The translations under genes and the position numbers were made by a program. This document shows positions 1-44,362 of a stretch of DNA of 44,362 bases, piece by piece (positions within the stretch are counted from its first letter, which is position 1; each line of letters begins with the position of its first letter). Below the pieces are notes generated by a model, which worked only from the letters and a program-made list of their open reading frames with translations, had not been told where the DNA came from and searched no databases. The stretch comes from Saprospiraceae bacterium (lineage in GTDB: Bacteria; Bacteroidota; Bacteroidia; Chitinophagales; Saprospiraceae). The stretch is taken from the NCBI GenBank assembly GCA_043747725.1, contig JAYTON010000669.1:1-44362 (forward strand), read 5' to 3'.

Positions 1-109
1 CCATAGACCCAGAAAAACACTCGATTTTTATTCGCCTTTTGAGACTTTATTACTAAAAAACGATTTATTAACCTGTTGCACTTGAATATTGAATTCGCCT
101 TTTACATAA

Positions 110-174
110 AATCCCTTCGGGATTGTGTAAAATGACCATTTGTTATTCTATAAACATAAATTCCCTTCGGGAAT
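110..174. repeat. Two similar small TTCG-loop hairpins within a roughly 50-nt direct repeat
   Basis: ACATAAAATCCCTTCGGGATTGTG has its hairpin at 110-124. ACATAAATTCCCTTCGGGAATGTG has its hairpin at 160-174. Confidence 0.6.
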
Positions 175-238
175 GTGAGACAGGTTAAATTGCGACATAA
201 AGCCGATAATTCCGATTAAAAAAAGCAAATCGAAAAAA

Positions 239-1414
239 ATGAAAATGTGGATTATTATTATTTTATTAGGAATTGTATCATCGTGCAGTAAAAAGACAAC
301 TGATACACCCGCCAATCCTACTACACCAACGGTAACAGTAGATTTATCGCCGTTAAAATTGCCAAAAGGTGTCAAGCAAACTGATGTAGAATGGCAAAAT
401 ACTGAGGGGGTACTCACCTTTGTAAAAAACACAAATTTCAGCGACCAAGCCGATGCCGATTTGGACAAAGAAGGCTTTTATTGGACAGTGCCAAGCATTG
501 TAAAAAAAGTGGTAATCAATGCCAATGTCACAATCACAGGCGGTTTTCGGGCTATTGATGTCTTGACAATCGAAGGCAAAGGCCGAGCAACTTCCGAAAT
601 TTTTGGCACAAACACCAAAGGCTGGTCGCTCGGCGCAGACGGCATAGGAGACCCCAATACAAGCTGTACCAATGGCGCAAAAGGTGATGACCGTGTACAT
701 GATTGCGAAAAATGGAAATACGGGGCTGTTAGTTCCACCGCCACCGCATCGGTGACGGTAACGGTTCAAAATTTGACCATTACCAACGCCCGTTCTTATG
801 CCATTACGAGTTTTGGGTCAAAATACATCGTGGACAATGTCCATATCCGCAACACCCGACCCACACCAGATTACCACAGCAATTCAGACGGTATCAGTGC
901 AGGTGCTGGTTCAACAGTCAAAAACTCAAAAATTGATACATGGGACGATGAAATCAAACTCTATCGAGATATGATAGTAGAAAACGTCACATTGGTACAT
1001 AACAGCAATGGCGCACCGTTTCAACTCGGTTGGGGCAACGATAATAATGTGACCAATCACACAATAAAAAACGTCTTGGTTTTGGTAAATAATAAAAGCT
1101 ACACCAATTTAGCCCTGTTTTCAGCTTCTTTAACAAGCGGAAAAGTAACCCGAAATGTGACAATTGATGGTTTAAAAGTGCAATATGAAGCGACTCAAAA
1201 AGTGAGAAATACAGACCCCTTGCCTTTATTTTTAATGAAATCACCCGACGCTCTTTTAAATATTACTTTACCAGCCAATGGTGTGTTGGATATATCTGCG
1301 CCCGTTGGTTTGGGCGGTACAGGCAAAGTGACTATCAATGCTTGTGGGGTAACAACGGTTCAGAATAAATACAGTTGTGGCGATGCAAGCAAGGTAACAG
1401 GGTGTGGGTGGTGA
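239..1414 (+). CDS. Surface lipoprotein with right-handed beta-helix (pectate-lyase fold), carbohydrate-active enzyme candidate
   Basis: 391-aa ORF. The N-terminus MKMWIIIILLGIVSSC is a signal peptide with a lipobox Cys. It has rung-like strings NANVTITGG, VQNLTITNA, VDNVHIRNT and VENVTLVHN. SNSDGIS...TWDDEIKL resembles the NTDG/DD strings of GH28-type beta-helix hydrolases. The family cannot be assigned without a search. Confidence 0.6.
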   Translation: MKMWIIIILLGIVSSCSKKTTDTPANPTTPTVTVDLSPLKLPKGVKQTDVEWQNTEGVLTFVKNTNFSDQADADLDKEGFYWTVPSIVKKVVINANVTITGGFRAIDVLTIEGKGRATSEIFGTNTKGWSLGADGIGDPNTSCTNGAKGDDRVHDCEKWKYGAVSSTATASVTVTVQNLTITNARSYAITSFGSKYIVDNVHIRNTRPTPDYHSNSDGISAGAGSTVKNSKIDTWDDEIKLYRDMIVENVTLVHNSNGAPFQLGWGNDNNVTNHTIKNVLVLVNNKSYTNLALFSASLTSGKVTRNVTIDGLKVQYEATQKVRNTDPLPLFLMKSPDALLNITLPANGVLDISAPVGLGGTGKVTINACGVTTVQNKYSCGDASKVTGCGW

Positions 1415-1526
1415 TTAAAAATAATTTATTACCCCCTCAGTCATGCTTTCAGCTTGATGGAGCGAGACGCACCATATTTTCACCCTTTTCACCGTTAATT
1501 TTATCAAAATGAAAAATATAATACTT

Positions 1527-1555
1527 TGAGACATTTCAACCCACACAATGAGACA
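1527..1555 (+). promoter_or_regulatory. Direct repeat TGAGACA x2, 22-nt phase, upstream of the GH-A gene (candidate HTCS/AraC-type operator)
   Basis: TGAGACA lies at 1527-1533 and 1549-1555. The first copy shares the 12-mer TTTGAGACATTT with the susC-upstream site. Confidence 0.35.
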
Positions 1556-1600
1556 AAACACCAAGCAAAAACACAGACTTTTATCCCAAAATACTGTCAA

Positions 1601-4240
1601 ATGCGATTTATTATTCTTTTCCTATTTTTAATCAACACTTATTCAAGCATAGGGCAAAAACCTATTGCTGCCACTGTTCATATCAATACCCAACAAGGTG
1701 GACACCCGATTGTGGTGGGTAGTTCGGGTTTCAACGCCCGCATAGGCGATAAAGTATGGAGTTACAAACACCCCGATTTTATCAAGGCGGTAAAAACCTT
1801 GCGTCCGGGTTGGTTGCGCTATTGGAGTGGCACGGCGGGCGATGCTTTTTGTATGGCAACGGGGCAATACGACCAAGAGTATATCAATATGTTTGACAAA
1901 GGCGAGGCGTATGACCGTTTGTATCAATTTGTAGAAGTGAAGGGTCCACATCGGCTCATGGATTTGTATCAATTGATGGGGAGTATTAGCGGTAAAATTG
2001 TGATAACCGTCAATGCTTTTACCGAAACACCCGAAATGACAGCCGAACTCGCTCGATTTTGCAAAAACAATCATATCAAGGTAGAAGCATGGCAGTTTTG
2101 CAACGAACCTTATTTTTATATCCCTTCCCGACAGCGTTATTGGTGGAATAATGGTTTTGATTATGCTCAAAAAATGAAACCTCATGCCGATAGTATTGTA
2201 AAAGTTTTTCCCGAAGCCCGTTTGGCTTTGAATTTTACGTGGGATGGTATTTGGGATTTTATGAAAGAAATCAATCAATATCAAAAAGAGCGTGGCGCAT
2301 TTTGGAACACCTTTTCAAAACATTCTTATGCACCCCATACAGGCAAAGAAGAACCTTTCGCTGATGCTTATAAACGCTTGAATACCAAACTGTTAGAAGT
2401 CACAAGCCCCAAAGCCATGCGTGACATTGAGGAATGGACGCAAAAAGGTATTCCCATGCTTATCACCGAATTTGGGGTCTGGAATCGCCCTTTGAACGGC
2501 ATTATGTCTGCCGTTTACAATGCAGAATATACCTTGCGTCAATTGGCACATCCGAATACATGGCTGATTGGGTCGCATGAAATCAGCAATAAAGCCAAAC
2601 CAAAATTGAATTTCAATAATCAAATTGCAACGGCTTTTGAAAAAAATACCCCCCTCAGTACCACCGCCTTAAAAACCGATATTGAACTTGATGATGAAGG
2701 CAATGCCTTGAAAATACTGCACGAAGCCACCAACAATGCCGATTACATTTGGGAGACAACCCTAAAAGGTGGCGCAAAAGTAGAAGGGTTGAAAAATACA
2801 CAAGTGGAGGGCGTTTTTGGACTTGCTTTTCAAGGCATACACGATTATGATTATTTGGCATTGACAAATCGAAGTGATAAAGCCCATGAAATAACTGTTT
2901 TTTTTGATGATAAAAAACAAACCCAAACCTGCATCCGCACATGGATTGCAGGAGAACAAGCGGAAGCAAAAAATGTAGAAATTAAAACCGACGTGGTTAA
3001 AAATACGGATAAAATACTGTTACCACCGTTTAGTTCCATGCTGGTAAGTTGGGAGAAAAACCAAAAACGCCCCCCTCAGTATAGCCGCATTTACAAGGCT
3101 GAAAATAGGGCTGATGGCATTTTTTTAAAATGGTGGATACGCCCCGAAGCAACGGATTATGATTTAAAGATTACAGATACGCAAACGGGTAAAACCACTA
3201 CGCACACTATAAAAGGTACGGCAATGGATAGTTTTCTTTTCAAAAATGCTCAACGGAATACGACCTATCAATTTACGATAACCGCTAAAAACAGCATAGG
3301 ACAAAGCCGTGCATCTGACCCTGTAACCCTTGCAACAGCCTTACCACAACAACCCCAAATTTTCAAAATTGCCCCTCGCAGCAATCAACTGACGGTCTTT
3401 TGGCACAGTGTGGCAAATGCAATGGGCTATAAAGTGACAATACAATCGGAAGACAAAAGTTTTACTAAAGAGTATGATGCGGATAATGTTTTTGGCTATA
3501 AAATCTATGATTTACCCTTGAATACGCCTTGTAGAGTATCTATTTTAGCGTATAATGGTTTAGGAAATAGCGAAACGTCTCCCGCAATTAATTTTACGTG
3601 TAAAAAGAATATCCCTTTACCACCGAGCAATATTTCTGCCATTGAAAATGAAAAAGGCGGTATTGACTTGACATGGAACGCGCCAAAACAAGGAAATACT
3701 GTTGAGGCACGAAATCCCGATACAATCGGGAAGGGGGTCTTGTACCGTTTATATCGCGGTGAAAAACCCCATGATTTTACGGTTTTAAAAGACAATATAA
3801 AGGCACTTTCTTTCACCGATGAAACCGTCAAAGCGGGTAAAGATTATTTTTATACGGTCAAATCCTATACTTTAGAGGGTGGCGAATGTAGTTTTTATCC
3901 CAATATAGGCACTATTATTCGGAACAATACAAAAATCAGTCTTTGGGTTGATGCAGTTGATAAAAATAAGGAGGGGGGATATGATGTGACCGTCCGTTTC
4001 AAAAATATGCCTTTAGATGGTGAAAGCAATCTTGGTATTTTACTGTCCGATGTCAGTTATTTAAACGGTGAAGAAACGCTTTTTAAAGCCACCACCATTG
4101 ACAAGGATTTTTATACCGTTAAAATACCCGCTTCGGCACTGAAAAATAAAGCCACGTATGCCCTCAAAGCCACCATACAAACCAATGGAGGAACGCCTGT
4201 TGTGAGTTTGCCACCGCATAAGGGATTTAAAATGCAGTAG
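1601..4240 (+). CDS. Clan GH-A (TIM-barrel) glycoside hydrolase candidate with C-terminal fibronectin-III-like repeats
   Basis: ORF 1526..4240. I moved the start to the Met at 1601 (MRFIILFLFLINTYSSIGQ, signal peptide). WQFCNEPY is an NEP acid/base string and MLITEFG is a TEF nucleophile string, as in GH5/30/39/79-type enzymes. At least three FN3-like modules follow (GIFLKWW..., LTVFWHSVANAMGYKV, IDLTWNAP...YRLYRG). Confidence 0.7.
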   Translation: MRFIILFLFLINTYSSIGQKPIAATVHINTQQGGHPIVVGSSGFNARIGDKVWSYKHPDFIKAVKTLRPGWLRYWSGTAGDAFCMATGQYDQEYINMFDKGEAYDRLYQFVEVKGPHRLMDLYQLMGSISGKIVITVNAFTETPEMTAELARFCKNNHIKVEAWQFCNEPYFYIPSRQRYWWNNGFDYAQKMKPHADSIVKVFPEARLALNFTWDGIWDFMKEINQYQKERGAFWNTFSKHSYAPHTGKEEPFADAYKRLNTKLLEVTSPKAMRDIEEWTQKGIPMLITEFGVWNRPLNGIMSAVYNAEYTLRQLAHPNTWLIGSHEISNKAKPKLNFNNQIATAFEKNTPLSTTALKTDIELDDEGNALKILHEATNNADYIWETTLKGGAKVEGLKNTQVEGVFGLAFQGIHDYDYLALTNRSDKAHEITVFFDDKKQTQTCIRTWIAGEQAEAKNVEIKTDVVKNTDKILLPPFSSMLVSWEKNQKRPPQYSRIYKAENRADGIFLKWWIRPEATDYDLKITDTQTGKTTTHTIKGTAMDSFLFKNAQRNTTYQFTITAKNSIGQSRASDPVTLATALPQQPQIFKIAPRSNQLTVFWHSVANAMGYKVTIQSEDKSFTKEYDADNVFGYKIYDLPLNTPCRVSILAYNGLGNSETSPAINFTCKKNIPLPPSNISAIENEKGGIDLTWNAPKQGNTVEARNPDTIGKGVLYRLYRGEKPHDFTVLKDNIKALSFTDETVKAGKDYFYTVKSYTLEGGECSFYPNIGTIIRNNTKISLWVDAVDKNKEGGYDVTVRFKNMPLDGESNLGILLSDVSYLNGEETLFKATTIDKDFYTVKIPASALKNKATYALKATIQTNGGTPVVSLPPHKGFKMQ

Positions 4241-4323
4241 GAGTAATTTGTAAATACATTTGCAAAAAACGCTTAATTTTACGTCAAAATTTTCAATTAT
4301 TGTTTTTTGCAGCACCCGACACA

Positions 4324-7300
4324 ATGTATTTACGCTACACAACACTCCTATATATTTGCCTGTGGTTTTTAAAACCACTTCAAGGACAAAATACCCAGCC
4401 TTATGCACACGCACAAGCGGAAACTTGGCTGCCCAAGCACCTCATTCGAGATATTTATCAAGATGCAAAAGGGGGGATTTGGATTTGTACAAATGCAGGT
4501 TTGTACAAATACAATTTACACGCACTTGAAAACATCAATTTGACTAAAAAAACAACGACCCAATTTTTAAATAATGCGACTTCAACCATAGCGGAAGACA
4601 GTTTTGGAAATATTTTAGTCGGAACGGAAAGCGGTTTGGGCGTTTTGGAAAACAACGGCAATTGCACTATTTTATCGAAAACAGATGAAACCATTAGTAA
4701 AATTAAGGTAGAAACATCGGGCGTAGTTTGGTGGATGACCCTGAATGGCAAATTATACAAAGCGCACCCCCTCAGTAAAAATCAATACAACGACGCCTTT
4801 TTAGTGTATGAAACGAGTAAAATTTTAGGAAAAGATACGGAAGTGAATACTTTTGACCTTTTGCCAACGGGCGAAATTGCCATAGGGTCAAATAAGGGAT
4901 TTTATTTATACAATCAAAAAACAGGTAGCCTTATCCCTTCAACAATAACCCAAAATATTACCACTATTTTCACCGATAAAAATCAAAATATATGGGTGGG
5001 TACAAGCAATAGCGGCTTGTTTTTAAAAGAAGAAAACACGACTTCTTTCCGTAAAATTGCTTTAACGGGTACAAATATCGAGCGCAATCAGCAAATCATT
5101 TCAATAAAAAACTTAGCTGAAACAAGCCTTTTAGTCACCACACCACAAAATATTTACCTTGTTTCTGAAAAAGATTTAAGCGTAAAATTGTTGAAAGAAA
5201 ATATATTTCCCAACCGAGAAAGTTATATCACCACCGCTTTTGCAGACCGCACGGCTAATATTTGGTTGGGCAGCCCCATTGGTTTGTATAAAATGAAAAA
5301 ACAGGGAGTTAAAGCCACCTTTTTTCCCATAGAAACGAAGGATTTTTTTCTCAATAATCAAATTCATCACCTGTACAGCGAGGGTAATTCCCTTTGGATA
5401 GGCACTTCTTCAGATGGCTTGTACCGAATGAATACCGCTACTTTGCAACAATCTAAAGCAGATATACCCCTTAAAACTATCAGGCGTATTCGTAAATCGC
5501 AACGGGGCGATTGGATTGTAGCAGGGAGCAGCAAAATAGGCATTTATACTGAGGGGGGTGGTATAAAAATGCTGCATGAAACGGTGGGAACAGCGATGGA
5601 TTTATTAGAAATTGCGGAAGGTGAGTGGTGGATTACGACGTGGACATCGGGTTTGACCCGCTTCTTTGAAACGCCTGCCGATTCTATTAAAAGCCCACAC
5701 ACAGCCATTTTTAATAAAGCCAATGCGTCTTTTAATAAAAATATTCACCCATTTTGCCTCATCAAAGACCGTGAACAAAATGTTTGGATAGGCACAAGGG
5801 GAAATGGGCTGTATAAAATAAATCTGCCCCAACAAACCATTCAACATTATGGAGGCGACACAAAAGGGCATATAGCGTCTAATCGCATTTTATGCCTTAA
5901 AGAAGACAGCAAGGGCAATATTTGGGTAGGCACTCGGGGCGATGGTTTGCTGTTATATCAAGCAAAAGCCGATGATTTCAAAATTTTTGATGCTAAAAAT
6001 GGCTTGATGTCTAATACCATTTGCGCTATCGAAGAAGGGCAATCGGGTAGTTTATGGCTATCCACTTTAAACGGTTTAGCAAAAATACGAGATATTTCGA
6101 TGCCTTTTCAAACCTTTGGCAGCGAGGCAGGTATTAACAGTCCCGAATTTCATTTCAATGCTTCGGCAAAAGACGCACAGGGCTATTTGTATTTTGGCAA
6201 TGTGGCGGGTATTTACCGCCTCAAAGATGTGGATAATATGGCAACCGCACAAGTCCCTTTTGTATGGACACAGTTTGACATTTTAAATGCCCAAAATACT
6301 GAGGGGGGTGTCAAAGAACGGTTAGTTGCACCGAATGAAGCGGGGAAAACGGTAGAATTGGCGCATAACCAAAACAGTTTTCGCATTGGATTTGCTTTGT
6401 TGGATTATACAACACCTGAAAAAAACCAATATGCGTATAGGCTGATTGGAAAAGATACGACTTGGCAATATATAGAAGGAGTACGCCCTGTGGTGGAATA
6501 TGTGGATTTGGCTACGGGCGATTATCTTTTTGAAGTACGCAGTGCCAACAGTTACGGGCAGTGGATGACGGCAACAGCGAGCCTTAAAATTGCCATTAAT
6601 CCTTCGTTTTGGTGGTCGAGGACGGCATTTTTCTTCTATTTTTTATTGATAGGTATATTGGCTATCACGGCTTATATCTTGTGGCAAAATTGGTTTAAAC
6701 TCAATAGACAGCTTCAAGAAGAACACGAAATAGCGCAAAAACAAACCCAGCAAATCGTGTTTTACACCGATTTATCACATGAAATTAAAAACCGTTTATC
6801 GCTCATTTTGGGTCCGTTGGAGCAAGCCTTACACGATAAAAAAGTGAATACGGCTGTGTTGGATAATCTCTATGACCAAGCTCTGCGGGTGAAAAAATTG
6901 ACCGACCAAATTATGAACATTCGTAAAGGCGAAAGTGGGATGTTTAATTTGAGCGTGACGGAGGAAAATATCAAATCTCGTTTGGAAAAACTGTATCGAG
7001 AAGCCCAACCTTTAGCCGTTTTAAAAAATATCCAGTTTGATTTTAACAGTCAAAAAGAAACTTTACGCGGGTGGTGCGATGAGGAATTATTAGAGATTAT
7101 TGTCCAAAATTTATTGAATAATGCGATAAAATACTGCAAAATTGGCGGAGAAGTAAGCCTAAAAATAGATGCTCAATATTTGGGGGGCATGGATTTGCCT
7201 TGTAAAACCGAAGTAGGAGAGGGCAACTATCTGATTTGCACAGTGCAAGATACAGGTGTGGGCATACCGCAAGCGGAAATTGACAAAGTGGTGCAACCGT

Positions 7301-8373
7301 TTTATCGAGCAGAAAATACCAAATTTAATCGGGAAGATAAAAGCGGAACGGGCATTGGCTTGGATTTGGTGGCTCGGTTGATTAATCTGCATCATGGCTG
7401 TTTGGATATTCGCAGCGAAGAAGGCATTTTTACAGCCGTAACTTTTTATTTACCAATTGATAAACTGCAATACAACATTTCGGAATTAAAACCCAGTATC
7501 GTTCACGCCCCCATTGTTTTGCCCGATAATAAACCGCATTTTGAAGAAAAGGAAGGTTTAATTCTCCCTCAAAATGACAATAATATTGGGGATACCCCCC
7601 CCTTGATGTCCCGACAAGGCGGAACAGTATCCAAGCCTATTTCAGGGCAAATTTTAGTCGTAGATGATAATCCCGAAATTTTAAAATATTTGAAAGAAAC
7701 GCTTGAAATGGATTTTACAGTTCATACAGCCGATGATGGGCAAGAGGCTTTGGCTGTCTTAAAAAAACAAGATATTGAATTGATAGTCAGCGATTTATCT
7801 ATGCCCAATATGGACGGTTTGACTTTATGCAGACATATTCGACAGGATAAAAATTGGGTAAATTTGCCTTTCGTGATTTTAACAGGGCGCAATTCGGAAG
7901 AACAAAAATTGGTTTGTTTTCAGAATGAAGTAGATGATTTTATTGAAAAACCATTTAGTCCCGAACTCTTGCGTTGGCGGGTAAAAAGCCTATTAAGACA
8001 AGCAAAAGGGAAACAAAAAAAGGTCGTCATTATAGAACCCAGAGAAGAAATTTATGAATCGGAAGACGAAAAATTCATTCAAAATATCGTGAATTTGATA
8101 GACCAAAACATTGATAAAGCGTTTTTAGATGTCGAGTTTTTAGCCAATAACCTCTATTTTAGTCGTGCTACCTTTTATCGCAAAATGGAGGAAGTAGTAG
8201 GGGAGTCCCCTTCCGTATTTATCCGAAAATATCGGCTCAAAAAAGCAGCACAGATGCTCAAATCGGGTCAGTTTATGGTGCATGAAGTGGCTTCAAAAAC
8301 GGGTTTTAGCAATCCTAAATATTTCTCAAAATGTTTTGAGAAGGAGTTTGGGGTGTTGCCTACGCAAGTTTGA
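4324..8373 (+). CDS. Hybrid two-component system (HTCS) sensor kinase/response regulator with AraC-type HTH
   Basis: ORF 4300..8373, with the start probably at Met 4324 (MYLRYTTLLYICLWFLKPLQGQ). The long N-terminus has propeller-type repeats (recurrent W[IV]GT..GL strings) followed by one TM segment (FFFYFLLIGILAITAYILW). Further strings are the H-box DLSHEIKNRL, ATPase boxes DTGVGIP and GTGIGL, a receiver domain (ILVVDDN...SDLSMPNMDG) and an AraC HTH (GFSNPKYFSKCFEKEFG). Confidence 0.9.
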   Translation: MYLRYTTLLYICLWFLKPLQGQNTQPYAHAQAETWLPKHLIRDIYQDAKGGIWICTNAGLYKYNLHALENINLTKKTTTQFLNNATSTIAEDSFGNILVGTESGLGVLENNGNCTILSKTDETISKIKVETSGVVWWMTLNGKLYKAHPLSKNQYNDAFLVYETSKILGKDTEVNTFDLLPTGEIAIGSNKGFYLYNQKTGSLIPSTITQNITTIFTDKNQNIWVGTSNSGLFLKEENTTSFRKIALTGTNIERNQQIISIKNLAETSLLVTTPQNIYLVSEKDLSVKLLKENIFPNRESYITTAFADRTANIWLGSPIGLYKMKKQGVKATFFPIETKDFFLNNQIHHLYSEGNSLWIGTSSDGLYRMNTATLQQSKADIPLKTIRRIRKSQRGDWIVAGSSKIGIYTEGGGIKMLHETVGTAMDLLEIAEGEWWITTWTSGLTRFFETPADSIKSPHTAIFNKANASFNKNIHPFCLIKDREQNVWIGTRGNGLYKINLPQQTIQHYGGDTKGHIASNRILCLKEDSKGNIWVGTRGDGLLLYQAKADDFKIFDAKNGLMSNTICAIEEGQSGSLWLSTLNGLAKIRDISMPFQTFGSEAGINSPEFHFNASAKDAQGYLYFGNVAGIYRLKDVDNMATAQVPFVWTQFDILNAQNTEGGVKERLVAPNEAGKTVELAHNQNSFRIGFALLDYTTPEKNQYAYRLIGKDTTWQYIEGVRPVVEYVDLATGDYLFEVRSANSYGQWMTATASLKIAINPSFWWSRTAFFFYFLLIGILAITAYILWQNWFKLNRQLQEEHEIAQKQTQQIVFYTDLSHEIKNRLSLILGPLEQALHDKKVNTAVLDNLYDQALRVKKLTDQIMNIRKGESGMFNLSVTEENIKSRLEKLYREAQPLAVLKNIQFDFNSQKETLRGWCDEELLEIIVQNLLNNAIKYCKIGGEVSLKIDAQYLGGMDLPCKTEVGEGNYLICTVQDTGVGIPQAEIDKVVQPFYRAENTKFNREDKSGTGIGLDLVARLINLHHGCLDIRSEEGIFTAVTFYLPIDKLQYNISELKPSIVHAPIVLPDNKPHFEEKEGLILPQNDNNIGDTPPLMSRQGGTVSKPISGQILVVDDNPEILKYLKETLEMDFTVHTADDGQEALAVLKKQDIELIVSDLSMPNMDGLTLCRHIRQDKNWVNLPFVILTGRNSEEQKLVCFQNEVDDFIEKPFSPELLRWRVKSLLRQAKGKQKKVVIIEPREEIYESEDEKFIQNIVNLIDQNIDKAFLDVEFLANNLYFSRATFYRKMEEVVGESPSVFIRKYRLKKAAQMLKSGQFMVHEVASKTGFSNPKYFSKCFEKEFGVLPTQV

Positions 8374-8384
8374 CCCCCTCAGTA
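8374..8384 (-). repeat. Intergenic copy of the 11-mer TACTGAGGGGG
   Basis: Exact CCCCCTCAGTA on the + strand, directly after the HTCS stop codon. The 17-mer ACCCCCTCAGTATTTTT is shared with 10051-10067. Confidence 0.95.
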
Positions 8385-8394
8385 TTTTTCAATA

Positions 8395-9960
8395 TCAAAC
8401 CCAGATGGCAAATATTTTTTTACCTTCCACCTCAAGCCATTCAGAGTGCCAGTTTTTGACTTCTGAATGGTCAAAAATCAGCAAATAACCTTCGGATAAA
8501 GATTGACTATTGAGATATTCGACTAATTGAATAAGCCCTTTCTCATGCGCTTTTTGACCTCGCCAAAGTTTGAGTTCCGCTACATATTTTTCAGCAAAAT
8601 AAGTAATAACGACATCTAATCGCTGTTCTTCCGAAATTTGCGGTTCTTTAAAATCATAACCCGAACCGTTGATGATGGGTTTTATAAAAGCTAAAAAGAC
8701 CAATCTGCCATTTTTTTCAAGAAAATCACGATCTTTTTTGCTGTACTCTTTTTTCATAAACGTTTGAAAACCTAATAAAACGGCTTCCATGTTGAGCGTT
8801 TGATTAGTATTTCTATAGCCCGAACCGATATTTTTATTTTCTGAAAGTTTGTCTTCTCTAATTTTATCAGACATATAATTCACAATAACCTCTGTATAAA
8901 TACGATTGTGAATTTTGATGCGCCCACCGCCATTTCCCGATACAAACATACCGTACAAAATACCCAAATTTGTTGTAGGGTTATGAACGTTAAAAGGAAC
9001 GAAATCACTTTCTATGGCAATATTATAAACGGCTCGATAGAGTTCTGGGTTATTCTCTAAGTTTTTAGTGAGCGTATCAAAATTCGTATTGCTCTCAGTT
9101 ACTAAGATTTTCACAGCATTTTCCAAATCCTTGTCCATCCATTCTTTTACTTGTTTTTGCGGTAAAAAATCTTCATCCAGCATTTTACACAACTTACTCA
9201 CTAAAAATGGATAGCCCGATGTGTAATAAAAAAGCCGTTCAGCTATAAACTGGGTATCCATTTTCACCCCTTTATCCGCAACATATTCATCGAGCATCGG
9301 CTTAATTTCAGCTACTTGCAAATTCATATCTACCTTAAATTCAGCCGCAATATTCCACGGAGAATTAAACTTTTGTTCTTCATTACCTCTAATTTTTACT
9401 TTCAAGGTTTTCACATCATGTACACCCGCCAAGACAACGGAATGAAATGTTGGAATTTCATCACGTTCCAAATACTTATTGCGTAACATGGCTAAAAAAC
9501 TGACAAACAATTGATTATTGGAACTTTTATCTACTTCATCTATTATCAAAACCACCTTTTTATCGGTTTGACTAATAAAATCGGTTATCATATCAGACAG
9601 TTTTTCCAAGTCTTTTACTTTTCTTGTTTTTTTGAACCAACCCAGCAATTCGGGAGAGTGAAATTTTGTATATTTTTCCATTATTCTTATAAAACCCGAG
9701 GAAAAGTGTGCCTCTTCTTCAAAAATAGCATCGCCAATACCTTCAAAACTGGTATTGAGGACGACATATTCACCCGTTTTTCGGAGGGCTTCGGCTAAGG
9801 AATAAAGCGTAGTCGTTTTTCCATATTGACGAGGGCGATTGATGATAAAGTATGCCCCTTTTTCCACCATGTGCTGTATCTGTTCCATTTTCTTGGAAAC
9901 ATCTGCCATATAGTGTAGCTTTGGAAAGCACCGCCCTGTTATAAAAAATTCTTTTGACAT
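8395..9960 (-). CDS. P-loop ATPase fused to a C-terminal PD-(D/E)XK nuclease-like domain (AAA-ATPase_like/PDDEXK_9-type architecture)
   Basis: 521-aa ORF. It has Walker A RPRQYGKTT and Walker B VVLIIDEVD. The C-terminal RLDVVITY...YVAELKLW matches a D...ExK nuclease core. It lies on the opposite strand between the HTCS and susC genes. Confidence 0.7.
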   Translation of the reverse strand: MSKEFFITGRCFPKLHYMADVSKKMEQIQHMVEKGAYFIINRPRQYGKTTTLYSLAEALRKTGEYVVLNTSFEGIGDAIFEEEAHFSSGFIRIMEKYTKFHSPELLGWFKKTRKVKDLEKLSDMITDFISQTDKKVVLIIDEVDKSSNNQLFVSFLAMLRNKYLERDEIPTFHSVVLAGVHDVKTLKVKIRGNEEQKFNSPWNIAAEFKVDMNLQVAEIKPMLDEYVADKGVKMDTQFIAERLFYYTSGYPFLVSKLCKMLDEDFLPQKQVKEWMDKDLENAVKILVTESNTNFDTLTKNLENNPELYRAVYNIAIESDFVPFNVHNPTTNLGILYGMFVSGNGGGRIKIHNRIYTEVIVNYMSDKIREDKLSENKNIGSGYRNTNQTLNMEAVLLGFQTFMKKEYSKKDRDFLEKNGRLVFLAFIKPIINGSGYDFKEPQISEEQRLDVVITYFAEKYVAELKLWRGQKAHEKGLIQLVEYLNSQSLSEGYLLIFDHSEVKNWHSEWLEVEGKKIFAIWV

Positions 9961-10051
9961 CTTATTTTTAAAAATTTAAGTGCAAATGTAGATTAAATAT
10001 GGGGAAAATGCGGGAAAAACCGAGTACATTATTCCATAGCTTTTATAAGCA

Positions 10052-10062
10052 CCCCCTCAGTA
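10052..10062 (-). repeat. Intergenic copy of the 11-mer TACTGAGGGGG
   Basis: Exact match, 92 nt beyond the start of the ATPase gene at 8395..9960. Confidence 0.95.
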
Positions 10063-10093
10063 TTTTTACTCAAATAATTAGATAAAGCTATTT

Positions 10094-10128
10094 TGAGACA
10101 TTTTTATACCCTTGTGAGACATTTTTAT
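10094..10128 (+). promoter_or_regulatory. Direct repeat TGAGACATTTTTAT x2, 21-nt phase, upstream of susC (candidate HTCS/AraC-type operator)
   Basis: Exact 14-mers lie at 10094-10107 and 10115-10128, about 80-110 nt upstream of the susC ATG. Confidence 0.4.
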
Positions 10129-10206
10129 GGTTTGGGATTGCCAATTTTACAGTCATAAATTCTATAATAGACTAAACTTTACTTTTAGCAATAACTCACT
10201 AACAAG

Positions 10207-13200
10207 ATGATGAAAAAAACTATACTTCTTTCCAATCAAAAGACATGGTTGGCGTGCGTACTTTTCCTTTTGTTCCAATTTGGGTTTACGGATACGCTCT
10301 TAGCCCAAAGTGGTAAGGTCGTATCTGGTACAGTGCTTGACCAAGACGGTAATCCTATTGCCAATGCACAAGTTTTTGTACCTCAAACCACTATCAAGAC
10401 AAAAACGAATGACAAAGGGAGTTACCTCCTCAATTTGCCTGCGAGTATCAATACTTTTGTCGTGACGGCAAAAGGCAAACAACGCCAACAGGTACAGGTA
10501 AATGACCGCACCACTATCCTTGTGCGGATGCAGCCTTTTAGCGGCAATACGGCAGAAGGCATGGACGATGACCTTAATAATAATGGCAAAAAAAAGAAAA
10601 AAGTGAAAATGCCCAAAGGTGAACGTGCCGTAGTGGGTGTTGTGGCTGATGAAAAAGGGCAACCGATTCCCTCTGCCTCTATTGTTCTTTCAGGTACGCA
10701 AACGGGTACAATTAGTGACTTTGAGGGTCGTTTTATGCTCACGATTCCCGCAGGGCGTGATTCTTTGACCGTTTCATTTGTCGGTTTTGAAACACAAGAT
10801 ATTGAAATCGGTGATAACGAGGCAAGTTTGACGGTTATAATGCGTGAAACCGTCAATAATTTGAATGAAGTGGTGGTTGTAGGCTATGGCTCACAAAAAC
10901 GGAGCAATATCACGGGAGCCGTTTCAGATGTGAATTTTAAAGATTTGGAAAATTTACCACAATCGTCTGTTATTAATATGCTTTCGGGGCGTATGGCGGG
11001 TGTTTCTATCGTTCAGCCCGGGGGCGAACCGGGGGCAGACCAAGGGGAAATTTTAGTACGGGGTGTTGGTACGTTGAATGATGCTGCACCCTTGGTGGTC
11101 ATTGACGGGGCGGTCTCGAATTTAACCACTATGAATAATTTAGCACCCACTGAAATTGCCAGTATAACGGTTTTGAAAGACGCTTCTTCGGCAGCTATTT
11201 ATGGTGCCCGTGGGGCAAATGGGGTTATCTTGGTAACGACCAAAGAACCACAAAAATCTCGTTTGAACATCAATGTCAATCTGCAAAACTCCTCACAACA
11301 AGCCACCTACTTGCCTCAATTTGTCAATTCATGGCAGTGGATGACTTTACACAATGAAGCAACGGGCGGCACGAATTACCCGCTTTATGCCATCGAAAAT
11401 GCTAAAAATGGTATCTTAAACGATACTTTCGCCAATACAGATTGGGTGAAAGAAACCTACCGCACAGGCTTTCTACGCAATGCCAATGTGTCGGTGAATG
11501 GGGGCAATAATAATGCGTCATTTCAAGGCTCTTTTGGCGTAGTTGACCAAGAAGGGGCTATGAAAGGATTTTCTTCACGGCGTTATAATTATCGCAGCAA
11601 TATCCGTTTGAAAGCCTCTGAAAATATAGATGTTGGTTTGAATTTTTTCGGATATTTACAAAGTTCCAACAGTCCTTTTGCTTCTTCGGCAACTGTTGTG
11701 AGCCGCATCAATCAAGCCTTTCCTATCACACCACTTAAATATGCGAATGGCAATTGGGGTGTAAACTACCCGGGTGCGCCTGCCAGTTTTCAAGCCCTTT
11801 CAGTCGTACAAAACCCTGTTTTGACCACCGAAATTGGGCGCAATGACCGCAAAACGCTCAATAATAATATGTTGGCATTTCTGGCATATCGCCCTGTCAA
11901 GGGTTTGTTATTGAGAGGGCAATTCAGTTATGCTACGGATAATACGACAGTAGAAGCATTTAATCCTACTTTCGATTATCGGGGTGTAAATCCGTTACAA
12001 ACGGGTATGCAAAATCAGAAAAATACCCTAATTAACAGCAGCAGCACAAGCCGTCAATTTCAATCGCAACTGACTGCAAATTATAATACCGTTTTTAACA
12101 ACAAACACGCTTTGGGTTTATTGGCGGGTTATGAATATACCGATTTTGAAGACACCGATTTTGAAGCGGAAGGGCGTGATTTACCAAGCAACGACCAACA
12201 AGTTTTAGGCAATGCCCTTAGTGATTTGCGGGTAGCAGGTGATAGAAACGCTTGGCGTGTGCAATCTTTCTTCGGGCGTATGAATTATTCTTTTGACAAT
12301 AAATACATATTGGAAGGCAATCTGCGGGTAGATGGCTCGTCTCGTTTTCCTGCCAATGAAAAATATGGCTATTTCCCGTCGTTCTCTGCGGGTTGGATAG
12401 TGTCGAATGAGCAATTTTTTACCCCCCTCAGTAAATTTATGAGTTTATTGAAATTTAGAGGCGGTTGGGGGATTGTCGGTAATGACCGCATTGGTAATTA
12501 TCCTTATCAGCAAGTGTATAGCACCCGTTCATTTTATCCGTTGGGTGATGTGTTGAATGTGGGTGTGTCGCAAAACCGTTTCAGCAACCCGAATATCCGT
12601 TGGGAAGAAACGGCTGTGACAAACGTGGGTATGGACGCTGCCTTTTGGGATAACCGCTTGTTTTTAAATGTGGACGTTTTCAATAAAGTAACCGATGGTA
12701 TTTTGTATCAATTGGCACTGCCTTCCTCTTTTGGGGGTATAACACCTGCCAATTTGAATGTGGCAAAGGTCTCAAACAAAGGCTATGAATTGAATTTGGA
12801 ATACAAAACCCAAGTGGCTAAAAAGGTTTTTTTAAATATTGGTGGCAATTTTACCTATATTAAAAACAATGTAGATAAATTGGAAACAAGGGATGCTGTG
12901 AATGGTAGTTTCATTTTGAGAGAAGGTTATCCTATCAATTCCTACTATTTGATGGCTTATCGAGGCATTTATCGAGATACAACAGAGTTTGAAAAGTACC
13001 CTATTTTTAATAATAATGCAAATACTCGGCGTGTGGGGGCATTGTATTATTACGATACCAATAACGATGGACAAGTGAATCTTGATGACCGCCAAATTTT
13101 AAATTCTTCCAATACACCTATCACTTATGGGGCAACTTTAGGCGTGTCTTTTAAAGGTTTAGACCTTAATGTTTTGGTACAAGGCGTGAAGGATAAATAC

Positions 13201-13596
13201 ATTTATCTCGGTGACAATGGCAATCGCCCTGGCAATGCGGGTAATACCAATTTCTGGAAAGAATGGTGGGACAATCGCTATGACCCAAAAGAAAATCCGA
13301 ATGGTACGTGGCCCGTTCTCAAACGCCAAAGCCCAGAGGCAAACCTCACTTCTTTCTTTTTAAGTGATGCCTCTTTCCTCCGCATTAGAAATATTGAATT
13401 GGGTTATTCACTGCCTTCTGCCACCATGAAAAAATGGGGTATGCGGACATTGCGGGTGTACTTATCGGGCAATAATCTTTTTACATTTAGCAAATTGATT
13501 AAACAAATTGACCCTGAAAGGGCAAATGGTTCATTAGGCAATTCGCAATATCCGCAATTGAAAACGGCAACGGTGGGGTTGAATCTTGGTTTTTAG
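10207..13596 (+). CDS. susC: SusC/RagA-type TonB-dependent outer-membrane transporter
   Basis: 1129 aa with a signal peptide and CarboxypepD_reg-like segments. The TonB-box/plug region reads NEVVVVGYGSQKRSNITGAVS. The SusC signature LKDASSAAIYGARGANGVILVTTK is present. The C-terminus ends ...VGLNLGF, and a SusD gene follows directly. Confidence 0.9.
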   Translation: MMKKTILLSNQKTWLACVLFLLFQFGFTDTLLAQSGKVVSGTVLDQDGNPIANAQVFVPQTTIKTKTNDKGSYLLNLPASINTFVVTAKGKQRQQVQVNDRTTILVRMQPFSGNTAEGMDDDLNNNGKKKKKVKMPKGERAVVGVVADEKGQPIPSASIVLSGTQTGTISDFEGRFMLTIPAGRDSLTVSFVGFETQDIEIGDNEASLTVIMRETVNNLNEVVVVGYGSQKRSNITGAVSDVNFKDLENLPQSSVINMLSGRMAGVSIVQPGGEPGADQGEILVRGVGTLNDAAPLVVIDGAVSNLTTMNNLAPTEIASITVLKDASSAAIYGARGANGVILVTTKEPQKSRLNINVNLQNSSQQATYLPQFVNSWQWMTLHNEATGGTNYPLYAIENAKNGILNDTFANTDWVKETYRTGFLRNANVSVNGGNNNASFQGSFGVVDQEGAMKGFSSRRYNYRSNIRLKASENIDVGLNFFGYLQSSNSPFASSATVVSRINQAFPITPLKYANGNWGVNYPGAPASFQALSVVQNPVLTTEIGRNDRKTLNNNMLAFLAYRPVKGLLLRGQFSYATDNTTVEAFNPTFDYRGVNPLQTGMQNQKNTLINSSSTSRQFQSQLTANYNTVFNNKHALGLLAGYEYTDFEDTDFEAEGRDLPSNDQQVLGNALSDLRVAGDRNAWRVQSFFGRMNYSFDNKYILEGNLRVDGSSRFPANEKYGYFPSFSAGWIVSNEQFFTPLSKFMSLLKFRGGWGIVGNDRIGNYPYQQVYSTRSFYPLGDVLNVGVSQNRFSNPNIRWEETAVTNVGMDAAFWDNRLFLNVDVFNKVTDGILYQLALPSSFGGITPANLNVAKVSNKGYELNLEYKTQVAKKVFLNIGGNFTYIKNNVDKLETRDAVNGSFILREGYPINSYYLMAYRGIYRDTTEFEKYPIFNNNANTRRVGALYYYDTNNDGQVNLDDRQILNSSNTPITYGATLGVSFKGLDLNVLVQGVKDKYIYLGDNGNRPGNAGNTNFWKEWWDNRYDPKENPNGTWPVLKRQSPEANLTSFFLSDASFLRIRNIELGYSLPSATMKKWGMRTLRVYLSGNNLFTFSKLIKQIDPERANGSLGNSQYPQLKTATVGLNLGF

Positions 13597-13598
13597 TA

Positions 13599-13609
13599 CC
13601 CCCTCAGTA
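13599..13609 (-). repeat. Intergenic copy of the 11-mer TACTGAGGGGG
   Basis: Exact match, 3 nt after the susC stop. Confidence 0.95.
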
Positions 13610-13654
13610 TTTTCACCATTTTAGACAATAAAAAGACAATAAAAATCGCATAAA

Positions 13655-15217
13655 ATGAAAAATATAAAATTCATCATATCCTTTTTTGCCCTGTTGATTG
13701 CAACATCTTGTGGCAAAGACCAATTGGAATTAACCAATCCTAACGACATTCAAGAATCTGAATTTTGGAAAACCGAACGACAAGCCCTTCAAGGTATTTT
13801 AGGAGTCTATGATGCTTTGCAAAGTGATGAAATCGGTGGTTTGCGCTACTACCAATTGGATGTTTTGACCGATAATATGGGGACAAATACCAATTCTGAA
13901 AGTTGGTTAGACATTCGCAATTTTGCTTTCAACAGCAGTACGGCAAGAGTCGTTAATATGTGGCGTGCCTTGTACAACGTGGTCAATCGAGCAAATTTGG
14001 CGATTGATAAAATCTCTCAAATGCCTTCAACAGCCATTAGCGATGCGGTAAAAACCCGTTTGATTGCCGAAGCGCAGTTTTTAAGAGCTTTTGCGTATCA
14101 CGATTTGACCATGATTTATCAAGGTGTACCGTTTTACACCAAACCCAATACTTCTACAAGTGAAGGTTTGCCAGCCACAAAAGGCAGTGAAATAGCCAAA
14201 GCAATGATTGAAGATTTGAAAAATACCGTCATGCCCAACTTGCCAACGATTTCCACAGATGGACGCATTACAAGAGGGGCAGCTACATTTTTATTGGGCA
14301 AATTTTATATGGCTTTGCGAGATTATCCAAACGCCATTACGACTTTAAAATCTTTAAAAACCGCCCCGTATTCTTATGCCTTATTCGCCGATTATGAAAA
14401 ACTTTTTACGCCCGAAGTGGAGTTCACGAATAGCGAGGTGATGTTTCAAGTCAATTTTATTGATAGTCCATTGGATAATGGTGGCAATTTCGCTATCAAA
14501 ATTGATACTTTAACTTCTCCTTCTGTTACACCTTTTAATGTGCCGCGCAATTCGTTTCAAATTACCAATAATTTGCGGGATTCTTACCTCTGCACCGATG
14601 GAAAACCTTATGCTGCAAACAGCACAATTTATGGTACAAAATCCACTTTGGCAAGCACAACCAACCATGCCCGCAATCGAGATAAGCGCATGAAAGGGGC
14701 TATGTTGTCCAATATTGATACGACTTTTGGCAGTAAAAAATATTGGAATTTTACGACTAATGCCATAGCCATTAAAAAATATTTCCACGTTTCGCCTATC
14801 GTTTACAATACCAATCCGCAGAACTATTACATGATGCGCTATGCTGATGCTTTGTTGATGTTGGCAGAAGCTGAAATAGAAGTCAATGCAGCCGACCCCG
14901 ATATTTTTGCCAATTTAAAACTGATTCGTGACCGTGCAGGTGTCGCCATGTTTGACCAAACCGCATGGAACGCTCTTACCCAAGCCCAAAAACGCACCGT
15001 CATTCGAGATGAACGCCGTTGGGAATTTGCCTTTGAACACGTTCGCTTTTTTGACCTCCGCCGTTGGGGTTTGGATTTTACCAAAACGACTTTGAGAGCG
15101 ATAAATACCGCTATTCCTGCCAATACGCCCGATATTATGTTTGTGCAGTGGTCTTATCCATTGCCCGAATTGGATAATAATGCGGCTTTGAAAAAGGGGG
15201 GGAATCCAGGGTATTAG
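13655..15217 (+). CDS. susD: SusD/RagB-family glycan-binding lipoprotein
   Basis: Lipoprotein signal LLIATSCGKD. SusD-type strings are RALYNVVNRANL, AEAQFLRAFAYHDL, MMRYADALLMLAEAE and RDERRWEFAFEHVRFFDLRRWG. It lies immediately downstream of susC. Confidence 0.85.
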   Translation: MKNIKFIISFFALLIATSCGKDQLELTNPNDIQESEFWKTERQALQGILGVYDALQSDEIGGLRYYQLDVLTDNMGTNTNSESWLDIRNFAFNSSTARVVNMWRALYNVVNRANLAIDKISQMPSTAISDAVKTRLIAEAQFLRAFAYHDLTMIYQGVPFYTKPNTSTSEGLPATKGSEIAKAMIEDLKNTVMPNLPTISTDGRITRGAATFLLGKFYMALRDYPNAITTLKSLKTAPYSYALFADYEKLFTPEVEFTNSEVMFQVNFIDSPLDNGGNFAIKIDTLTSPSVTPFNVPRNSFQITNNLRDSYLCTDGKPYAANSTIYGTKSTLASTTNHARNRDKRMKGAMLSNIDTTFGSKKYWNFTTNAIAIKKYFHVSPIVYNTNPQNYYMMRYADALLMLAEAEIEVNAADPDIFANLKLIRDRAGVAMFDQTAWNALTQAQKRTVIRDERRWEFAFEHVRFFDLRRWGLDFTKTTLRAINTAIPANTPDIMFVQWSYPLPELDNNAALKKGGNPGY

Positions 15218-15268
15218 CGTTTGGCAATAATTCCATATTCAAATACTCAAAACATTATGAGTGAGATA

Positions 15269-15440
15269 TATACATGAAACGGGGTAAAATCCCGTTTTAA
15301 CGATGACTGAATAACGAATATCGATTAACGAATTTTGAATGTCGAAGTCGTGCACGTCGGCGTCGTACACTTCAAAATTCTACATTCGTTAATCGATATT
15401 CGTTATTAAAAAAGCGGGATTTTACCCCGTTTCATGTATA
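15269..15440. repeat. 172-bp near-full-length palindromic element (nested long hairpin)
   Basis: The outer arms 15269-15294 and 15415-15440 are 26/26 complementary. The inner arms 15310-15333 and 15384-15407 are 24/24 complementary. The apex is GC-rich and imperfect. Confidence 0.85.
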
Positions 15441-15483
15441 ACTTTCATTAATCGTGAACACAGGTACTGAATTATTACGTTTT

Positions 15484-15641
15484 ATAAGCCCGTAGGGCTG
15501 GCACCGTTTATAGGAAAGTGAGTAGTGTTTTTTTAAGGTACGTAGTACCGACACCGTAAAAAAACGGTGTCGGTGCTACGCACCTTTACGATAATTTTTG
15601 ATTACTTGTTCTATAAACGGTGCCAGCCCTAACGGGCTTAT
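15484..15641. repeat. 158-bp near-full-length palindromic element, unrelated in sequence to the first
   Basis: The outer arms 15484-15513 and 15611-15641 are complementary with a 1-nt bulge. The inner arms 15534-15556 and 15564-15586 are complementary with 2 mismatches around an A7 loop. Confidence 0.85.
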
Positions 15642-15719
15642 TAAAAACGCACCCAAATTTTAACTTTCAAGGCTTTTCAACCCATTATTCGCATTTATTG
15701 TTTAATTAAAAAAAACGAT

Positions 15720-17195
15720 ATGATTTATAAAATTATCCCTTTATTTTTTCTTTTGTTTTTGGGTAACATTAACCTAAGCAGCCAAACTCGAAAACCCAAT
15801 ATCATTTACATTCTCGCCGATGACTTGGGGTATGGTGATGTCGGTTGCTATGGTCAAAAAACAATCAGAACACCGCATCTCGATACCTTAGCCGCAAACG
15901 GTATGCGTTTCACCCAACACTATACAGGTGCGCCCGTCTGTGCGCCAAGTCGTGCTATTTTAATGACAGGACGTGACGCAGGGCATTGTCGGGTGCGGGG
16001 TAATTATGAAGCAGGCAAACACGGCTTTGGGGCAGGCTTGGAATTGCGAGACGAAGACGTAACCATCGGTGAGGTATTGAAAAAAAGAGGCTATGCTACG
16101 GCTGTTATCGGCAAATGGGGCATGGGCGTAGAAGGCACAACAGGCGAACCCACTAAACAAGGTTTTGACTATCATTTTGGTTTTTTAAATCAAGGACATG
16201 CCCATTATCAATTCCCTGATTATTTGTTCCGAAATGGCAAGCGGGTGGACATTGTAGAAAATCAAAACGATGGACGTAAAGCCTATTCCAATAATCTTTT
16301 TACCGATGAGGCAAAGCAATATATTGAGCAAAATAAAACCCAACCTTTCTTTTTATATTTGGCTTACACCACGCCACACGCTGAATTATTAGTGCCTGAT
16401 GATACAATTTTTCAAAGTTATAAAGGCAAATTTGATGAAAAACCCTATATTTTGAATAAACAAGGCGGCAACAGCAAGCAAGACAATTATGGTGCATACA
16501 ATTCACAAACGCACCCAATGGCAGCCTATGCAGCGAGTATTACGCATTTGGATAATTGTATCGGTCAATTGATTGCCCATTTGAAAGAAAGAGGTTTGTA
16601 TGAAAACACCCTAATCATTTTCAGTAGCGACAATGGGGCTGCAAAAGAAGGTGGTGCCAATCCCGATTATTTCAAAAGTTCGGGCATTTACAGAGGTCGG
16701 AAAAGAGATATTTATGAGGGCGGTATTCGTGTGCCGATGATAGTAGGTGGCTGGTCAAAAGTGCAAAAAGGGGTAGAAAGCAAGCATATTTCTTCTTTTC
16801 AAGACATAATGACAACCTTAGCGGAGGTGAGTGGTAAAAAGCTCGAAAAGGCGCAAAATACTGAGGGGGTCTCTTTTTATCCCACTTTGATAGGAAAATT
16901 GAAAAAACAAAAAAAACATGATTATTTGTATTGGGAGTTTCACGAAAATAAAACTTCTGACCAAGCCATTTTATTAAACAATTGGAAAGGCATCAGGCAC
17001 GACCCAAACGGCAAATTAGAACTCTACAACCTCAACAACGACCCCTCCGAAACAACGGATGTTGCCGATAAAAACCCCTCCATAGTACAACAAATCGAAA
17101 CATTGATGAAAACTGCCAGAGAACCACACGACATTTGGCAACTTAAAACAGCCATTAACAACAATTCTTCACAATCAAAGACAGATAAAAAATGA
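15720..17195 (+). CDS. S1-family sulfatase (formylglycine-dependent)
   Basis: Signal peptide. Strings are PNIIYILADDLGYGD, the formylglycine motif CAPSRAILMTGR, and FSSDNG. Confidence 0.9.
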   Translation: MIYKIIPLFFLLFLGNINLSSQTRKPNIIYILADDLGYGDVGCYGQKTIRTPHLDTLAANGMRFTQHYTGAPVCAPSRAILMTGRDAGHCRVRGNYEAGKHGFGAGLELRDEDVTIGEVLKKRGYATAVIGKWGMGVEGTTGEPTKQGFDYHFGFLNQGHAHYQFPDYLFRNGKRVDIVENQNDGRKAYSNNLFTDEAKQYIEQNKTQPFFLYLAYTTPHAELLVPDDTIFQSYKGKFDEKPYILNKQGGNSKQDNYGAYNSQTHPMAAYAASITHLDNCIGQLIAHLKERGLYENTLIIFSSDNGAAKEGGANPDYFKSSGIYRGRKRDIYEGGIRVPMIVGGWSKVQKGVESKHISSFQDIMTTLAEVSGKKLEKAQNTEGVSFYPTLIGKLKKQKKHDYLYWEFHENKTSDQAILLNNWKGIRHDPNGKLELYNLNNDPSETTDVADKNPSIVQQIETLMKTAREPHDIWQLKTAINNNSSQSKTDKK

Positions 17196-17202
17196 AAAGG
17201 AA

Positions 17203-19098
17203 ATGAAGAAATTATTATACATAATTATCGGTTTTTTATGTGCGGGTCAATCCGCAAAAACCCAAACTACAAAACCCAATATCGTCTGGATAACCATTGA
17301 AGATACGTCTCCAGATTTTATTGGTTGTTATGGCAATAGACAGGTGAAAACACCCAATATTGATGCTCTCGCTACTGAGGGGGTGCGTTTTACCCATGCG
17401 TACAGTACCAATGTGGTGTGTTCACCCTCTCGTCACACCATTATAACGGGTGTTCGGACGGCAGTGGACGGTTGTGGCAATCACCGAAGCCAATTTAAAG
17501 TGCCTTCCGATGTGAAAGGTTTTGCATCGTATTTGAAAAATGCGGGTTATTTCACATCCAATAATGCAAAAACGGATTACAATTTGGCAAATGCCCGAAA
17601 TTTTATACAAAACAATTGGACAGAACAAGGCGGCAAAGCGGATTTCACGAAACGCAAATCGAAAGACCAATCCTTTTTTTCAATTTTCAATTTCAATGAG
17701 TCGCACCAAAGTCGTACCGTTGGCAACAGCACCGCTTGGTATGAAAAAGAGATTTTGGGCAGATTGAAAAAGGAAGAAATTATCAAAGCGGAAGGTTTGG
17801 ATGTGCCACCTTTTTACAAGCAAAATGACAATAATCGTGAAAATATTGCCCGATTGTACAATTGCCTTCGGGTGACGGACAATGAAGTTGGGCGCATCGT
17901 CAAAATGCTGAAAGACAACGGTGATTGGGATAATACAATCGTCTTTTTCTACGCTGACCACGGACAAGGTATGCCTCGTTTCAAAACAAATGCCTCTCGT
18001 TTGGGTCATCAAGTGCCGTTTGTTGTGCGTTTTCCCGAAAAATGGCAGCATTTAGCACCCGCTAAAAAGGGCGAAACGATAGACGAACTCGTGACTTTTG
18101 AAGACCTCGCACCGACTATTTTAAGCCTTGTGGGTATCACCAAACCCGATTATATGAAAGGCAGAATTTTTCTTGGCGCTCAAAAAGAAATCACCGACAA
18201 TATCTTTTGGGGCTGCCGTGACAATACCGACGAAGTGATTGACATGGGCAGAACCCTTATCAAAGGCGACTATGTGTATGAGCGCATTTATTACTCGCAT
18301 CACCCCGTTTTGCAACAACAAGCCTATTGGAATCGCTCGCCTATGCTTATTCAAATGCGAAATGACTATCAAAACAAAGCACTGAATACCTTAGAAGCGT
18401 CTATTTTCACCCCAAGAACAGCCGAATATCTTTTCAATCGAAAAACGGATAAATGGGAAACCCTCAATTTAGCGCATGATAAACAATATGAAAAAATATT
18501 GCTCGAAATGCGCCAAATCAACCAAGAACACATTATAAAACACCAAGATTTAGGCTTTTTACCCGAAAATGTCTTAGCTCAAATTGACCAAACTCAAACA
18601 GTAGGCGAGTGGAAGGTGAAAAATTATGATGTGAAAAAATACTTAGATGTCGCTGAAATGGTTGGCATGAGCAAGGCTCATTTAACCAAACAAATGAATT
18701 TACTAACAGATAAAGACAGTGTGGTGCGCTATTGGGCAGTTATCGGTTTGAGAAATCAAAACAGTAAAGATTTGAATAAAAAGCAACTCCTGAAAGTCTA
18801 TCAAAATGAACAATCTGAAATGGTGAAAATTGAATTGGCTGATTTATTTCTCCATCTTTTTAAAGATAAAACCCAATTACAATATTTGGTAAATACAATT
18901 ATACAAACGTCAAACGGTTATGCTGCCCGACAAGCGAGTATGCGTTTAGCCAATTACCCCGATTTGCCCGAAAATATTGTTGAACAAATCCGAAAAATGC
19001 GTAAGGAATTGGCAGAACGACATAAAGGCGTTGGGTATTCGTTTACTGCCAGTTTAAGCACCATAATAAAAGCAAAAGTGGAAGATGATAGTAATTAA
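17203..19098 (+). CDS. S1-family sulfatase with a roughly 200-aa C-terminal helical-repeat (HEAT-like) extension
   Basis: Signal peptide. Strings are PNIVWITIEDTS, the motif CSPSRHTIITG, and YADHGQG. The C-terminal region (DSVVRYWAVIGL...) looks like HEAT/PBS-lyase-type repeats. Confidence 0.85.
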   Translation: MKKLLYIIIGFLCAGQSAKTQTTKPNIVWITIEDTSPDFIGCYGNRQVKTPNIDALATEGVRFTHAYSTNVVCSPSRHTIITGVRTAVDGCGNHRSQFKVPSDVKGFASYLKNAGYFTSNNAKTDYNLANARNFIQNNWTEQGGKADFTKRKSKDQSFFSIFNFNESHQSRTVGNSTAWYEKEILGRLKKEEIIKAEGLDVPPFYKQNDNNRENIARLYNCLRVTDNEVGRIVKMLKDNGDWDNTIVFFYADHGQGMPRFKTNASRLGHQVPFVVRFPEKWQHLAPAKKGETIDELVTFEDLAPTILSLVGITKPDYMKGRIFLGAQKEITDNIFWGCRDNTDEVIDMGRTLIKGDYVYERIYYSHHPVLQQQAYWNRSPMLIQMRNDYQNKALNTLEASIFTPRTAEYLFNRKTDKWETLNLAHDKQYEKILLEMRQINQEHIIKHQDLGFLPENVLAQIDQTQTVGEWKVKNYDVKKYLDVAEMVGMSKAHLTKQMNLLTDKDSVVRYWAVIGLRNQNSKDLNKKQLLKVYQNEQSEMVKIELADLFLHLFKDKTQLQYLVNTIIQTSNGYAARQASMRLANYPDLPENIVEQIRKMRKELAERHKGVGYSFTASLSTIIKAKVEDDSN

Positions 19099-19140
19099 TA
19101 CAATTTGCGCGACCCAATTCAATTAACATAATTTCAATTA

Positions 19141-19217
19141 TACAGCCACTAATTGCACGAATTTTCACGAATCGTTATATCAAGAATTAGTGAAAATTCG
19201 TGCAATTAGTGGCTGTA
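19141..19217. repeat. Perfect 28-bp inverted repeat with a 21-nt spacer between convergent genes
   Basis: TACAGCCACTAATTGCACGAATTTTCAC (19141-19168) is exactly complementary to 19190-19217. There is no flanking T-tract. Confidence 0.8.
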
Positions 19218-19238
19218 CCATAAATAGAATTATAAAGG

Positions 19239-20084
19239 CTATTTTTTATCCTCCAAACTCGATGGAATTTCGTTTAGATTTTCTGCTTTATTTAAAAAAT
19301 TCTTAGCCGATACAACTTTGACACCCATTCTTTTTTCTGCGTTTCGGCGCGCTTCTCCAGCAATCTCACCACCCTCTTTAGCAACATCATGATTTTCATT
19401 AAAGCCTTGTGCATCTTCTTTCTCTGCTAAGTTTTTGGTCACTACCTCACCAAGCATTGTAAAAACAAGTTCCAAATCTGTCATATGGTCTCTGAGATTT
19501 TGTTTTTCTAAGCCTTTAATCTTACTGTGTTCACTTGGAGTGATACCAAATGTGCCTTTAGCAATTTCGGCGGTTAGGATAGAATATTCTTGTCCTTCTT
19601 GCACTCCCCTACTCTTCCACTCATCGGTCAATTCTTTGCGAATACCTATCCCTTTTAGGCGCAATTCAATCCATTTTTCGTCGTAGCCTTTCGCTTTATA
19701 GAGTTCTTTTAGGCGTTCAAAACCCAGTTCAGGGTCGGCTACTTCTTCTAATCGCTCCTTCCCTACCCTTGCTAACCACGTTTTCAATGGCTCGGCTTTA
19801 GGCGAAGGCACTGACATAATAATACGGAATACCCCCTCAGTATTGGCGCAGTCTGTTGGGCGCATTTTACCATCGGGTGCAACAAATTTCAACTTTATCC
19901 AAAATGGATAAAGTTCACTTTCTGTTTGTATCGTCTTCTGGGTTTTATTCCAATAAGCTGTTGGTCTTGGGCTATCCGTCAAGATTTCAATAATATCGAC
20001 AATGGAAAAATACCATTGTTCATTATACCATTGTTTGCGAATTTCCTTATTGTCAAAAGATGTGATTGAATTTAGATTATCCAT
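19239..20084 (-). CDS. Bro-N/antirepressor-like DNA-binding protein (phage/plasmid associated)
   Basis: 281-aa ORF. The N-terminus (FDNKEIRKQWYNEQWYFSIVDIIEILT) matches my memory of Bro-N domain proteins. The C-terminal half is helical and charged. The assignment is from recollection only. Confidence 0.55.
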   Translation of the reverse strand: MDNLNSITSFDNKEIRKQWYNEQWYFSIVDIIEILTDSPRPTAYWNKTQKTIQTESELYPFWIKLKFVAPDGKMRPTDCANTEGVFRIIMSVPSPKAEPLKTWLARVGKERLEEVADPELGFERLKELYKAKGYDEKWIELRLKGIGIRKELTDEWKSRGVQEGQEYSILTAEIAKGTFGITPSEHSKIKGLEKQNLRDHMTDLELVFTMLGEVVTKNLAEKEDAQGFNENHDVAKEGGEIAGEARRNAEKRMGVKVVSAKNFLNKAENLNEIPSSLEDKK

Positions 20085-20215
20085 GAATTGAAAAATTAGT
20101 CCTTTTTATCCACTATAAATTTTTTTACTAAAAAATGAGTTCGCAGATTAAAGCTATCATTAAATACCATTTAAGGGCAAATATAAAGAATAAGTCTTTA
20201 TATTTCTGTTTTTTT

Positions 20216-20243
20216 TCTGTATTAATCTTTGTATTTTCTGTAT
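20216..20243 (+). promoter_or_regulatory. TTCTGTATT direct repeats (21-nt phase) upstream of parA, candidate operator/centromere
   Basis: TCTGTAT lies at 20216-20222 and 20237-20243. The same 7-mer recurs in every spacer of the par/rep module. Confidence 0.35.
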
Positions 20244-20249
20244 TTGTTT

Positions 20250-20257
20250 TATATTTG
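20250..20257 (+). promoter_or_regulatory. Bacteroidota -7 promoter box (TAnnTTTG) for parA
   Basis: TATATTTG lies 28 nt upstream of ATG 20285. Confidence 0.4.
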
Positions 20258-20284
20258 CATTCTAATCAATCATATATCAATAAC

Positions 20285-20932
20285 ATGATAATCAGTATTA
20301 CAAATCTTAAAGGAGGTGTTGGCAAAAGTACTATCTCGCAAAACTTGGCGGTTGTGCTTGCGCACAAAGACTATAAAGTCTGCATTTTAGATACCGACAT
20401 GGAGCAACGTAGCTCCATGAAATGGCATGGTCTGCGTGAGGTCAAACCAGATATTCCTGTATTTGGCGTTGAAAGCGAGCAAATCAATAAAGTAGCCGAT
20501 GAGCAAAATCGCCAATATGACATTGTCATTATTGATGGTAGTCCCCAATTATCAAAAACGGCAACAAAAACCCTCATGGCAGCCGACCTTGTTTTAGTGC
20601 CTATCACGCCGAGCAGTTTAGATGTATGGAGTTTTGAAAATTTCTTAGAACGCTACGAACAGGTAAAAGATGTAAAAGGCGATAATATTCAAGCCTATAT
20701 TCTCCTCAATCGTTATACTGGCAATACAAAATTGGATAAAGAGGTCATGGATGTGATGGGAGAATTTGATATACGACTTATGCAAACGACCATTGGTCAG
20801 AGGGTTGCTTACCGTGAAGCCCCCACCAATGGTTTAGGCGTTATAGAGACCCGTGACCAGAAAGCCAAAGACGAAATTATGCGCTTTGCCGAAGAAGTAG
20901 AAAGTATCCTAACCGCAATGGCACAGAATTAA
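20285..20932 (+). CDS. parA: ParA/Soj-family partition ATPase (small, type Ib-like)
   Basis: ORF 20135..20932. I moved the start to Met 20285 so that the protein begins MIISITNLKGGVGKST (deviant Walker A). Walker B is IVIIDGSP. The discarded 50 codons are AT-rich and carry repeated DNA motifs. Confidence 0.85.
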   Translation: MIISITNLKGGVGKSTISQNLAVVLAHKDYKVCILDTDMEQRSSMKWHGLREVKPDIPVFGVESEQINKVADEQNRQYDIVIIDGSPQLSKTATKTLMAADLVLVPITPSSLDVWSFENFLERYEQVKDVKGDNIQAYILLNRYTGNTKLDKEVMDVMGEFDIRLMQTTIGQRVAYREAPTNGLGVIETRDQKAKDEIMRFAEEVESILTAMAQN

Positions 20933-21028
20933 TCTGTATTCTTCTGTTTTATTTCTTTATAAATAAAGATAAATTCCTTATTTTATTCACCCCTCAGTAT
21001 TTTATTAAAAATTTAAGCAAAAGTTATA

Positions 21029-21283
21029 ATGAAAAGTTTAAAAGATACATTAGCCAAAAAAAGAGAATTGAGCCTTGCTGAAAAAGAAGCATTAGTCGAA
21101 AAAATTCACGCTTCTGAAACACCTGAAAACATTGAAACAAATACGAAAAATGGTAAAAATCTCCATCGACTAACGTTAGATTTACCACCGTGGTTAGTTG
21201 AGAAAATACGGGAAGAAACAGAGCGCAATGGTCAAACAATGCGGGGGTTGATTTTGACTATGTTATTGGAGCGATTTAAATAA
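21029..21283 (+). CDS. Small ribbon-helix-helix-like protein (ParG/CopG-type partition or copy-control partner candidate)
   Basis: 84 aa, starting 97 nt downstream of parA. The C-terminal LHRLTLDLPPWLVEKIREETERNGQTMRGLILTMLLERF fits a beta-strand/helix/helix RHH pattern. Confidence 0.5.
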   Translation: MKSLKDTLAKKRELSLAEKEALVEKIHASETPENIETNTKNGKNLHRLTLDLPPWLVEKIREETERNGQTMRGLILTMLLERFK

Positions 21284-21436
21284 TTGAGGATAAACATAAA
21301 AATGTACCACAATCGTCATTTCCCTTTGTTTTTTTTCATTGTGAGGTCTAAAAATAAAAAAGTAAAGACTTTGTGTTTTTATAAAAATTCGCGCGTTATA
21401 AACAAAAAATTCATACATTAAATTGGTTAATCAAAA

Positions 21437-21485
21437 AGAAAAGACACACAAAACTAAAAAGTTTTTAGTTTTGTGTGTCTTTTCT
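21437..21485. repeat. Perfect 24-bp-arm palindrome next to the iterons
   Basis: AGAAAAGACACACAAAACTAAAAA (21437-21460) is complementary to 21462-21485. Confidence 0.8.
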
Positions 21486-21555
21486 TAATTTTGTATTTAT
21501 TTGTTTTTGGCACCCCTCCTACTTCATTCATTATGAATTAGTTATGATATAATTC

Positions 21556-21647
21556 AGCTACAAATTTGGGACGATAGAGCTACATTTTTGGGATGGTTCA
21601 GCTACAAATTTGGGACGATAGAGCTACAAATATATATTTATTGTAGC
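21556..21647 (+). repeat. Four 22-bp-phased iterons (AGCTACAaaTTTGGGAcGat) plus one inverted partial copy, putative oriV
   Basis: AGCTACA starts at 21556, 21578, 21600 and 21622. A 32-nt exact repeat lies at 21553-21584 and 21597-21628. The inverted TTGTAGC lies at 21641-21647. An AT-rich tract follows, and the rep gene is downstream. Confidence 0.65.
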
Positions 21648-21862
21648 CGAATGAATTTAAAGTTTTTATATTTGCATCATACCTTGCAAATCATTTTAAA
21701 TCATTCATGGCTACTTATACTTAGTGTTTGTTCATTTCGATGTAAATAAAGATTTTTTCTGTATTTATACAGATTATTCCTTTAAATATAAGGAAATAAT
21801 CCTTTTAATATCTGTATTTATTGATTTTATGCCAATTTATTAGTCAACCGTAAAGTAATTTC

Positions 21863-23437
21863 ATGTCTGAAACGAATACCATACAACCCTATAAAAACCC
21901 TGAATTGGTAGTACTGCGTAATCCAGTTGCGCGGGCGAAATTCGGTTTGTCCTTAGTGCAGACTAAGTTTTTATTTGAGGTATTGGCTTTTTTTAAAGAC
22001 CACCCAGAGAAACGTTTTGCCCGATTTTACTTGAGAGACTACCTTCACAAATTAGGGGTTAGCTCCAATAATTTCAAAGAGTATGTCCGTCAAATGGAAG
22101 ATATGCGCAAACGAGACATTAATATTCCTCGTGGGGATAATATGCGTGGTATCAATTTTATAGGTGTTAGTTTGTTTTCAAGCGCAGAATACCGAATAGA
22201 TGAAAATGGGGACGGCTATGTTGAAATTGAGGTCTCAGATAAATTAAAACCCTATTTTTTAGAAATTACGAAAGGTGATTTTTTTTACTATCACATTCTT
22301 AACACCCGTGTTTTACGGAGTACCTATTCCATCAAATTGTATTTGCTCTTAAAATCTTATCGTCGGTTTGGAAAATTAGAAATTCCATTGGAAGAACTAA
22401 GAAGCATTTTAGAAATTGACAATGAAGAATATATGCAATACAAAAATTTCAAAGCCAGAGTTTTAGAGACCGCAAGGCTTGAAATGCAGGAGAAAAATGA
22501 TATTTGTTTCAAGTATAACGATGTTAGGCGAAGTAGAAAAAGCCCCGTTGAAAAAATAATTTTTTATATTTTTGATAACCCTGATGCCAAAGAAATACTT
22601 GAAAAATCGAAGAAAATGTTCGAGCGAGATAGTGTGCTTGATACTGCTACTGCCAAAAATAGCCAAACTGAAACATTTACTTTTTTAGATAATGAGGATA
22701 ATTCCAAAAGTGATATTGCTGATTTTGAAAAAGAAAAGCCACTAAGAAACGTCAAAAAAACTAAAGCTAAGGCAAAAAATACTGAGAGGGTAGGGGAGAG
22801 AACTCTTTTTGAGACCACAAAAGAAGAGGAATTGCCTAATGAGCAAACCGAAATTTTAGCGTTATTCAGACTTTTTGATAAAGACTCACCCGATGCTGAT
22901 ATTTTATCTTTTTTAGGGGGGTACGAGACTGAAAAGGTTTTAGATGTTTTGTACTATGCTAAAGAACAAATAAACAGGGGAAAAACAGAAATTAAAAATA
23001 TATATCCTTATCTGGTGGCAGGTGTCAGGGCGGGTTATGGTAAAGGTCTGTATGCAAAAAACAGAATGAAACAAGAAAAAGAAACCCTGAAAAAGCAAAA
23101 AATACAAGATTTAGCCAATCTGAAATTGGAATTGGAAAAAACGGTTGATAACTACGAAAAAGCCAAAAATGAAAAAATTAGAGAGCTGACAACCGAAAAC
23201 CCCGAGATTACAGGTGAAGCTATTGATGCTGTTAAAAAGTCATTTGGTAAAATCAACCCCGCAGTATTTACGATGAGTGTTGATGACTTTAGACTTAGTC
23301 CTATGTACAGAGAGTTTGTAAAAAAAGAGATTTATGAAGCCAATAAAACACAATTTACATCTGTTGACAACGTGCATATACCCGCGATTGATAATTTGAA
23401 AAAACGTATATTAGAGTTTGAAAATCAGATAAAATAA
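21863..23437 (+). CDS. rep: Plasmid replication initiator (Rep_3/RepB-like) with a long charged coiled-coil C-terminus
   Basis: 524 aa. The N-terminal LVVLRNPVARAKFGLSLVQTKFLFEVLAFF resembles the initiator-Rep signature (N.L..A.Y.LSL.E.KL). Four 22-bp-phased iterons lie about 220 nt upstream. Confidence 0.65.
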   Translation: MSETNTIQPYKNPELVVLRNPVARAKFGLSLVQTKFLFEVLAFFKDHPEKRFARFYLRDYLHKLGVSSNNFKEYVRQMEDMRKRDINIPRGDNMRGINFIGVSLFSSAEYRIDENGDGYVEIEVSDKLKPYFLEITKGDFFYYHILNTRVLRSTYSIKLYLLLKSYRRFGKLEIPLEELRSILEIDNEEYMQYKNFKARVLETARLEMQEKNDICFKYNDVRRSRKSPVEKIIFYIFDNPDAKEILEKSKKMFERDSVLDTATAKNSQTETFTFLDNEDNSKSDIADFEKEKPLRNVKKTKAKAKNTERVGERTLFETTKEEELPNEQTEILALFRLFDKDSPDADILSFLGGYETEKVLDVLYYAKEQINRGKTEIKNIYPYLVAGVRAGYGKGLYAKNRMKQEKETLKKQKIQDLANLKLELEKTVDNYEKAKNEKIRELTTENPEITGEAIDAVKKSFGKINPAVFTMSVDDFRLSPMYREFVKKEIYEANKTQFTSVDNVHIPAIDNLKKRILEFENQIK

Positions 23438-23645
23438 TGAAATACAGAAATATTCTGTTTTATTTCTGTGTTTATGCAGAAATAATCAGTGTAAACCCAT
23501 CCTTTAAATTATGACCAAGCGATTTTAAGATAAGAGCAATTAATTTTATTACTCAAAAATAAGCCTTCTATTTTTCCTTATGAAAAAAGGGTGAAGCCCA
23601 ATCTCGACTGCACCCGGTAGTTAGAAAAAATAAATCCCTCTTTTC

Positions 23646-25031
23646 TTACATAGAAAACCGAAATACTTTCGCTCCATGACTATTTACAGAGATATTAAAC
23701 GCCCCATTAAAACGACCAATATCCTGTTTCGCCCAAAGGTCACGTACTTTGGCATTGCCTTTTAAACCCAATTCTTCCCAATTGATTTTAATATCTTTTG
23801 CTTCTTTTCCGAGATTGAAAAACGCCACATTGAGGTCTTTTGAATTGGGCATTTTAGATACCCACACACAAACATCATCTTTTCTATACAACTGTTTTGC
23901 CTCAATGCCTTTTTGATTGACCGCTATGACTTCGGGATTTGTCAATAATTTTAATACAAACGGCGTATTTTCGGGCAAATTGCCGCCCATCATCAAGGGT
24001 GAACGGCAAATACTCCAAAGGGTTATATGGGTATAATGCTCATCTTCTGTTAAACGACTGTATCGTTCCTGACCTACGGGACCACGTTTGGCAATCTTAC
24101 CAATTTGCAACATATCCGCATCGGGATAAGCGTTTTTATCGGTAACAGAAGCCCATTTTTCACAGAGTTCAAATTGTTCCGCCACTTGTTCCCACGAATC
24201 CCAAAAATCCTTTGAAATGCGCCATAATTCTGCATTTTGTACGGCATGGTCACGGTTTTCATATTTCATGTTCAAAGAAAGCGATAAAACAATGGGTCTG
24301 CCGCATTGAGCAATGGCTTTACGCATGGCTTCCACTTCGCTACGGCGATAGGGATATTTTTCATCGAGGTCGGTATCATCTACTTTTACATAGTCCACGC
24401 CCCATTCGGCATAGAGTTTAAAAATAGAATTGTAATACTCTTGGCTACCCACTTTGGTCATATCAACGCCCCACATGCTGTTGAGCCACGGGCATTTTGA
24501 GGTCGTATCGCCCACCATATCCGCCGTAACGTCTTGTGTGCCGAGAATAGGTGTTTTTGCCCAATACGCTTGTCGTGGAATACCCCGCATGACGTGAATA
24601 CCAAATTTTAAACCCAATGAATGGACATAATCTGCCAATGGCTTAAAACCTTTACCGCCTGCGGCAGACGGAAATTTGCGTGGGTCGGGGAGGAGTCGCC
24701 CATTTTTATCCATCGGCATCCACGGTACTAAGCCGCCTTTTGGCAATTTATACTGAGGGGGGTTGTCTTGGTGGCTGCCCGGTGGATGCGGATAGAACCA
24801 ACAAAAATCTATGACCACGTATTGCCAGCCATATTGCTTCATATTTTTAGCTAAATATTGGGCATTGGCTTTTACTTCGGCTTCTTCCACCGTTGCACCG
24901 TAGCAATTATAAGAGTTCCAACCCATTGGTGGGGTAGGGGCAACGCCTGTTTTGGGCTTTAGGCTTTGGGCGTGTAGTGTGTTGAGACTGATACAAAGCC
25001 CTATCAAAAGGCTAAATTTGAGATTTTTCAT
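23646..25031 (-). CDS. GH27 glycoside hydrolase (alpha-galactosidase or beta-L-arabinopyranosidase type)
   Basis: Signal peptide. PPMGWNSYNCYG and GVDYVKVDD match GH27 signature strings (PPMGWNSWN; YLKYDNC region). Confidence 0.85.
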   Translation of the reverse strand: MKNLKFSLLIGLCISLNTLHAQSLKPKTGVAPTPPMGWNSYNCYGATVEEAEVKANAQYLAKNMKQYGWQYVVIDFCWFYPHPPGSHQDNPPQYKLPKGGLVPWMPMDKNGRLLPDPRKFPSAAGGKGFKPLADYVHSLGLKFGIHVMRGIPRQAYWAKTPILGTQDVTADMVGDTTSKCPWLNSMWGVDMTKVGSQEYYNSIFKLYAEWGVDYVKVDDTDLDEKYPYRRSEVEAMRKAIAQCGRPIVLSLSLNMKYENRDHAVQNAELWRISKDFWDSWEQVAEQFELCEKWASVTDKNAYPDADMLQIGKIAKRGPVGQERYSRLTEDEHYTHITLWSICRSPLMMGGNLPENTPFVLKLLTNPEVIAVNQKGIEAKQLYRKDDVCVWVSKMPNSKDLNVAFFNLGKEAKDIKINWEELGLKGNAKVRDLWAKQDIGRFNGAFNISVNSHGAKVFRFSM

Positions 25032-25074
25032 AGAAAGAATTTATATTTTTTATTGAACCTCAAACTTAGAAATA

Positions 25075-25085
25075 CCCCCTCAGTA
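25075..25085 (-). repeat. Intergenic copy of the 11-mer TACTGAGGGGG
   Basis: Exact match, between the GH27 and DUF5060 genes. Confidence 0.95.
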
Positions 25086-25118
25086 TGGTAAGCGTTTTTT
25101 TACGGATTTGTTGTTGCT

Positions 25119-26990
25119 TTATCCTTTTGTAATCAAAGCCACCCAATCCCCCTCAGTATTGGGCGCAGAAATAGAACCATTCACTCCTTTTTTAGCCGAT
25201 AAATAGCCGCCTTTTCGAGGATTAAACCACTGCACTTGCCATTTGCCCGAAGGTAAATTAATTGCCGTTGAACCGCCTTTGGGCAAATAGACAATGTAGA
25301 TTTCACTCGCTTTTCCAAAAACATAATCATCGGCAGAAGCCGTTAATTCGTCCATACTCCGCATTTCCCAAAAAGGTAGTTTTTGCATAAAATCCCTTGC
25401 GATTTTGGCTTGTTCGTACTTGTGGGCGCGGGTACGGTGGTCTTGGGCATTGAGGTCATTGGCTTCGGTTTGGTAGCCGTAGTAGTATTCCACGCCTGCA
25501 CCGCCTGCCATAAATGTTCCCCACAAAACGCCATGCCTTACTTTGTCGGCATTATCGGGCTTTTTGCCTACATAAGTCGGGTAATCGCTATCAACCGTTA
25601 CGCCTGTACCTGCATCGCCTTGTTCATCGTTGCAAACTACCCAAGGTTTGCCCGATTTTTCAGACAATTCAACCCAACGCTTTACTTGCTGATGCGTTTC
25701 ATTAATATTTAATTGCAACGATGCGCCTGTTAATTCGGATTGAAAACCCACTAAATTCAAGTAATAATAATCGAAATTGGGTCTTTCTACTTTGATTTTA
25801 TCTTGATTGGGCGTATAATGAGGTGGAAAAGTATGTTGCACAACATGGTTTTTATAAGGGTCAAGATTGCGGATATAAGCCGCCGTTTTGCGGACAACGG
25901 ATACATCAACATTGGTTTCCTCACTCAAATTCCAATTCAAAGCCAAATGGTGTCCAAAGCGGGCTATCAATTCTCGATAGTACAATTTTCTATCATCTGA
26001 CAAATCAAAACGCCCCATCGTTGAAGCACTTTCATTTTCAAAGGTTTTGACATGCAAAAACATACCTTTTGTCTCAGCATAATCAAAAATGTGTTCCCAC
26101 TGGTCGAGTTTGGAGCAATCAAAACGGTCGTGAATCACCGCTGCGTCCCATGCTTTTGACTCTTTTGAGGCATTGATAAAAGTCGAATCTTGTTTTACCA
26201 AATGCGGATACACGCAGCCATCATCGCCATCAACGGAAAAAGTAAGAAATGAAAACGCATTTTGCCCTTTTTGATGCAAATAATTGATTGCGCCCATAAG
26301 GTTTTTGCCTTTGCCATTTTGCCAAGTGAATTTATCGGCAGTGGTTTCATAATCTTGGGCGTGTGGTTGCCATGTTTTCATCAATTGCAAATAGTCTTTA
26401 CCCAATTTGCCATAACCATTCAAAGTGCCGTCAAAATCGGTATAGTGCAGCATATTTTCGGGCGAATCTGCCCCTGTTTTTAAAAAATATTCGCCTGTTT
26501 CAGCCCATTGTAAATAGCGTTTGCCGACATAATTCAACCGCCCTTTGGCGCGGTTATCGGGTAAGGATTTATCGTTATTCGCAATATCAAAACTGCCTTT
26601 TGCGCCATCCATATAACCCGCCGAAACACCCCCCTCAGTAATTGCAGCGTTTTCACCCGCTTTAAATGCCGCTTGATACGACCATTTTCCCGTTTTTTCA
26701 GGTGTAAAATGCACGCGCCAAATAGTACCTTTTGTGGCACTCGTATTTGCGGCATTACCATCAGCTGCATAATAGGCAGGCACAACCAAAATAGGTGCGC
26801 CGCTTTCGTGCGTGAAAGTCACATCTAAGCGATAATAGGTAAATGGATTGGGCTGCGCCAATTCATCGGTCATAGGACCTTCAAAATCAAGCGTGATTTT
26901 ATGCCATTTTTTTAATTCACCCGATATATTTTGGGCAAAAGAAAAGGTACTTATAAAAAGTAAGACGAGTAGGACGAGTTGTTTTTTCAT
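25119..26990 (-). CDS. DUF5060-domain protein with a GH-A-like catalytic core (putative glycoside hydrolase)
   Basis: ORF 25119..27011. The likely start is Met 26990 (MKKQLVLLVLLFISTFSFAQ). The N-terminal GELKKWHKITLDFEGP...NPFTYYRLDVTF...WSYQ matches my memory of DUF5060. Function is uncertain. Confidence 0.6.
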   Translation of the reverse strand: MKKQLVLLVLLFISTFSFAQNISGELKKWHKITLDFEGPMTDELAQPNPFTYYRLDVTFTHESGAPILVVPAYYAADGNAANTSATKGTIWRVHFTPEKTGKWSYQAAFKAGENAAITEGGVSAGYMDGAKGSFDIANNDKSLPDNRAKGRLNYVGKRYLQWAETGEYFLKTGADSPENMLHYTDFDGTLNGYGKLGKDYLQLMKTWQPHAQDYETTADKFTWQNGKGKNLMGAINYLHQKGQNAFSFLTFSVDGDDGCVYPHLVKQDSTFINASKESKAWDAAVIHDRFDCSKLDQWEHIFDYAETKGMFLHVKTFENESASTMGRFDLSDDRKLYYRELIARFGHHLALNWNLSEETNVDVSVVRKTAAYIRNLDPYKNHVVQHTFPPHYTPNQDKIKVERPNFDYYYLNLVGFQSELTGASLQLNINETHQQVKRWVELSEKSGKPWVVCNDEQGDAGTGVTVDSDYPTYVGKKPDNADKVRHGVLWGTFMAGGAGVEYYYGYQTEANDLNAQDHRTRAHKYEQAKIARDFMQKLPFWEMRSMDELTASADDYVFGKASEIYIVYLPKGGSTAINLPSGKWQVQWFNPRKGGYLSAKKGVNGSISAPNTEGDWVALITKG

Positions 26991-27093
26991 AAAAAAGCAG
27001 GTTTTATTCAATAATGGAGTAAAAATATAAAAGCAAGCCGTAATAGCTTGCTCTTTTTAAACAGTAATATAGCTCATTTATTCAGATTTTCGA

Positions 27094-27104
27094 CCCCCTC
27101 AGTA
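27094..27104 (-). repeat. Intergenic copy of the 11-mer TACTGAGGGGG
   Basis: Exact match, just downstream of the GH43 relic stop. Confidence 0.95.
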
Positions 27105-27124
27105 TTTTTCCTTCAAAATCAATC

Positions 27125-27204
27125 TTAAAACGGCATTTCCTTGACAATTTTAATCGTATGCCCCACATCTTCCATACGTGCATCTCCAAAACGCCCCCTC
27201 AGTA
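27125..27204 (-). pseudogene. Decayed duplicate of the GH43 gene 3' end
   Basis: The reverse strand translates to GRFGDARMEDVGHTIKIVKEMPF*. The intact GH43 C-terminus is EGRLMM...RIFEMEDLGNTIKIKNEMPFEN*. Nucleotide similarity to 27978-28130 continues through the downstream 11-mer. The copy has an internal deletion and a frame shift and lacks an upstream ORF. Confidence 0.5.
27194..27204 (-). repeat. Copy of the 11-mer TACTGAGGGGG inside the GH43 relic
   Basis: Exact match. Confidence 0.95.
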
Positions 27205-27378
27205 AAACGCCCTTTTTCAAGTAAAATCCTTTCCTTCCCCAAGATTTACAATTTCGTTACACTCTTTTACACATATTTTTAGGCATTTATTGGGTAAGAA
27301 CGGTAGTTTTGTGCCAAAGTCAAGTAACCAAAATGATTTTACTTTAAAACATATCTTTCATCACTCAATCCATTCATC

Positions 27379-27792
27379 ATGCTAAGAAAAAATAAGAGCC
27401 TATTAATCGTTTTGTGCATTTTATGGACAATTAACCTTTTTGGACAAACAGAACCCTTCTCGGATTGTGCGGCTATTTTCCTTAATGAAAAATTAGTTGT
27501 AGATGATTATTCGCCAACTGGGAAGTGCCAATTACCTCTTTCTGCAACAGGAAAACTCACTGTTTGCAGCGCAACTGTCGAAAATGACAAATGGCTATGT
27601 ACCGAAAAAATTGATTTTAGAGTGGCGATTAAAGACGGCAATACTAAAACGCTGTGGTCTTTTTCTGACCAAACATTTAAGGAAATTGATTTTAAACAGG
27701 TCTTAGCAAAATGCAAAAAAGGCGATTTTGTGGTCATTCTTACTGTGAATAATCTTCATGCTTTGCCGCACAATGAGATATTGGTTGAGTAA
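27379..27792 (+). CDS. Small secreted hypothetical protein
   Basis: 137-aa ORF with a signal peptide (LLIVLCILWTINLFGQ). I recognise no family. Confidence 0.45.
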   Translation: MLRKNKSLLIVLCILWTINLFGQTEPFSDCAAIFLNEKLVVDDYSPTGKCQLPLSATGKLTVCSATVENDKWLCTEKIDFRVAIKDGNTKTLWSFSDQTFKEIDFKQVLAKCKKGDFVVILTVNNLHALPHNEILVE

Positions 27793-27943
27793 AGGTGATA
27801 AATACCTAAAAAAAATTACACTCTTAAACTTATTAGAGAATAATATGAAATTGGAAACAAAATAAATCACACACAATCCTTTTTCGTTAATAAAAACCTC
27901 AAAACCCTTCACAATACTATTAAAATCTAAAAATGTAGGTCAA

Positions 27944-27990
27944 AATACTGAGGGGGTGCTTCCATGTTGCGGAAGCACTCCCTCAGTATT
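27944..27990. terminator. Hairpin built from an inverted pair of the 11-mer motif, bidirectional terminator candidate
   Basis: AATACTGAGGGGGTGCTTCC (27944-27963) and GGAAGCACTCCCTCAGTATT (27971-27990) flank a 7-nt loop, with 19/20 pairs and A/T runs on both sides. It lies between convergent genes, 12 nt after the GH43 stop. Confidence 0.55.
27946..27956 (+). repeat. Intergenic copy of the 11-mer TACTGAGGGGG
   Basis: Exact match. It forms the left arm of the 27944-27990 hairpin. Confidence 0.95.
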
Positions 27991-28001
27991 TTCCCTCAAA
28001 A

Positions 28002-28997
28002 TCAATTCTCAAACGGCATTTCATTCTTAATTTTGATAGTATTACCCAAATCTTCCATTTCAAAAATCCTTGCCCGAATATTACCAGAATTGGGTTGGTG
28101 CAAAGTCATCATCAAACGCCCCTCAAAGGTTTTGAAAAGCATGGCATGACCGCCATTATTGCAGTATAAAACGTCTTGTTGCTGTTTCCATGCGCCTGTC
28201 AATTTGCCATTTGAAGACTCGGCAATACCCACTGTATAACCACAAGAGCTAAAACTTGACCACAACATCAGTAATTTTCCCGTTTTGGTGCGATAAAACC
28301 ATGCGCCATCGCTGACAAAACCTGTGGCATTATAAGGTTTGGCATTGATGCTTTTTACCCAATTGGCATCGGTGACTTTGAATATCGTTTTGGCGACCCC
28401 CTCAGTATTTTTGAGGTTTTTTGAGAGTTTTATTCGTTCAAAAGTGCCTGTTTCTATTTGTACCCATTCGTGGCAAAAGACCAAATAAGGTTGTCCATTT
28501 TCAATAAAAAGTGTACCGTCTAATGACATCCAATCGGCGGGTGTATGCGGTTCATTTTTCAAAGGGGTGAAAATGCCATCGGGTTTGTCGCTGACTAAAA
28601 TGGTTGTTCCCCGCATAGGCATATTGCGCCCTTTATCATTTGGCAACGGCTTTTCGGGATTGGATAAAGTGACAAAAAGATAGTATTTCCCTTTGTAAAA
28701 ATGCACTTCTGGTGCCCACGCTCCATGACGAGGCGATGCCCAAGAATCATTCGGAATTTCAAAAACGGGTTTTGGGCTTTCCCAATGGTTCAAATCTTTG
28801 CTTGTGTACACCACGATACCATTATTGCCATTGGGCATAAGAGTTGTATCTTTTGCAGAGGCATAGAGGTAATAGGTTTTTGTTTTGGTATCGGTCAAAA
28901 TGAAAGGGTCACGGACGAATAAATCGGCGCGTTTGGTGGTGTTTTGGGCGAAGATGCTTTTTGTAAAAAAGAGTAAAAGGCAAATATTTTTCAACAT
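28002..28997 (-). CDS. GH43 glycoside hydrolase (arabinofuranosidase/arabinanase/xylosidase family)
   Basis: Signal peptide. Strings are RDPFILTD (general-base Asp region), YYLYAS, WAPEVHFYKGKYYLF, DGTLF and CHEW (acid Glu region). Confidence 0.8.
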   Translation of the reverse strand: MLKNICLLLFFTKSIFAQNTTKRADLFVRDPFILTDTKTKTYYLYASAKDTTLMPNGNNGIVVYTSKDLNHWESPKPVFEIPNDSWASPRHGAWAPEVHFYKGKYYLFVTLSNPEKPLPNDKGRNMPMRGTTILVSDKPDGIFTPLKNEPHTPADWMSLDGTLFIENGQPYLVFCHEWVQIETGTFERIKLSKNLKNTEGVAKTIFKVTDANWVKSINAKPYNATGFVSDGAWFYRTKTGKLLMLWSSFSSCGYTVGIAESSNGKLTGAWKQQQDVLYCNNGGHAMLFKTFEGRLMMTLHQPNSGNIRARIFEMEDLGNTIKIKNEMPFEN

Positions 28998-29033
28998 GAT
29001 AGGTATATTTTAAACCAGTAGCCAAAATAGATA

Positions 29034-29044
29034 CCCCCTCAGTA
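29034..29044 (-). repeat. Intergenic copy of the 11-mer TACTGAGGGGG
   Basis: Exact match, 37 nt upstream of the GH43 start. Confidence 0.95.
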
Positions 29045-29167
29045 TTTTGGTTGTTTTTTTGACCTTAAAAATTGTTTAAACAACTTTTAAAATTTATAAG
29101 GGTAGTTTTATTTTCAGAAATAAATTTTATTTTAAAAAATATTTCATAATAAATCAATTTTTTGAAT

Positions 29168-29175
29168 TAAATTTG
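29168..29175 (+). promoter_or_regulatory. Bacteroidota -7 promoter box (TAnnTTTG) for the ATPase-RloB pair
   Basis: TAAATTTG lies 18 nt upstream of ATG 29193. Confidence 0.4.
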
Positions 29176-29192
29176 CACAAAATAGATTTATT

Positions 29193-30458
29193 ATGCTAAT
29201 TCAATTTTCGGTTAAAAATTATAAGTGCTTTAAGGAAGAAGTAAAATTGAGCATGATTGCTTCAAATTACGACAAAGACACGCATTGGGAGAGCAATATC
29301 TGCCCTGTGCCTATGTTTCATTTACACTTATTAAAAAGTGCGGTCATTTATGGTGCAAATGCCAGTGGTAAAAGCAAGTTGTTGGAAGCCTTAGCTTTTA
29401 TGAAAGAATGGATTTATAATTCTTCAAAAGAAAGCCAAGTGAATGAACCTGTTCCCGTTGAGGTCTTTAAATTTAGTAGCGAAACAGAACAAGAACCCAG
29501 TATGTTTGAAATTATTTTCATTTATCAAAATCAACTTTTTCGCTATGGTTTTGAAGCAACTAAACAAGGTATTCAAGCGGAATGGTTGTACCATCGTCCA
29601 AAAACGAAGGAAATTGAAATTTTTTATCGGGATAAAAGCCAGTTTGAGGTGCATAAAAACTTTAGAGATTTAGCGAGTTTGGTTAAAAATAATATGGTAC
29701 GGCACAATGCTTTAATGTTGTCGGTTGCCGCACAATTCAATAATGCCTTAGCCAAAGATGTTTTTGCTTGGTTCGACCAATTATTTATTCTTATTGATAA
29801 AAACTATAACAAATATTTCCACTATACCGTCACCAAGTTATTTGATGATGCAGAATATCTGAATATTATGGAGTTGATAAAAAAAGCGGATATTGGTATA
29901 GACGATATTAAATTTTTAAAACAAAGCACTTCTAAAACCAAACAGCAAGACCTTGATTTAGAGGCTTATACGACCATTGCTTTTCATAAAAAATACAATG
30001 AATTAAAAGAGCAAATTGGGACTGAATACTTGATAATGGATAAAGAGGAATCTTTCGGCACAGTGAAATATTTTATGATATTGGGCTTTTTGTTAGAGGC
30101 TTTGAAAAAAGGTAAAATCTGTATCATTGATGAATTAGACGCTGAATTACATTCCAATTTGGTTGTCAGTATTATTAATTTATTTCATAATGAAAAAATC
30201 AATAAATACAATGCTCAACTTATTTTTAATACACATAATACGAATTTATTAAGTGCCAATCTATTTCGTCGTGACCAAATATTTTTTACTGAAAAAGACC
30301 GTTACGGGGCGGCTTCTCTGTATTCTTTGCACGATTTTACAACAGAAGAGGGTATAAAAGCCCGAAAGCAAGAAGATTTTGAGACAAATTACATACGTGG
30401 TAAATATGGTGCTATTCCTTATTTGGGTGAATTTGACAAACTCTCTATTTTTCAATAA
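29193..30458 (+). CDS. ABC-type (AAA_21/AAA_15-like) ATPase, AbiLi/AriA-like
   Basis: 421 aa. The N-terminus is MLIQFSVKNYKCF. Strings are Walker A GANASGKSKLLEAL, Walker B/D-loop ICIIDELDAELH, H-loop FNTHNTNLL, and the C-terminal YIRGKYGAIPYLG. Confidence 0.8.
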   Translation: MLIQFSVKNYKCFKEEVKLSMIASNYDKDTHWESNICPVPMFHLHLLKSAVIYGANASGKSKLLEALAFMKEWIYNSSKESQVNEPVPVEVFKFSSETEQEPSMFEIIFIYQNQLFRYGFEATKQGIQAEWLYHRPKTKEIEIFYRDKSQFEVHKNFRDLASLVKNNMVRHNALMLSVAAQFNNALAKDVFAWFDQLFILIDKNYNKYFHYTVTKLFDDAEYLNIMELIKKADIGIDDIKFLKQSTSKTKQQDLDLEAYTTIAFHKKYNELKEQIGTEYLIMDKEESFGTVKYFMILGFLLEALKKGKICIIDELDAELHSNLVVSIINLFHNEKINKYNAQLIFNTHNTNLLSANLFRRDQIFFTEKDRYGAASLYSLHDFTTEEGIKARKQEDFETNYIRGKYGAIPYLGEFDKLSIFQ

Positions 30459-30478
30459 AAAGGAAAACTAAAACTCGA

Positions 30479-31171
30479 ATGGCATCTAAAAAAAAACGTC
30501 TGATAGAACGCTCACGCCGCCGACCTGTATTAGATAGGGAGGCTTCGCCTATTAGAAAATTAGAGAAAAAGTCTTTCTTAATAGTTTGTGAAGGCGAAAA
30601 CACAGAACCAAGCTATTTCAATAAGTTCAAATTAAGTACAGCCACCGTTAAAACCATCGGTGAAGGGTATAATACGCTTTCGTTGGTGCATAGAACCAGT
30701 CAAATCGTAGAGGAAGAAAAAGCCAAAGGCAGAGCCTATGATTTCGTCTGGTGTGTTTTTGACAGAGATAGTTTTACACCAAAAGATTTCAATGAAGCTA
30801 TTAGGCAAGCACAAGCCTATGGCTATTCCGTAGCTTACTCCAATCAGGCATTTGAGTATTGGTTTATTTTGCATTTTGAAGACCATCAAGGCGGTGGTTT
30901 GAATCGGAAAGATTATGATGCTAAAATAAATGGCTATTTAAAACCGTTCAAATGCCAATACGAGGGCAAACAATCCAAAACTGTTTCTGATATTTTTTTT
31001 GAAGTCATGCTTCAAATTGACTCGAAAACCAAACAAATACGGCAAGATTTAGCTATCCAAAGAGCAAAACGGGTTTTAAAATTCCATGAAGACTCAGAAA
31101 TAACGCCCGAACAAGCCGAGTCTTCCACAACTGTATTTAAATTGGTAGAATTGATGAAAAAATATATTTGA
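30479..31171 (+). CDS. RloB-family (Toprim-like) protein, AbiLii-like
   Basis: 230 aa, starting 21 nt after the ATPase stop. RloB hallmark strings are FLIVCEGENTEPSYF, WCVFDRD and AYSNQAFEYWFILHFE. Confidence 0.8.
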   Translation: MASKKKRLIERSRRRPVLDREASPIRKLEKKSFLIVCEGENTEPSYFNKFKLSTATVKTIGEGYNTLSLVHRTSQIVEEEKAKGRAYDFVWCVFDRDSFTPKDFNEAIRQAQAYGYSVAYSNQAFEYWFILHFEDHQGGGLNRKDYDAKINGYLKPFKCQYEGKQSKTVSDIFFEVMLQIDSKTKQIRQDLAIQRAKRVLKFHEDSEITPEQAESSTTVFKLVELMKKYI

Positions 31172-31197
31172 ATGTTATAGATGATGCTCCAAAGGAG

Positions 31198-32997
31198 TCA
31201 ATTTCCTTTCATTTTATCCTTCATCCAAGTAGATTTATTCGCCTTCGTCACCCGTTCTTTATCCAATTTTATCACCTTCCTATCGTAGGTATAAAAACCA
31301 TTCATTTCATTTTCAACGTCCGTCCATTGGGTATAAACGGCAGCACTTAGACCGCCTTGCAGGAATTTATCGGTTATCATGCCGATAAATTTTTCATATT
31401 CTGCCGTAGCATCTTCCTTGCCTTTGTAATTGTAATGCACCCAAGGACCGTCCACGTCCCAAATATGTCCTTCGATATTGTAGCCGATTGCGCCATATTC
31501 GCCGTTGGCTGTGGCACGTTTGCTACTGACCAAAGGCAAAGACGGTGGGCGATAACTGTGATTGTCTTTGATATGCCCAACTTCATAATCCACGCTCGGT
31601 TTTCGGGCATCAACGCCACTATTGCCTGTAACCATGCGACTTGGGTCGAGTGCCATGACAAAATTGGTCAATCGTTCCACATCATACAGCCCCCAATGCT
31701 CGTTAAAAACGACCCAATTCACGATACTTGGGTGATTCCAATGCTGTTTGACCATGTATTGCAATTCGGTTTCAAATTGTATTTTTTCTTCTTCGGTGCG
31801 TTGTTTCATGGTGCTGGGCATATCCTGCCAGACCAAAATGCCCATTTTGTCGCACCAATAATACCAGCGTTGTGGCTCTATTTTGATATGCTTGCGTATC
31901 ATATTAAAACCCCAATTTTTGGTTTGTTCAATGTCCCATTTCAAGGCTTCATCGGTAGGGGCGGTGTAGATGCCATCGGGCCAGTAGCCTTGGTCGAGAG
32001 GTCCGAATTGGAATAAGAATTCATTATTCAGAGCCAAACGGGGCGTGTTTTTATAGGATTTTAAACTAATTTTACGCATACCGAAATAACCTTGTACTTC
32101 ATCTTTGGCTTCTAAACTATCTTTTAAAACAATTTTCACATCGTATAAAAACGGATTATCGGGCGACCATAGTTTAGGCTTCGGAATACTGAGGGGGGTA
32201 GGTTTATTCAAATCGGCGGTGGTTCTGCCGACTTCTGTTGTGCCATCAAAAGCTATAATTTCCGCTTTCCAACGACTGCCGACTTGTTGCGAGGGATTGA
32301 CCGTTATTGTTATTTCTTCATTATCAATATCGGGTGTGATGTGAAAATCCTTGATACTCACTTTCGAGACAGGTTCCAGCCAAACCGTTTGCCAGATGCC
32401 CGAAGAAGGGCAATATGAATACCGTTGGGGGTTCATAAAACGGCTATTTTCCTGTTTTCCCACGGCAATTGCTTCATCATTGCCAGGGTCAAAGACGGAG
32501 ACAATGAGTTCTTGATTGCCTTTTTCGGTTAAAAAAGGGGTAATATCGTAGGAAAAAGCATCGTACCCGCCTCGATGTGTGCCGACACTTTTACCGTTCA
32601 AATAGACCGTCGCTTCCCAATCCACTGCGCCAAAATGGAGTAAAATGCGCTGCCCTTTCCACTCGTTAGGTACAGTAAAAGTTCGGCGATACGTTGCCCG
32701 ACGACTATCAAACTGTTTCCGCACACCCGATAAAGCCGATTCCCACGGATAAGGCACCAATATCTGCCCGTCCAATTTTTTATTAAAAACAAAAGACTGT
32801 CCTTCTTGAAATTCCCATAATCCGTTCAAATTTTGCCATTTATCCCGCACCATCATCGGGCGAGGATATTCAGGCAATGGATTTTGAGGATTGACCTTTC
32901 CCGCCCATTCGGTACTGAGGGGGGTGTTTGCCATTTTCCAGTTTTGGGAAAAGGCGAGGTTTTGGAGCATTAATAAAAGTAGAATTAGTTTTTTCAT
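31198..32997 (-). CDS. GH2 glycoside hydrolase (beta-galactosidase-like)
   Basis: ORF 31198..33153. I moved the start to Met 32997 (MKKLILLLLMLQNLAFSQ, signal peptide). Strings are NLNGLWEF, HFGAVDWEATVYLNG, WNHPSIVNWVVFNEHWG (acid/base NE) and ANGEYGAIG (nucleophile E). Confidence 0.85.
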   Translation of the reverse strand: MKKLILLLLMLQNLAFSQNWKMANTPLSTEWAGKVNPQNPLPEYPRPMMVRDKWQNLNGLWEFQEGQSFVFNKKLDGQILVPYPWESALSGVRKQFDSRRATYRRTFTVPNEWKGQRILLHFGAVDWEATVYLNGKSVGTHRGGYDAFSYDITPFLTEKGNQELIVSVFDPGNDEAIAVGKQENSRFMNPQRYSYCPSSGIWQTVWLEPVSKVSIKDFHITPDIDNEEITITVNPSQQVGSRWKAEIIAFDGTTEVGRTTADLNKPTPLSIPKPKLWSPDNPFLYDVKIVLKDSLEAKDEVQGYFGMRKISLKSYKNTPRLALNNEFLFQFGPLDQGYWPDGIYTAPTDEALKWDIEQTKNWGFNMIRKHIKIEPQRWYYWCDKMGILVWQDMPSTMKQRTEEEKIQFETELQYMVKQHWNHPSIVNWVVFNEHWGLYDVERLTNFVMALDPSRMVTGNSGVDARKPSVDYEVGHIKDNHSYRPPSLPLVSSKRATANGEYGAIGYNIEGHIWDVDGPWVHYNYKGKEDATAEYEKFIGMITDKFLQGGLSAAVYTQWTDVENEMNGFYTYDRKVIKLDKERVTKANKSTWMKDKMKGN

Positions 32998-33081
32998 TAT
33001 TTTAATTTTTGTCAAAAATGACAAAGACAACCAAAAATGACTGTCTTTTTTATCCGAATAATTGGCTTTTATTAAAAAAAA

Positions 33082-33092
33082 TACTGAGGGGG
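33082..33092 (+). repeat. Intergenic copy of the 11-mer TACTGAGGGGG
   Basis: Exact match, upstream of the GH2 start. The 15-mer AAAATACTGAGGGGG is shared with 35061-35075. Confidence 0.95.
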
Positions 33093-33395
33093 GCTGCCAT
33101 GTATCATTTTTTATAGAAAATACCTTAAATTTAGCTATAAGTATATCTTTCAATTAAGTTGTGGCTGATTTAAAGCTATATTCAGCCATAAGTCACTCAA
33201 AAAATACACTTATGGCTGATTATAAGGCATAAGTGAGTTGAACATTATTTAGGGCAAGTTCAAAATCAAATAAAAATGGGGGCTTTATTTGAGCCACCTT
33301 TAATAATTGAAAAAAACACTTTATGTCACTCAAAGCATGATGAATACAAAGTCACCCTATTTTATTCATATTTTTGGAAAAACGTGCATTTTTCT

Positions 33396-33489
33396 ACTTA
33401 TAGCGATTAATAAATTTTCAATACTCGCTATATCTACCTATATTTGCACACTTATAGCGACTAATATAGAATTATCTTTCGCTATAAGT
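33396..33489. promoter_or_regulatory. Two tandem units of inverted ACTTATAGCGA/TCGCTATA(AGT) boxes bracketing a TAnnTTTG box, upstream of the DUF234-type ATPase
   Basis: ACTTATAGCGA lies at 33396 and 33450. TCGCTATA lies at 33425 and TCGCTATAAGT at 33479. TATATTTG lies at 33439-33446. The ATG is at 33519. Confidence 0.45.
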
Positions 33490-33518
33490 TGGTTTTCATT
33501 TATTAAAACTTTGTAGTA

Positions 33519-34952
33519 ATGGAAAAGATAGTAGGTAGAGAAAAAGAAATTGACACCTTGAAAAACTTATTGACGACCGATGAATCAGAATTTGTTTCAG
33601 TTATCGGGCGGCGGCGAGTTGGAAAAACGTTTTTAATAGAAACTGTTTATGCTGAACTCATGGCGTTCAAGATTACGGGCATTCAAAATGCAACAACGGA
33701 AGAACAATTAGAACATTTTGCAGAGGTTTTGACAACACAAAGCCAATCCTTGTTGCCTATTGAAGTACCCAAATCATGGTTAAGAGCATTTAGTTTATTG
33801 ATTCGGTACTTAGAAACAACCAAAACACCCCATAAAAGAGTGGTGTTTTTTGATGAATTGCCGTGGCTTTCCACACATCGCTCCAAGTTTTTAGATGCTT
33901 TTGGTTATTTCTGGAACAGCTGGGCAGTCAACAATAATATTGTGGTCGTCATTTGTGGTTCTGCGGCTTCGTGGATGATAGAAAAAGTAGTGCATAACAA
34001 AGGCGGACTTTACAATCGAGTAACAAAACGGATTCATCTACGCCCTTTTTCACTACATGAAACAGAATTGTATTTGCAAAAAAAAGGCTTGAATCTGAAT
34101 CGTTACCAAATTACAGAATTGTATATGGCAATAGGTGGGATTCCACATTATTTAAAAGAAATTCAAAAAGGAGAGAGCGTTGCTCAAAATATTGACCGTA
34201 TCTGTTTTGACGCAGACGGTGCTTTATATGATGAATTTGGACAACTGTACCAATCTTTATTTGACCATGCCGAAAACCATGTTGCTATTGTAAGAGCTTT
34301 AGCTTCAAAGCCTTCGGGCATGACCCGAGACGAAATTGTGAAAAACGCAAATGTCTCAAATGGCGGTGGATTGACTAAAACCCTTGATGAATTGATACAT
34401 TCTGGATTTATCACCGAGTATCAACCGTTTGAGCGCATGAAAAGAGAAGCCTTGTTCCGTTTGACAGATGAATATTCACTTTTTTATCTGAAATTTATTG
34501 AAAAAATGAAACAAGAAGGCGCAAACATTTGGCAAAATTTTGAACAAACATCCAATCATCGTGTCTGGAGTGGCTATGCCTTTGAAAGTATTTGTTTGAA
34601 ACATATCGCCCAAATTAAAAAAGTATTAGGTATTACAGGTGTTTTTTCGACGACTTCTACTTTTTATCATAAAGGTGCAGAAGGCATGGCTGGTTGCCAA
34701 ATTGACCTCTTAATTGATAGAAATGATAAGGTTATCAATCTTTGTGAAATCAAATGGGCAAATGGAGAATATGTCATAACAAAAGCTTATGCCAAAGAAT
34801 TGCGTATGAAAATGACTTTGTTCAAACACTATTCACAAACCAAAAAACAAGTATTTTTTACTTTTGTAAGTTCTTACGGTGTGGTAAAAAATGAAAATTG
34901 GGGCATGATTGATAAAGAATTGACTTTAGATGCTTTGTTTTCATTGGCTTGA
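33519..34952 (+). CDS. P-loop ATPase (archaeal-ATPase/DUF234-type) with a C-terminal PD-(D/E)XK-like motif
   Basis: 477 aa. The N-terminus is IVGREKEIDTLKNLL. Strings are Walker A GRRRVGKTF and Walker B VVFFDELPW. The C-terminal QIDLLIDRNDKVINLCEIKW matches a D...ExK core. Confidence 0.75.
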   Translation: MEKIVGREKEIDTLKNLLTTDESEFVSVIGRRRVGKTFLIETVYAELMAFKITGIQNATTEEQLEHFAEVLTTQSQSLLPIEVPKSWLRAFSLLIRYLETTKTPHKRVVFFDELPWLSTHRSKFLDAFGYFWNSWAVNNNIVVVICGSAASWMIEKVVHNKGGLYNRVTKRIHLRPFSLHETELYLQKKGLNLNRYQITELYMAIGGIPHYLKEIQKGESVAQNIDRICFDADGALYDEFGQLYQSLFDHAENHVAIVRALASKPSGMTRDEIVKNANVSNGGGLTKTLDELIHSGFITEYQPFERMKREALFRLTDEYSLFYLKFIEKMKQEGANIWQNFEQTSNHRVWSGYAFESICLKHIAQIKKVLGITGVFSTTSTFYHKGAEGMAGCQIDLLIDRNDKVINLCEIKWANGEYVITKAYAKELRMKMTLFKHYSQTKKQVFFTFVSSYGVVKNENWGMIDKELTLDALFSLA

Positions 34953-34966
34953 TTAAGAAGGCGCAT

Positions 34967-35018
34967 AAAAAAGCCGTTTTTTCATTGAAACAAAAATTTC
35001 AACGAAAAAACGGCTTTT
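34967..35018. terminator. Bidirectional intrinsic terminator between convergent genes
   Basis: AAAAAAGCCGTTTTTTCATTGAAA and TTTCAACGAAAAAACGGCTTTT form a stem of about 22 bp with 1 mismatch, flanked by A and T runs. It lies between the ATPase stop (34952) and the symporter stop (35080). Confidence 0.65.
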
Positions 35019-35064
35019 ATTTACTAACATTACGCAGTTATTAATGCAGCTTTTTAGCTTAAAA

Positions 35065-35075
35065 TACTGAGGGGG
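35065..35075 (+). repeat. Intergenic copy of the 11-mer TACTGAGGGGG
   Basis: Exact match, 5 nt beyond the symporter stop. Confidence 0.95.
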
Positions 35076-35079
35076 TATT

Positions 35080-36780
35080 TTACCAAAAGCGCACATAAAT
35101 AGCCGATAACAGAAGTAAAGTAATCGCAATCAAAGCTGTTGTGCGACCATCTAATTTGAACATAGACGCATCAATTTCAAAGGCATTTTTGTCTTCTTTT
35201 GGACCTAACGAACTCACCAATACCATTGCCAATACTGCAAAACCAAAAGCCAAACCCATACAAATCAAAAATGGAATTTCGTAACTGCCTTTACCATTTG
35301 GAAAGGCTGTATAAAGGAAGGTTTCATTGCCCAATACTGAGGGGGCAGCTTCGTTGAAAAAGACGGATAAAATGAACCCGACCAACAAACCCACGATACC
35401 CGCAGTGCCCGTTGTACGCTTCCAAAAGAAACCCAACATAAACATCGCAAACACACCTGGAGAGATAAAACCCGTATATTTTTGAATAAAATTGAAACCA
35501 CCTTCACCACCAATGCCGAGGCTATCGTCCCAAGTCAATAAAACCGCAAAAATCATGGCTAACACGATTGTAATACGCCCAACACGGACTAACTGCTTTT
35601 CTGTCGCATCTTTTTTGATGTAATCTTTGTAAAGGTCGAGGGTGAAAATAGTGGAAATTGAATTCGCTTTTCCTGCCAAACTCGCCACAATTGCCGCCGT
35701 CAATGCCGCCAAAGCCAACCCTTTCAAACCATTGGGCAAAAAAGCGAGAATGGACGAATACGCATTGTCGGAATTGAATTGACCGCCTGCCGTCATACCT
35801 GCTTGCAACTCGCCGTTTTGGTAAAGCACATACGCCGCAATACCTGGCAACATAACGATAATAGGCATCATCAATTTCAAAAGACCTGCGAATAAAATAC
35901 CTGTTCTTGCCGTTTTCAAATCTGCTCCCAAAGCCCGTTGTGTGATGTATTGGTTGCAACCCCAATAGTTGAGATTGACAATCCATTGACCCGCAAAATA
36001 CATCGCAATGCCTGGCAACATCAAGTATTTGTTGATATACGCTTGACTTGCATTGGCATCAGGTTTTGCTAAAATCATGTGAAAATGGTCGTCCGCTTTT
36101 AGGACGAGTTGATTAAAACCCGCCATAACATCTTTGCCCATACCGAATTTTTCACTCACCATTGTTAAAGCCATATACGTTGTTGCCAAGCCGCCAACAA
36201 TAAGCACTAACACTTGAATGACATCGGTATAACCAATGACTTTCATACCACCCAAAGTGATAATGAGGGCAAAAAAGGCTAAAAGCACCAAAATAACATG
36301 AAAATAACCGCCCCCTACTAAATTATCAATCGCCAAAGCCCCCAAGTAGAGGATTGACGTGAGGTTGACCAAGACATAAAGGAAAAGCCAAAAAATAGCC
36401 ATCGTCAAACTGACCGTCGAATTGTATCGTGTTTTCAAAAACTGAGGCATCGTAAAAATGCGGTTTTTGAGATAAATGGGCATAAAAAAGACGGCTATGA
36501 TAATCAAGGCAATCGCCGCAATCCATTCATAAGCCGCTACCGCAATACCGACTGAAAAACCATTGCCCGACATACCGATAAATTGCTCGGCTGAAATATT
36601 GGAAGCAATGAGGGAAGCCCCAATTGCCCACCAAGTCAATGAACCTTCTGCTAAAAAATAATCTTTTGTGTCGGCTGCCTCTTTTCGTTTTTGGTTATAA
36701 ATCCAAAAGCCATAAGAAGCAACAATGACAAAATAAATGGCGAAAACCGCCCAATCTGCAAAATTAAGACCTGTTTGCAT
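35080..36780 (-). CDS. Sodium:solute symporter (SSF/SGLT family), probable sugar transporter of the ara operon
   Basis: 566 aa with many hydrophobic spans. The SSF string DYFLAEGSLTWWAIGASLIASNISAEQFIGMSG is present. It is the last gene after araA-araB-araD on the same strand. Confidence 0.85.
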   Translation of the reverse strand: MQTGLNFADWAVFAIYFVIVASYGFWIYNQKRKEAADTKDYFLAEGSLTWWAIGASLIASNISAEQFIGMSGNGFSVGIAVAAYEWIAAIALIIIAVFFMPIYLKNRIFTMPQFLKTRYNSTVSLTMAIFWLFLYVLVNLTSILYLGALAIDNLVGGGYFHVILVLLAFFALIITLGGMKVIGYTDVIQVLVLIVGGLATTYMALTMVSEKFGMGKDVMAGFNQLVLKADDHFHMILAKPDANASQAYINKYLMLPGIAMYFAGQWIVNLNYWGCNQYITQRALGADLKTARTGILFAGLLKLMMPIIVMLPGIAAYVLYQNGELQAGMTAGGQFNSDNAYSSILAFLPNGLKGLALAALTAAIVASLAGKANSISTIFTLDLYKDYIKKDATEKQLVRVGRITIVLAMIFAVLLTWDDSLGIGGEGGFNFIQKYTGFISPGVFAMFMLGFFWKRTTGTAGIVGLLVGFILSVFFNEAAPSVLGNETFLYTAFPNGKGSYEIPFLICMGLAFGFAVLAMVLVSSLGPKEDKNAFEIDASMFKLDGRTTALIAITLLLLSAIYVRFW

Positions 36781-36813
36781 GGATATTTTTCGTTTTTAAA
36801 AAATTATGATAAA

Positions 36814-37515
36814 TTAGATTTCTTGCCCATAATAAGCCCCTTCACCATGTTTTCGGAAGTAATGCTTATCTTTTAATGTCTGTTTTATCTCTGATACTGA
36901 GGGGTTAAGTTGGCGGGTTAAATACGCCATTTTAGCCAATTCTTCTAAAACGGAGGCATTATACACTGCTTTTGCGGCTGTTTTACCCCAAGTGAAAGGT
37001 CCATGACAGGCAACCAAAACCATTTCGACTTCATCGGGTGAAAGGTTTTGTTTTTTGAACATATCCAAAATTTGATTGCCTGTTTCATGTTCATAATCGC
37101 CTTGTATCATGGCATCAGTCATAACATCTGTAACGGGTACAGAGGGAATAAGATGGTCGGCATGGGTTGTTCCTAAATTGGGAATGGGCATTAAGGCTTG
37201 CGCCCACGCCACCGCATAAGTAGAATGGGTGTGACAAATGCCGCCAATATTGTCAAATTTTTGATACAGTAAAATATGGGTTTTGGTATCAGAAGACGGG
37301 CGCATTTTGCCGTCAATGACCTTGCCTTCTATATCCAAAATGACAATATCTTTTACCTTTAAATCCGAATACGGAACGCCACTTGGTTTGATACCTACTA
37401 TGCCCTCTTTGCGGTCAATAGCGGAGACATTACCAAAGGTATAAATCGCCAATTTTTGTTTAGGTATCTCCATATTGGCTTCGTAAACTTGCTCTCTTAG
37501 ACTTTTATATTTCAT
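36814..37515 (-). CDS. araD: L-ribulose-5-phosphate 4-epimerase
   Basis: 233 aa. Strings are FGNVSAIDR and ICHTHSTYA (class II aldolase/epimerase fold). The C-terminus is KHGEGAYYGQ. It is adjacent to araB and araA. Confidence 0.9.
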   Translation of the reverse strand: MKYKSLREQVYEANMEIPKQKLAIYTFGNVSAIDRKEGIVGIKPSGVPYSDLKVKDIVILDIEGKVIDGKMRPSSDTKTHILLYQKFDNIGGICHTHSTYAVAWAQALMPIPNLGTTHADHLIPSVPVTDVMTDAMIQGDYEHETGNQILDMFKKQNLSPDEVEMVLVACHGPFTWGKTAAKAVYNASVLEELAKMAYLTRQLNPSVSEIKQTLKDKHYFRKHGEGAYYGQEI

Positions 37516-37521
37516 CGAATT

Positions 37522-39153
37522 TTATTTCATTTTTTCTGTAAAATCACCCATTTTCACATACTTTTCATACAATTTTTGATAAATATCTGCCTTATTTTCA
37601 TTCGGCAAATACTCGGCATCAAAACCCGAAGACATGGCTTTTTGGGCATCTTCCAGCGTTTTATAAACACCTGCTGCCGTTGCTGCACACATCGCCGCCC
37701 CCAAAGCACAGGCTTGCTCAGATTTGACCACTTTAATCGGCATTTGCAGCACATCTGCGAGAATTTGCATCACAAAAGGCGATTTTTTAGCCACACCACC
37801 AATCGCCACGACTTTTTCTATTTTAACCCCTTCGCTCCGAAAACGGTCAACAATTGCCTTTGAACCAAATGCCGTAGCTTCTACCAATGCCTTGAAAATA
37901 GCGGGGGCATCATGGCTCAAATCCAAGCCCGAAATCAAACCTTTTAAAGTATGGTTGGCATCGGGCGTGCGTCTGCCATTGAACCAATCGAGTGCCACAG
38001 GGTCGTTGATACTGAGGGGTAGGGTAGCGGCTCGTTCAGCGAGTTTGGGAATGATATTTTCCGCCATCTTTTCCGCTTGTTTTTCAGTCATAAAGGTTTT
38101 TAAAGGAAAACTCAACAGCCTTTGAAACCACGCATAAACATCACCATAAGCCGATTGCCCCGCTTCCATGCCCAACATATTCGGGATAATAGAGCCATCT
38201 ACTTGCCCACAAATGCCTTTTATCAATAAATGTCCCACTTCTTCATTCGGTGCTATGAGCATATCGCAAGTAGAAGTTCCCATCACGCGCACGAAAGTAT
38301 AAGGCTCGATGTACGCTCCGACTGCGCCCATGTGGGCATCAAAAGCCCCTACGCCAATCGTGACATTTTCAGAAAGCCCTAATTTTTTAGCCCATTTTTT
38401 AGAAAGCGTACCCATATCCCTATCAGAAGTATAGGTATCTCTAAACAAACGGCTTCTTAAACCTTTTAAAACAGGGTCTAATTGAGTTAAAAAATCCTCT
38501 GAGGGCAAGCCTTCAAATGCTTCATGCCACATCGCTTTATGTCCTGCGGCACAACGAGAGCGTTTTATACTGAGGGGGTCGGTATTGCCCGTCAATTCAG
38601 CCGAAACCCAATCGCAATGCTCAACCCACGAAAAAGCGGCTTTTTCTACTTGTTTATCTACCCTTAAAGTGCGGAGTATTTTAGCCCAAAACCATTCAGA
38701 ACTGTATATGCCGCCGACATATTTTGTAAAATCGGTGTCCCATCTATGCGCCAATTGGTTGATTTCCTCCGCTTCTTTGTTGGCAGTATGGTCTTTCCAA
38801 AGGATAAACATACCGTTGGGATTGTCCGCAAATTCGGGCAACATACTGAGGGGGGTGCCGTTTTTATCCACCGCACAAGGCGTAGAACCTGTGGTGTCAA
38901 CAGAAATACCCACAACGTTTTTTGCGATGTCTTTCCCTGCTTTTTTCAAAGCCTGTTTGATGACTACCTCCAATCCTTCAAGATAATCCAAAGGGTGTTG
39001 GCGGTATTGCGATTGTGCAGGGTCGCAATACAAGCCTTTTTTCCAACGGGGGTAGTAAAAAACGTGGGTAGCGACTTCTTCACCGTTTAGGGCATTGACT
39101 ATTAAGGCACGGACGCTGTCTGTTCCGTAATCAAGACCTATGACATATTTCAT
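37522..39153 (-). CDS. araB: Ribulokinase (FGGY family)
   Basis: 543 aa. The N-terminus is YVIGLDYGTDSVRAL. FGGY-type C-terminal strings are present (AIGGVAKKS, ACALGAAM). It lies between araA and araD. Confidence 0.9.
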   Translation of the reverse strand: MKYVIGLDYGTDSVRALIVNALNGEEVATHVFYYPRWKKGLYCDPAQSQYRQHPLDYLEGLEVVIKQALKKAGKDIAKNVVGISVDTTGSTPCAVDKNGTPLSMLPEFADNPNGMFILWKDHTANKEAEEINQLAHRWDTDFTKYVGGIYSSEWFWAKILRTLRVDKQVEKAAFSWVEHCDWVSAELTGNTDPLSIKRSRCAAGHKAMWHEAFEGLPSEDFLTQLDPVLKGLRSRLFRDTYTSDRDMGTLSKKWAKKLGLSENVTIGVGAFDAHMGAVGAYIEPYTFVRVMGTSTCDMLIAPNEEVGHLLIKGICGQVDGSIIPNMLGMEAGQSAYGDVYAWFQRLLSFPLKTFMTEKQAEKMAENIIPKLAERAATLPLSINDPVALDWFNGRRTPDANHTLKGLISGLDLSHDAPAIFKALVEATAFGSKAIVDRFRSEGVKIEKVVAIGGVAKKSPFVMQILADVLQMPIKVVKSEQACALGAAMCAATAAGVYKTLEDAQKAMSSGFDAEYLPNENKADIYQKLYEKYVKMGDFTEKMK

Positions 39154-39164
39154 AATAATTTTTC

Positions 39165-40658
39165 TTATTTTTTATAAACCAATTCATTCCATCTTAACTC
39201 ATTTTTAAATTGCCGCAAATCTGTCTTCGCATCAATCACCACCATTTCAACACCCATCATCGCCGCAAAATCTTCCCAATACTCGGTTGTTAAGTTTTGA
39301 GAATAAACGGTATGGTGTGCGCCCCCTGCATAAATCCACGCGGCACAACCTGTGTTCATGTCGGGTAAAGGCTTCCAAAAGGCTCTCGCAACGGGTAGTT
39401 TGGGCATTGGGGCGGGCGCTTCAACGGCTTCTACTTCATGCACAATCAGACGAAAACGATTGCCCATATCTACAAGCGTCACATTTAAAGCGGGACCACT
39501 GGCGGCATTGAAAACGAGGCGAACAGGGTCAGCTTTGCCACCTATGCCCAATGGATGTATCTCGCAACTCGGTTTAGCATTGGCGATACTGGGGCAAATT
39601 TCGAGCATGTGTGCGCCCAAAACGAGTGGATTATTGGGGTCAAAATGGTAGGTATAATCTTCCATAAATGAGTTGCCCCCTGCCATGCCACTTGCCATTA
39701 CTTTGGCAGCCCGCACAAGGGCAGCCGTTTTCCAATCGCCTTCACCACCGAAACCATAACCCGCCGCCATCAAGCGTTGAGACGCAATACCGGGCAATTG
39801 TGCCAAGCCATGTAAATCTTCAAAAGTATCGGTATAGCCTTTGAAATTACCTTGCTCCAAAAAGGTTTTTATGCCCAATTCTATTTTAGCGGCTTCTCGC
39901 AAAGAAGCGTATTGGCTGCCATTTTTACTTAATGAATCTTGTAAAACATAACTTTCTGCGTATTCAGCGACTAAATCATCAATGTCTTTTTCAGAAACAG
40001 CATCAACTATTTTAACCAAATCGCCTACGCCATGCGTATTCACAGAATAGCCAAATTGCATTTCCGCTTCTACTTTATCGCCTTCGGTCACAGCCACTTG
40101 GCGCATATTATCGCCAAAACGGACGAATTTGCCGCCTTGCCAATCAAAACGGGCGGCAGCAACGCGTGTCCAAACATTTATACGCGCCAATACTGAGGGG
40201 TCTTGCCAATGACCAACTACAACCTTTCTTTCCATACGCAAGCGAGACATCATATAGCCATATTCTCTATCGCCATGTGCCGATTGGTTGAGGTTCATAA
40301 AATCCATATCAATTTCAGAGAAAGGAATATCTCGATTGAATTGGGTATGCAAATGACAAATCGGTTTTTGCAAGGCTTGAAGCCCCCGAATCCACATTTT
40401 AGCGGGTGAAAAAGTGTGCATCCACGTAATAATCCCGATACAATTGGTATCCCCATTGGCGGCTTGACAGACTTTATAAATCTCATCGGGTGTGGTGACA
40501 ACGGCTTTAAAATTGATGCGAACCGCTATTTTATCCGATTTATCAAAAGCCTTAGCAATGGTTTTGGCGTGGTCGGCAACGGTTTTTAATACCTCATCGC
40601 CGTAAAGATGTTGGCTGCCTGTAACAAACCAAACTTCTAAATTTGAAAGATTAATCAT
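39165..40658 (-). CDS. araA: L-arabinose isomerase
   Basis: 497 aa. The N-terminus [14 protein letters not shown] and the overall length are typical of AraA. Confidence 0.92.
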
Positions 40659-40677
40659 AAGAAAAGAATTTTGAGTG

Positions 40678-40685
40678 CAAATTTA
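40678..40685 (-). promoter_or_regulatory. Bacteroidota -7 promoter box (TAnnTTTG) for araA
   Basis: The reverse strand reads TAAATTTG about 20 nt upstream of ATG 40658, inside the 38-nt gap after the Fic stop. Confidence 0.4.
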
Positions 40686-40696
40686 TAGTTCAAAGA

Positions 40697-41812
40697 TTAC
40701 AAAGCCTTGTCAAAGTCCGTCAAAACATAGTGTGTGCTGCGTCCGCCAAAATCTTCCTTACGCAATATGTTTTTATCCATCAAATCTTGAATATCCCGCA
40801 ACGCTGTATCCGATGAACATTTTGCTATTTTAGCCCATTTGGAGGTATTAAGTTTGCCTTCAAATGGACCTAATAATTTATTGAGCATCAGAATTTGACG
40901 CTCATTCAAAATTGTTTTGGCGTGTTTTTCCCAAAATTTGGCTTTGAATAAAACTTTTTCGAGCGTGGTTTCAGCCGTTGTCAAGGCTACCATTAGGCAA
41001 TCTAAAAACCACATCAGCCATGCACTAATGTCTGGCGTGCCTTTTTGCGTTTTTTCTAAAATCGCATAATAACCACTGCGCTGCGCTTGAATTTGAGCCG
41101 ACATACTGTAAAAACGTTGCGAACTATCCTCCGCTCGAGCCAATTGCATATCTGTAATCGCCCGTGCAATTCTTCCATTGCCATCATCAAAAGGGTGAAT
41201 TGTGATAAACCATAGATGGGCAATTGCGGCTTTTAAAACAGGGTCAAGCTCTTGTTCAGCATTAACCCATGCTGTAAAATGGGGCATTTCCGTTGGCAAT
41301 CGCCCCGCATCAGGTGCTTCAAAATGCACCCGTTCTTTACCCATACCGCCCGAAACTACTTGCATTGCGCCCGTTTCGTCTGTGCGCCATTGAGCGACTT
41401 TTATTTTGTACATACCACTCCGACCTGTCGGAAACAAGGCTGCGTGCCAATCAAATAACCTATCAATTGTCAATGGATTTTGATGATTTTGCGTTGCATC
41501 AAGCATCATTTGAACCACCCCATCAACGTGCCTATCTGATGGTACAAGCCCCGCAATGTCCATTCCCAAATGCCGTGCAATAGACGAGCGAACTTGTTCT
41601 GGCTGTAAAAATTCGCCTTCTATTTCGGTGGATTTCAAAACATCTAAAGTCAATGTTTCTAAAACAGCTTCTTGTTTCAAGTCAAAGCCAAGCATCTGCA
41701 TTTTGCCCATGAGTTTGCCTTGCTGGTTGCTTACAGCCGCTAATTTTGGGAACAATACATTTTTGTCGAATGTAAAATTTGTCCAGTCTTGAAGTTGATG
41801 AATGTAGCGCAT
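40697..41812 (-). CDS. Fic-family protein (AMPylase-type) with a C-terminal winged-helix-like region
   Basis: ORF 40697..41872. I moved the start to Met 41812 (MRYIHQLQDW...), because the 20 upstream codons are encoded by a perfect inverted repeat. The Fic core motif is HPFDDGNGRIARA. Confidence 0.85.
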   Translation of the reverse strand: MRYIHQLQDWTNFTFDKNVLFPKLAAVSNQQGKLMGKMQMLGFDLKQEAVLETLTLDVLKSTEIEGEFLQPEQVRSSIARHLGMDIAGLVPSDRHVDGVVQMMLDATQNHQNPLTIDRLFDWHAALFPTGRSGMYKIKVAQWRTDETGAMQVVSGGMGKERVHFEAPDAGRLPTEMPHFTAWVNAEQELDPVLKAAIAHLWFITIHPFDDGNGRIARAITDMQLARAEDSSQRFYSMSAQIQAQRSGYYAILEKTQKGTPDISAWLMWFLDCLMVALTTAETTLEKVLFKAKFWEKHAKTILNERQILMLNKLLGPFEGKLNTSKWAKIAKCSSDTALRDIQDLMDKNILRKEDFGGRSTHYVLTDFDKAL

Positions 41813-41843
41813 CTTTATTTTATTTGGGGTAAAAATACAAAAT

Positions 41844-41904
41844 GCGGCGAATAAACGTATTATTCGCCGCATAATTTGCGGCGAATAATACGTTTATTCG
41901 CCGC
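41844..41904. promoter_or_regulatory. Perfect 27-bp inverted repeat (7-nt spacer) upstream of the Fic gene, operator candidate
   Basis: GCGGCGAATAAACGTATTATTCGCCGC (41844-41870) is exactly complementary to 41878-41904. Each arm is also self-complementary at its ends (GCGGCGAATA/TATTCGCCGC). Confidence 0.5.
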
Positions 41905-41989
41905 AAACCTTAAAAATACCCCATCAGTATTTCTTCAAGCTTTGATTTACGGGTAAAATCTTAGGAAAATCTAAGATTATAATTACATT

Positions 41990-42026
41990 AAAAAAGCCTT
42001 TAAACGCAATATCTCAAGGCTTTTTT
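41990..42026 (-). terminator. Intrinsic terminator after the PUL lipoprotein gene
   Basis: AAAAAAGCCTT...AAGGCTTTTTT forms an 11-bp stem with a 15-nt loop, 20 nt downstream of the stop at 42046. Confidence 0.55.
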
Positions 42027-42034
42027 ATAAAAAA

Positions 42035-42045
42035 TACTGAGGGGG
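42035..42045 (+). repeat. Intergenic copy of the 11-mer TACTGAGGGGG
   Basis: Exact match, abutting the lipoprotein stop codon, between the stop and the terminator. Confidence 0.95.
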
Positions 42046-43197
42046 TCAATTCACTTTTATTTCAATCGTTTTAAACCGCCGTTCAATCTCATATTCTGTT
42101 GCTAAAACCTCATCGGCACGGTTTGTTTTGTAGCCATCGCCAGTGTACTTTTTGCGACCAATATAAGTAGCCACCATCGTAGCCGTATAAGTGCCTGCGG
42201 TGGCGTATTTGTACTTGTACGTTTGCGTTTTACCCTCAAAAACGTAAGGTATGGTTACGCCTGAATTGAAAGTGCGTATCATATTATCAGAAGAACCCAA
42301 GCGAACTTCTTGGATATACACATTGCCTTTGTAAGAAAGCAAATCGCCGTCATCATCTGTAAGGGTTGGCACATCCGCATTGAAAATTAGGCGCACTTCG
42401 TCAATTCCGTTTGCGCCTTTGAGCGTTGGATTGGCTGTACGCCATGCCGTAATAGTGGCGGCGAGGTCAAAACTAAGATTGTCTAACAGTTCTCTGACGG
42501 CCTGGGTAAAATAGGTGACGGCAGATTCCTTTCCGTCAATTACGACTTGAACACCAAAACGCACGCTTTGTCCTTGTGTGGATTGTGGCGTAAAACCATC
42601 GGGGAAAGCGCAGAAAGGGGCAAAAAAGTTGTTCGCCACATTGCTCAATGCGCCTTTGCTGGTCAAAGTGGTATTTGTCCAATTCAACATGGCAGGTAAA
42701 ACCGTTTTATTGGCTTTGAAAGTAAGCGTTTGCGGATTGCCGTCTGCCAATTTCAGTTGAATATAGCGAGAATTGGTAGAGTTTGAATAATCCCAAGGCA
42801 CTAATTTGCCATTATAAACAGCCAAAGCACCTCCTGTATATTTAAAATCAGCAGGAACAGTTTCCACATTTGGCATTCTTAAATAATATTCTTTAAGAGA
42901 GTCAATGCGCTCTGCCAAAAGTTTTGTTCGCAGTTGTTCTTCCGTCAAACCTTGTTGTTCAACGAGGGCAATACGGCTTTTTTTGAAATCTTTACCCGCA
43001 TCGCCTGTGTAAATAGACAAGGCATCTGCCCCTGCCCCAAAGGTGAAAGTGACTTCTTCGCCTTTATTGACAGTGGTTTTATCCGCCGTAAAAGATACGT
43101 CTATGACCTCAACACCTTCTTTGCGACAGCCGATTGTCATCAATAGTGCAAGAGCGAGTAAAAGGCTGTTTTTATAAATAAATCTTATATTTTTCAT
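42046..43197 (-). CDS. PUL-associated surface lipoprotein (SusE/F position), function unknown
   Basis: ORF 42046..43284. The likely start is Met 43197 (MKNIRFIYKNSLLLALALLMTIGC, lipobox). The sequence is beta-rich with a PKD/Ig-like start (DVSFTADKTTVNKGEEVTF). It lies directly downstream of a SusD gene. Confidence 0.6.
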   Translation of the reverse strand: MKNIRFIYKNSLLLALALLMTIGCRKEGVEVIDVSFTADKTTVNKGEEVTFTFGAGADALSIYTGDAGKDFKKSRIALVEQQGLTEEQLRTKLLAERIDSLKEYYLRMPNVETVPADFKYTGGALAVYNGKLVPWDYSNSTNSRYIQLKLADGNPQTLTFKANKTVLPAMLNWTNTTLTSKGALSNVANNFFAPFCAFPDGFTPQSTQGQSVRFGVQVVIDGKESAVTYFTQAVRELLDNLSFDLAATITAWRTANPTLKGANGIDEVRLIFNADVPTLTDDDGDLLSYKGNVYIQEVRLGSSDNMIRTFNSGVTIPYVFEGKTQTYKYKYATAGTYTATMVATYIGRKKYTGDGYKTNRADEVLATEYEIERRFKTIEIKVN

Positions 43198-43234
43198 TGT
43201 TGTTTCTTTAAAAATGATAAATTGATGTACGATA

Positions 43235-43295
43235 TTTGATGTACGATGTACGAAATCGTTAAATAAGTTGGAGTTTTCGTACATCGTACATCAAA
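43235..43295. repeat. Perfect 21-bp inverted repeat (19-nt spacer) between SusD and the downstream lipoprotein gene
   Basis: TTTGATGTACGATGTACGAAA (43235-43255) is complementary to 43275-43295. Extra TTGATGTACGAT and GTACA copies flank it. Confidence 0.8.
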
Positions 43296-43309
43296 CATTG
43301 TACATCTTA

Positions 43310-44362
43310 TTAGAATCCTGCATTTTGCTTCAAATTCGCATTGCGGTCAATTTCAGATTTTGGTATAGGCAAATATTCAAACTTAGGGTCTGAAACTTGC
43401 AATACTTGCTGACCGAAAGGCGTGGTTTGTAGGCTGCGTTTTGTCAAAGGATTGACCAATGTTTTATGTTGCGCTACCCTTGAAACCAATATACCATAAC
43501 GGGTCAAATCATACCATCTTGCGTTTTGTTCACCTGCCAATTCTCTCCAACGTTCGTCCATTAACTCCGCTCTAAATTGGTCACTTGTTAAAGTGGCTGG
43601 GAAGTCTGGAACGTAGTTGGCAGTAGCAGGAAAACTCTTGAAATTGCGAATATCTGGCGCAGCAGGTGCTTCTCGCAAACCTCTGAAAGCGGAAATGTCG
43701 TTGTAATATTTTGTCAAAGTATCGGCTGCGTTTGCTGTTAAGGCGGGTGCAGGCGTTGACCCTACTTTGGCTTGTCTTTTGAAAATATCCCCATACGTTG
43801 CCTTGTAAGGTCCCGTAGCAATAATGCGTGTATCGGTGGTTAAGGTGGGATAATACACAAAGTTTCTTGCTCTATCGCGGAGGAGATTGACGGCAGCCCG
43901 AGCAGTCAAGGTATTACCCGCAGGAGCAGTATTTGGTCCTACCAATTCGTTGACGACTTCTGAATACATCAATAAAACTTCGGCATAGCGCAATACTGGC
44001 AAATCGGCATCATAGGTATTCACTGTATAATTCGGCTGCGTCAAAGGGTTGCGGCGGTATTTGACCAAGCGCACACCCGGTTGTGAACCGAGCGTACCAC
44101 CACCCCAAATAATCGAAAAAGAGGTTTTACCACCCGTTTCAGTCACCACATCAGGCGTTCCTGGATTAAAGCGGAAAGCATTGACATCATTTACAATTTC
44201 AAACCAATAAGGGCGTGTAAATTGGTAAGGTTCGCTTGTTCTCAAAAAGATTTCACAATTTTCACCATCGGGGCAATCGGCTGCGGTATTTTGAAAACCA
44301 GCCACACCATTGACATTAAAACTGCGGAAATCACCTTCTTCAAATGTCCAAAACCGTCTGAC
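43310..44362 (-). CDS. susD: SusD/RagB-family protein, C-terminal part (N-terminus beyond the window)
   Basis: The reading frame stays open to the window edge. Strings are VLRYAEVLLMYSEV, ELMDERWRELAGEQNARWYDLTRYG and the C-terminal NAGF. Confidence 0.8.
   Translation of the reverse strand, partial: VRRFWTFEEGDFRSFNVNGVAGFQNTAADCPDGENCEIFLRTSEPYQFTRPYWFEIVNDVNAFRFNPGTPDVVTETGGKTSFSIIWGGGTLGSQPGVRLVKYRRNPLTQPNYTVNTYDADLPVLRYAEVLLMYSEVVNELVGPNTAPAGNTLTARAAVNLLRDRARNFVYYPTLTTDTRIIATGPYKATYGDIFKRQAKVGSTPAPALTANAADTLTKYYNDISAFRGLREAPAAPDIRNFKSFPATANYVPDFPATLTSDQFRAELMDERWRELAGEQNARWYDLTRYGILVSRVAQHKTLVNPLTKRSLQTTPFGQQVLQVSDPKFEYLPIPKSEIDRNANLKQNAGF

What the first reader, a model, noticed from the sequence alone, without database searches (positions are those of the whole stretch)
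400..42045. Hyper-abundant non-palindromic 11-mer TACTGAGGGGG in genes and spacers (uptake-sequence-like genomic signature)
I counted 30 exact copies, 15 per strand. TACTGAGGGGG starts on the + strand at 400, 5547, 6297, 16859, 17373, 24751, 27946, 32187, 32913, 33082, 35065, 35335, 38568, 38844 and 42035. Its complement CCCCCTCAGTA starts at 2650, 3071, 4767, 8374, 10052, 12423, 13599, 19832, 25075, 25148, 26630, 27094, 27194, 28397 and 29034. One-mismatch copies start at 1432, 20989, 22780, 27978, 36895, 38010, 40191 and 41919. For a given 11-mer on both strands of 44,362 nt, the uniform-composition expectation is 2 x 44,362 / 4^11, about 0.02. Flanks extend the consensus to roughly AAAATACTGAGGGGG(T/G), and 9 of the 11 spacer copies carry the A-run. 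Nineteen copies lie inside unrelated CDSs. In the sense orientation the motif always reads T-E-G (9 of 9), because the TAC-TGA frame would create a stop. In the antisense orientation it reads P-L-S (7), P-P-Q-Y (2) or P-S-V (1). So the conserved unit is DNA, not a peptide. Spacer copies often sit within a few nt of stop codons, and one inverted pair forms a terminator-like hairpin. This combination of about one copy per 1.5 kb, no strand bias, intragenic copies in tolerated frames and inverted pairs acting as terminators is what is known for Neisseria DUS and Pasteurellaceae USS. I am not aware of such a signal being described in Bacteroidota. Alternatives are a binding site for a nucleoid or recombination protein, or a repair or recombination hotspot.
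Basis: partly seen in the sequence, partly recalled or inferred. Interest (0 to 1): 0.9.

Follow-up and report, generated by a model that had tools for sequence, protein, structure and literature searches.

The report
Uptake-signal-like DNA word in Saprospiraceae
A 10-12-base DNA word (A-TACTGAGGGG-G) occurs about once per kilobase, thousands of times above chance, inside genes and between them in a clade of uncultured freshwater Saprospiraceae (Bacteroidota); it behaves like the DNA uptake sequences of Neisseria and Haemophilus, which have no described counterpart in this phylum.

Summary
It is not a long repeat. The constrained unit is A-TACTGAGGGG-(G/T), and the flanks differ between copies apart from weak A/T-rich blocks phased at about 10.5 bp on one side.

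The word is clade-wide. At least 21 species-level Saprospiraceae MAGs carry it. Five loci chosen by AraB orthology, not by the motif, hold 0.65-1.4 copies per kb. Four sister lineages, including one with 78% identical AraB, hold none.

Inside genes it arises in place by synonymous and non-synonymous substitutions, uses all five stop-free frames, and is kept at orthologous codons while synonymous sites are near saturation. It is 2-4 times denser between genes, 3.5 times rarer in accessory or mobile genes, and shows no replichore-type polarity.

The best reading (about 50%) is a DNA-uptake or self-recognition sequence spread by biased recombination. Uptake itself is untested. It differs from DUS/USS in four ways: inverted-pair terminators are rare, the mismatch spectrum is much sharper, some phage contigs carry it at host density, and orientation clusters weakly within genes. 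I found no literature on it.

The parts
400..410 (+). exact copy, in ORF 239-1414 (+), sense, N-T-E-G-V, AAAA upstream
1432..1442 (-). one-mismatch copy GACTGAGGGGG, spacer 1414-1526
2650..2660 (-). exact copy, ORF 1526-4240 (+), antisense, P-L-S
3071..3081 (-). exact copy, ORF 1526-4240 (+), antisense, P-P-Q-Y
4767..4777 (-). exact copy, hybrid histidine kinase 4300-8373 (+), antisense, P-L-S
5547..5557 (+). exact copy, hybrid histidine kinase, sense, T-E-G
6297..6307 (+). exact copy, hybrid histidine kinase, sense, T-E-G, AAAA upstream
8374..8384 (-). exact copy between convergent genes; 0 nt after the stop of 4300-8373 and 10 nt from the stop of 8395-9960
10052..10062 (-). exact copy in divergent spacer 9960-10207, AAAA upstream
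12423..12433 (-). exact copy, SusC 10207-13596 (+), antisense, P-L-S
13599..13609 (-). exact copy 2 nt after the SusC stop codon
16859..16869 (+). exact copy, sulfatase 15720-17195, sense, T-E-G
17373..17383 (+). exact copy, sulfatase 17203-19098, sense, T-E-G
19832..19842 (-). exact copy, ORF 19239-20084 (-), sense, T-E-G
20989..20999 (-). TACTGAGGGGT (perfect 10-mer core) in the ParA-Rep spacer
22780..22790 (+). one-mismatch copy TACTGAGAGGG inside Rep ORF
24751..24761 (+). exact copy, ORF 23646-25031 (-), antisense, P-P-Q-Y
25075..25085 (-). exact copy in spacer 25031-25119
25148..25158 (-). exact copy, ORF 25119-27011 (-), sense, T-E-G
26630..26640 (-). exact copy, ORF 25119-27011 (-), sense, T-E-G
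27094..27104 (-). exact copy in spacer 27011-27379, AAAA upstream
27194..27204 (-). exact copy in spacer 27011-27379
27946..27956 (+). exact copy, left arm of the inverted pair
27978..27988 (-). one-mismatch copy TACTGAGGGAG, right arm of the inverted pair
27942..27992 (.). 22-bp-stem hairpin formed by the inverted pair, with A-run and T-run on either side, between convergent genes 27379-27792 (+) and 28002-28997 (-); likely a bidirectional terminator
   Evidence: free energy -41.5 kcal/mol, z = -9.3; terminator function is inferred
28397..28407 (-). exact copy, GH43-like ORF 28002-28997 (-), sense, T-E-G
29034..29044 (-). exact copy in divergent spacer 28997-29193, AAAA upstream
32187..32197 (+). 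exact copy, GH2 ORF 31198-33153 (-), antisense, P-L-S
32913..32923 (+). exact copy, GH2 ORF, antisense, P-L-S
33082..33092 (+). exact copy, in the TTG-extended 5' end of the GH2 ORF (P-S-V) or just upstream of its true start
35065..35075 (+). exact copy 4 nt from the stop codon of 35080-36780 (-), in a convergent spacer
35335..35345 (+). exact copy, Na+/solute symporter 35080-36780 (-), antisense, P-S-V
36895..36905 (+). TACTGAGGGGT in araD (-), antisense, P-S-V; present in 3 of 5 clade orthologues
38010..38020 (+). TACTGAGGGGT in araB (-), antisense, P-L-S (alignment column 378); present in 3 of 5 clade orthologues
38568..38578 (+). exact copy in araB, antisense, P-L-S (column 192); present in all 5 clade orthologues; outgroups have P-L-T or P-L-Q
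38844..38854 (+). exact copy in araB, antisense, P-L-S-M (column 100); present in all 5 clade orthologues; outgroups have P-L-S-L or P-L-A-L with other codons
40191..40201 (+). TACTGAGGGGT in araA, antisense, P-S-V (column 153); present in all 5 clade orthologues
41919..41929 (-). one-mismatch copy TACTGATGGGG in spacer 41872-42046
42035..42045 (+). exact copy abutting (0 nt) the stop codon of 42046-43284 (-), AAAA upstream

Best explanation
The word A-TACTGAGGGG-(G/T), together with weak helically phased A/T tracts on its 5' side, is a lineage-specific DNA uptake or self-recognition sequence of one Saprospiraceae clade. It would be the functional analogue of Neisseriaceae DUS and Pasteurellaceae USS.

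Proposed mechanism:
1. A surface DNA receptor of a competence apparatus binds the 10-bp core on double-stranded DNA. The phased A/T tracts ease bending or kinking at the start of uptake.
2. Fragments that carry the word are imported preferentially and recombine with the homologous locus.
3. Alleles with a perfect word therefore replace near-miss alleles (molecular drive). Words accumulate wherever protein or regulatory constraints tolerate them, and are kept perfect.

Shown here:
- the signal is at the DNA level;
- it originates by substitution in place;
- it is maintained while synonymous sites saturate;
- it is restricted to one clade;
- it is depleted in accessory DNA;
- it carries phased flanks.

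Inferred and not shown: uptake, competence, the receptor and the drive.
For: 1. Size of the excess. The perfect 10-mer occurs 106 times against 0.03 expected (about 3,400-fold) in 119.6 kb made up of the window and four loci chosen by AraB orthology. One-mismatch forms are only about 6-fold enriched.

2. Clade restriction. At least 21 species-representative Saprospiraceae MAGs carry the word, while non-Saprospiraceae hits are single chance copies. The AraB-chosen loci L121, L122, L123, L124 and L248 hold 0.65-1.4 copies per kb. The sister lineages L125, L126, L127 and L249 hold none.

3. Not a repeat element. The flanks are unconserved, and there are no indels relative to outgroup orthologues.

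4. DNA-level constraint. All five stop-free frames are used: TEG 172, LRG 63, PLS 91, PSV 88, PQY 45; sense and antisense are balanced at 235:224. The word is created by synonymous changes plus A/T/G-to-S and L-to-M/I replacements at near-miss peptides. Nine of nine motif codons are identical in five species, whereas only 22% of amino-acid-conserved codons are.

5. Phased flanks. A 10.5-bp A/T periodicity is phase-locked to the word on one side, with amplitude 0.052 against 0.004-0.013 in controls. It is present in coding and in intergenic copies. [quoted passage not shown]

6. Distribution. The word is 2-4 times denser in intergenic DNA, most of all between convergent genes, and 28% of intergenic copies that have an adjacent gene 3' end (40 of 141) lie within 20 nt of it. 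One inverted pair forms a strong hairpin.

7. Accessory DNA. Accessory or mobile-like genes hold 0.27 copies per kb against 0.96 per kb elsewhere (P = 1e-4). DUS are likewise described as enriched in the core genome and absent from recently acquired genes.

8. Spacing. Copies closer than 250 bp are fewer than expected (10 against 23).

9. Precedent in the phylum. Riemerella species are naturally competent and prefer their own DNA, with no signal yet identified (PMC7965970).
Against: - No competence, uptake assay or receptor is known for Saprospiraceae, and none could be tested here. These organisms are known only as MAGs.
- Close inverted pairs are rare (9 among about 650 copies), and the terminator scan does not pick up the copies. 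By contrast, about half of DUS/USS are reported to lie in predicted terminators.
- The mismatch spectrum is much sharper than published for DUS/USS. The drop from perfect to one-mismatch forms is about 560-fold here against 82-92-fold, and two-mismatch forms are depleted two-fold (PMC1939737).
- Several bona fide phage structural and packaging regions carry the word at host-like density. An uptake drive explains this only for long-resident prophages.
- Neighbouring copies share orientation more often than chance (57%), mainly within genes. This is not a described property of DUS/USS.
Confidence: 0.5

Rival explanations
1. It is a cytoplasmic 'self' or recombination signal: a word read inside the cell by a nuclease/helicase, repair or defence complex. 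It would be Chi-like in logic, marking resident DNA as self or stimulating recombination, and it would be maintained by selection on every replicon that lives in these cells.
For: - The word is G-rich and non-palindromic, like the known Chi sites (own knowledge).
- It is present at host-like density in phage terminase, tape-measure, baseplate and sheath regions, and on a replicon with a plasmid-type origin. That is expected if any DNA in the cell benefits from carrying it.
- Very few one-mismatch copies exist, which suggests strong direct selection.
- Orientation is weakly non-random.
Against: - The constrained unit of 10-12 bp and the roughly 3,400-fold excess far exceed any known Chi, which is 5-8 nt with a modest excess (own knowledge).
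- There is no replichore-type polarity: 15+/15- in 44 kb with several orientation switches. The orientation clustering is gene-level.
- Phased A/T tracts imply recognition of bent double-stranded DNA, not of a single strand threaded through a helicase.
- The plasmid replication module and the defence-type genes in the same cell lack the word.
Confidence: 0.2
2. It is a dense array of binding sites for an abundant sequence-specific architectural (nucleoid-organising or DNA-bending) protein specific to this clade.
For: - Helically phased A/T tracts extend about 45 bp to one side of the core, which is typical of sites where DNA is wrapped or bent.
- Spacing is roughly even, with a deficit of gaps under 250 bp.
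- The word is present on chromosome-like contigs, on a plasmid-like replicon and on phage contigs.
Against: - No known nucleoid protein needs a perfect 10-bp word. Sites of such proteins are degenerate and are not thousands-fold over-represented (own knowledge).
- Forcing amino-acid changes in conserved enzymes (G to S in AraA, A/T to S in AraB) is a high price for architecture.
- Depletion in accessory genes fits slow accumulation better than a structural need.
Confidence: 0.12
3. It is a function-less by-product of a sequence-specific conversion process, such as a very-short-patch-type repair or oligonucleotide-templated gene conversion. The process would turn near-miss sequences into the perfect word without the word being read for any purpose.
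For: - Perfect copies vastly outnumber one-mismatch copies, and two-mismatch relatives are depleted two-fold, as if the pool of near-misses were being converted.
- Copies arise by substitution at pre-existing near-miss sites.
- The process would act on every replicon in the cell, including phages.
Against: - No known repair bias has a 10-12-bp non-palindromic specificity (own knowledge).
- It does not predict the phased A/T flanks, the intergenic and 3'-end enrichment or the deficit of closely spaced copies.
- An uptake drive also converts near-misses, so the mismatch spectrum does not discriminate between the two.
Confidence: 0.1
4. The copies are members of a mobile or REP/MITE-like repeat family, or remnants of a conserved peptide motif.
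For: Copy number is high, and one inverted pair forms a hairpin.
Against: - Flanks are unconserved beyond -3 and +11.
- 70% of copies lie inside unrelated genes without indels relative to outgroups.
- Five different reading frames on two strands encode five different peptides.
- There is no Rfam match.
Confidence: 0.01

Closest known systems
[quoted passage not shown]
   Same: - A short non-palindromic core occurs at about 1 per kb on both strands, in genes (stop-free frames only) and in spacers.
- One-sided helically phased A/T tracts are present (PMC3458573).
- The word is lineage-restricted.
- Copies arise by substitution at near-miss codons.
- Spacing is fairly even.
   Different: - The sequence is unrelated and the phylum is different.
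- The mismatch spectrum is sharper (against PMC1939737).
- Few copies are in inverted pairs or terminators.
- No competence or uptake data exist.
- Some phage contigs carry the word at host density.
Neisseriaceae DNA uptake sequence (DUS, AT-GCCGTCTGAA; receptor ComP)
   Same: - A 10-12-nt word is very strongly over-represented and makes up about 1% of the DNA (0.84 copies per kb x 11 nt).
- It is shared by many related species.
- It is depleted in accessory or recently acquired genes.
- Inverted pairs can form terminator hairpins.
   Different: - No dialects were seen. Sister lineages have no word at all rather than a variant.
- Inverted-repeat terminators are the exception here.
- DUS has no phased flanks.
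- No ComP-type receptor is known or was tested in this clade.
Chi sites (RecBCD/AddAB recognition sequences)
   Same: It is a non-palindromic, G-rich, over-represented chromosomal word that could act as a 'self' mark, and it occurs on phage DNA.
   Different: Chi is 5-8 nt, only a few-fold over-represented and co-oriented with replication (own knowledge). Here the unit is 10-12 nt, the excess is about 3,400-fold, the window holds 15+/15- in 44 kb, and phased flanks are present.
Cyanobacterial highly iterated palindrome HIP1 (GCGATCGC)
   Same: It is a hyper-abundant short word found inside genes and spacers across a clade, maintained at the DNA level, with no established function (own knowledge).
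   Different: HIP1 is an 8-bp palindrome linked to methyltransferase sites. This word is asymmetric, longer and has one-sided phased flanks.

Membership tests
DNA uptake enhancing sequences (DUS/USS) as a functional class | Short (9-12 nt) word present at hundreds to thousands of copies per genome (about 1 per kb), far above expectation | tested here: met
   The density is 0.65-1.4 copies per kb in five loci chosen independently of the motif and 0.77 per kb in the window. The excess is about 3,400-fold over an order-3/4 Markov model. Whole-genome counts were not available.
DNA uptake enhancing sequences (DUS/USS) as a functional class | Both orientations, with no replication-linked polarity | tested here: inconclusive
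   The window holds 15+/15-, and sense to antisense is 235:224. Neighbouring copies share orientation in 57% of cases, mostly within genes. No closed genome was available to test against ori/ter.
DNA uptake enhancing sequences (DUS/USS) as a functional class | Found in coding DNA only in stop-free frames, at permissive sites, as a DNA-level rather than peptide-level signal | tested here: met
   All five stop-free frames are used. The TAC-TGA frame occurs only where TGA is the gene's own stop codon (12 copies). The word is made by synonymous and non-synonymous changes at near-miss sites.
DNA uptake enhancing sequences (DUS/USS) as a functional class | Intergenic copies frequently occur as inverted repeats within transcriptional terminators (about half of all DUS/USS in predicted terminators, per the abstract of 10.1101/2025.10.24.684340) | tested here: not met
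   The window has one pair. There are 9 close inverted pairs among about 650 copies. Copies do not coincide with terminator-like sites. Intergenic and 3'-end enrichment is nevertheless present.
DNA uptake enhancing sequences (DUS/USS) as a functional class | Shared by related species of one lineage and absent outside it | tested here: met
   At least 21 species-level Saprospiraceae MAGs carry it. It is absent from four sister loci with 73-78% AraB identity.
DNA uptake enhancing sequences (DUS/USS) as a functional class | Enriched in core DNA and depleted in recently acquired DNA | tested here: met
   The density is 0.27 per kb in accessory or mobile-like genes against 0.96 per kb elsewhere (P = 1e-4). 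The gene classes were assigned post hoc.
DNA uptake enhancing sequences (DUS/USS) as a functional class | Graded over-representation of mismatched forms (molecular-drive signature, PMC1939737) | tested here: inconclusive
   One-mismatch forms are 6-fold over-represented, but two-mismatch forms are at 0.5-fold and three-mismatch forms at 0.8-fold. The published values for one and two mismatches are positive.
DNA uptake enhancing sequences (DUS/USS) as a functional class | DNA carrying the word is taken up preferentially by competent cells | not testable with these tools
   This needs uptake or transformation competition assays. The clade is known only from MAGs.
DNA uptake enhancing sequences (DUS/USS) as a functional class | Competence machinery and a cognate receptor (ComP in Neisseria; ComN predicted in Pasteurellaceae) | not tested
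Neisseriaceae DUS or Pasteurellaceae USS (sequence families and their dialects) | Sequence is a dialect of GCCGTCTGAA or of AAGTGCGGT/ACAAGCGGT | tested here: not met
   TACTGAGGGG shares only CTGA with DUS. The organism is Bacteroidota (SusC/SusD loci; MAG titles).
Chi / KOPS-type polar chromosomal words | Strong co-orientation over tens to hundreds of kb; 5-8-nt word | tested here: not met
   The window holds 15+/15- with several orientation switches over 44 kb. The constrained unit is 10-12 nt.
REP / MITE / other interspersed repeat families | Conserved sequence beyond about 20 nt, usually palindromic, intergenic and inserted | tested here: not met
   Flank information is under 0.2 bit per position. 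70% of copies are intragenic. There are no indels relative to outgroup orthologues.

The most novel reading that the evidence does not exclude
The word is not an uptake signal but a new kind of clade-specific, genome-wide 'self' word read inside the cell on bent double-stranded DNA. The word would be maintained perfect on chromosome, plasmid-type replicon and resident phages alike. The phased flanks, the near absence of one-mismatch copies, the depletion of near-misses and the gene-level orientation preference would be signatures of that unknown reader. The less radical but still new reading is my best explanation, at about 0.5 probability: a third, independently evolved DNA-uptake specificity system, the first outside Proteobacteria.
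Probability: 0.25. Interest if true: 0.9.

Novelty: new variant of a known kind. Interest (0 to 1): 0.82.

Why it matters
Sequence-specific DNA uptake has been established in only two proteobacterial families, and for decades these have been the only models for how bacteria recognise conspecific DNA. Here a word with the same genomic footprint occurs across at least 21 uncultured Saprospiraceae species in another phylum. That points either to a third independent origin of uptake specificity or to a new type of genome-wide self-mark.

This would make several things directly testable:
- whether natural transformation shapes the genomes of abundant freshwater and glacier-stream Bacteroidota;
- which receptor reads the word (pull-down with AAAATACTGAGGGGGT);
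- whether phased A/T tracts are a general physical requirement of uptake.

There are also practical uses. The word is a near-diagnostic marker for binning this clade and its plasmids and phages from metagenomes. It could also serve as a handle for genetic manipulation if isolates become available.

Tried and rejected
- Long repeat, REP or MITE family: rejected on flank logos and the absence of indels.
- Peptide motif: rejected because five frames on two strands are used.
- Structured RNA: no Rfam family at gathering threshold and no tRNA.
- Replichore-polar signal (Chi/KOPS): the window has 15+/15-. The weak neighbour correlation (57%) turned out to be mainly within ORFs (100 same, 56 different), and the correlation with GC skew is weak (r = 0.28).
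- Fixed orientation after stop codons, suggested by four window copies: not general.
- Terminator role for most copies: not supported.
- Dialects or an equivalent word in sister lineages: L125-L127 and L249 contain only clustered intergenic tandem or palindromic repeats.
- A second over-represented word (TTTATCAAA in L124 and L248): not general and without a consistent context.
- Bro-N genes as motif-linked mobile units: they form a diverged paralogue family that is not flanked by the word.
- Bacteroidota -7 promoter element (TAnnTTTG) in the reverse complement plus T-run: only a partial resemblance, and it cannot apply to intragenic copies in both orientations (reasoning).
- PLSDB search with 12 kb around the Rep module: no match.
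- Literature: no hit for the word, or for uptake sequences or competence in Saprospiraceae or Bacteroidota.
- Competence genes: not searched. The held clade DNA is about 18% of one genome equivalent, and their presence would not discriminate between the explanations.

Full report
**Observation.**
All 30 exact copies of TACTGAGGGGG, 15 per strand, are at the coordinates given. Dinucleotide-preserving shuffles give a mean of 0.01. The eight one-mismatch copies are also present. Four of them are TACTGAGGGGT, so the window holds 34 perfect copies of the 10-mer TACTGAGGGG and 35 of TACTGAGGG. Markov models of order 1-5 trained on the motif-masked window predict 0.002-0.005 copies. The finder's frame counts, A-run counts and the single hairpin pair were reproduced.

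**What the unit is.**
The window flanks show no conservation beyond an A-run at -4 to -1 and T/G at +1. A logo from 644 distinct instances in the window and related loci shows:
- A at -1 (74%), with weaker A at -2 and -3;
- an essentially invariant TACTGAGGGG (98% G at the tenth base);
- G or T at the eleventh base (69% and 27%);
- less than 0.2 bit per position everywhere else.

On the 5' side only, the A/T content oscillates with a 10.5-bp period. Peaks lie at -1 to -3, -10 to -13, -20 to -23, -31 to -33 and -42 to -44. The amplitude is 0.052, against 0.004 for TACTGA not followed by GGG and 0.013 for generic A-runs. The oscillation is equally strong for coding (0.051) and intergenic (0.056) copies. 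Read on the other strand, the element is CCCCTCAGTA followed by helically phased T-rich tracts. [quoted passage not shown]

**Where the window comes from.**
The window encodes SusC/SusD pairs, sulfatases, GH2 and GH43 enzymes, araBAD and a hybrid histidine kinase, so it is Bacteroidota. It is part of a 75-kb metagenome contig. It also carries a plasmid-type replication module: ParA, a 25-bp perfect palindrome, 22-bp iterons and a Rep initiator.

- 105 loci come from 21 different assemblies: 20 titled Saprospiraceae and one titled only Bacteroidota. Most of these hold several further copies of the 10-mer per 8 kb.
- The other eleven loci each have a single copy, as expected by chance. Nine come from other taxa. 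The tenth is a Lewinella MAG, a genus usually placed in Saprospiraceae/Lewinellaceae. The eleventh is a 3-kb contig binned as Methylotenera, with 40% GC, which is possibly mis-binned.

**Unbiased test of density and of the clade boundary.**
I fetched loci by orthology to the window's ribulokinase (AraB), not by the motif.

| Locus | AraB identity | GC | Copies of TACTGAGGGG | Length |
|---|---|---|---|---|
| L121 | 91% | 39-43% | 23 | 16.4 kb |
| L122 | 85% | 39-43% | 17 | 15.6 kb |
| L123 | 81% | 39-43% | 15 | 21.6 kb |
| L124 | 80% | 39-43% | 17 | 21.6 kb |
| L248 | 79% | 39-43% | 14 | 21.6 kb |
| L125 | 78% | 49% | 0 | 21.6 kb |
| L249 | 77% | 41% | 0 | 21.6 kb |
| L126 | 75% | 49% | 0 | 21.6 kb |
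| L127 (Lewinellaceae) | 73% | 56% | 0 | 21.6 kb |

The sister loci contain only ordinary clustered intergenic repeats. In the window plus L121-L124 (119.6 kb), observed against expected counts under an order-3/4 Markov model are:
- perfect 10-mer: 106 against 0.03, about 3,400-fold;
- one mismatch: 11 against 1.8, about 6-fold;
- two mismatches: 18 against 37, about 0.5-fold.

For comparison, Bakkali (PMC1939737) reports excesses of 183- and 392-fold for perfect USS and DUS and 2-4.8-fold for one mismatch, with still positive values at two mismatches. The signal here is therefore stronger and sharper.

**How copies arise and persist.**
In araB, araA and araD, copies sit at orthologous codons in all or some of the five clade species, and the outgroups have no copy. 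At those codons the outgroups encode near-misses: P-L-A, P-L-T, P-L-G, P-A-V or S-E-G. The clade reaches the word through synonymous choices (CCC CTC AGT) plus replacements: A, T or G to S, and L to M or I for the adjacent A/T. One of these is G to S in an otherwise invariant HPLGIGGK segment of AraA. There are no indels, so nothing was inserted.

Third-codon-position identity among clade species is only 49-65%. Only 22% of amino-acid-conserved codons are identical in all five species. Yet 9 of 9 codons of the three universally shared copies are identical. Clade-wide, all five stop-free frames are used (TEG 172, LRG 63, PLS 91, PSV 88, PQY 45), and sense to antisense is 235:224. Twelve copies supply a gene's own TGA stop codon. 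The constrained object is therefore DNA, and it is maintained against both synonymous drift and protein preference.

**Distribution.**
Densities are 0.65 per kb in ORFs, 1.3 in divergent spacers, 1.9 in tandem spacers and 2.7 in convergent spacers. Of the 141 intergenic copies that have an adjacent gene 3' end, 40 lie within 20 nt of it. One caveat applies: most loci were selected with an AAA-prefixed 14-mer, which favours intergenic copies.

Genes that are variably present between syntenic loci, or that belong to plasmid-maintenance or defence-type modules, hold 0.27 copies per kb against 0.96 elsewhere (P = 1e-4). These are Bro-N, RhuM, KilA-N, Uma2, GmrSD, Fic, AAA_21/RloB, ATPase_2, ParA and Rep, together with a few small ORFs of unknown function and the origin spacer. 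The classes were defined post hoc. Gaps under 250 bp between copies are under-represented (10 against 23 expected).

Only 9 close inverted pairs exist among about 650 copies. Copies do not coincide with terminator-like sites in the window, apart from the 27946/27978 hairpin.

**Orientation.**
The window is 15+/15- with several switches but ends in a run of '+' copies. Across loci, neighbours share orientation in 307 of 534 cases (p = 6e-4). This persists after within-locus shuffling. It is strongest for copies within one ORF (100 same, 56 different) and weak between ORFs (216 same, 175 different). This is a gene-level preference of unknown cause, not replichore polarity. Closed genomes are needed to exclude a weak replication-linked component.

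**Phages.**
A scan of IMG/VR found mostly single chance hits. About a dozen loci hold 3-11 copies at host-like density. PHROG matches show terminase, virion protein, tape-measure, baseplate and tail-sheath genes in them. Phages or prophages of this clade therefore also carry the word.

**Interpretation.**
No described kind of genomic word other than uptake sequences combines all of the following:
- a strict 10-12-bp asymmetric core;
- about one copy per kb on both strands;
- intragenic copies in every tolerated frame;
- enrichment in spacers and depletion in accessory DNA;
- restriction to a clade of related species;
- one-sided helically phased A/T tracts.

Natural transformation with a preference for self DNA exists in Bacteroidota (Riemerella), and no signal has been identified there (PMC7965970). 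A 2025 survey still lists only Neisseriaceae and Pasteurellaceae as having such sequences. Searches found nothing on this word, or on uptake sequences or competence in Saprospiraceae or Bacteroidota.

I therefore favour, at about 0.5, an uptake or self-recognition sequence spread and kept perfect by biased uptake plus homologous recombination. What is shown is the DNA-level maintenance, the mode of origin, the phylogenetic restriction and the physical architecture. The uptake step, the receptor and the drive are inferred.

Several differences keep rival explanations alive: the rarity of terminator pairs, the very sharp mismatch profile with depleted near-misses, the phage copies and the gene-level orientation clustering. 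The rivals are a cytoplasmic self or recombination signal (0.2), an architectural binding-site array (0.12) and a function-less conversion bias (0.1). A repeat-element or peptide explanation is excluded.

**Membership and novelty.**
By sequence and taxon it is not a DUS or USS dialect. As a functional class, five sequence-level criteria are met: abundance, stop-free frames, lineage restriction, depletion in accessory DNA, and the phased one-sided flanks of the Hin-type USS. Two are inconclusive (strand symmetry and the graded mismatch excess), one is not met (frequent terminator pairs), and the two defining functional criteria (preferential uptake and a receptor) are untestable here. I rate it a new variant of a known kind, with a real chance (about 0.25) that it is something categorically new.

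Noticed in passing
window 20135-23437: This is a plasmid-type replication and partition module inside a polysaccharide-utilisation contig. It consists of ParA (20135-20932), a 25-bp perfect palindrome (21436-21486), 3.5 copies of a 22-bp iteron (21556-21631) and a Rep initiator (21863-23437). GC is 28-38%. There is no perfect 11-mer between 19842 and 24751. The 75-kb source contig may be a plasmid or chromid whose cargo has chromosome-like motif density.
   Followed up: partly
L210, L223, L188, L190/L215, L152 (IMG/VR contigs): Phage structural and packaging regions (terminase, virion protein, tape measure, baseplate, tail sheath, ParB-methyltransferase) carry 6-11 copies of TACTGAGGG per 6-14 kb, which is host-like density. 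Whether these phages are temperate or lytic was not determined.
   Followed up: partly
window 32187-42045; loci generally: Neighbouring copies share orientation more often than chance (57%), especially within one ORF (100 same, 56 different). The window ends with 11 consecutive '+' copies. The cause is unknown. It is not simple sense/antisense bias, which is balanced at 235:224.
   Followed up: partly
L121 2397-5861; L122 6798-7637; L123 482-1321 and 11635-15333; L124 8419-9432 and 11729-14298; L248 8417-9430 and 11772-14612; window 40697-41872: Singleton Bro-N, RhuM, KilA-N, Uma2, GmrSD and Fic genes are inserted at different places between the conserved ara genes in different species. The Bro-N proteins form a diverged multi-copy family (51-59% identity, with one pair at 82%). 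These inserts are motif-poor.
   Followed up: partly
window 29193-31171: An AAA_21 ATPase and an RloB-domain gene form a pair, a defence-type module. GC is 32-37% and there are no motif copies. It sits between glycoside-hydrolase genes.
   Followed up: no
L249 5156-6200 and 9857-20900: The motif-free sister lineage has clustered intergenic palindromes (ACACCTAACAGGTTTTAAAACCTGTTAGGTGT). It also has a second intergenic repeat ending in ATTCCTAATTCA, found mostly as inverted pairs about 100 bp apart. These are REP/MITE-like elements, not a dispersed word.
   Followed up: partly
L039 454-4127: Five motif copies lie exactly 915 bp apart on one strand in a Salar de Ascotan Saprospiraceae MAG. This indicates a tandem 915-bp repeat, probably a repeated protein domain, in which each unit carries the word.
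   Followed up: no
window+L121-L124 (119.6 kb) for the near-miss counts; window+L121-L124+L248 (141 kb) for the gap counts: Two-mismatch relatives of the 10-mer are depleted two-fold (18 against 37), and gaps under 250 bp between copies are rarer than exponential (10 against 23). Both fit a process that converts near-misses and saturates locally, but neither is explained.
   Followed up: partly
L104: A 3-kb contig binned as Methylotenera (Betaproteobacteria) has 40% GC and carries one copy of the 14-mer. It is possibly a mis-binned Saprospiraceae fragment. The word could serve as a binning marker.
   Followed up: no
window 34971-35016: A 20-bp-stem A/T-rich hairpin followed by a T-run lies downstream of ORF 33519-34952. 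It is a canonical-looking terminator about 50 bp from motif copy 35065, so the motif is not itself the terminator there.
   Followed up: no

What the first reader, a model, noticed from the sequence alone, without database searches (positions are those of the whole stretch)
8373..10067. ATPase-nuclease gene between HTCS and susC is bracketed by direct copies of the motif (cassette-like insertion)
The opposite-strand ATPase/PD-(D/E)XK gene (8395..9960) interrupts the usual HTCS-susC adjacency. It is flanked by the identical 17-mer ACCCCCTCAGTATTTTT at 8373-8389 and 10051-10067 in direct orientation, and it has no copy inside. The second ATPase gene shows the same arrangement (separate finding). 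This looks like motif-delimited cassette exchange, analogous to the minimal mobile elements of Neisseria that sit between conserved genes. It could also be a site-specific insertion that duplicates or targets the motif.
Basis: inference. Interest (0 to 1): 0.65.

Follow-up and report, generated by a model that had tools for sequence, protein, structure and literature searches.

The report
Inserted ATPase gene, coincidental flanking repeats
An accessory ATPase-nuclease gene really was inserted between a sugar-sensing regulator and its transporter gene, but the identical 17-base words on either side are two of many copies of a word that sits in about 40% of this genome's gene gaps, so they do not mark a mobile cassette.

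Summary
Observation confirmed. ACCCCCTCAGTATTTTT is exact and direct at 8373-8389 and 10051-10067. The identity stops at 17 nt, and no copy lies inside the ATPase gene (8395-9960, minus strand).

Insertion supported. Two relatives with the orthologous PUL (L020 and L145, SusC 81-82% identical) have HTCS directly followed by SusC across a 117-118 nt spacer. The window carries about 1.72 kb extra (about 8368-10090), is low in GC, and replaces the last 5 HTCS codons.

Motif-delimited cassette not supported.
- Both empty sites lack the motif.
- The word occurs 22-25 times in 44 kb, in 10 of 26 intergenic regions.
- SusC and GH43 are bracketed in the same way. Five genes are bracketed against 3.5 expected (P=0.19).
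- Strand order is random.
- The closest ATPase homologue (80%) has no flanking copy.
- A different ATPase at the same site in L015 has inverted copies.
- No recombinase lies nearby.

The word itself, [A/C]CCCCCTCAGTATTT[T], is specific to a Saprospiraceae clade and has no conserved flanks. It is kept at orthologous spacers and builds up inside genes by point mutation, mostly in one reading frame (x-N-T-E-G). This resembles DNA uptake sequences, which is the more interesting lead, but it is untested.

The parts
8373..8389 (+). Motif copy 1 (ACCCCCTCAGTATTTTT). Its first base is the A of the HTCS stop codon TGA. It nearly fills the 21-nt gap between the convergent HTCS and ATPase genes.
   Evidence: Copies abutting a stop codon in the sense direction are a general pattern: 10 of 33 copies that follow a co-oriented gene lie 0-3 nt from its stop.
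8395..9960 (-). Accessory gene of 521 aa. It has an N-terminal P-loop ATPase (Walker A GKTT, Walker B LIIDEVD) and a C-terminal PD-(D/E)XK-like region (D..ELK). It has no PADLOC, NCBIfam or PDB relative.
   Evidence: GC is 35.6% against 39-42% in the neighbours. The family is very large, with more than 7000 hits at E<1e-80.
8368..10090 (.). Segment present in the window but absent from the orthologous HTCS-SusC junction of L020 and L145. It contains both motif copies and the ATPase gene, and it replaces about 21 nt (the last 5 HTCS codons, the stop and 3 nt).
   Evidence: alignments A2 and A3
10051..10067 (+). Motif copy 2. It lies 91 nt upstream of the ATPase start and 140 nt upstream of the SusC start. 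Homology to the empty sites resumes 23 nt to its right.
10091..10128 (+). Two direct repeats, TTTTGAGACATTTTTAT and TTGTGAGACATTTTTAT, in a 21-nt register. They are conserved in L020 and L145. This is a candidate operator for the AraC-type HTCS and marks the first ancestral sequence after the insert.
   Evidence: The operator function is inferred.
4300..8373 (+). Hybrid two-component regulator (HTCS). Its C-terminus reads ...PTQV*, where the relatives have ...PTQFLQQN*.
10207..13596 (+). SusC-type transporter, the first gene of a SusC/SusD/sulfatase operon. It is itself bracketed by direct motif copies (10051 and 13598).

Best explanation
A lineage-specific accessory gene (a P-loop ATPase fused to a PD-(D/E)XK-like nuclease domain) was acquired horizontally. 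It landed in the short spacer between the HTCS regulator and the SusC operon of a sulfated-glycan PUL. The event replaced the last 5 codons of HTCS, which points to illegitimate or flank-homology recombination and not to a site-specific mechanism.

The two identical 17-mers are not the ends of this insert in any mechanistic sense. They are two copies of a 15-16 nt word, [A/C]CCCCCTCAGTATTT[T], that saturates the genomes of one Saprospiraceae clade. It occurs about 0.5 times per kb, and about 3 times per kb in intergenic DNA. The word has no conserved flanks and is preserved at orthologous spacers while the surrounding sequence diverges. It arises in place by point mutation, including inside genes, where it is tolerated mostly in one frame (x-N-T-E-G).

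The accumulation pattern is the one known from DNA uptake sequences: a DNA-level drive or selection on the word itself. The bracket around the ATPase is therefore the coincidence expected when about 40% of intergenic regions hold a copy.

Shown: the insertion, the motif census, the empty sites without a motif, and the in-place evolution. Inferred: the route of acquisition and the function of the word.
For: - Empty sites. L020 (SusC 81%, SusD 80%, sulfatases 82%, HTCS 65% identical) and L145 (SusC 82%) have HTCS followed by a 117-118 nt spacer and then SusC. Neither spacer holds the ATPase or the motif, although L020 carries 9 motif hits in 15 kb.
- Boundaries. Homology breaks at about 8368 and resumes at about 10090.
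- Composition. The ATPase and the other accessory genes are low in GC.
- Census. There are 22 hits to the 17-mer (up to 3 mismatches) and 25 to its 13-nt core (up to 1 mismatch). Ten of 26 intergenic regions are occupied. Five genes are bracketed, including SusC and GH43, against 3.5 expected (P=0.19).
- Logo. Only positions -2 to +13 are conserved across 107 instances.
- Clade distribution. The word is present in L002, L003, L005-L008, L014, L015, L020 and L142. It is absent from L001, L004, L016-L019, L021, L143 and L144.
- Spacer conservation. A copy follows the SusC stop codon in the window, L014 and L020, while the rest of that spacer has diverged.
- Point-mutational convergence. In the sulfatase, TEGV is encoded ACTGAGGGGGTC in the motif clade and ACGGAAGGTATT outside it. 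Three further SusC and HTCS sites show graded approach to the word.
- Frame bias. 23 of 28 antisense intragenic copies lie in one frame.
- ATPase homologues sit in unrelated contexts with no consistent flanking copies.
- No integrase or transposase is found in the 44 kb window.
Against: - The left edge of the extra segment falls within about 3 nt of the 5' end of motif copy 1.
- A 65%-identical ATPase homologue in L006 also sits convergent to a non-orthologous HTCS. That HTCS stop codon likewise abuts a motif copy, and a second direct copy lies upstream of the ATPase.
- The second ATPase in the window (33519-34952) is also bracketed by direct copies.
- The empty-site relatives are different species (about 81% amino-acid identity), so a copy could have been lost there.
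- The sample is one 44 kb window plus about 180 kb of relatives, not whole genomes.
- The uptake-sequence reading of the word rests on sequence statistics only.
Confidence: 0.7

Rival explanations
1. The word is a recombination site, and genes lying between two direct copies are exchanged or inserted as cassettes, either by site-specific recombination or by an insertion that duplicates or targets the word.
For: - Exact direct copies flank the ATPase.
- The left junction coincides with the motif start within about 3 nt.
- L006 shows the same geometry around a homologous ATPase.
- The PDC-S27 ATPase at 33519-34952 is also bracketed by direct copies.
- L015 has a different ATPase at the same site with copies on both sides.
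Against: - The empty sites in L020 and L145 have no copy.
- The right junction lies 23 nt beyond copy 2.
- The insertion deleted about 21 nt and produced no clean duplication.
- The L015 copies are inverted.
- The closest homologue, L142, and also L005 and L007, lack flanking copies.
- Core genes are bracketed too, and the number of bracketed genes is not above expectation.
- The word arises by point mutation inside conserved ORFs.
- No recombinase gene lies in the window.
Confidence: 0.1
2. Exchange of the MME type with the word acting as an uptake tag. The ATPase segment, with both of its copies, came from a motif-bearing relative by natural transformation and was integrated through homology or microhomology in HTCS and the SusC leader. 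The word promoted uptake but was not the crossover site.
For: - The orthologous SusC-upstream site has three states: ATPase A, ATPase B and empty.
- No recombinase is present.
- The word has the statistics of an uptake sequence.
- An inverted pair forms a 22-bp hairpin between convergent genes, as described for Neisseria uptake sequences.
Against: - Competence and uptake bias are untested. To my knowledge no uptake sequence has been described in Bacteroidota, and two text searches found nothing.
- The left flank is not conserved in L015, which has GH43 in place of HTCS.
- Copy 1 could equally have evolved in place after the insertion.
Confidence: 0.15
3. The word is a strand-specific element of gene 3' ends, such as a transcript-end or RNA-protein binding signal. 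Copy 1 then belongs functionally to HTCS, and copy 2 is a leader element of SusC. On this reading neither relates to the ATPase.
For: - Ten of 33 copies that follow a co-oriented gene lie 0-3 nt from its stop codon. These include HTCS, SusC, SSF and DUF5017 in the window, SusC in L014 and L020, and HTCS in L006.
- In intergenic regions between co-directional genes, 19 copies are sense and 9 antisense (my count from the table).
- All four copies in divergent regions of the window point towards the downstream gene.
Against: - A copy sits inside the SusC-SusD operon junction, where termination is not expected.
- Nine antisense copies lie between co-directional genes.
- The antisense bias inside genes is explained by peptide tolerance, through the NTEG frame.
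- The single copy has no hairpin, and there is no Rfam match.
- No RNA data are available.
Confidence: 0.05

Closest known systems
DNA uptake sequences (DUS of Neisseriaceae, USS of Pasteurellaceae)
   Same: - A short asymmetric word at about 0.5 copies per kb on both strands.
- Shared by related species and absent from more distant ones.
- Enriched in intergenic DNA.
- Occasional inverted pairs form terminator-like hairpins.
- Accumulates by point mutation at homologous positions.
- Inside genes it is confined to the reading frames that code tolerable peptides.
   Basis: compared with my general knowledge of DUS and USS.
   Different: - The phylum is Bacteroidota, where I know of no described uptake sequence.
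- The word is longer, at 15-16 specified bases.
- It has a strong preference for the position immediately after stop codons.
- Neither uptake bias nor competence genes were tested.
Neisseria minimal mobile elements (MMEs)
   Same: Different gene content sits between conserved genes in related genomes. The SusC-upstream site is empty, holds ATPase A, or holds ATPase B. No dedicated recombinase is present.
   Different: MMEs are defined among strains of one species with both flanking genes conserved. Here the comparisons are between species, and the left flank differs in L015. MMEs are not defined by flanking repeats either, so the analogy does not support a role for the motif.
Bacteroidota AAA-ATPase_like / PD-(D/E)XK proteins (Pfam PF09820 with PF08011, AAA_35)
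   Same: N-terminal P-loop domain with Pfam scores above the cut-offs, a C-terminal nuclease-like D..ExK region, a very large patchy family with tandem paralogues, and occurrence in defence islands.
   Different: The C-terminal nuclease match is below Pfam's cut-off. There is no PADLOC or NCBIfam model hit. The function of the family is unknown.
REP/BIME elements, MITEs, and Neisseria dRS3/NIME repeats
   Same: Abundant short intergenic repeats that often lie next to variable genes.
   Different: There is no palindrome, no terminal inverted repeats and no conserved internal or flanking sequence. Copies arise inside ORFs by substitution and not by insertion.

Membership tests
Site-specific insertion element with target duplication | The empty site in relatives carries exactly one copy of the repeat | tested here: not met
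   The L020 and L145 HTCS-SusC spacers (117-118 nt) contain no copy.
Site-specific insertion element with target duplication | The repeat is specific to the ends of the element | tested here: not met
   There are 22-25 copies in 44 kb, in 10 of 26 intergenic regions and in many ORFs.
Site-specific insertion element with target duplication | A recombinase, integrase or transposase is encoded in or next to the element | tested here: not met
   Pfam scans of all 27 long ORFs (80 aa or more) taken as genes found no such domain.
Neisseria-type minimal mobile element | The same pair of conserved flanking genes holds different cassettes in different genomes | tested here: inconclusive
   The SusC flank is conserved with three states: the window, L015, and L020/L145. 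The left flank is HTCS in the window, L020 and L145, but GH43 in L015.
Neisseria-type minimal mobile element | Exchange by natural transformation and homologous recombination | not testable with these tools
   This needs an isolate or population-level recombination data.
DNA uptake sequence (DUS/USS type) | Genome-wide excess of one short word on both strands, at roughly one copy per kb | tested here: met
   22 hits against 0.16 expected in 44 kb. 108 hits in 227 kb of clade DNA. Strand order is random (11 runs against 11.9 expected, my count).
DNA uptake sequence (DUS/USS type) | Shared by related species and absent from more distant relatives | tested here: met
   Present in at least 6 Saprospiraceae species MAGs and in the closest PUL orthologues. 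Absent from L001, L004, L016-L019 and L021.
DNA uptake sequence (DUS/USS type) | Copies arise in place by point mutation, with reading-frame bias inside genes | tested here: met
   Searches show codon-level convergence at 4 homologous sites. One search shows 23 of 28 antisense copies in the NTEG frame.
DNA uptake sequence (DUS/USS type) | Preferential uptake of DNA that carries the word by competent cells, and presence of competence machinery | not testable with these tools
   No isolate is available. The whole genome is not held, and the window contains no competence genes.
REP / MITE-type dispersed repeat | A palindromic or TIR-bounded unit with conserved sequence beyond a short core | tested here: not met
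   Information content falls to zero outside 15-16 nt in 107 instances.
AAA-ATPase_like + PD-(D/E)XK protein family | N-terminal P-loop ATPase domain above the Pfam cut-off | tested here: met
   AAA_35 scores 40.3 bits (cut-off 27) and AAA-ATPase_like scores 40.2 bits (cut-off 26.1).
AAA-ATPase_like + PD-(D/E)XK protein family | C-terminal PD-(D/E)XK nuclease domain | tested here: inconclusive
   PDDEXK_3 scores 20.6 bits against a cut-off of 22. The motif RLDVV...AELK is visible in the translation.

The most novel reading that the evidence does not exclude
The 15-16 nt word is a DNA-uptake-type signal of a Saprospiraceae clade, or another word spread by DNA-level drive. It would be the first such signal in Bacteroidota. 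On this reading, accessory genes such as this ATPase are swapped at tolerated sites by transformation and flank recombination, in the manner of Neisseria MMEs, with the word tagging 'self-clade' DNA. A less likely but not excluded variant is that the word also supplies the microhomology at which such segments are joined, since the left junction lies within about 3 nt of a copy.
Probability: 0.2. Interest if true: 0.75.

Novelty: new member of a known kind. Interest (0 to 1): 0.3.

Why it matters
The cassette claim itself does not hold up. This is an ordinary lineage-specific insertion of an accessory gene from a huge Bacteroidota family of unknown function, placed at a spot where insertion is tolerated, between a regulator and its operon. 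Establishing this prevents a false 'motif-bounded mobile cassette' class from being propagated to the other bracketed genes in this genome.

What would matter is the word itself. A clade-wide 15-16-mer that is maintained in spacers and is written into coding sequences by directional substitution calls for a DNA-level mechanism, such as uptake bias or a very abundant DNA-binding protein. No such mechanism is described for this phylum as far as I know.

Tried and rejected
- Plasmid database search with the locus: no match.
- Laying contigs of four weakly matching metagenome runs on the locus gave only short, diverged fragments and no informative junction.
- Laying contigs of the four runs that hold this strain showed no ATPase-less joint. 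The many 'joints' at 6293, 8389, 10047, 13613 and 16856 are 20-nt cross-matches of other motif-bearing contigs, not structural variants.
- All seven contigs that encode the identical ATPase have the same arrangement.
Most hits were single matches, many probably chance hits in unrelated contigs, and only about 21 loci were usable.
- No RNA-seq run holds the locus.
- Rfam at gathering threshold: nothing in the window.
- The consensus terminator and promoter scan around the locus was no better than shuffles.
- PDB sequence search for the ATPase: nothing.
- NCBIfam found nothing for the ATPase, and PADLOC gave only one weak hit (PDC-S54, E=0.0013).
- Literature: the motif string appears only in unrelated primer lists, and no paper combines uptake sequences with Bacteroidetes.
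- SusC-upstream DNA of L014 and L015 is too diverged to align with the window, so junctions could not be mapped there.
- CRISPR origin considered after seeing five regularly spaced copies in L037. Rejected, because the whole 67-nt unit repeats, so it is a tandem array.
- Bacteroidetes -7 promoter box (TAnnTTTG) considered. Rejected, because the base after TATTT(T) varies and the orientation is often wrong for a promoter.
Full report
**1. Observation**

The 17-mer ACCCCCTCAGTATTTTT is exact at 8373-8389 and 10051-10067, both on the + strand. The identity ends at the 17th base on both sides. Between the copies lies one ORF, 8395-9960 on the minus strand (521 aa), with no copy inside.
- Pfam assigns the ORF to AAA_35 and AAA-ATPase_like, both above their cut-offs.
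- The translation shows Walker A (GKTT), Walker B (LIIDEVD) and a C-terminal D..ELK motif.
- The nuclease region has a sub-threshold PDDEXK_3 match.
- The flanking genes are a hybrid two-component regulator (HTCS, 4300-8373) and a SusC/SusD/two-sulfatase operon (10207-19098).

The description is correct.

**2. Is the bracket more than chance?**

The word is dispersed.
- There are 22 matches with up to 3 mismatches in 44 kb, against 0.16 expected.
- Searching the 13-nt core with up to 1 mismatch gives 25 hits. Twelve lie in 3.9 kb of intergenic DNA and 13 in about 40 kb of coding DNA.
- Ten of 26 intergenic regions hold a copy.
- Five genes have copies in both flanking regions: the ATPase, SusC, hyp137, GH43 and the second ATPase (PDC-S27). 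Shuffling gives 3.5 on average, P=0.19.
- Strand order along the window gives 11 runs against 11.9 expected (my count), so a direct pair has a chance of about one half.
- Core PUL genes (SusC, GH43) are bracketed like the ATPase.
- Other accessory genes are not: AbiLi/AbiLii and SoFic have a copy on one side only, and the BroN-ParA-Rep3 module has none at either outer edge.

The bracket is what the motif density predicts.

**3. Is the ATPase an insertion?**

Yes.
- The SusC orthologues L020 (81%) and L145 (82%) have HTCS, then a 117-118 nt spacer, then SusC, with no ATPase.
- More distant orthologues L017-L019 (SusC 61%, HTCS 47%) also have the two genes adjacent.
- Alignments place the breaks at about 8368 and about 10090.
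- On the left, the window HTCS ends ...PTQV*, where L020 and L145 end ...PTQFLQQN*. About 21 nt were therefore replaced by about 1.72 kb.
- On the right, homology resumes at two direct repeats, TTTTGAGACATTTTTAT and TTGTGAGACATTTTTAT (10091-10128). These are conserved in L020 and L145 and are probably the HTCS operator.
- The ATPase has GC 35.6% and GC3 33.7%. Its neighbours have GC of 39-42%. The other defence-like genes in the window are also low in GC.
- All near-identical strains found carry the gene.

**4. Does the motif delimit the insert?**

The evidence says no.
- Both empty sites lack any copy, although L020's genome is rich in the word, with 9 hits in 15 kb.
- The right junction lies 23 nt past copy 2.
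- The event deleted sequence and produced no duplication.
- In L015 (SusC 78%), a different ATPase of the same superfamily (25% identical) occupies the same position divergent from SusC. GH43 lies on its other side, and its motif copies are inverted.
- Among homologues of the window ATPase in motif-bearing genomes, only L006 repeats the direct bracket. L142 (80% identical, the closest), L005 and L007 have no adjacent copies, and L002, L003 and L008 have a copy on one side only.
- There is no recombinase in the window.

The left junction coincides with the 5' end of copy 1 within about 3 nt. L006 shows the same geometry of HTCS stop, motif and convergent ATPase next to a non-orthologous HTCS. 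Both are also explained by the general habit of the word to sit directly after stop codons (section 5).

**5. What the word is**

- *Extent.* A logo of 107 instances shows conservation only for [A/C]CCCCCTCAGTATTT[T]. Nothing outside is conserved.
- *Distribution.* It occurs in several Saprospiraceae species-level MAGs and in the closest PUL relatives. It is absent from more distant ones.
- *Intergenic enrichment.* In 227 kb of pooled clade DNA, 56% of 108 copies are intergenic, while intergenic DNA makes up 17.6%.
- *Position.* Ten of 33 copies that follow a co-oriented gene lie 0-3 nt from its stop codon.
- *Spacer conservation.* The SusC-SusD spacer keeps a copy right after the stop in the window, L014 and L020, while the rest of the spacer has diverged. 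Motif-less relatives have a 27-nt spacer.
- *Codon-level convergence.* In the sulfatase, the conserved peptide TEG(V/I) is encoded ACTGAGGGGGTC in the motif clade and ACGGAAGGTATT outside it. Three SusC sites and one HTCS site show graded, lineage-specific convergence that includes amino-acid changes and rare AGG and GGG codons.
- *Frame bias.* Of 28 antisense intragenic copies, 23 use one frame, coding x-N-T-E-G. This explains the antisense bias inside genes without invoking transcription.
- *Hairpin.* An inverted pair at 27941-27993 forms a perfect 22-bp stem between convergent genes (ΔG -41.5 kcal/mol, z = -9.3).
- *Array.* A 67-nt tandem array carries the word in L037.

These are the statistical hallmarks of DNA uptake sequences. 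That comparison rests on my general knowledge of DUS and USS. I found no literature on this word or on uptake sequences in Bacteroidetes. Uptake itself is untested. An abundant DNA-binding protein or a 3'-end RNA signal remain alternatives.

**6. The gene**

- The family is very large, with more than 7000 hits at E<1e-80.
- It shows tandem paralogues (L144) and occurs in a defence island next to AbiEi and a type I R-M system (L143).
- It has no PADLOC, NCBIfam or PDB relative.
- A defence-like or selfish role is plausible but unproven.

**7. Verdict**

The insertion is real. The motif-delimited cassette is not supported. The interesting object is the clade-wide word, not this bracket.

Noticed in passing
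window 10091-10107 and 10112-10128: Direct repeats TTTTGAGACATTTTTAT and TTGTGAGACATTTTTAT in a 21-nt register upstream of SusC. They are conserved in the empty-site relatives L020 and L145 and are a candidate operator of the AraC-type HTCS.
   Followed up: partly
window 8359-8373, compared with L020 5130-5160 and L145 85-115: The HTCS in the window ends ...PTQV*, while its orthologues end ...PTQFLQQN*. The insertion replaced the last five codons of the regulator's HTH domain.
   Followed up: yes
window-wide (for example 395, 6292, 16854, 22775, 28396) and relatives: Intragenic motif copies are mostly antisense and in one reading frame, encoding x-N-T-E-G-(V/G), in unrelated proteins (23 of 28). 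Homologous sites in motif-less relatives code similar peptides with different codons, so the DNA word is being written into genes by substitution.
   Followed up: yes
window 8373, 13598, 35060(-), 42030(-); L014 3653; L020 8691; L006 6697(-): Motif copies sit 0-3 nt after stop codons in the sense orientation far more often than uniform placement would give (10 of 33). The reason is unknown.
   Followed up: partly
window 27941-27993: An inverted pair of motif copies around a GC-rich core forms a perfect 22-bp hairpin (ΔG -41.5 kcal/mol, z = -9.3) between the convergent genes hyp137 and GH43. It looks like a bidirectional terminator.
   Followed up: yes
window 19239-23437: A low-GC plasmid-like module sits between PUL genes: BRO-N protein (PADLOC PDC-S13), ParA, a small protein with weak BrnA-antitoxin similarity, and a Rep3-type replication initiator. 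The contig may be a plasmid or chromid, or it may carry an integrated plasmid.
   Followed up: no
window 19141-19172 / 19186-19217: A 32-nt, 97% complementary inverted repeat lies about 40 nt after the Sulf2 stop codon. Homology to L020 already ends at that stop codon. The repeat sits at the left edge of the plasmid-like module.
   Followed up: partly
window 29193-31171, 33519-34952, 40697-41872: Defence-like genes are scattered singly among glycan-utilisation genes: AbiLi/AbiLii (AAA_21 + RloB), a PDC-S27 ATPase (ATPase_2 + DUF234) and SoFic. All but SoFic (GC 42%) are low in GC.
   Followed up: partly
L015 1280-2794: In a relative with the orthologous SusC (78%), a different AAA_35/PD-(D/E)XK ATPase (25% identical to the window's) occupies the same position divergent from SusC. 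GH43 replaces HTCS on its far side.
   Followed up: yes
L037 385-664: A tandem array of about 4 units of 67 nt in a metagenome contig. Each unit starts with the motif. It is not a CRISPR array, because the 'spacers' repeat too.
   Followed up: partly
L006 2358-8079: In a fructan-type PUL of another Saprospiraceae MAG, a 65% homologue of the ATPase is again placed convergent to an HTCS. That HTCS also ends ...QV*, and a motif copy directly follows its stop codon.
   Followed up: partly
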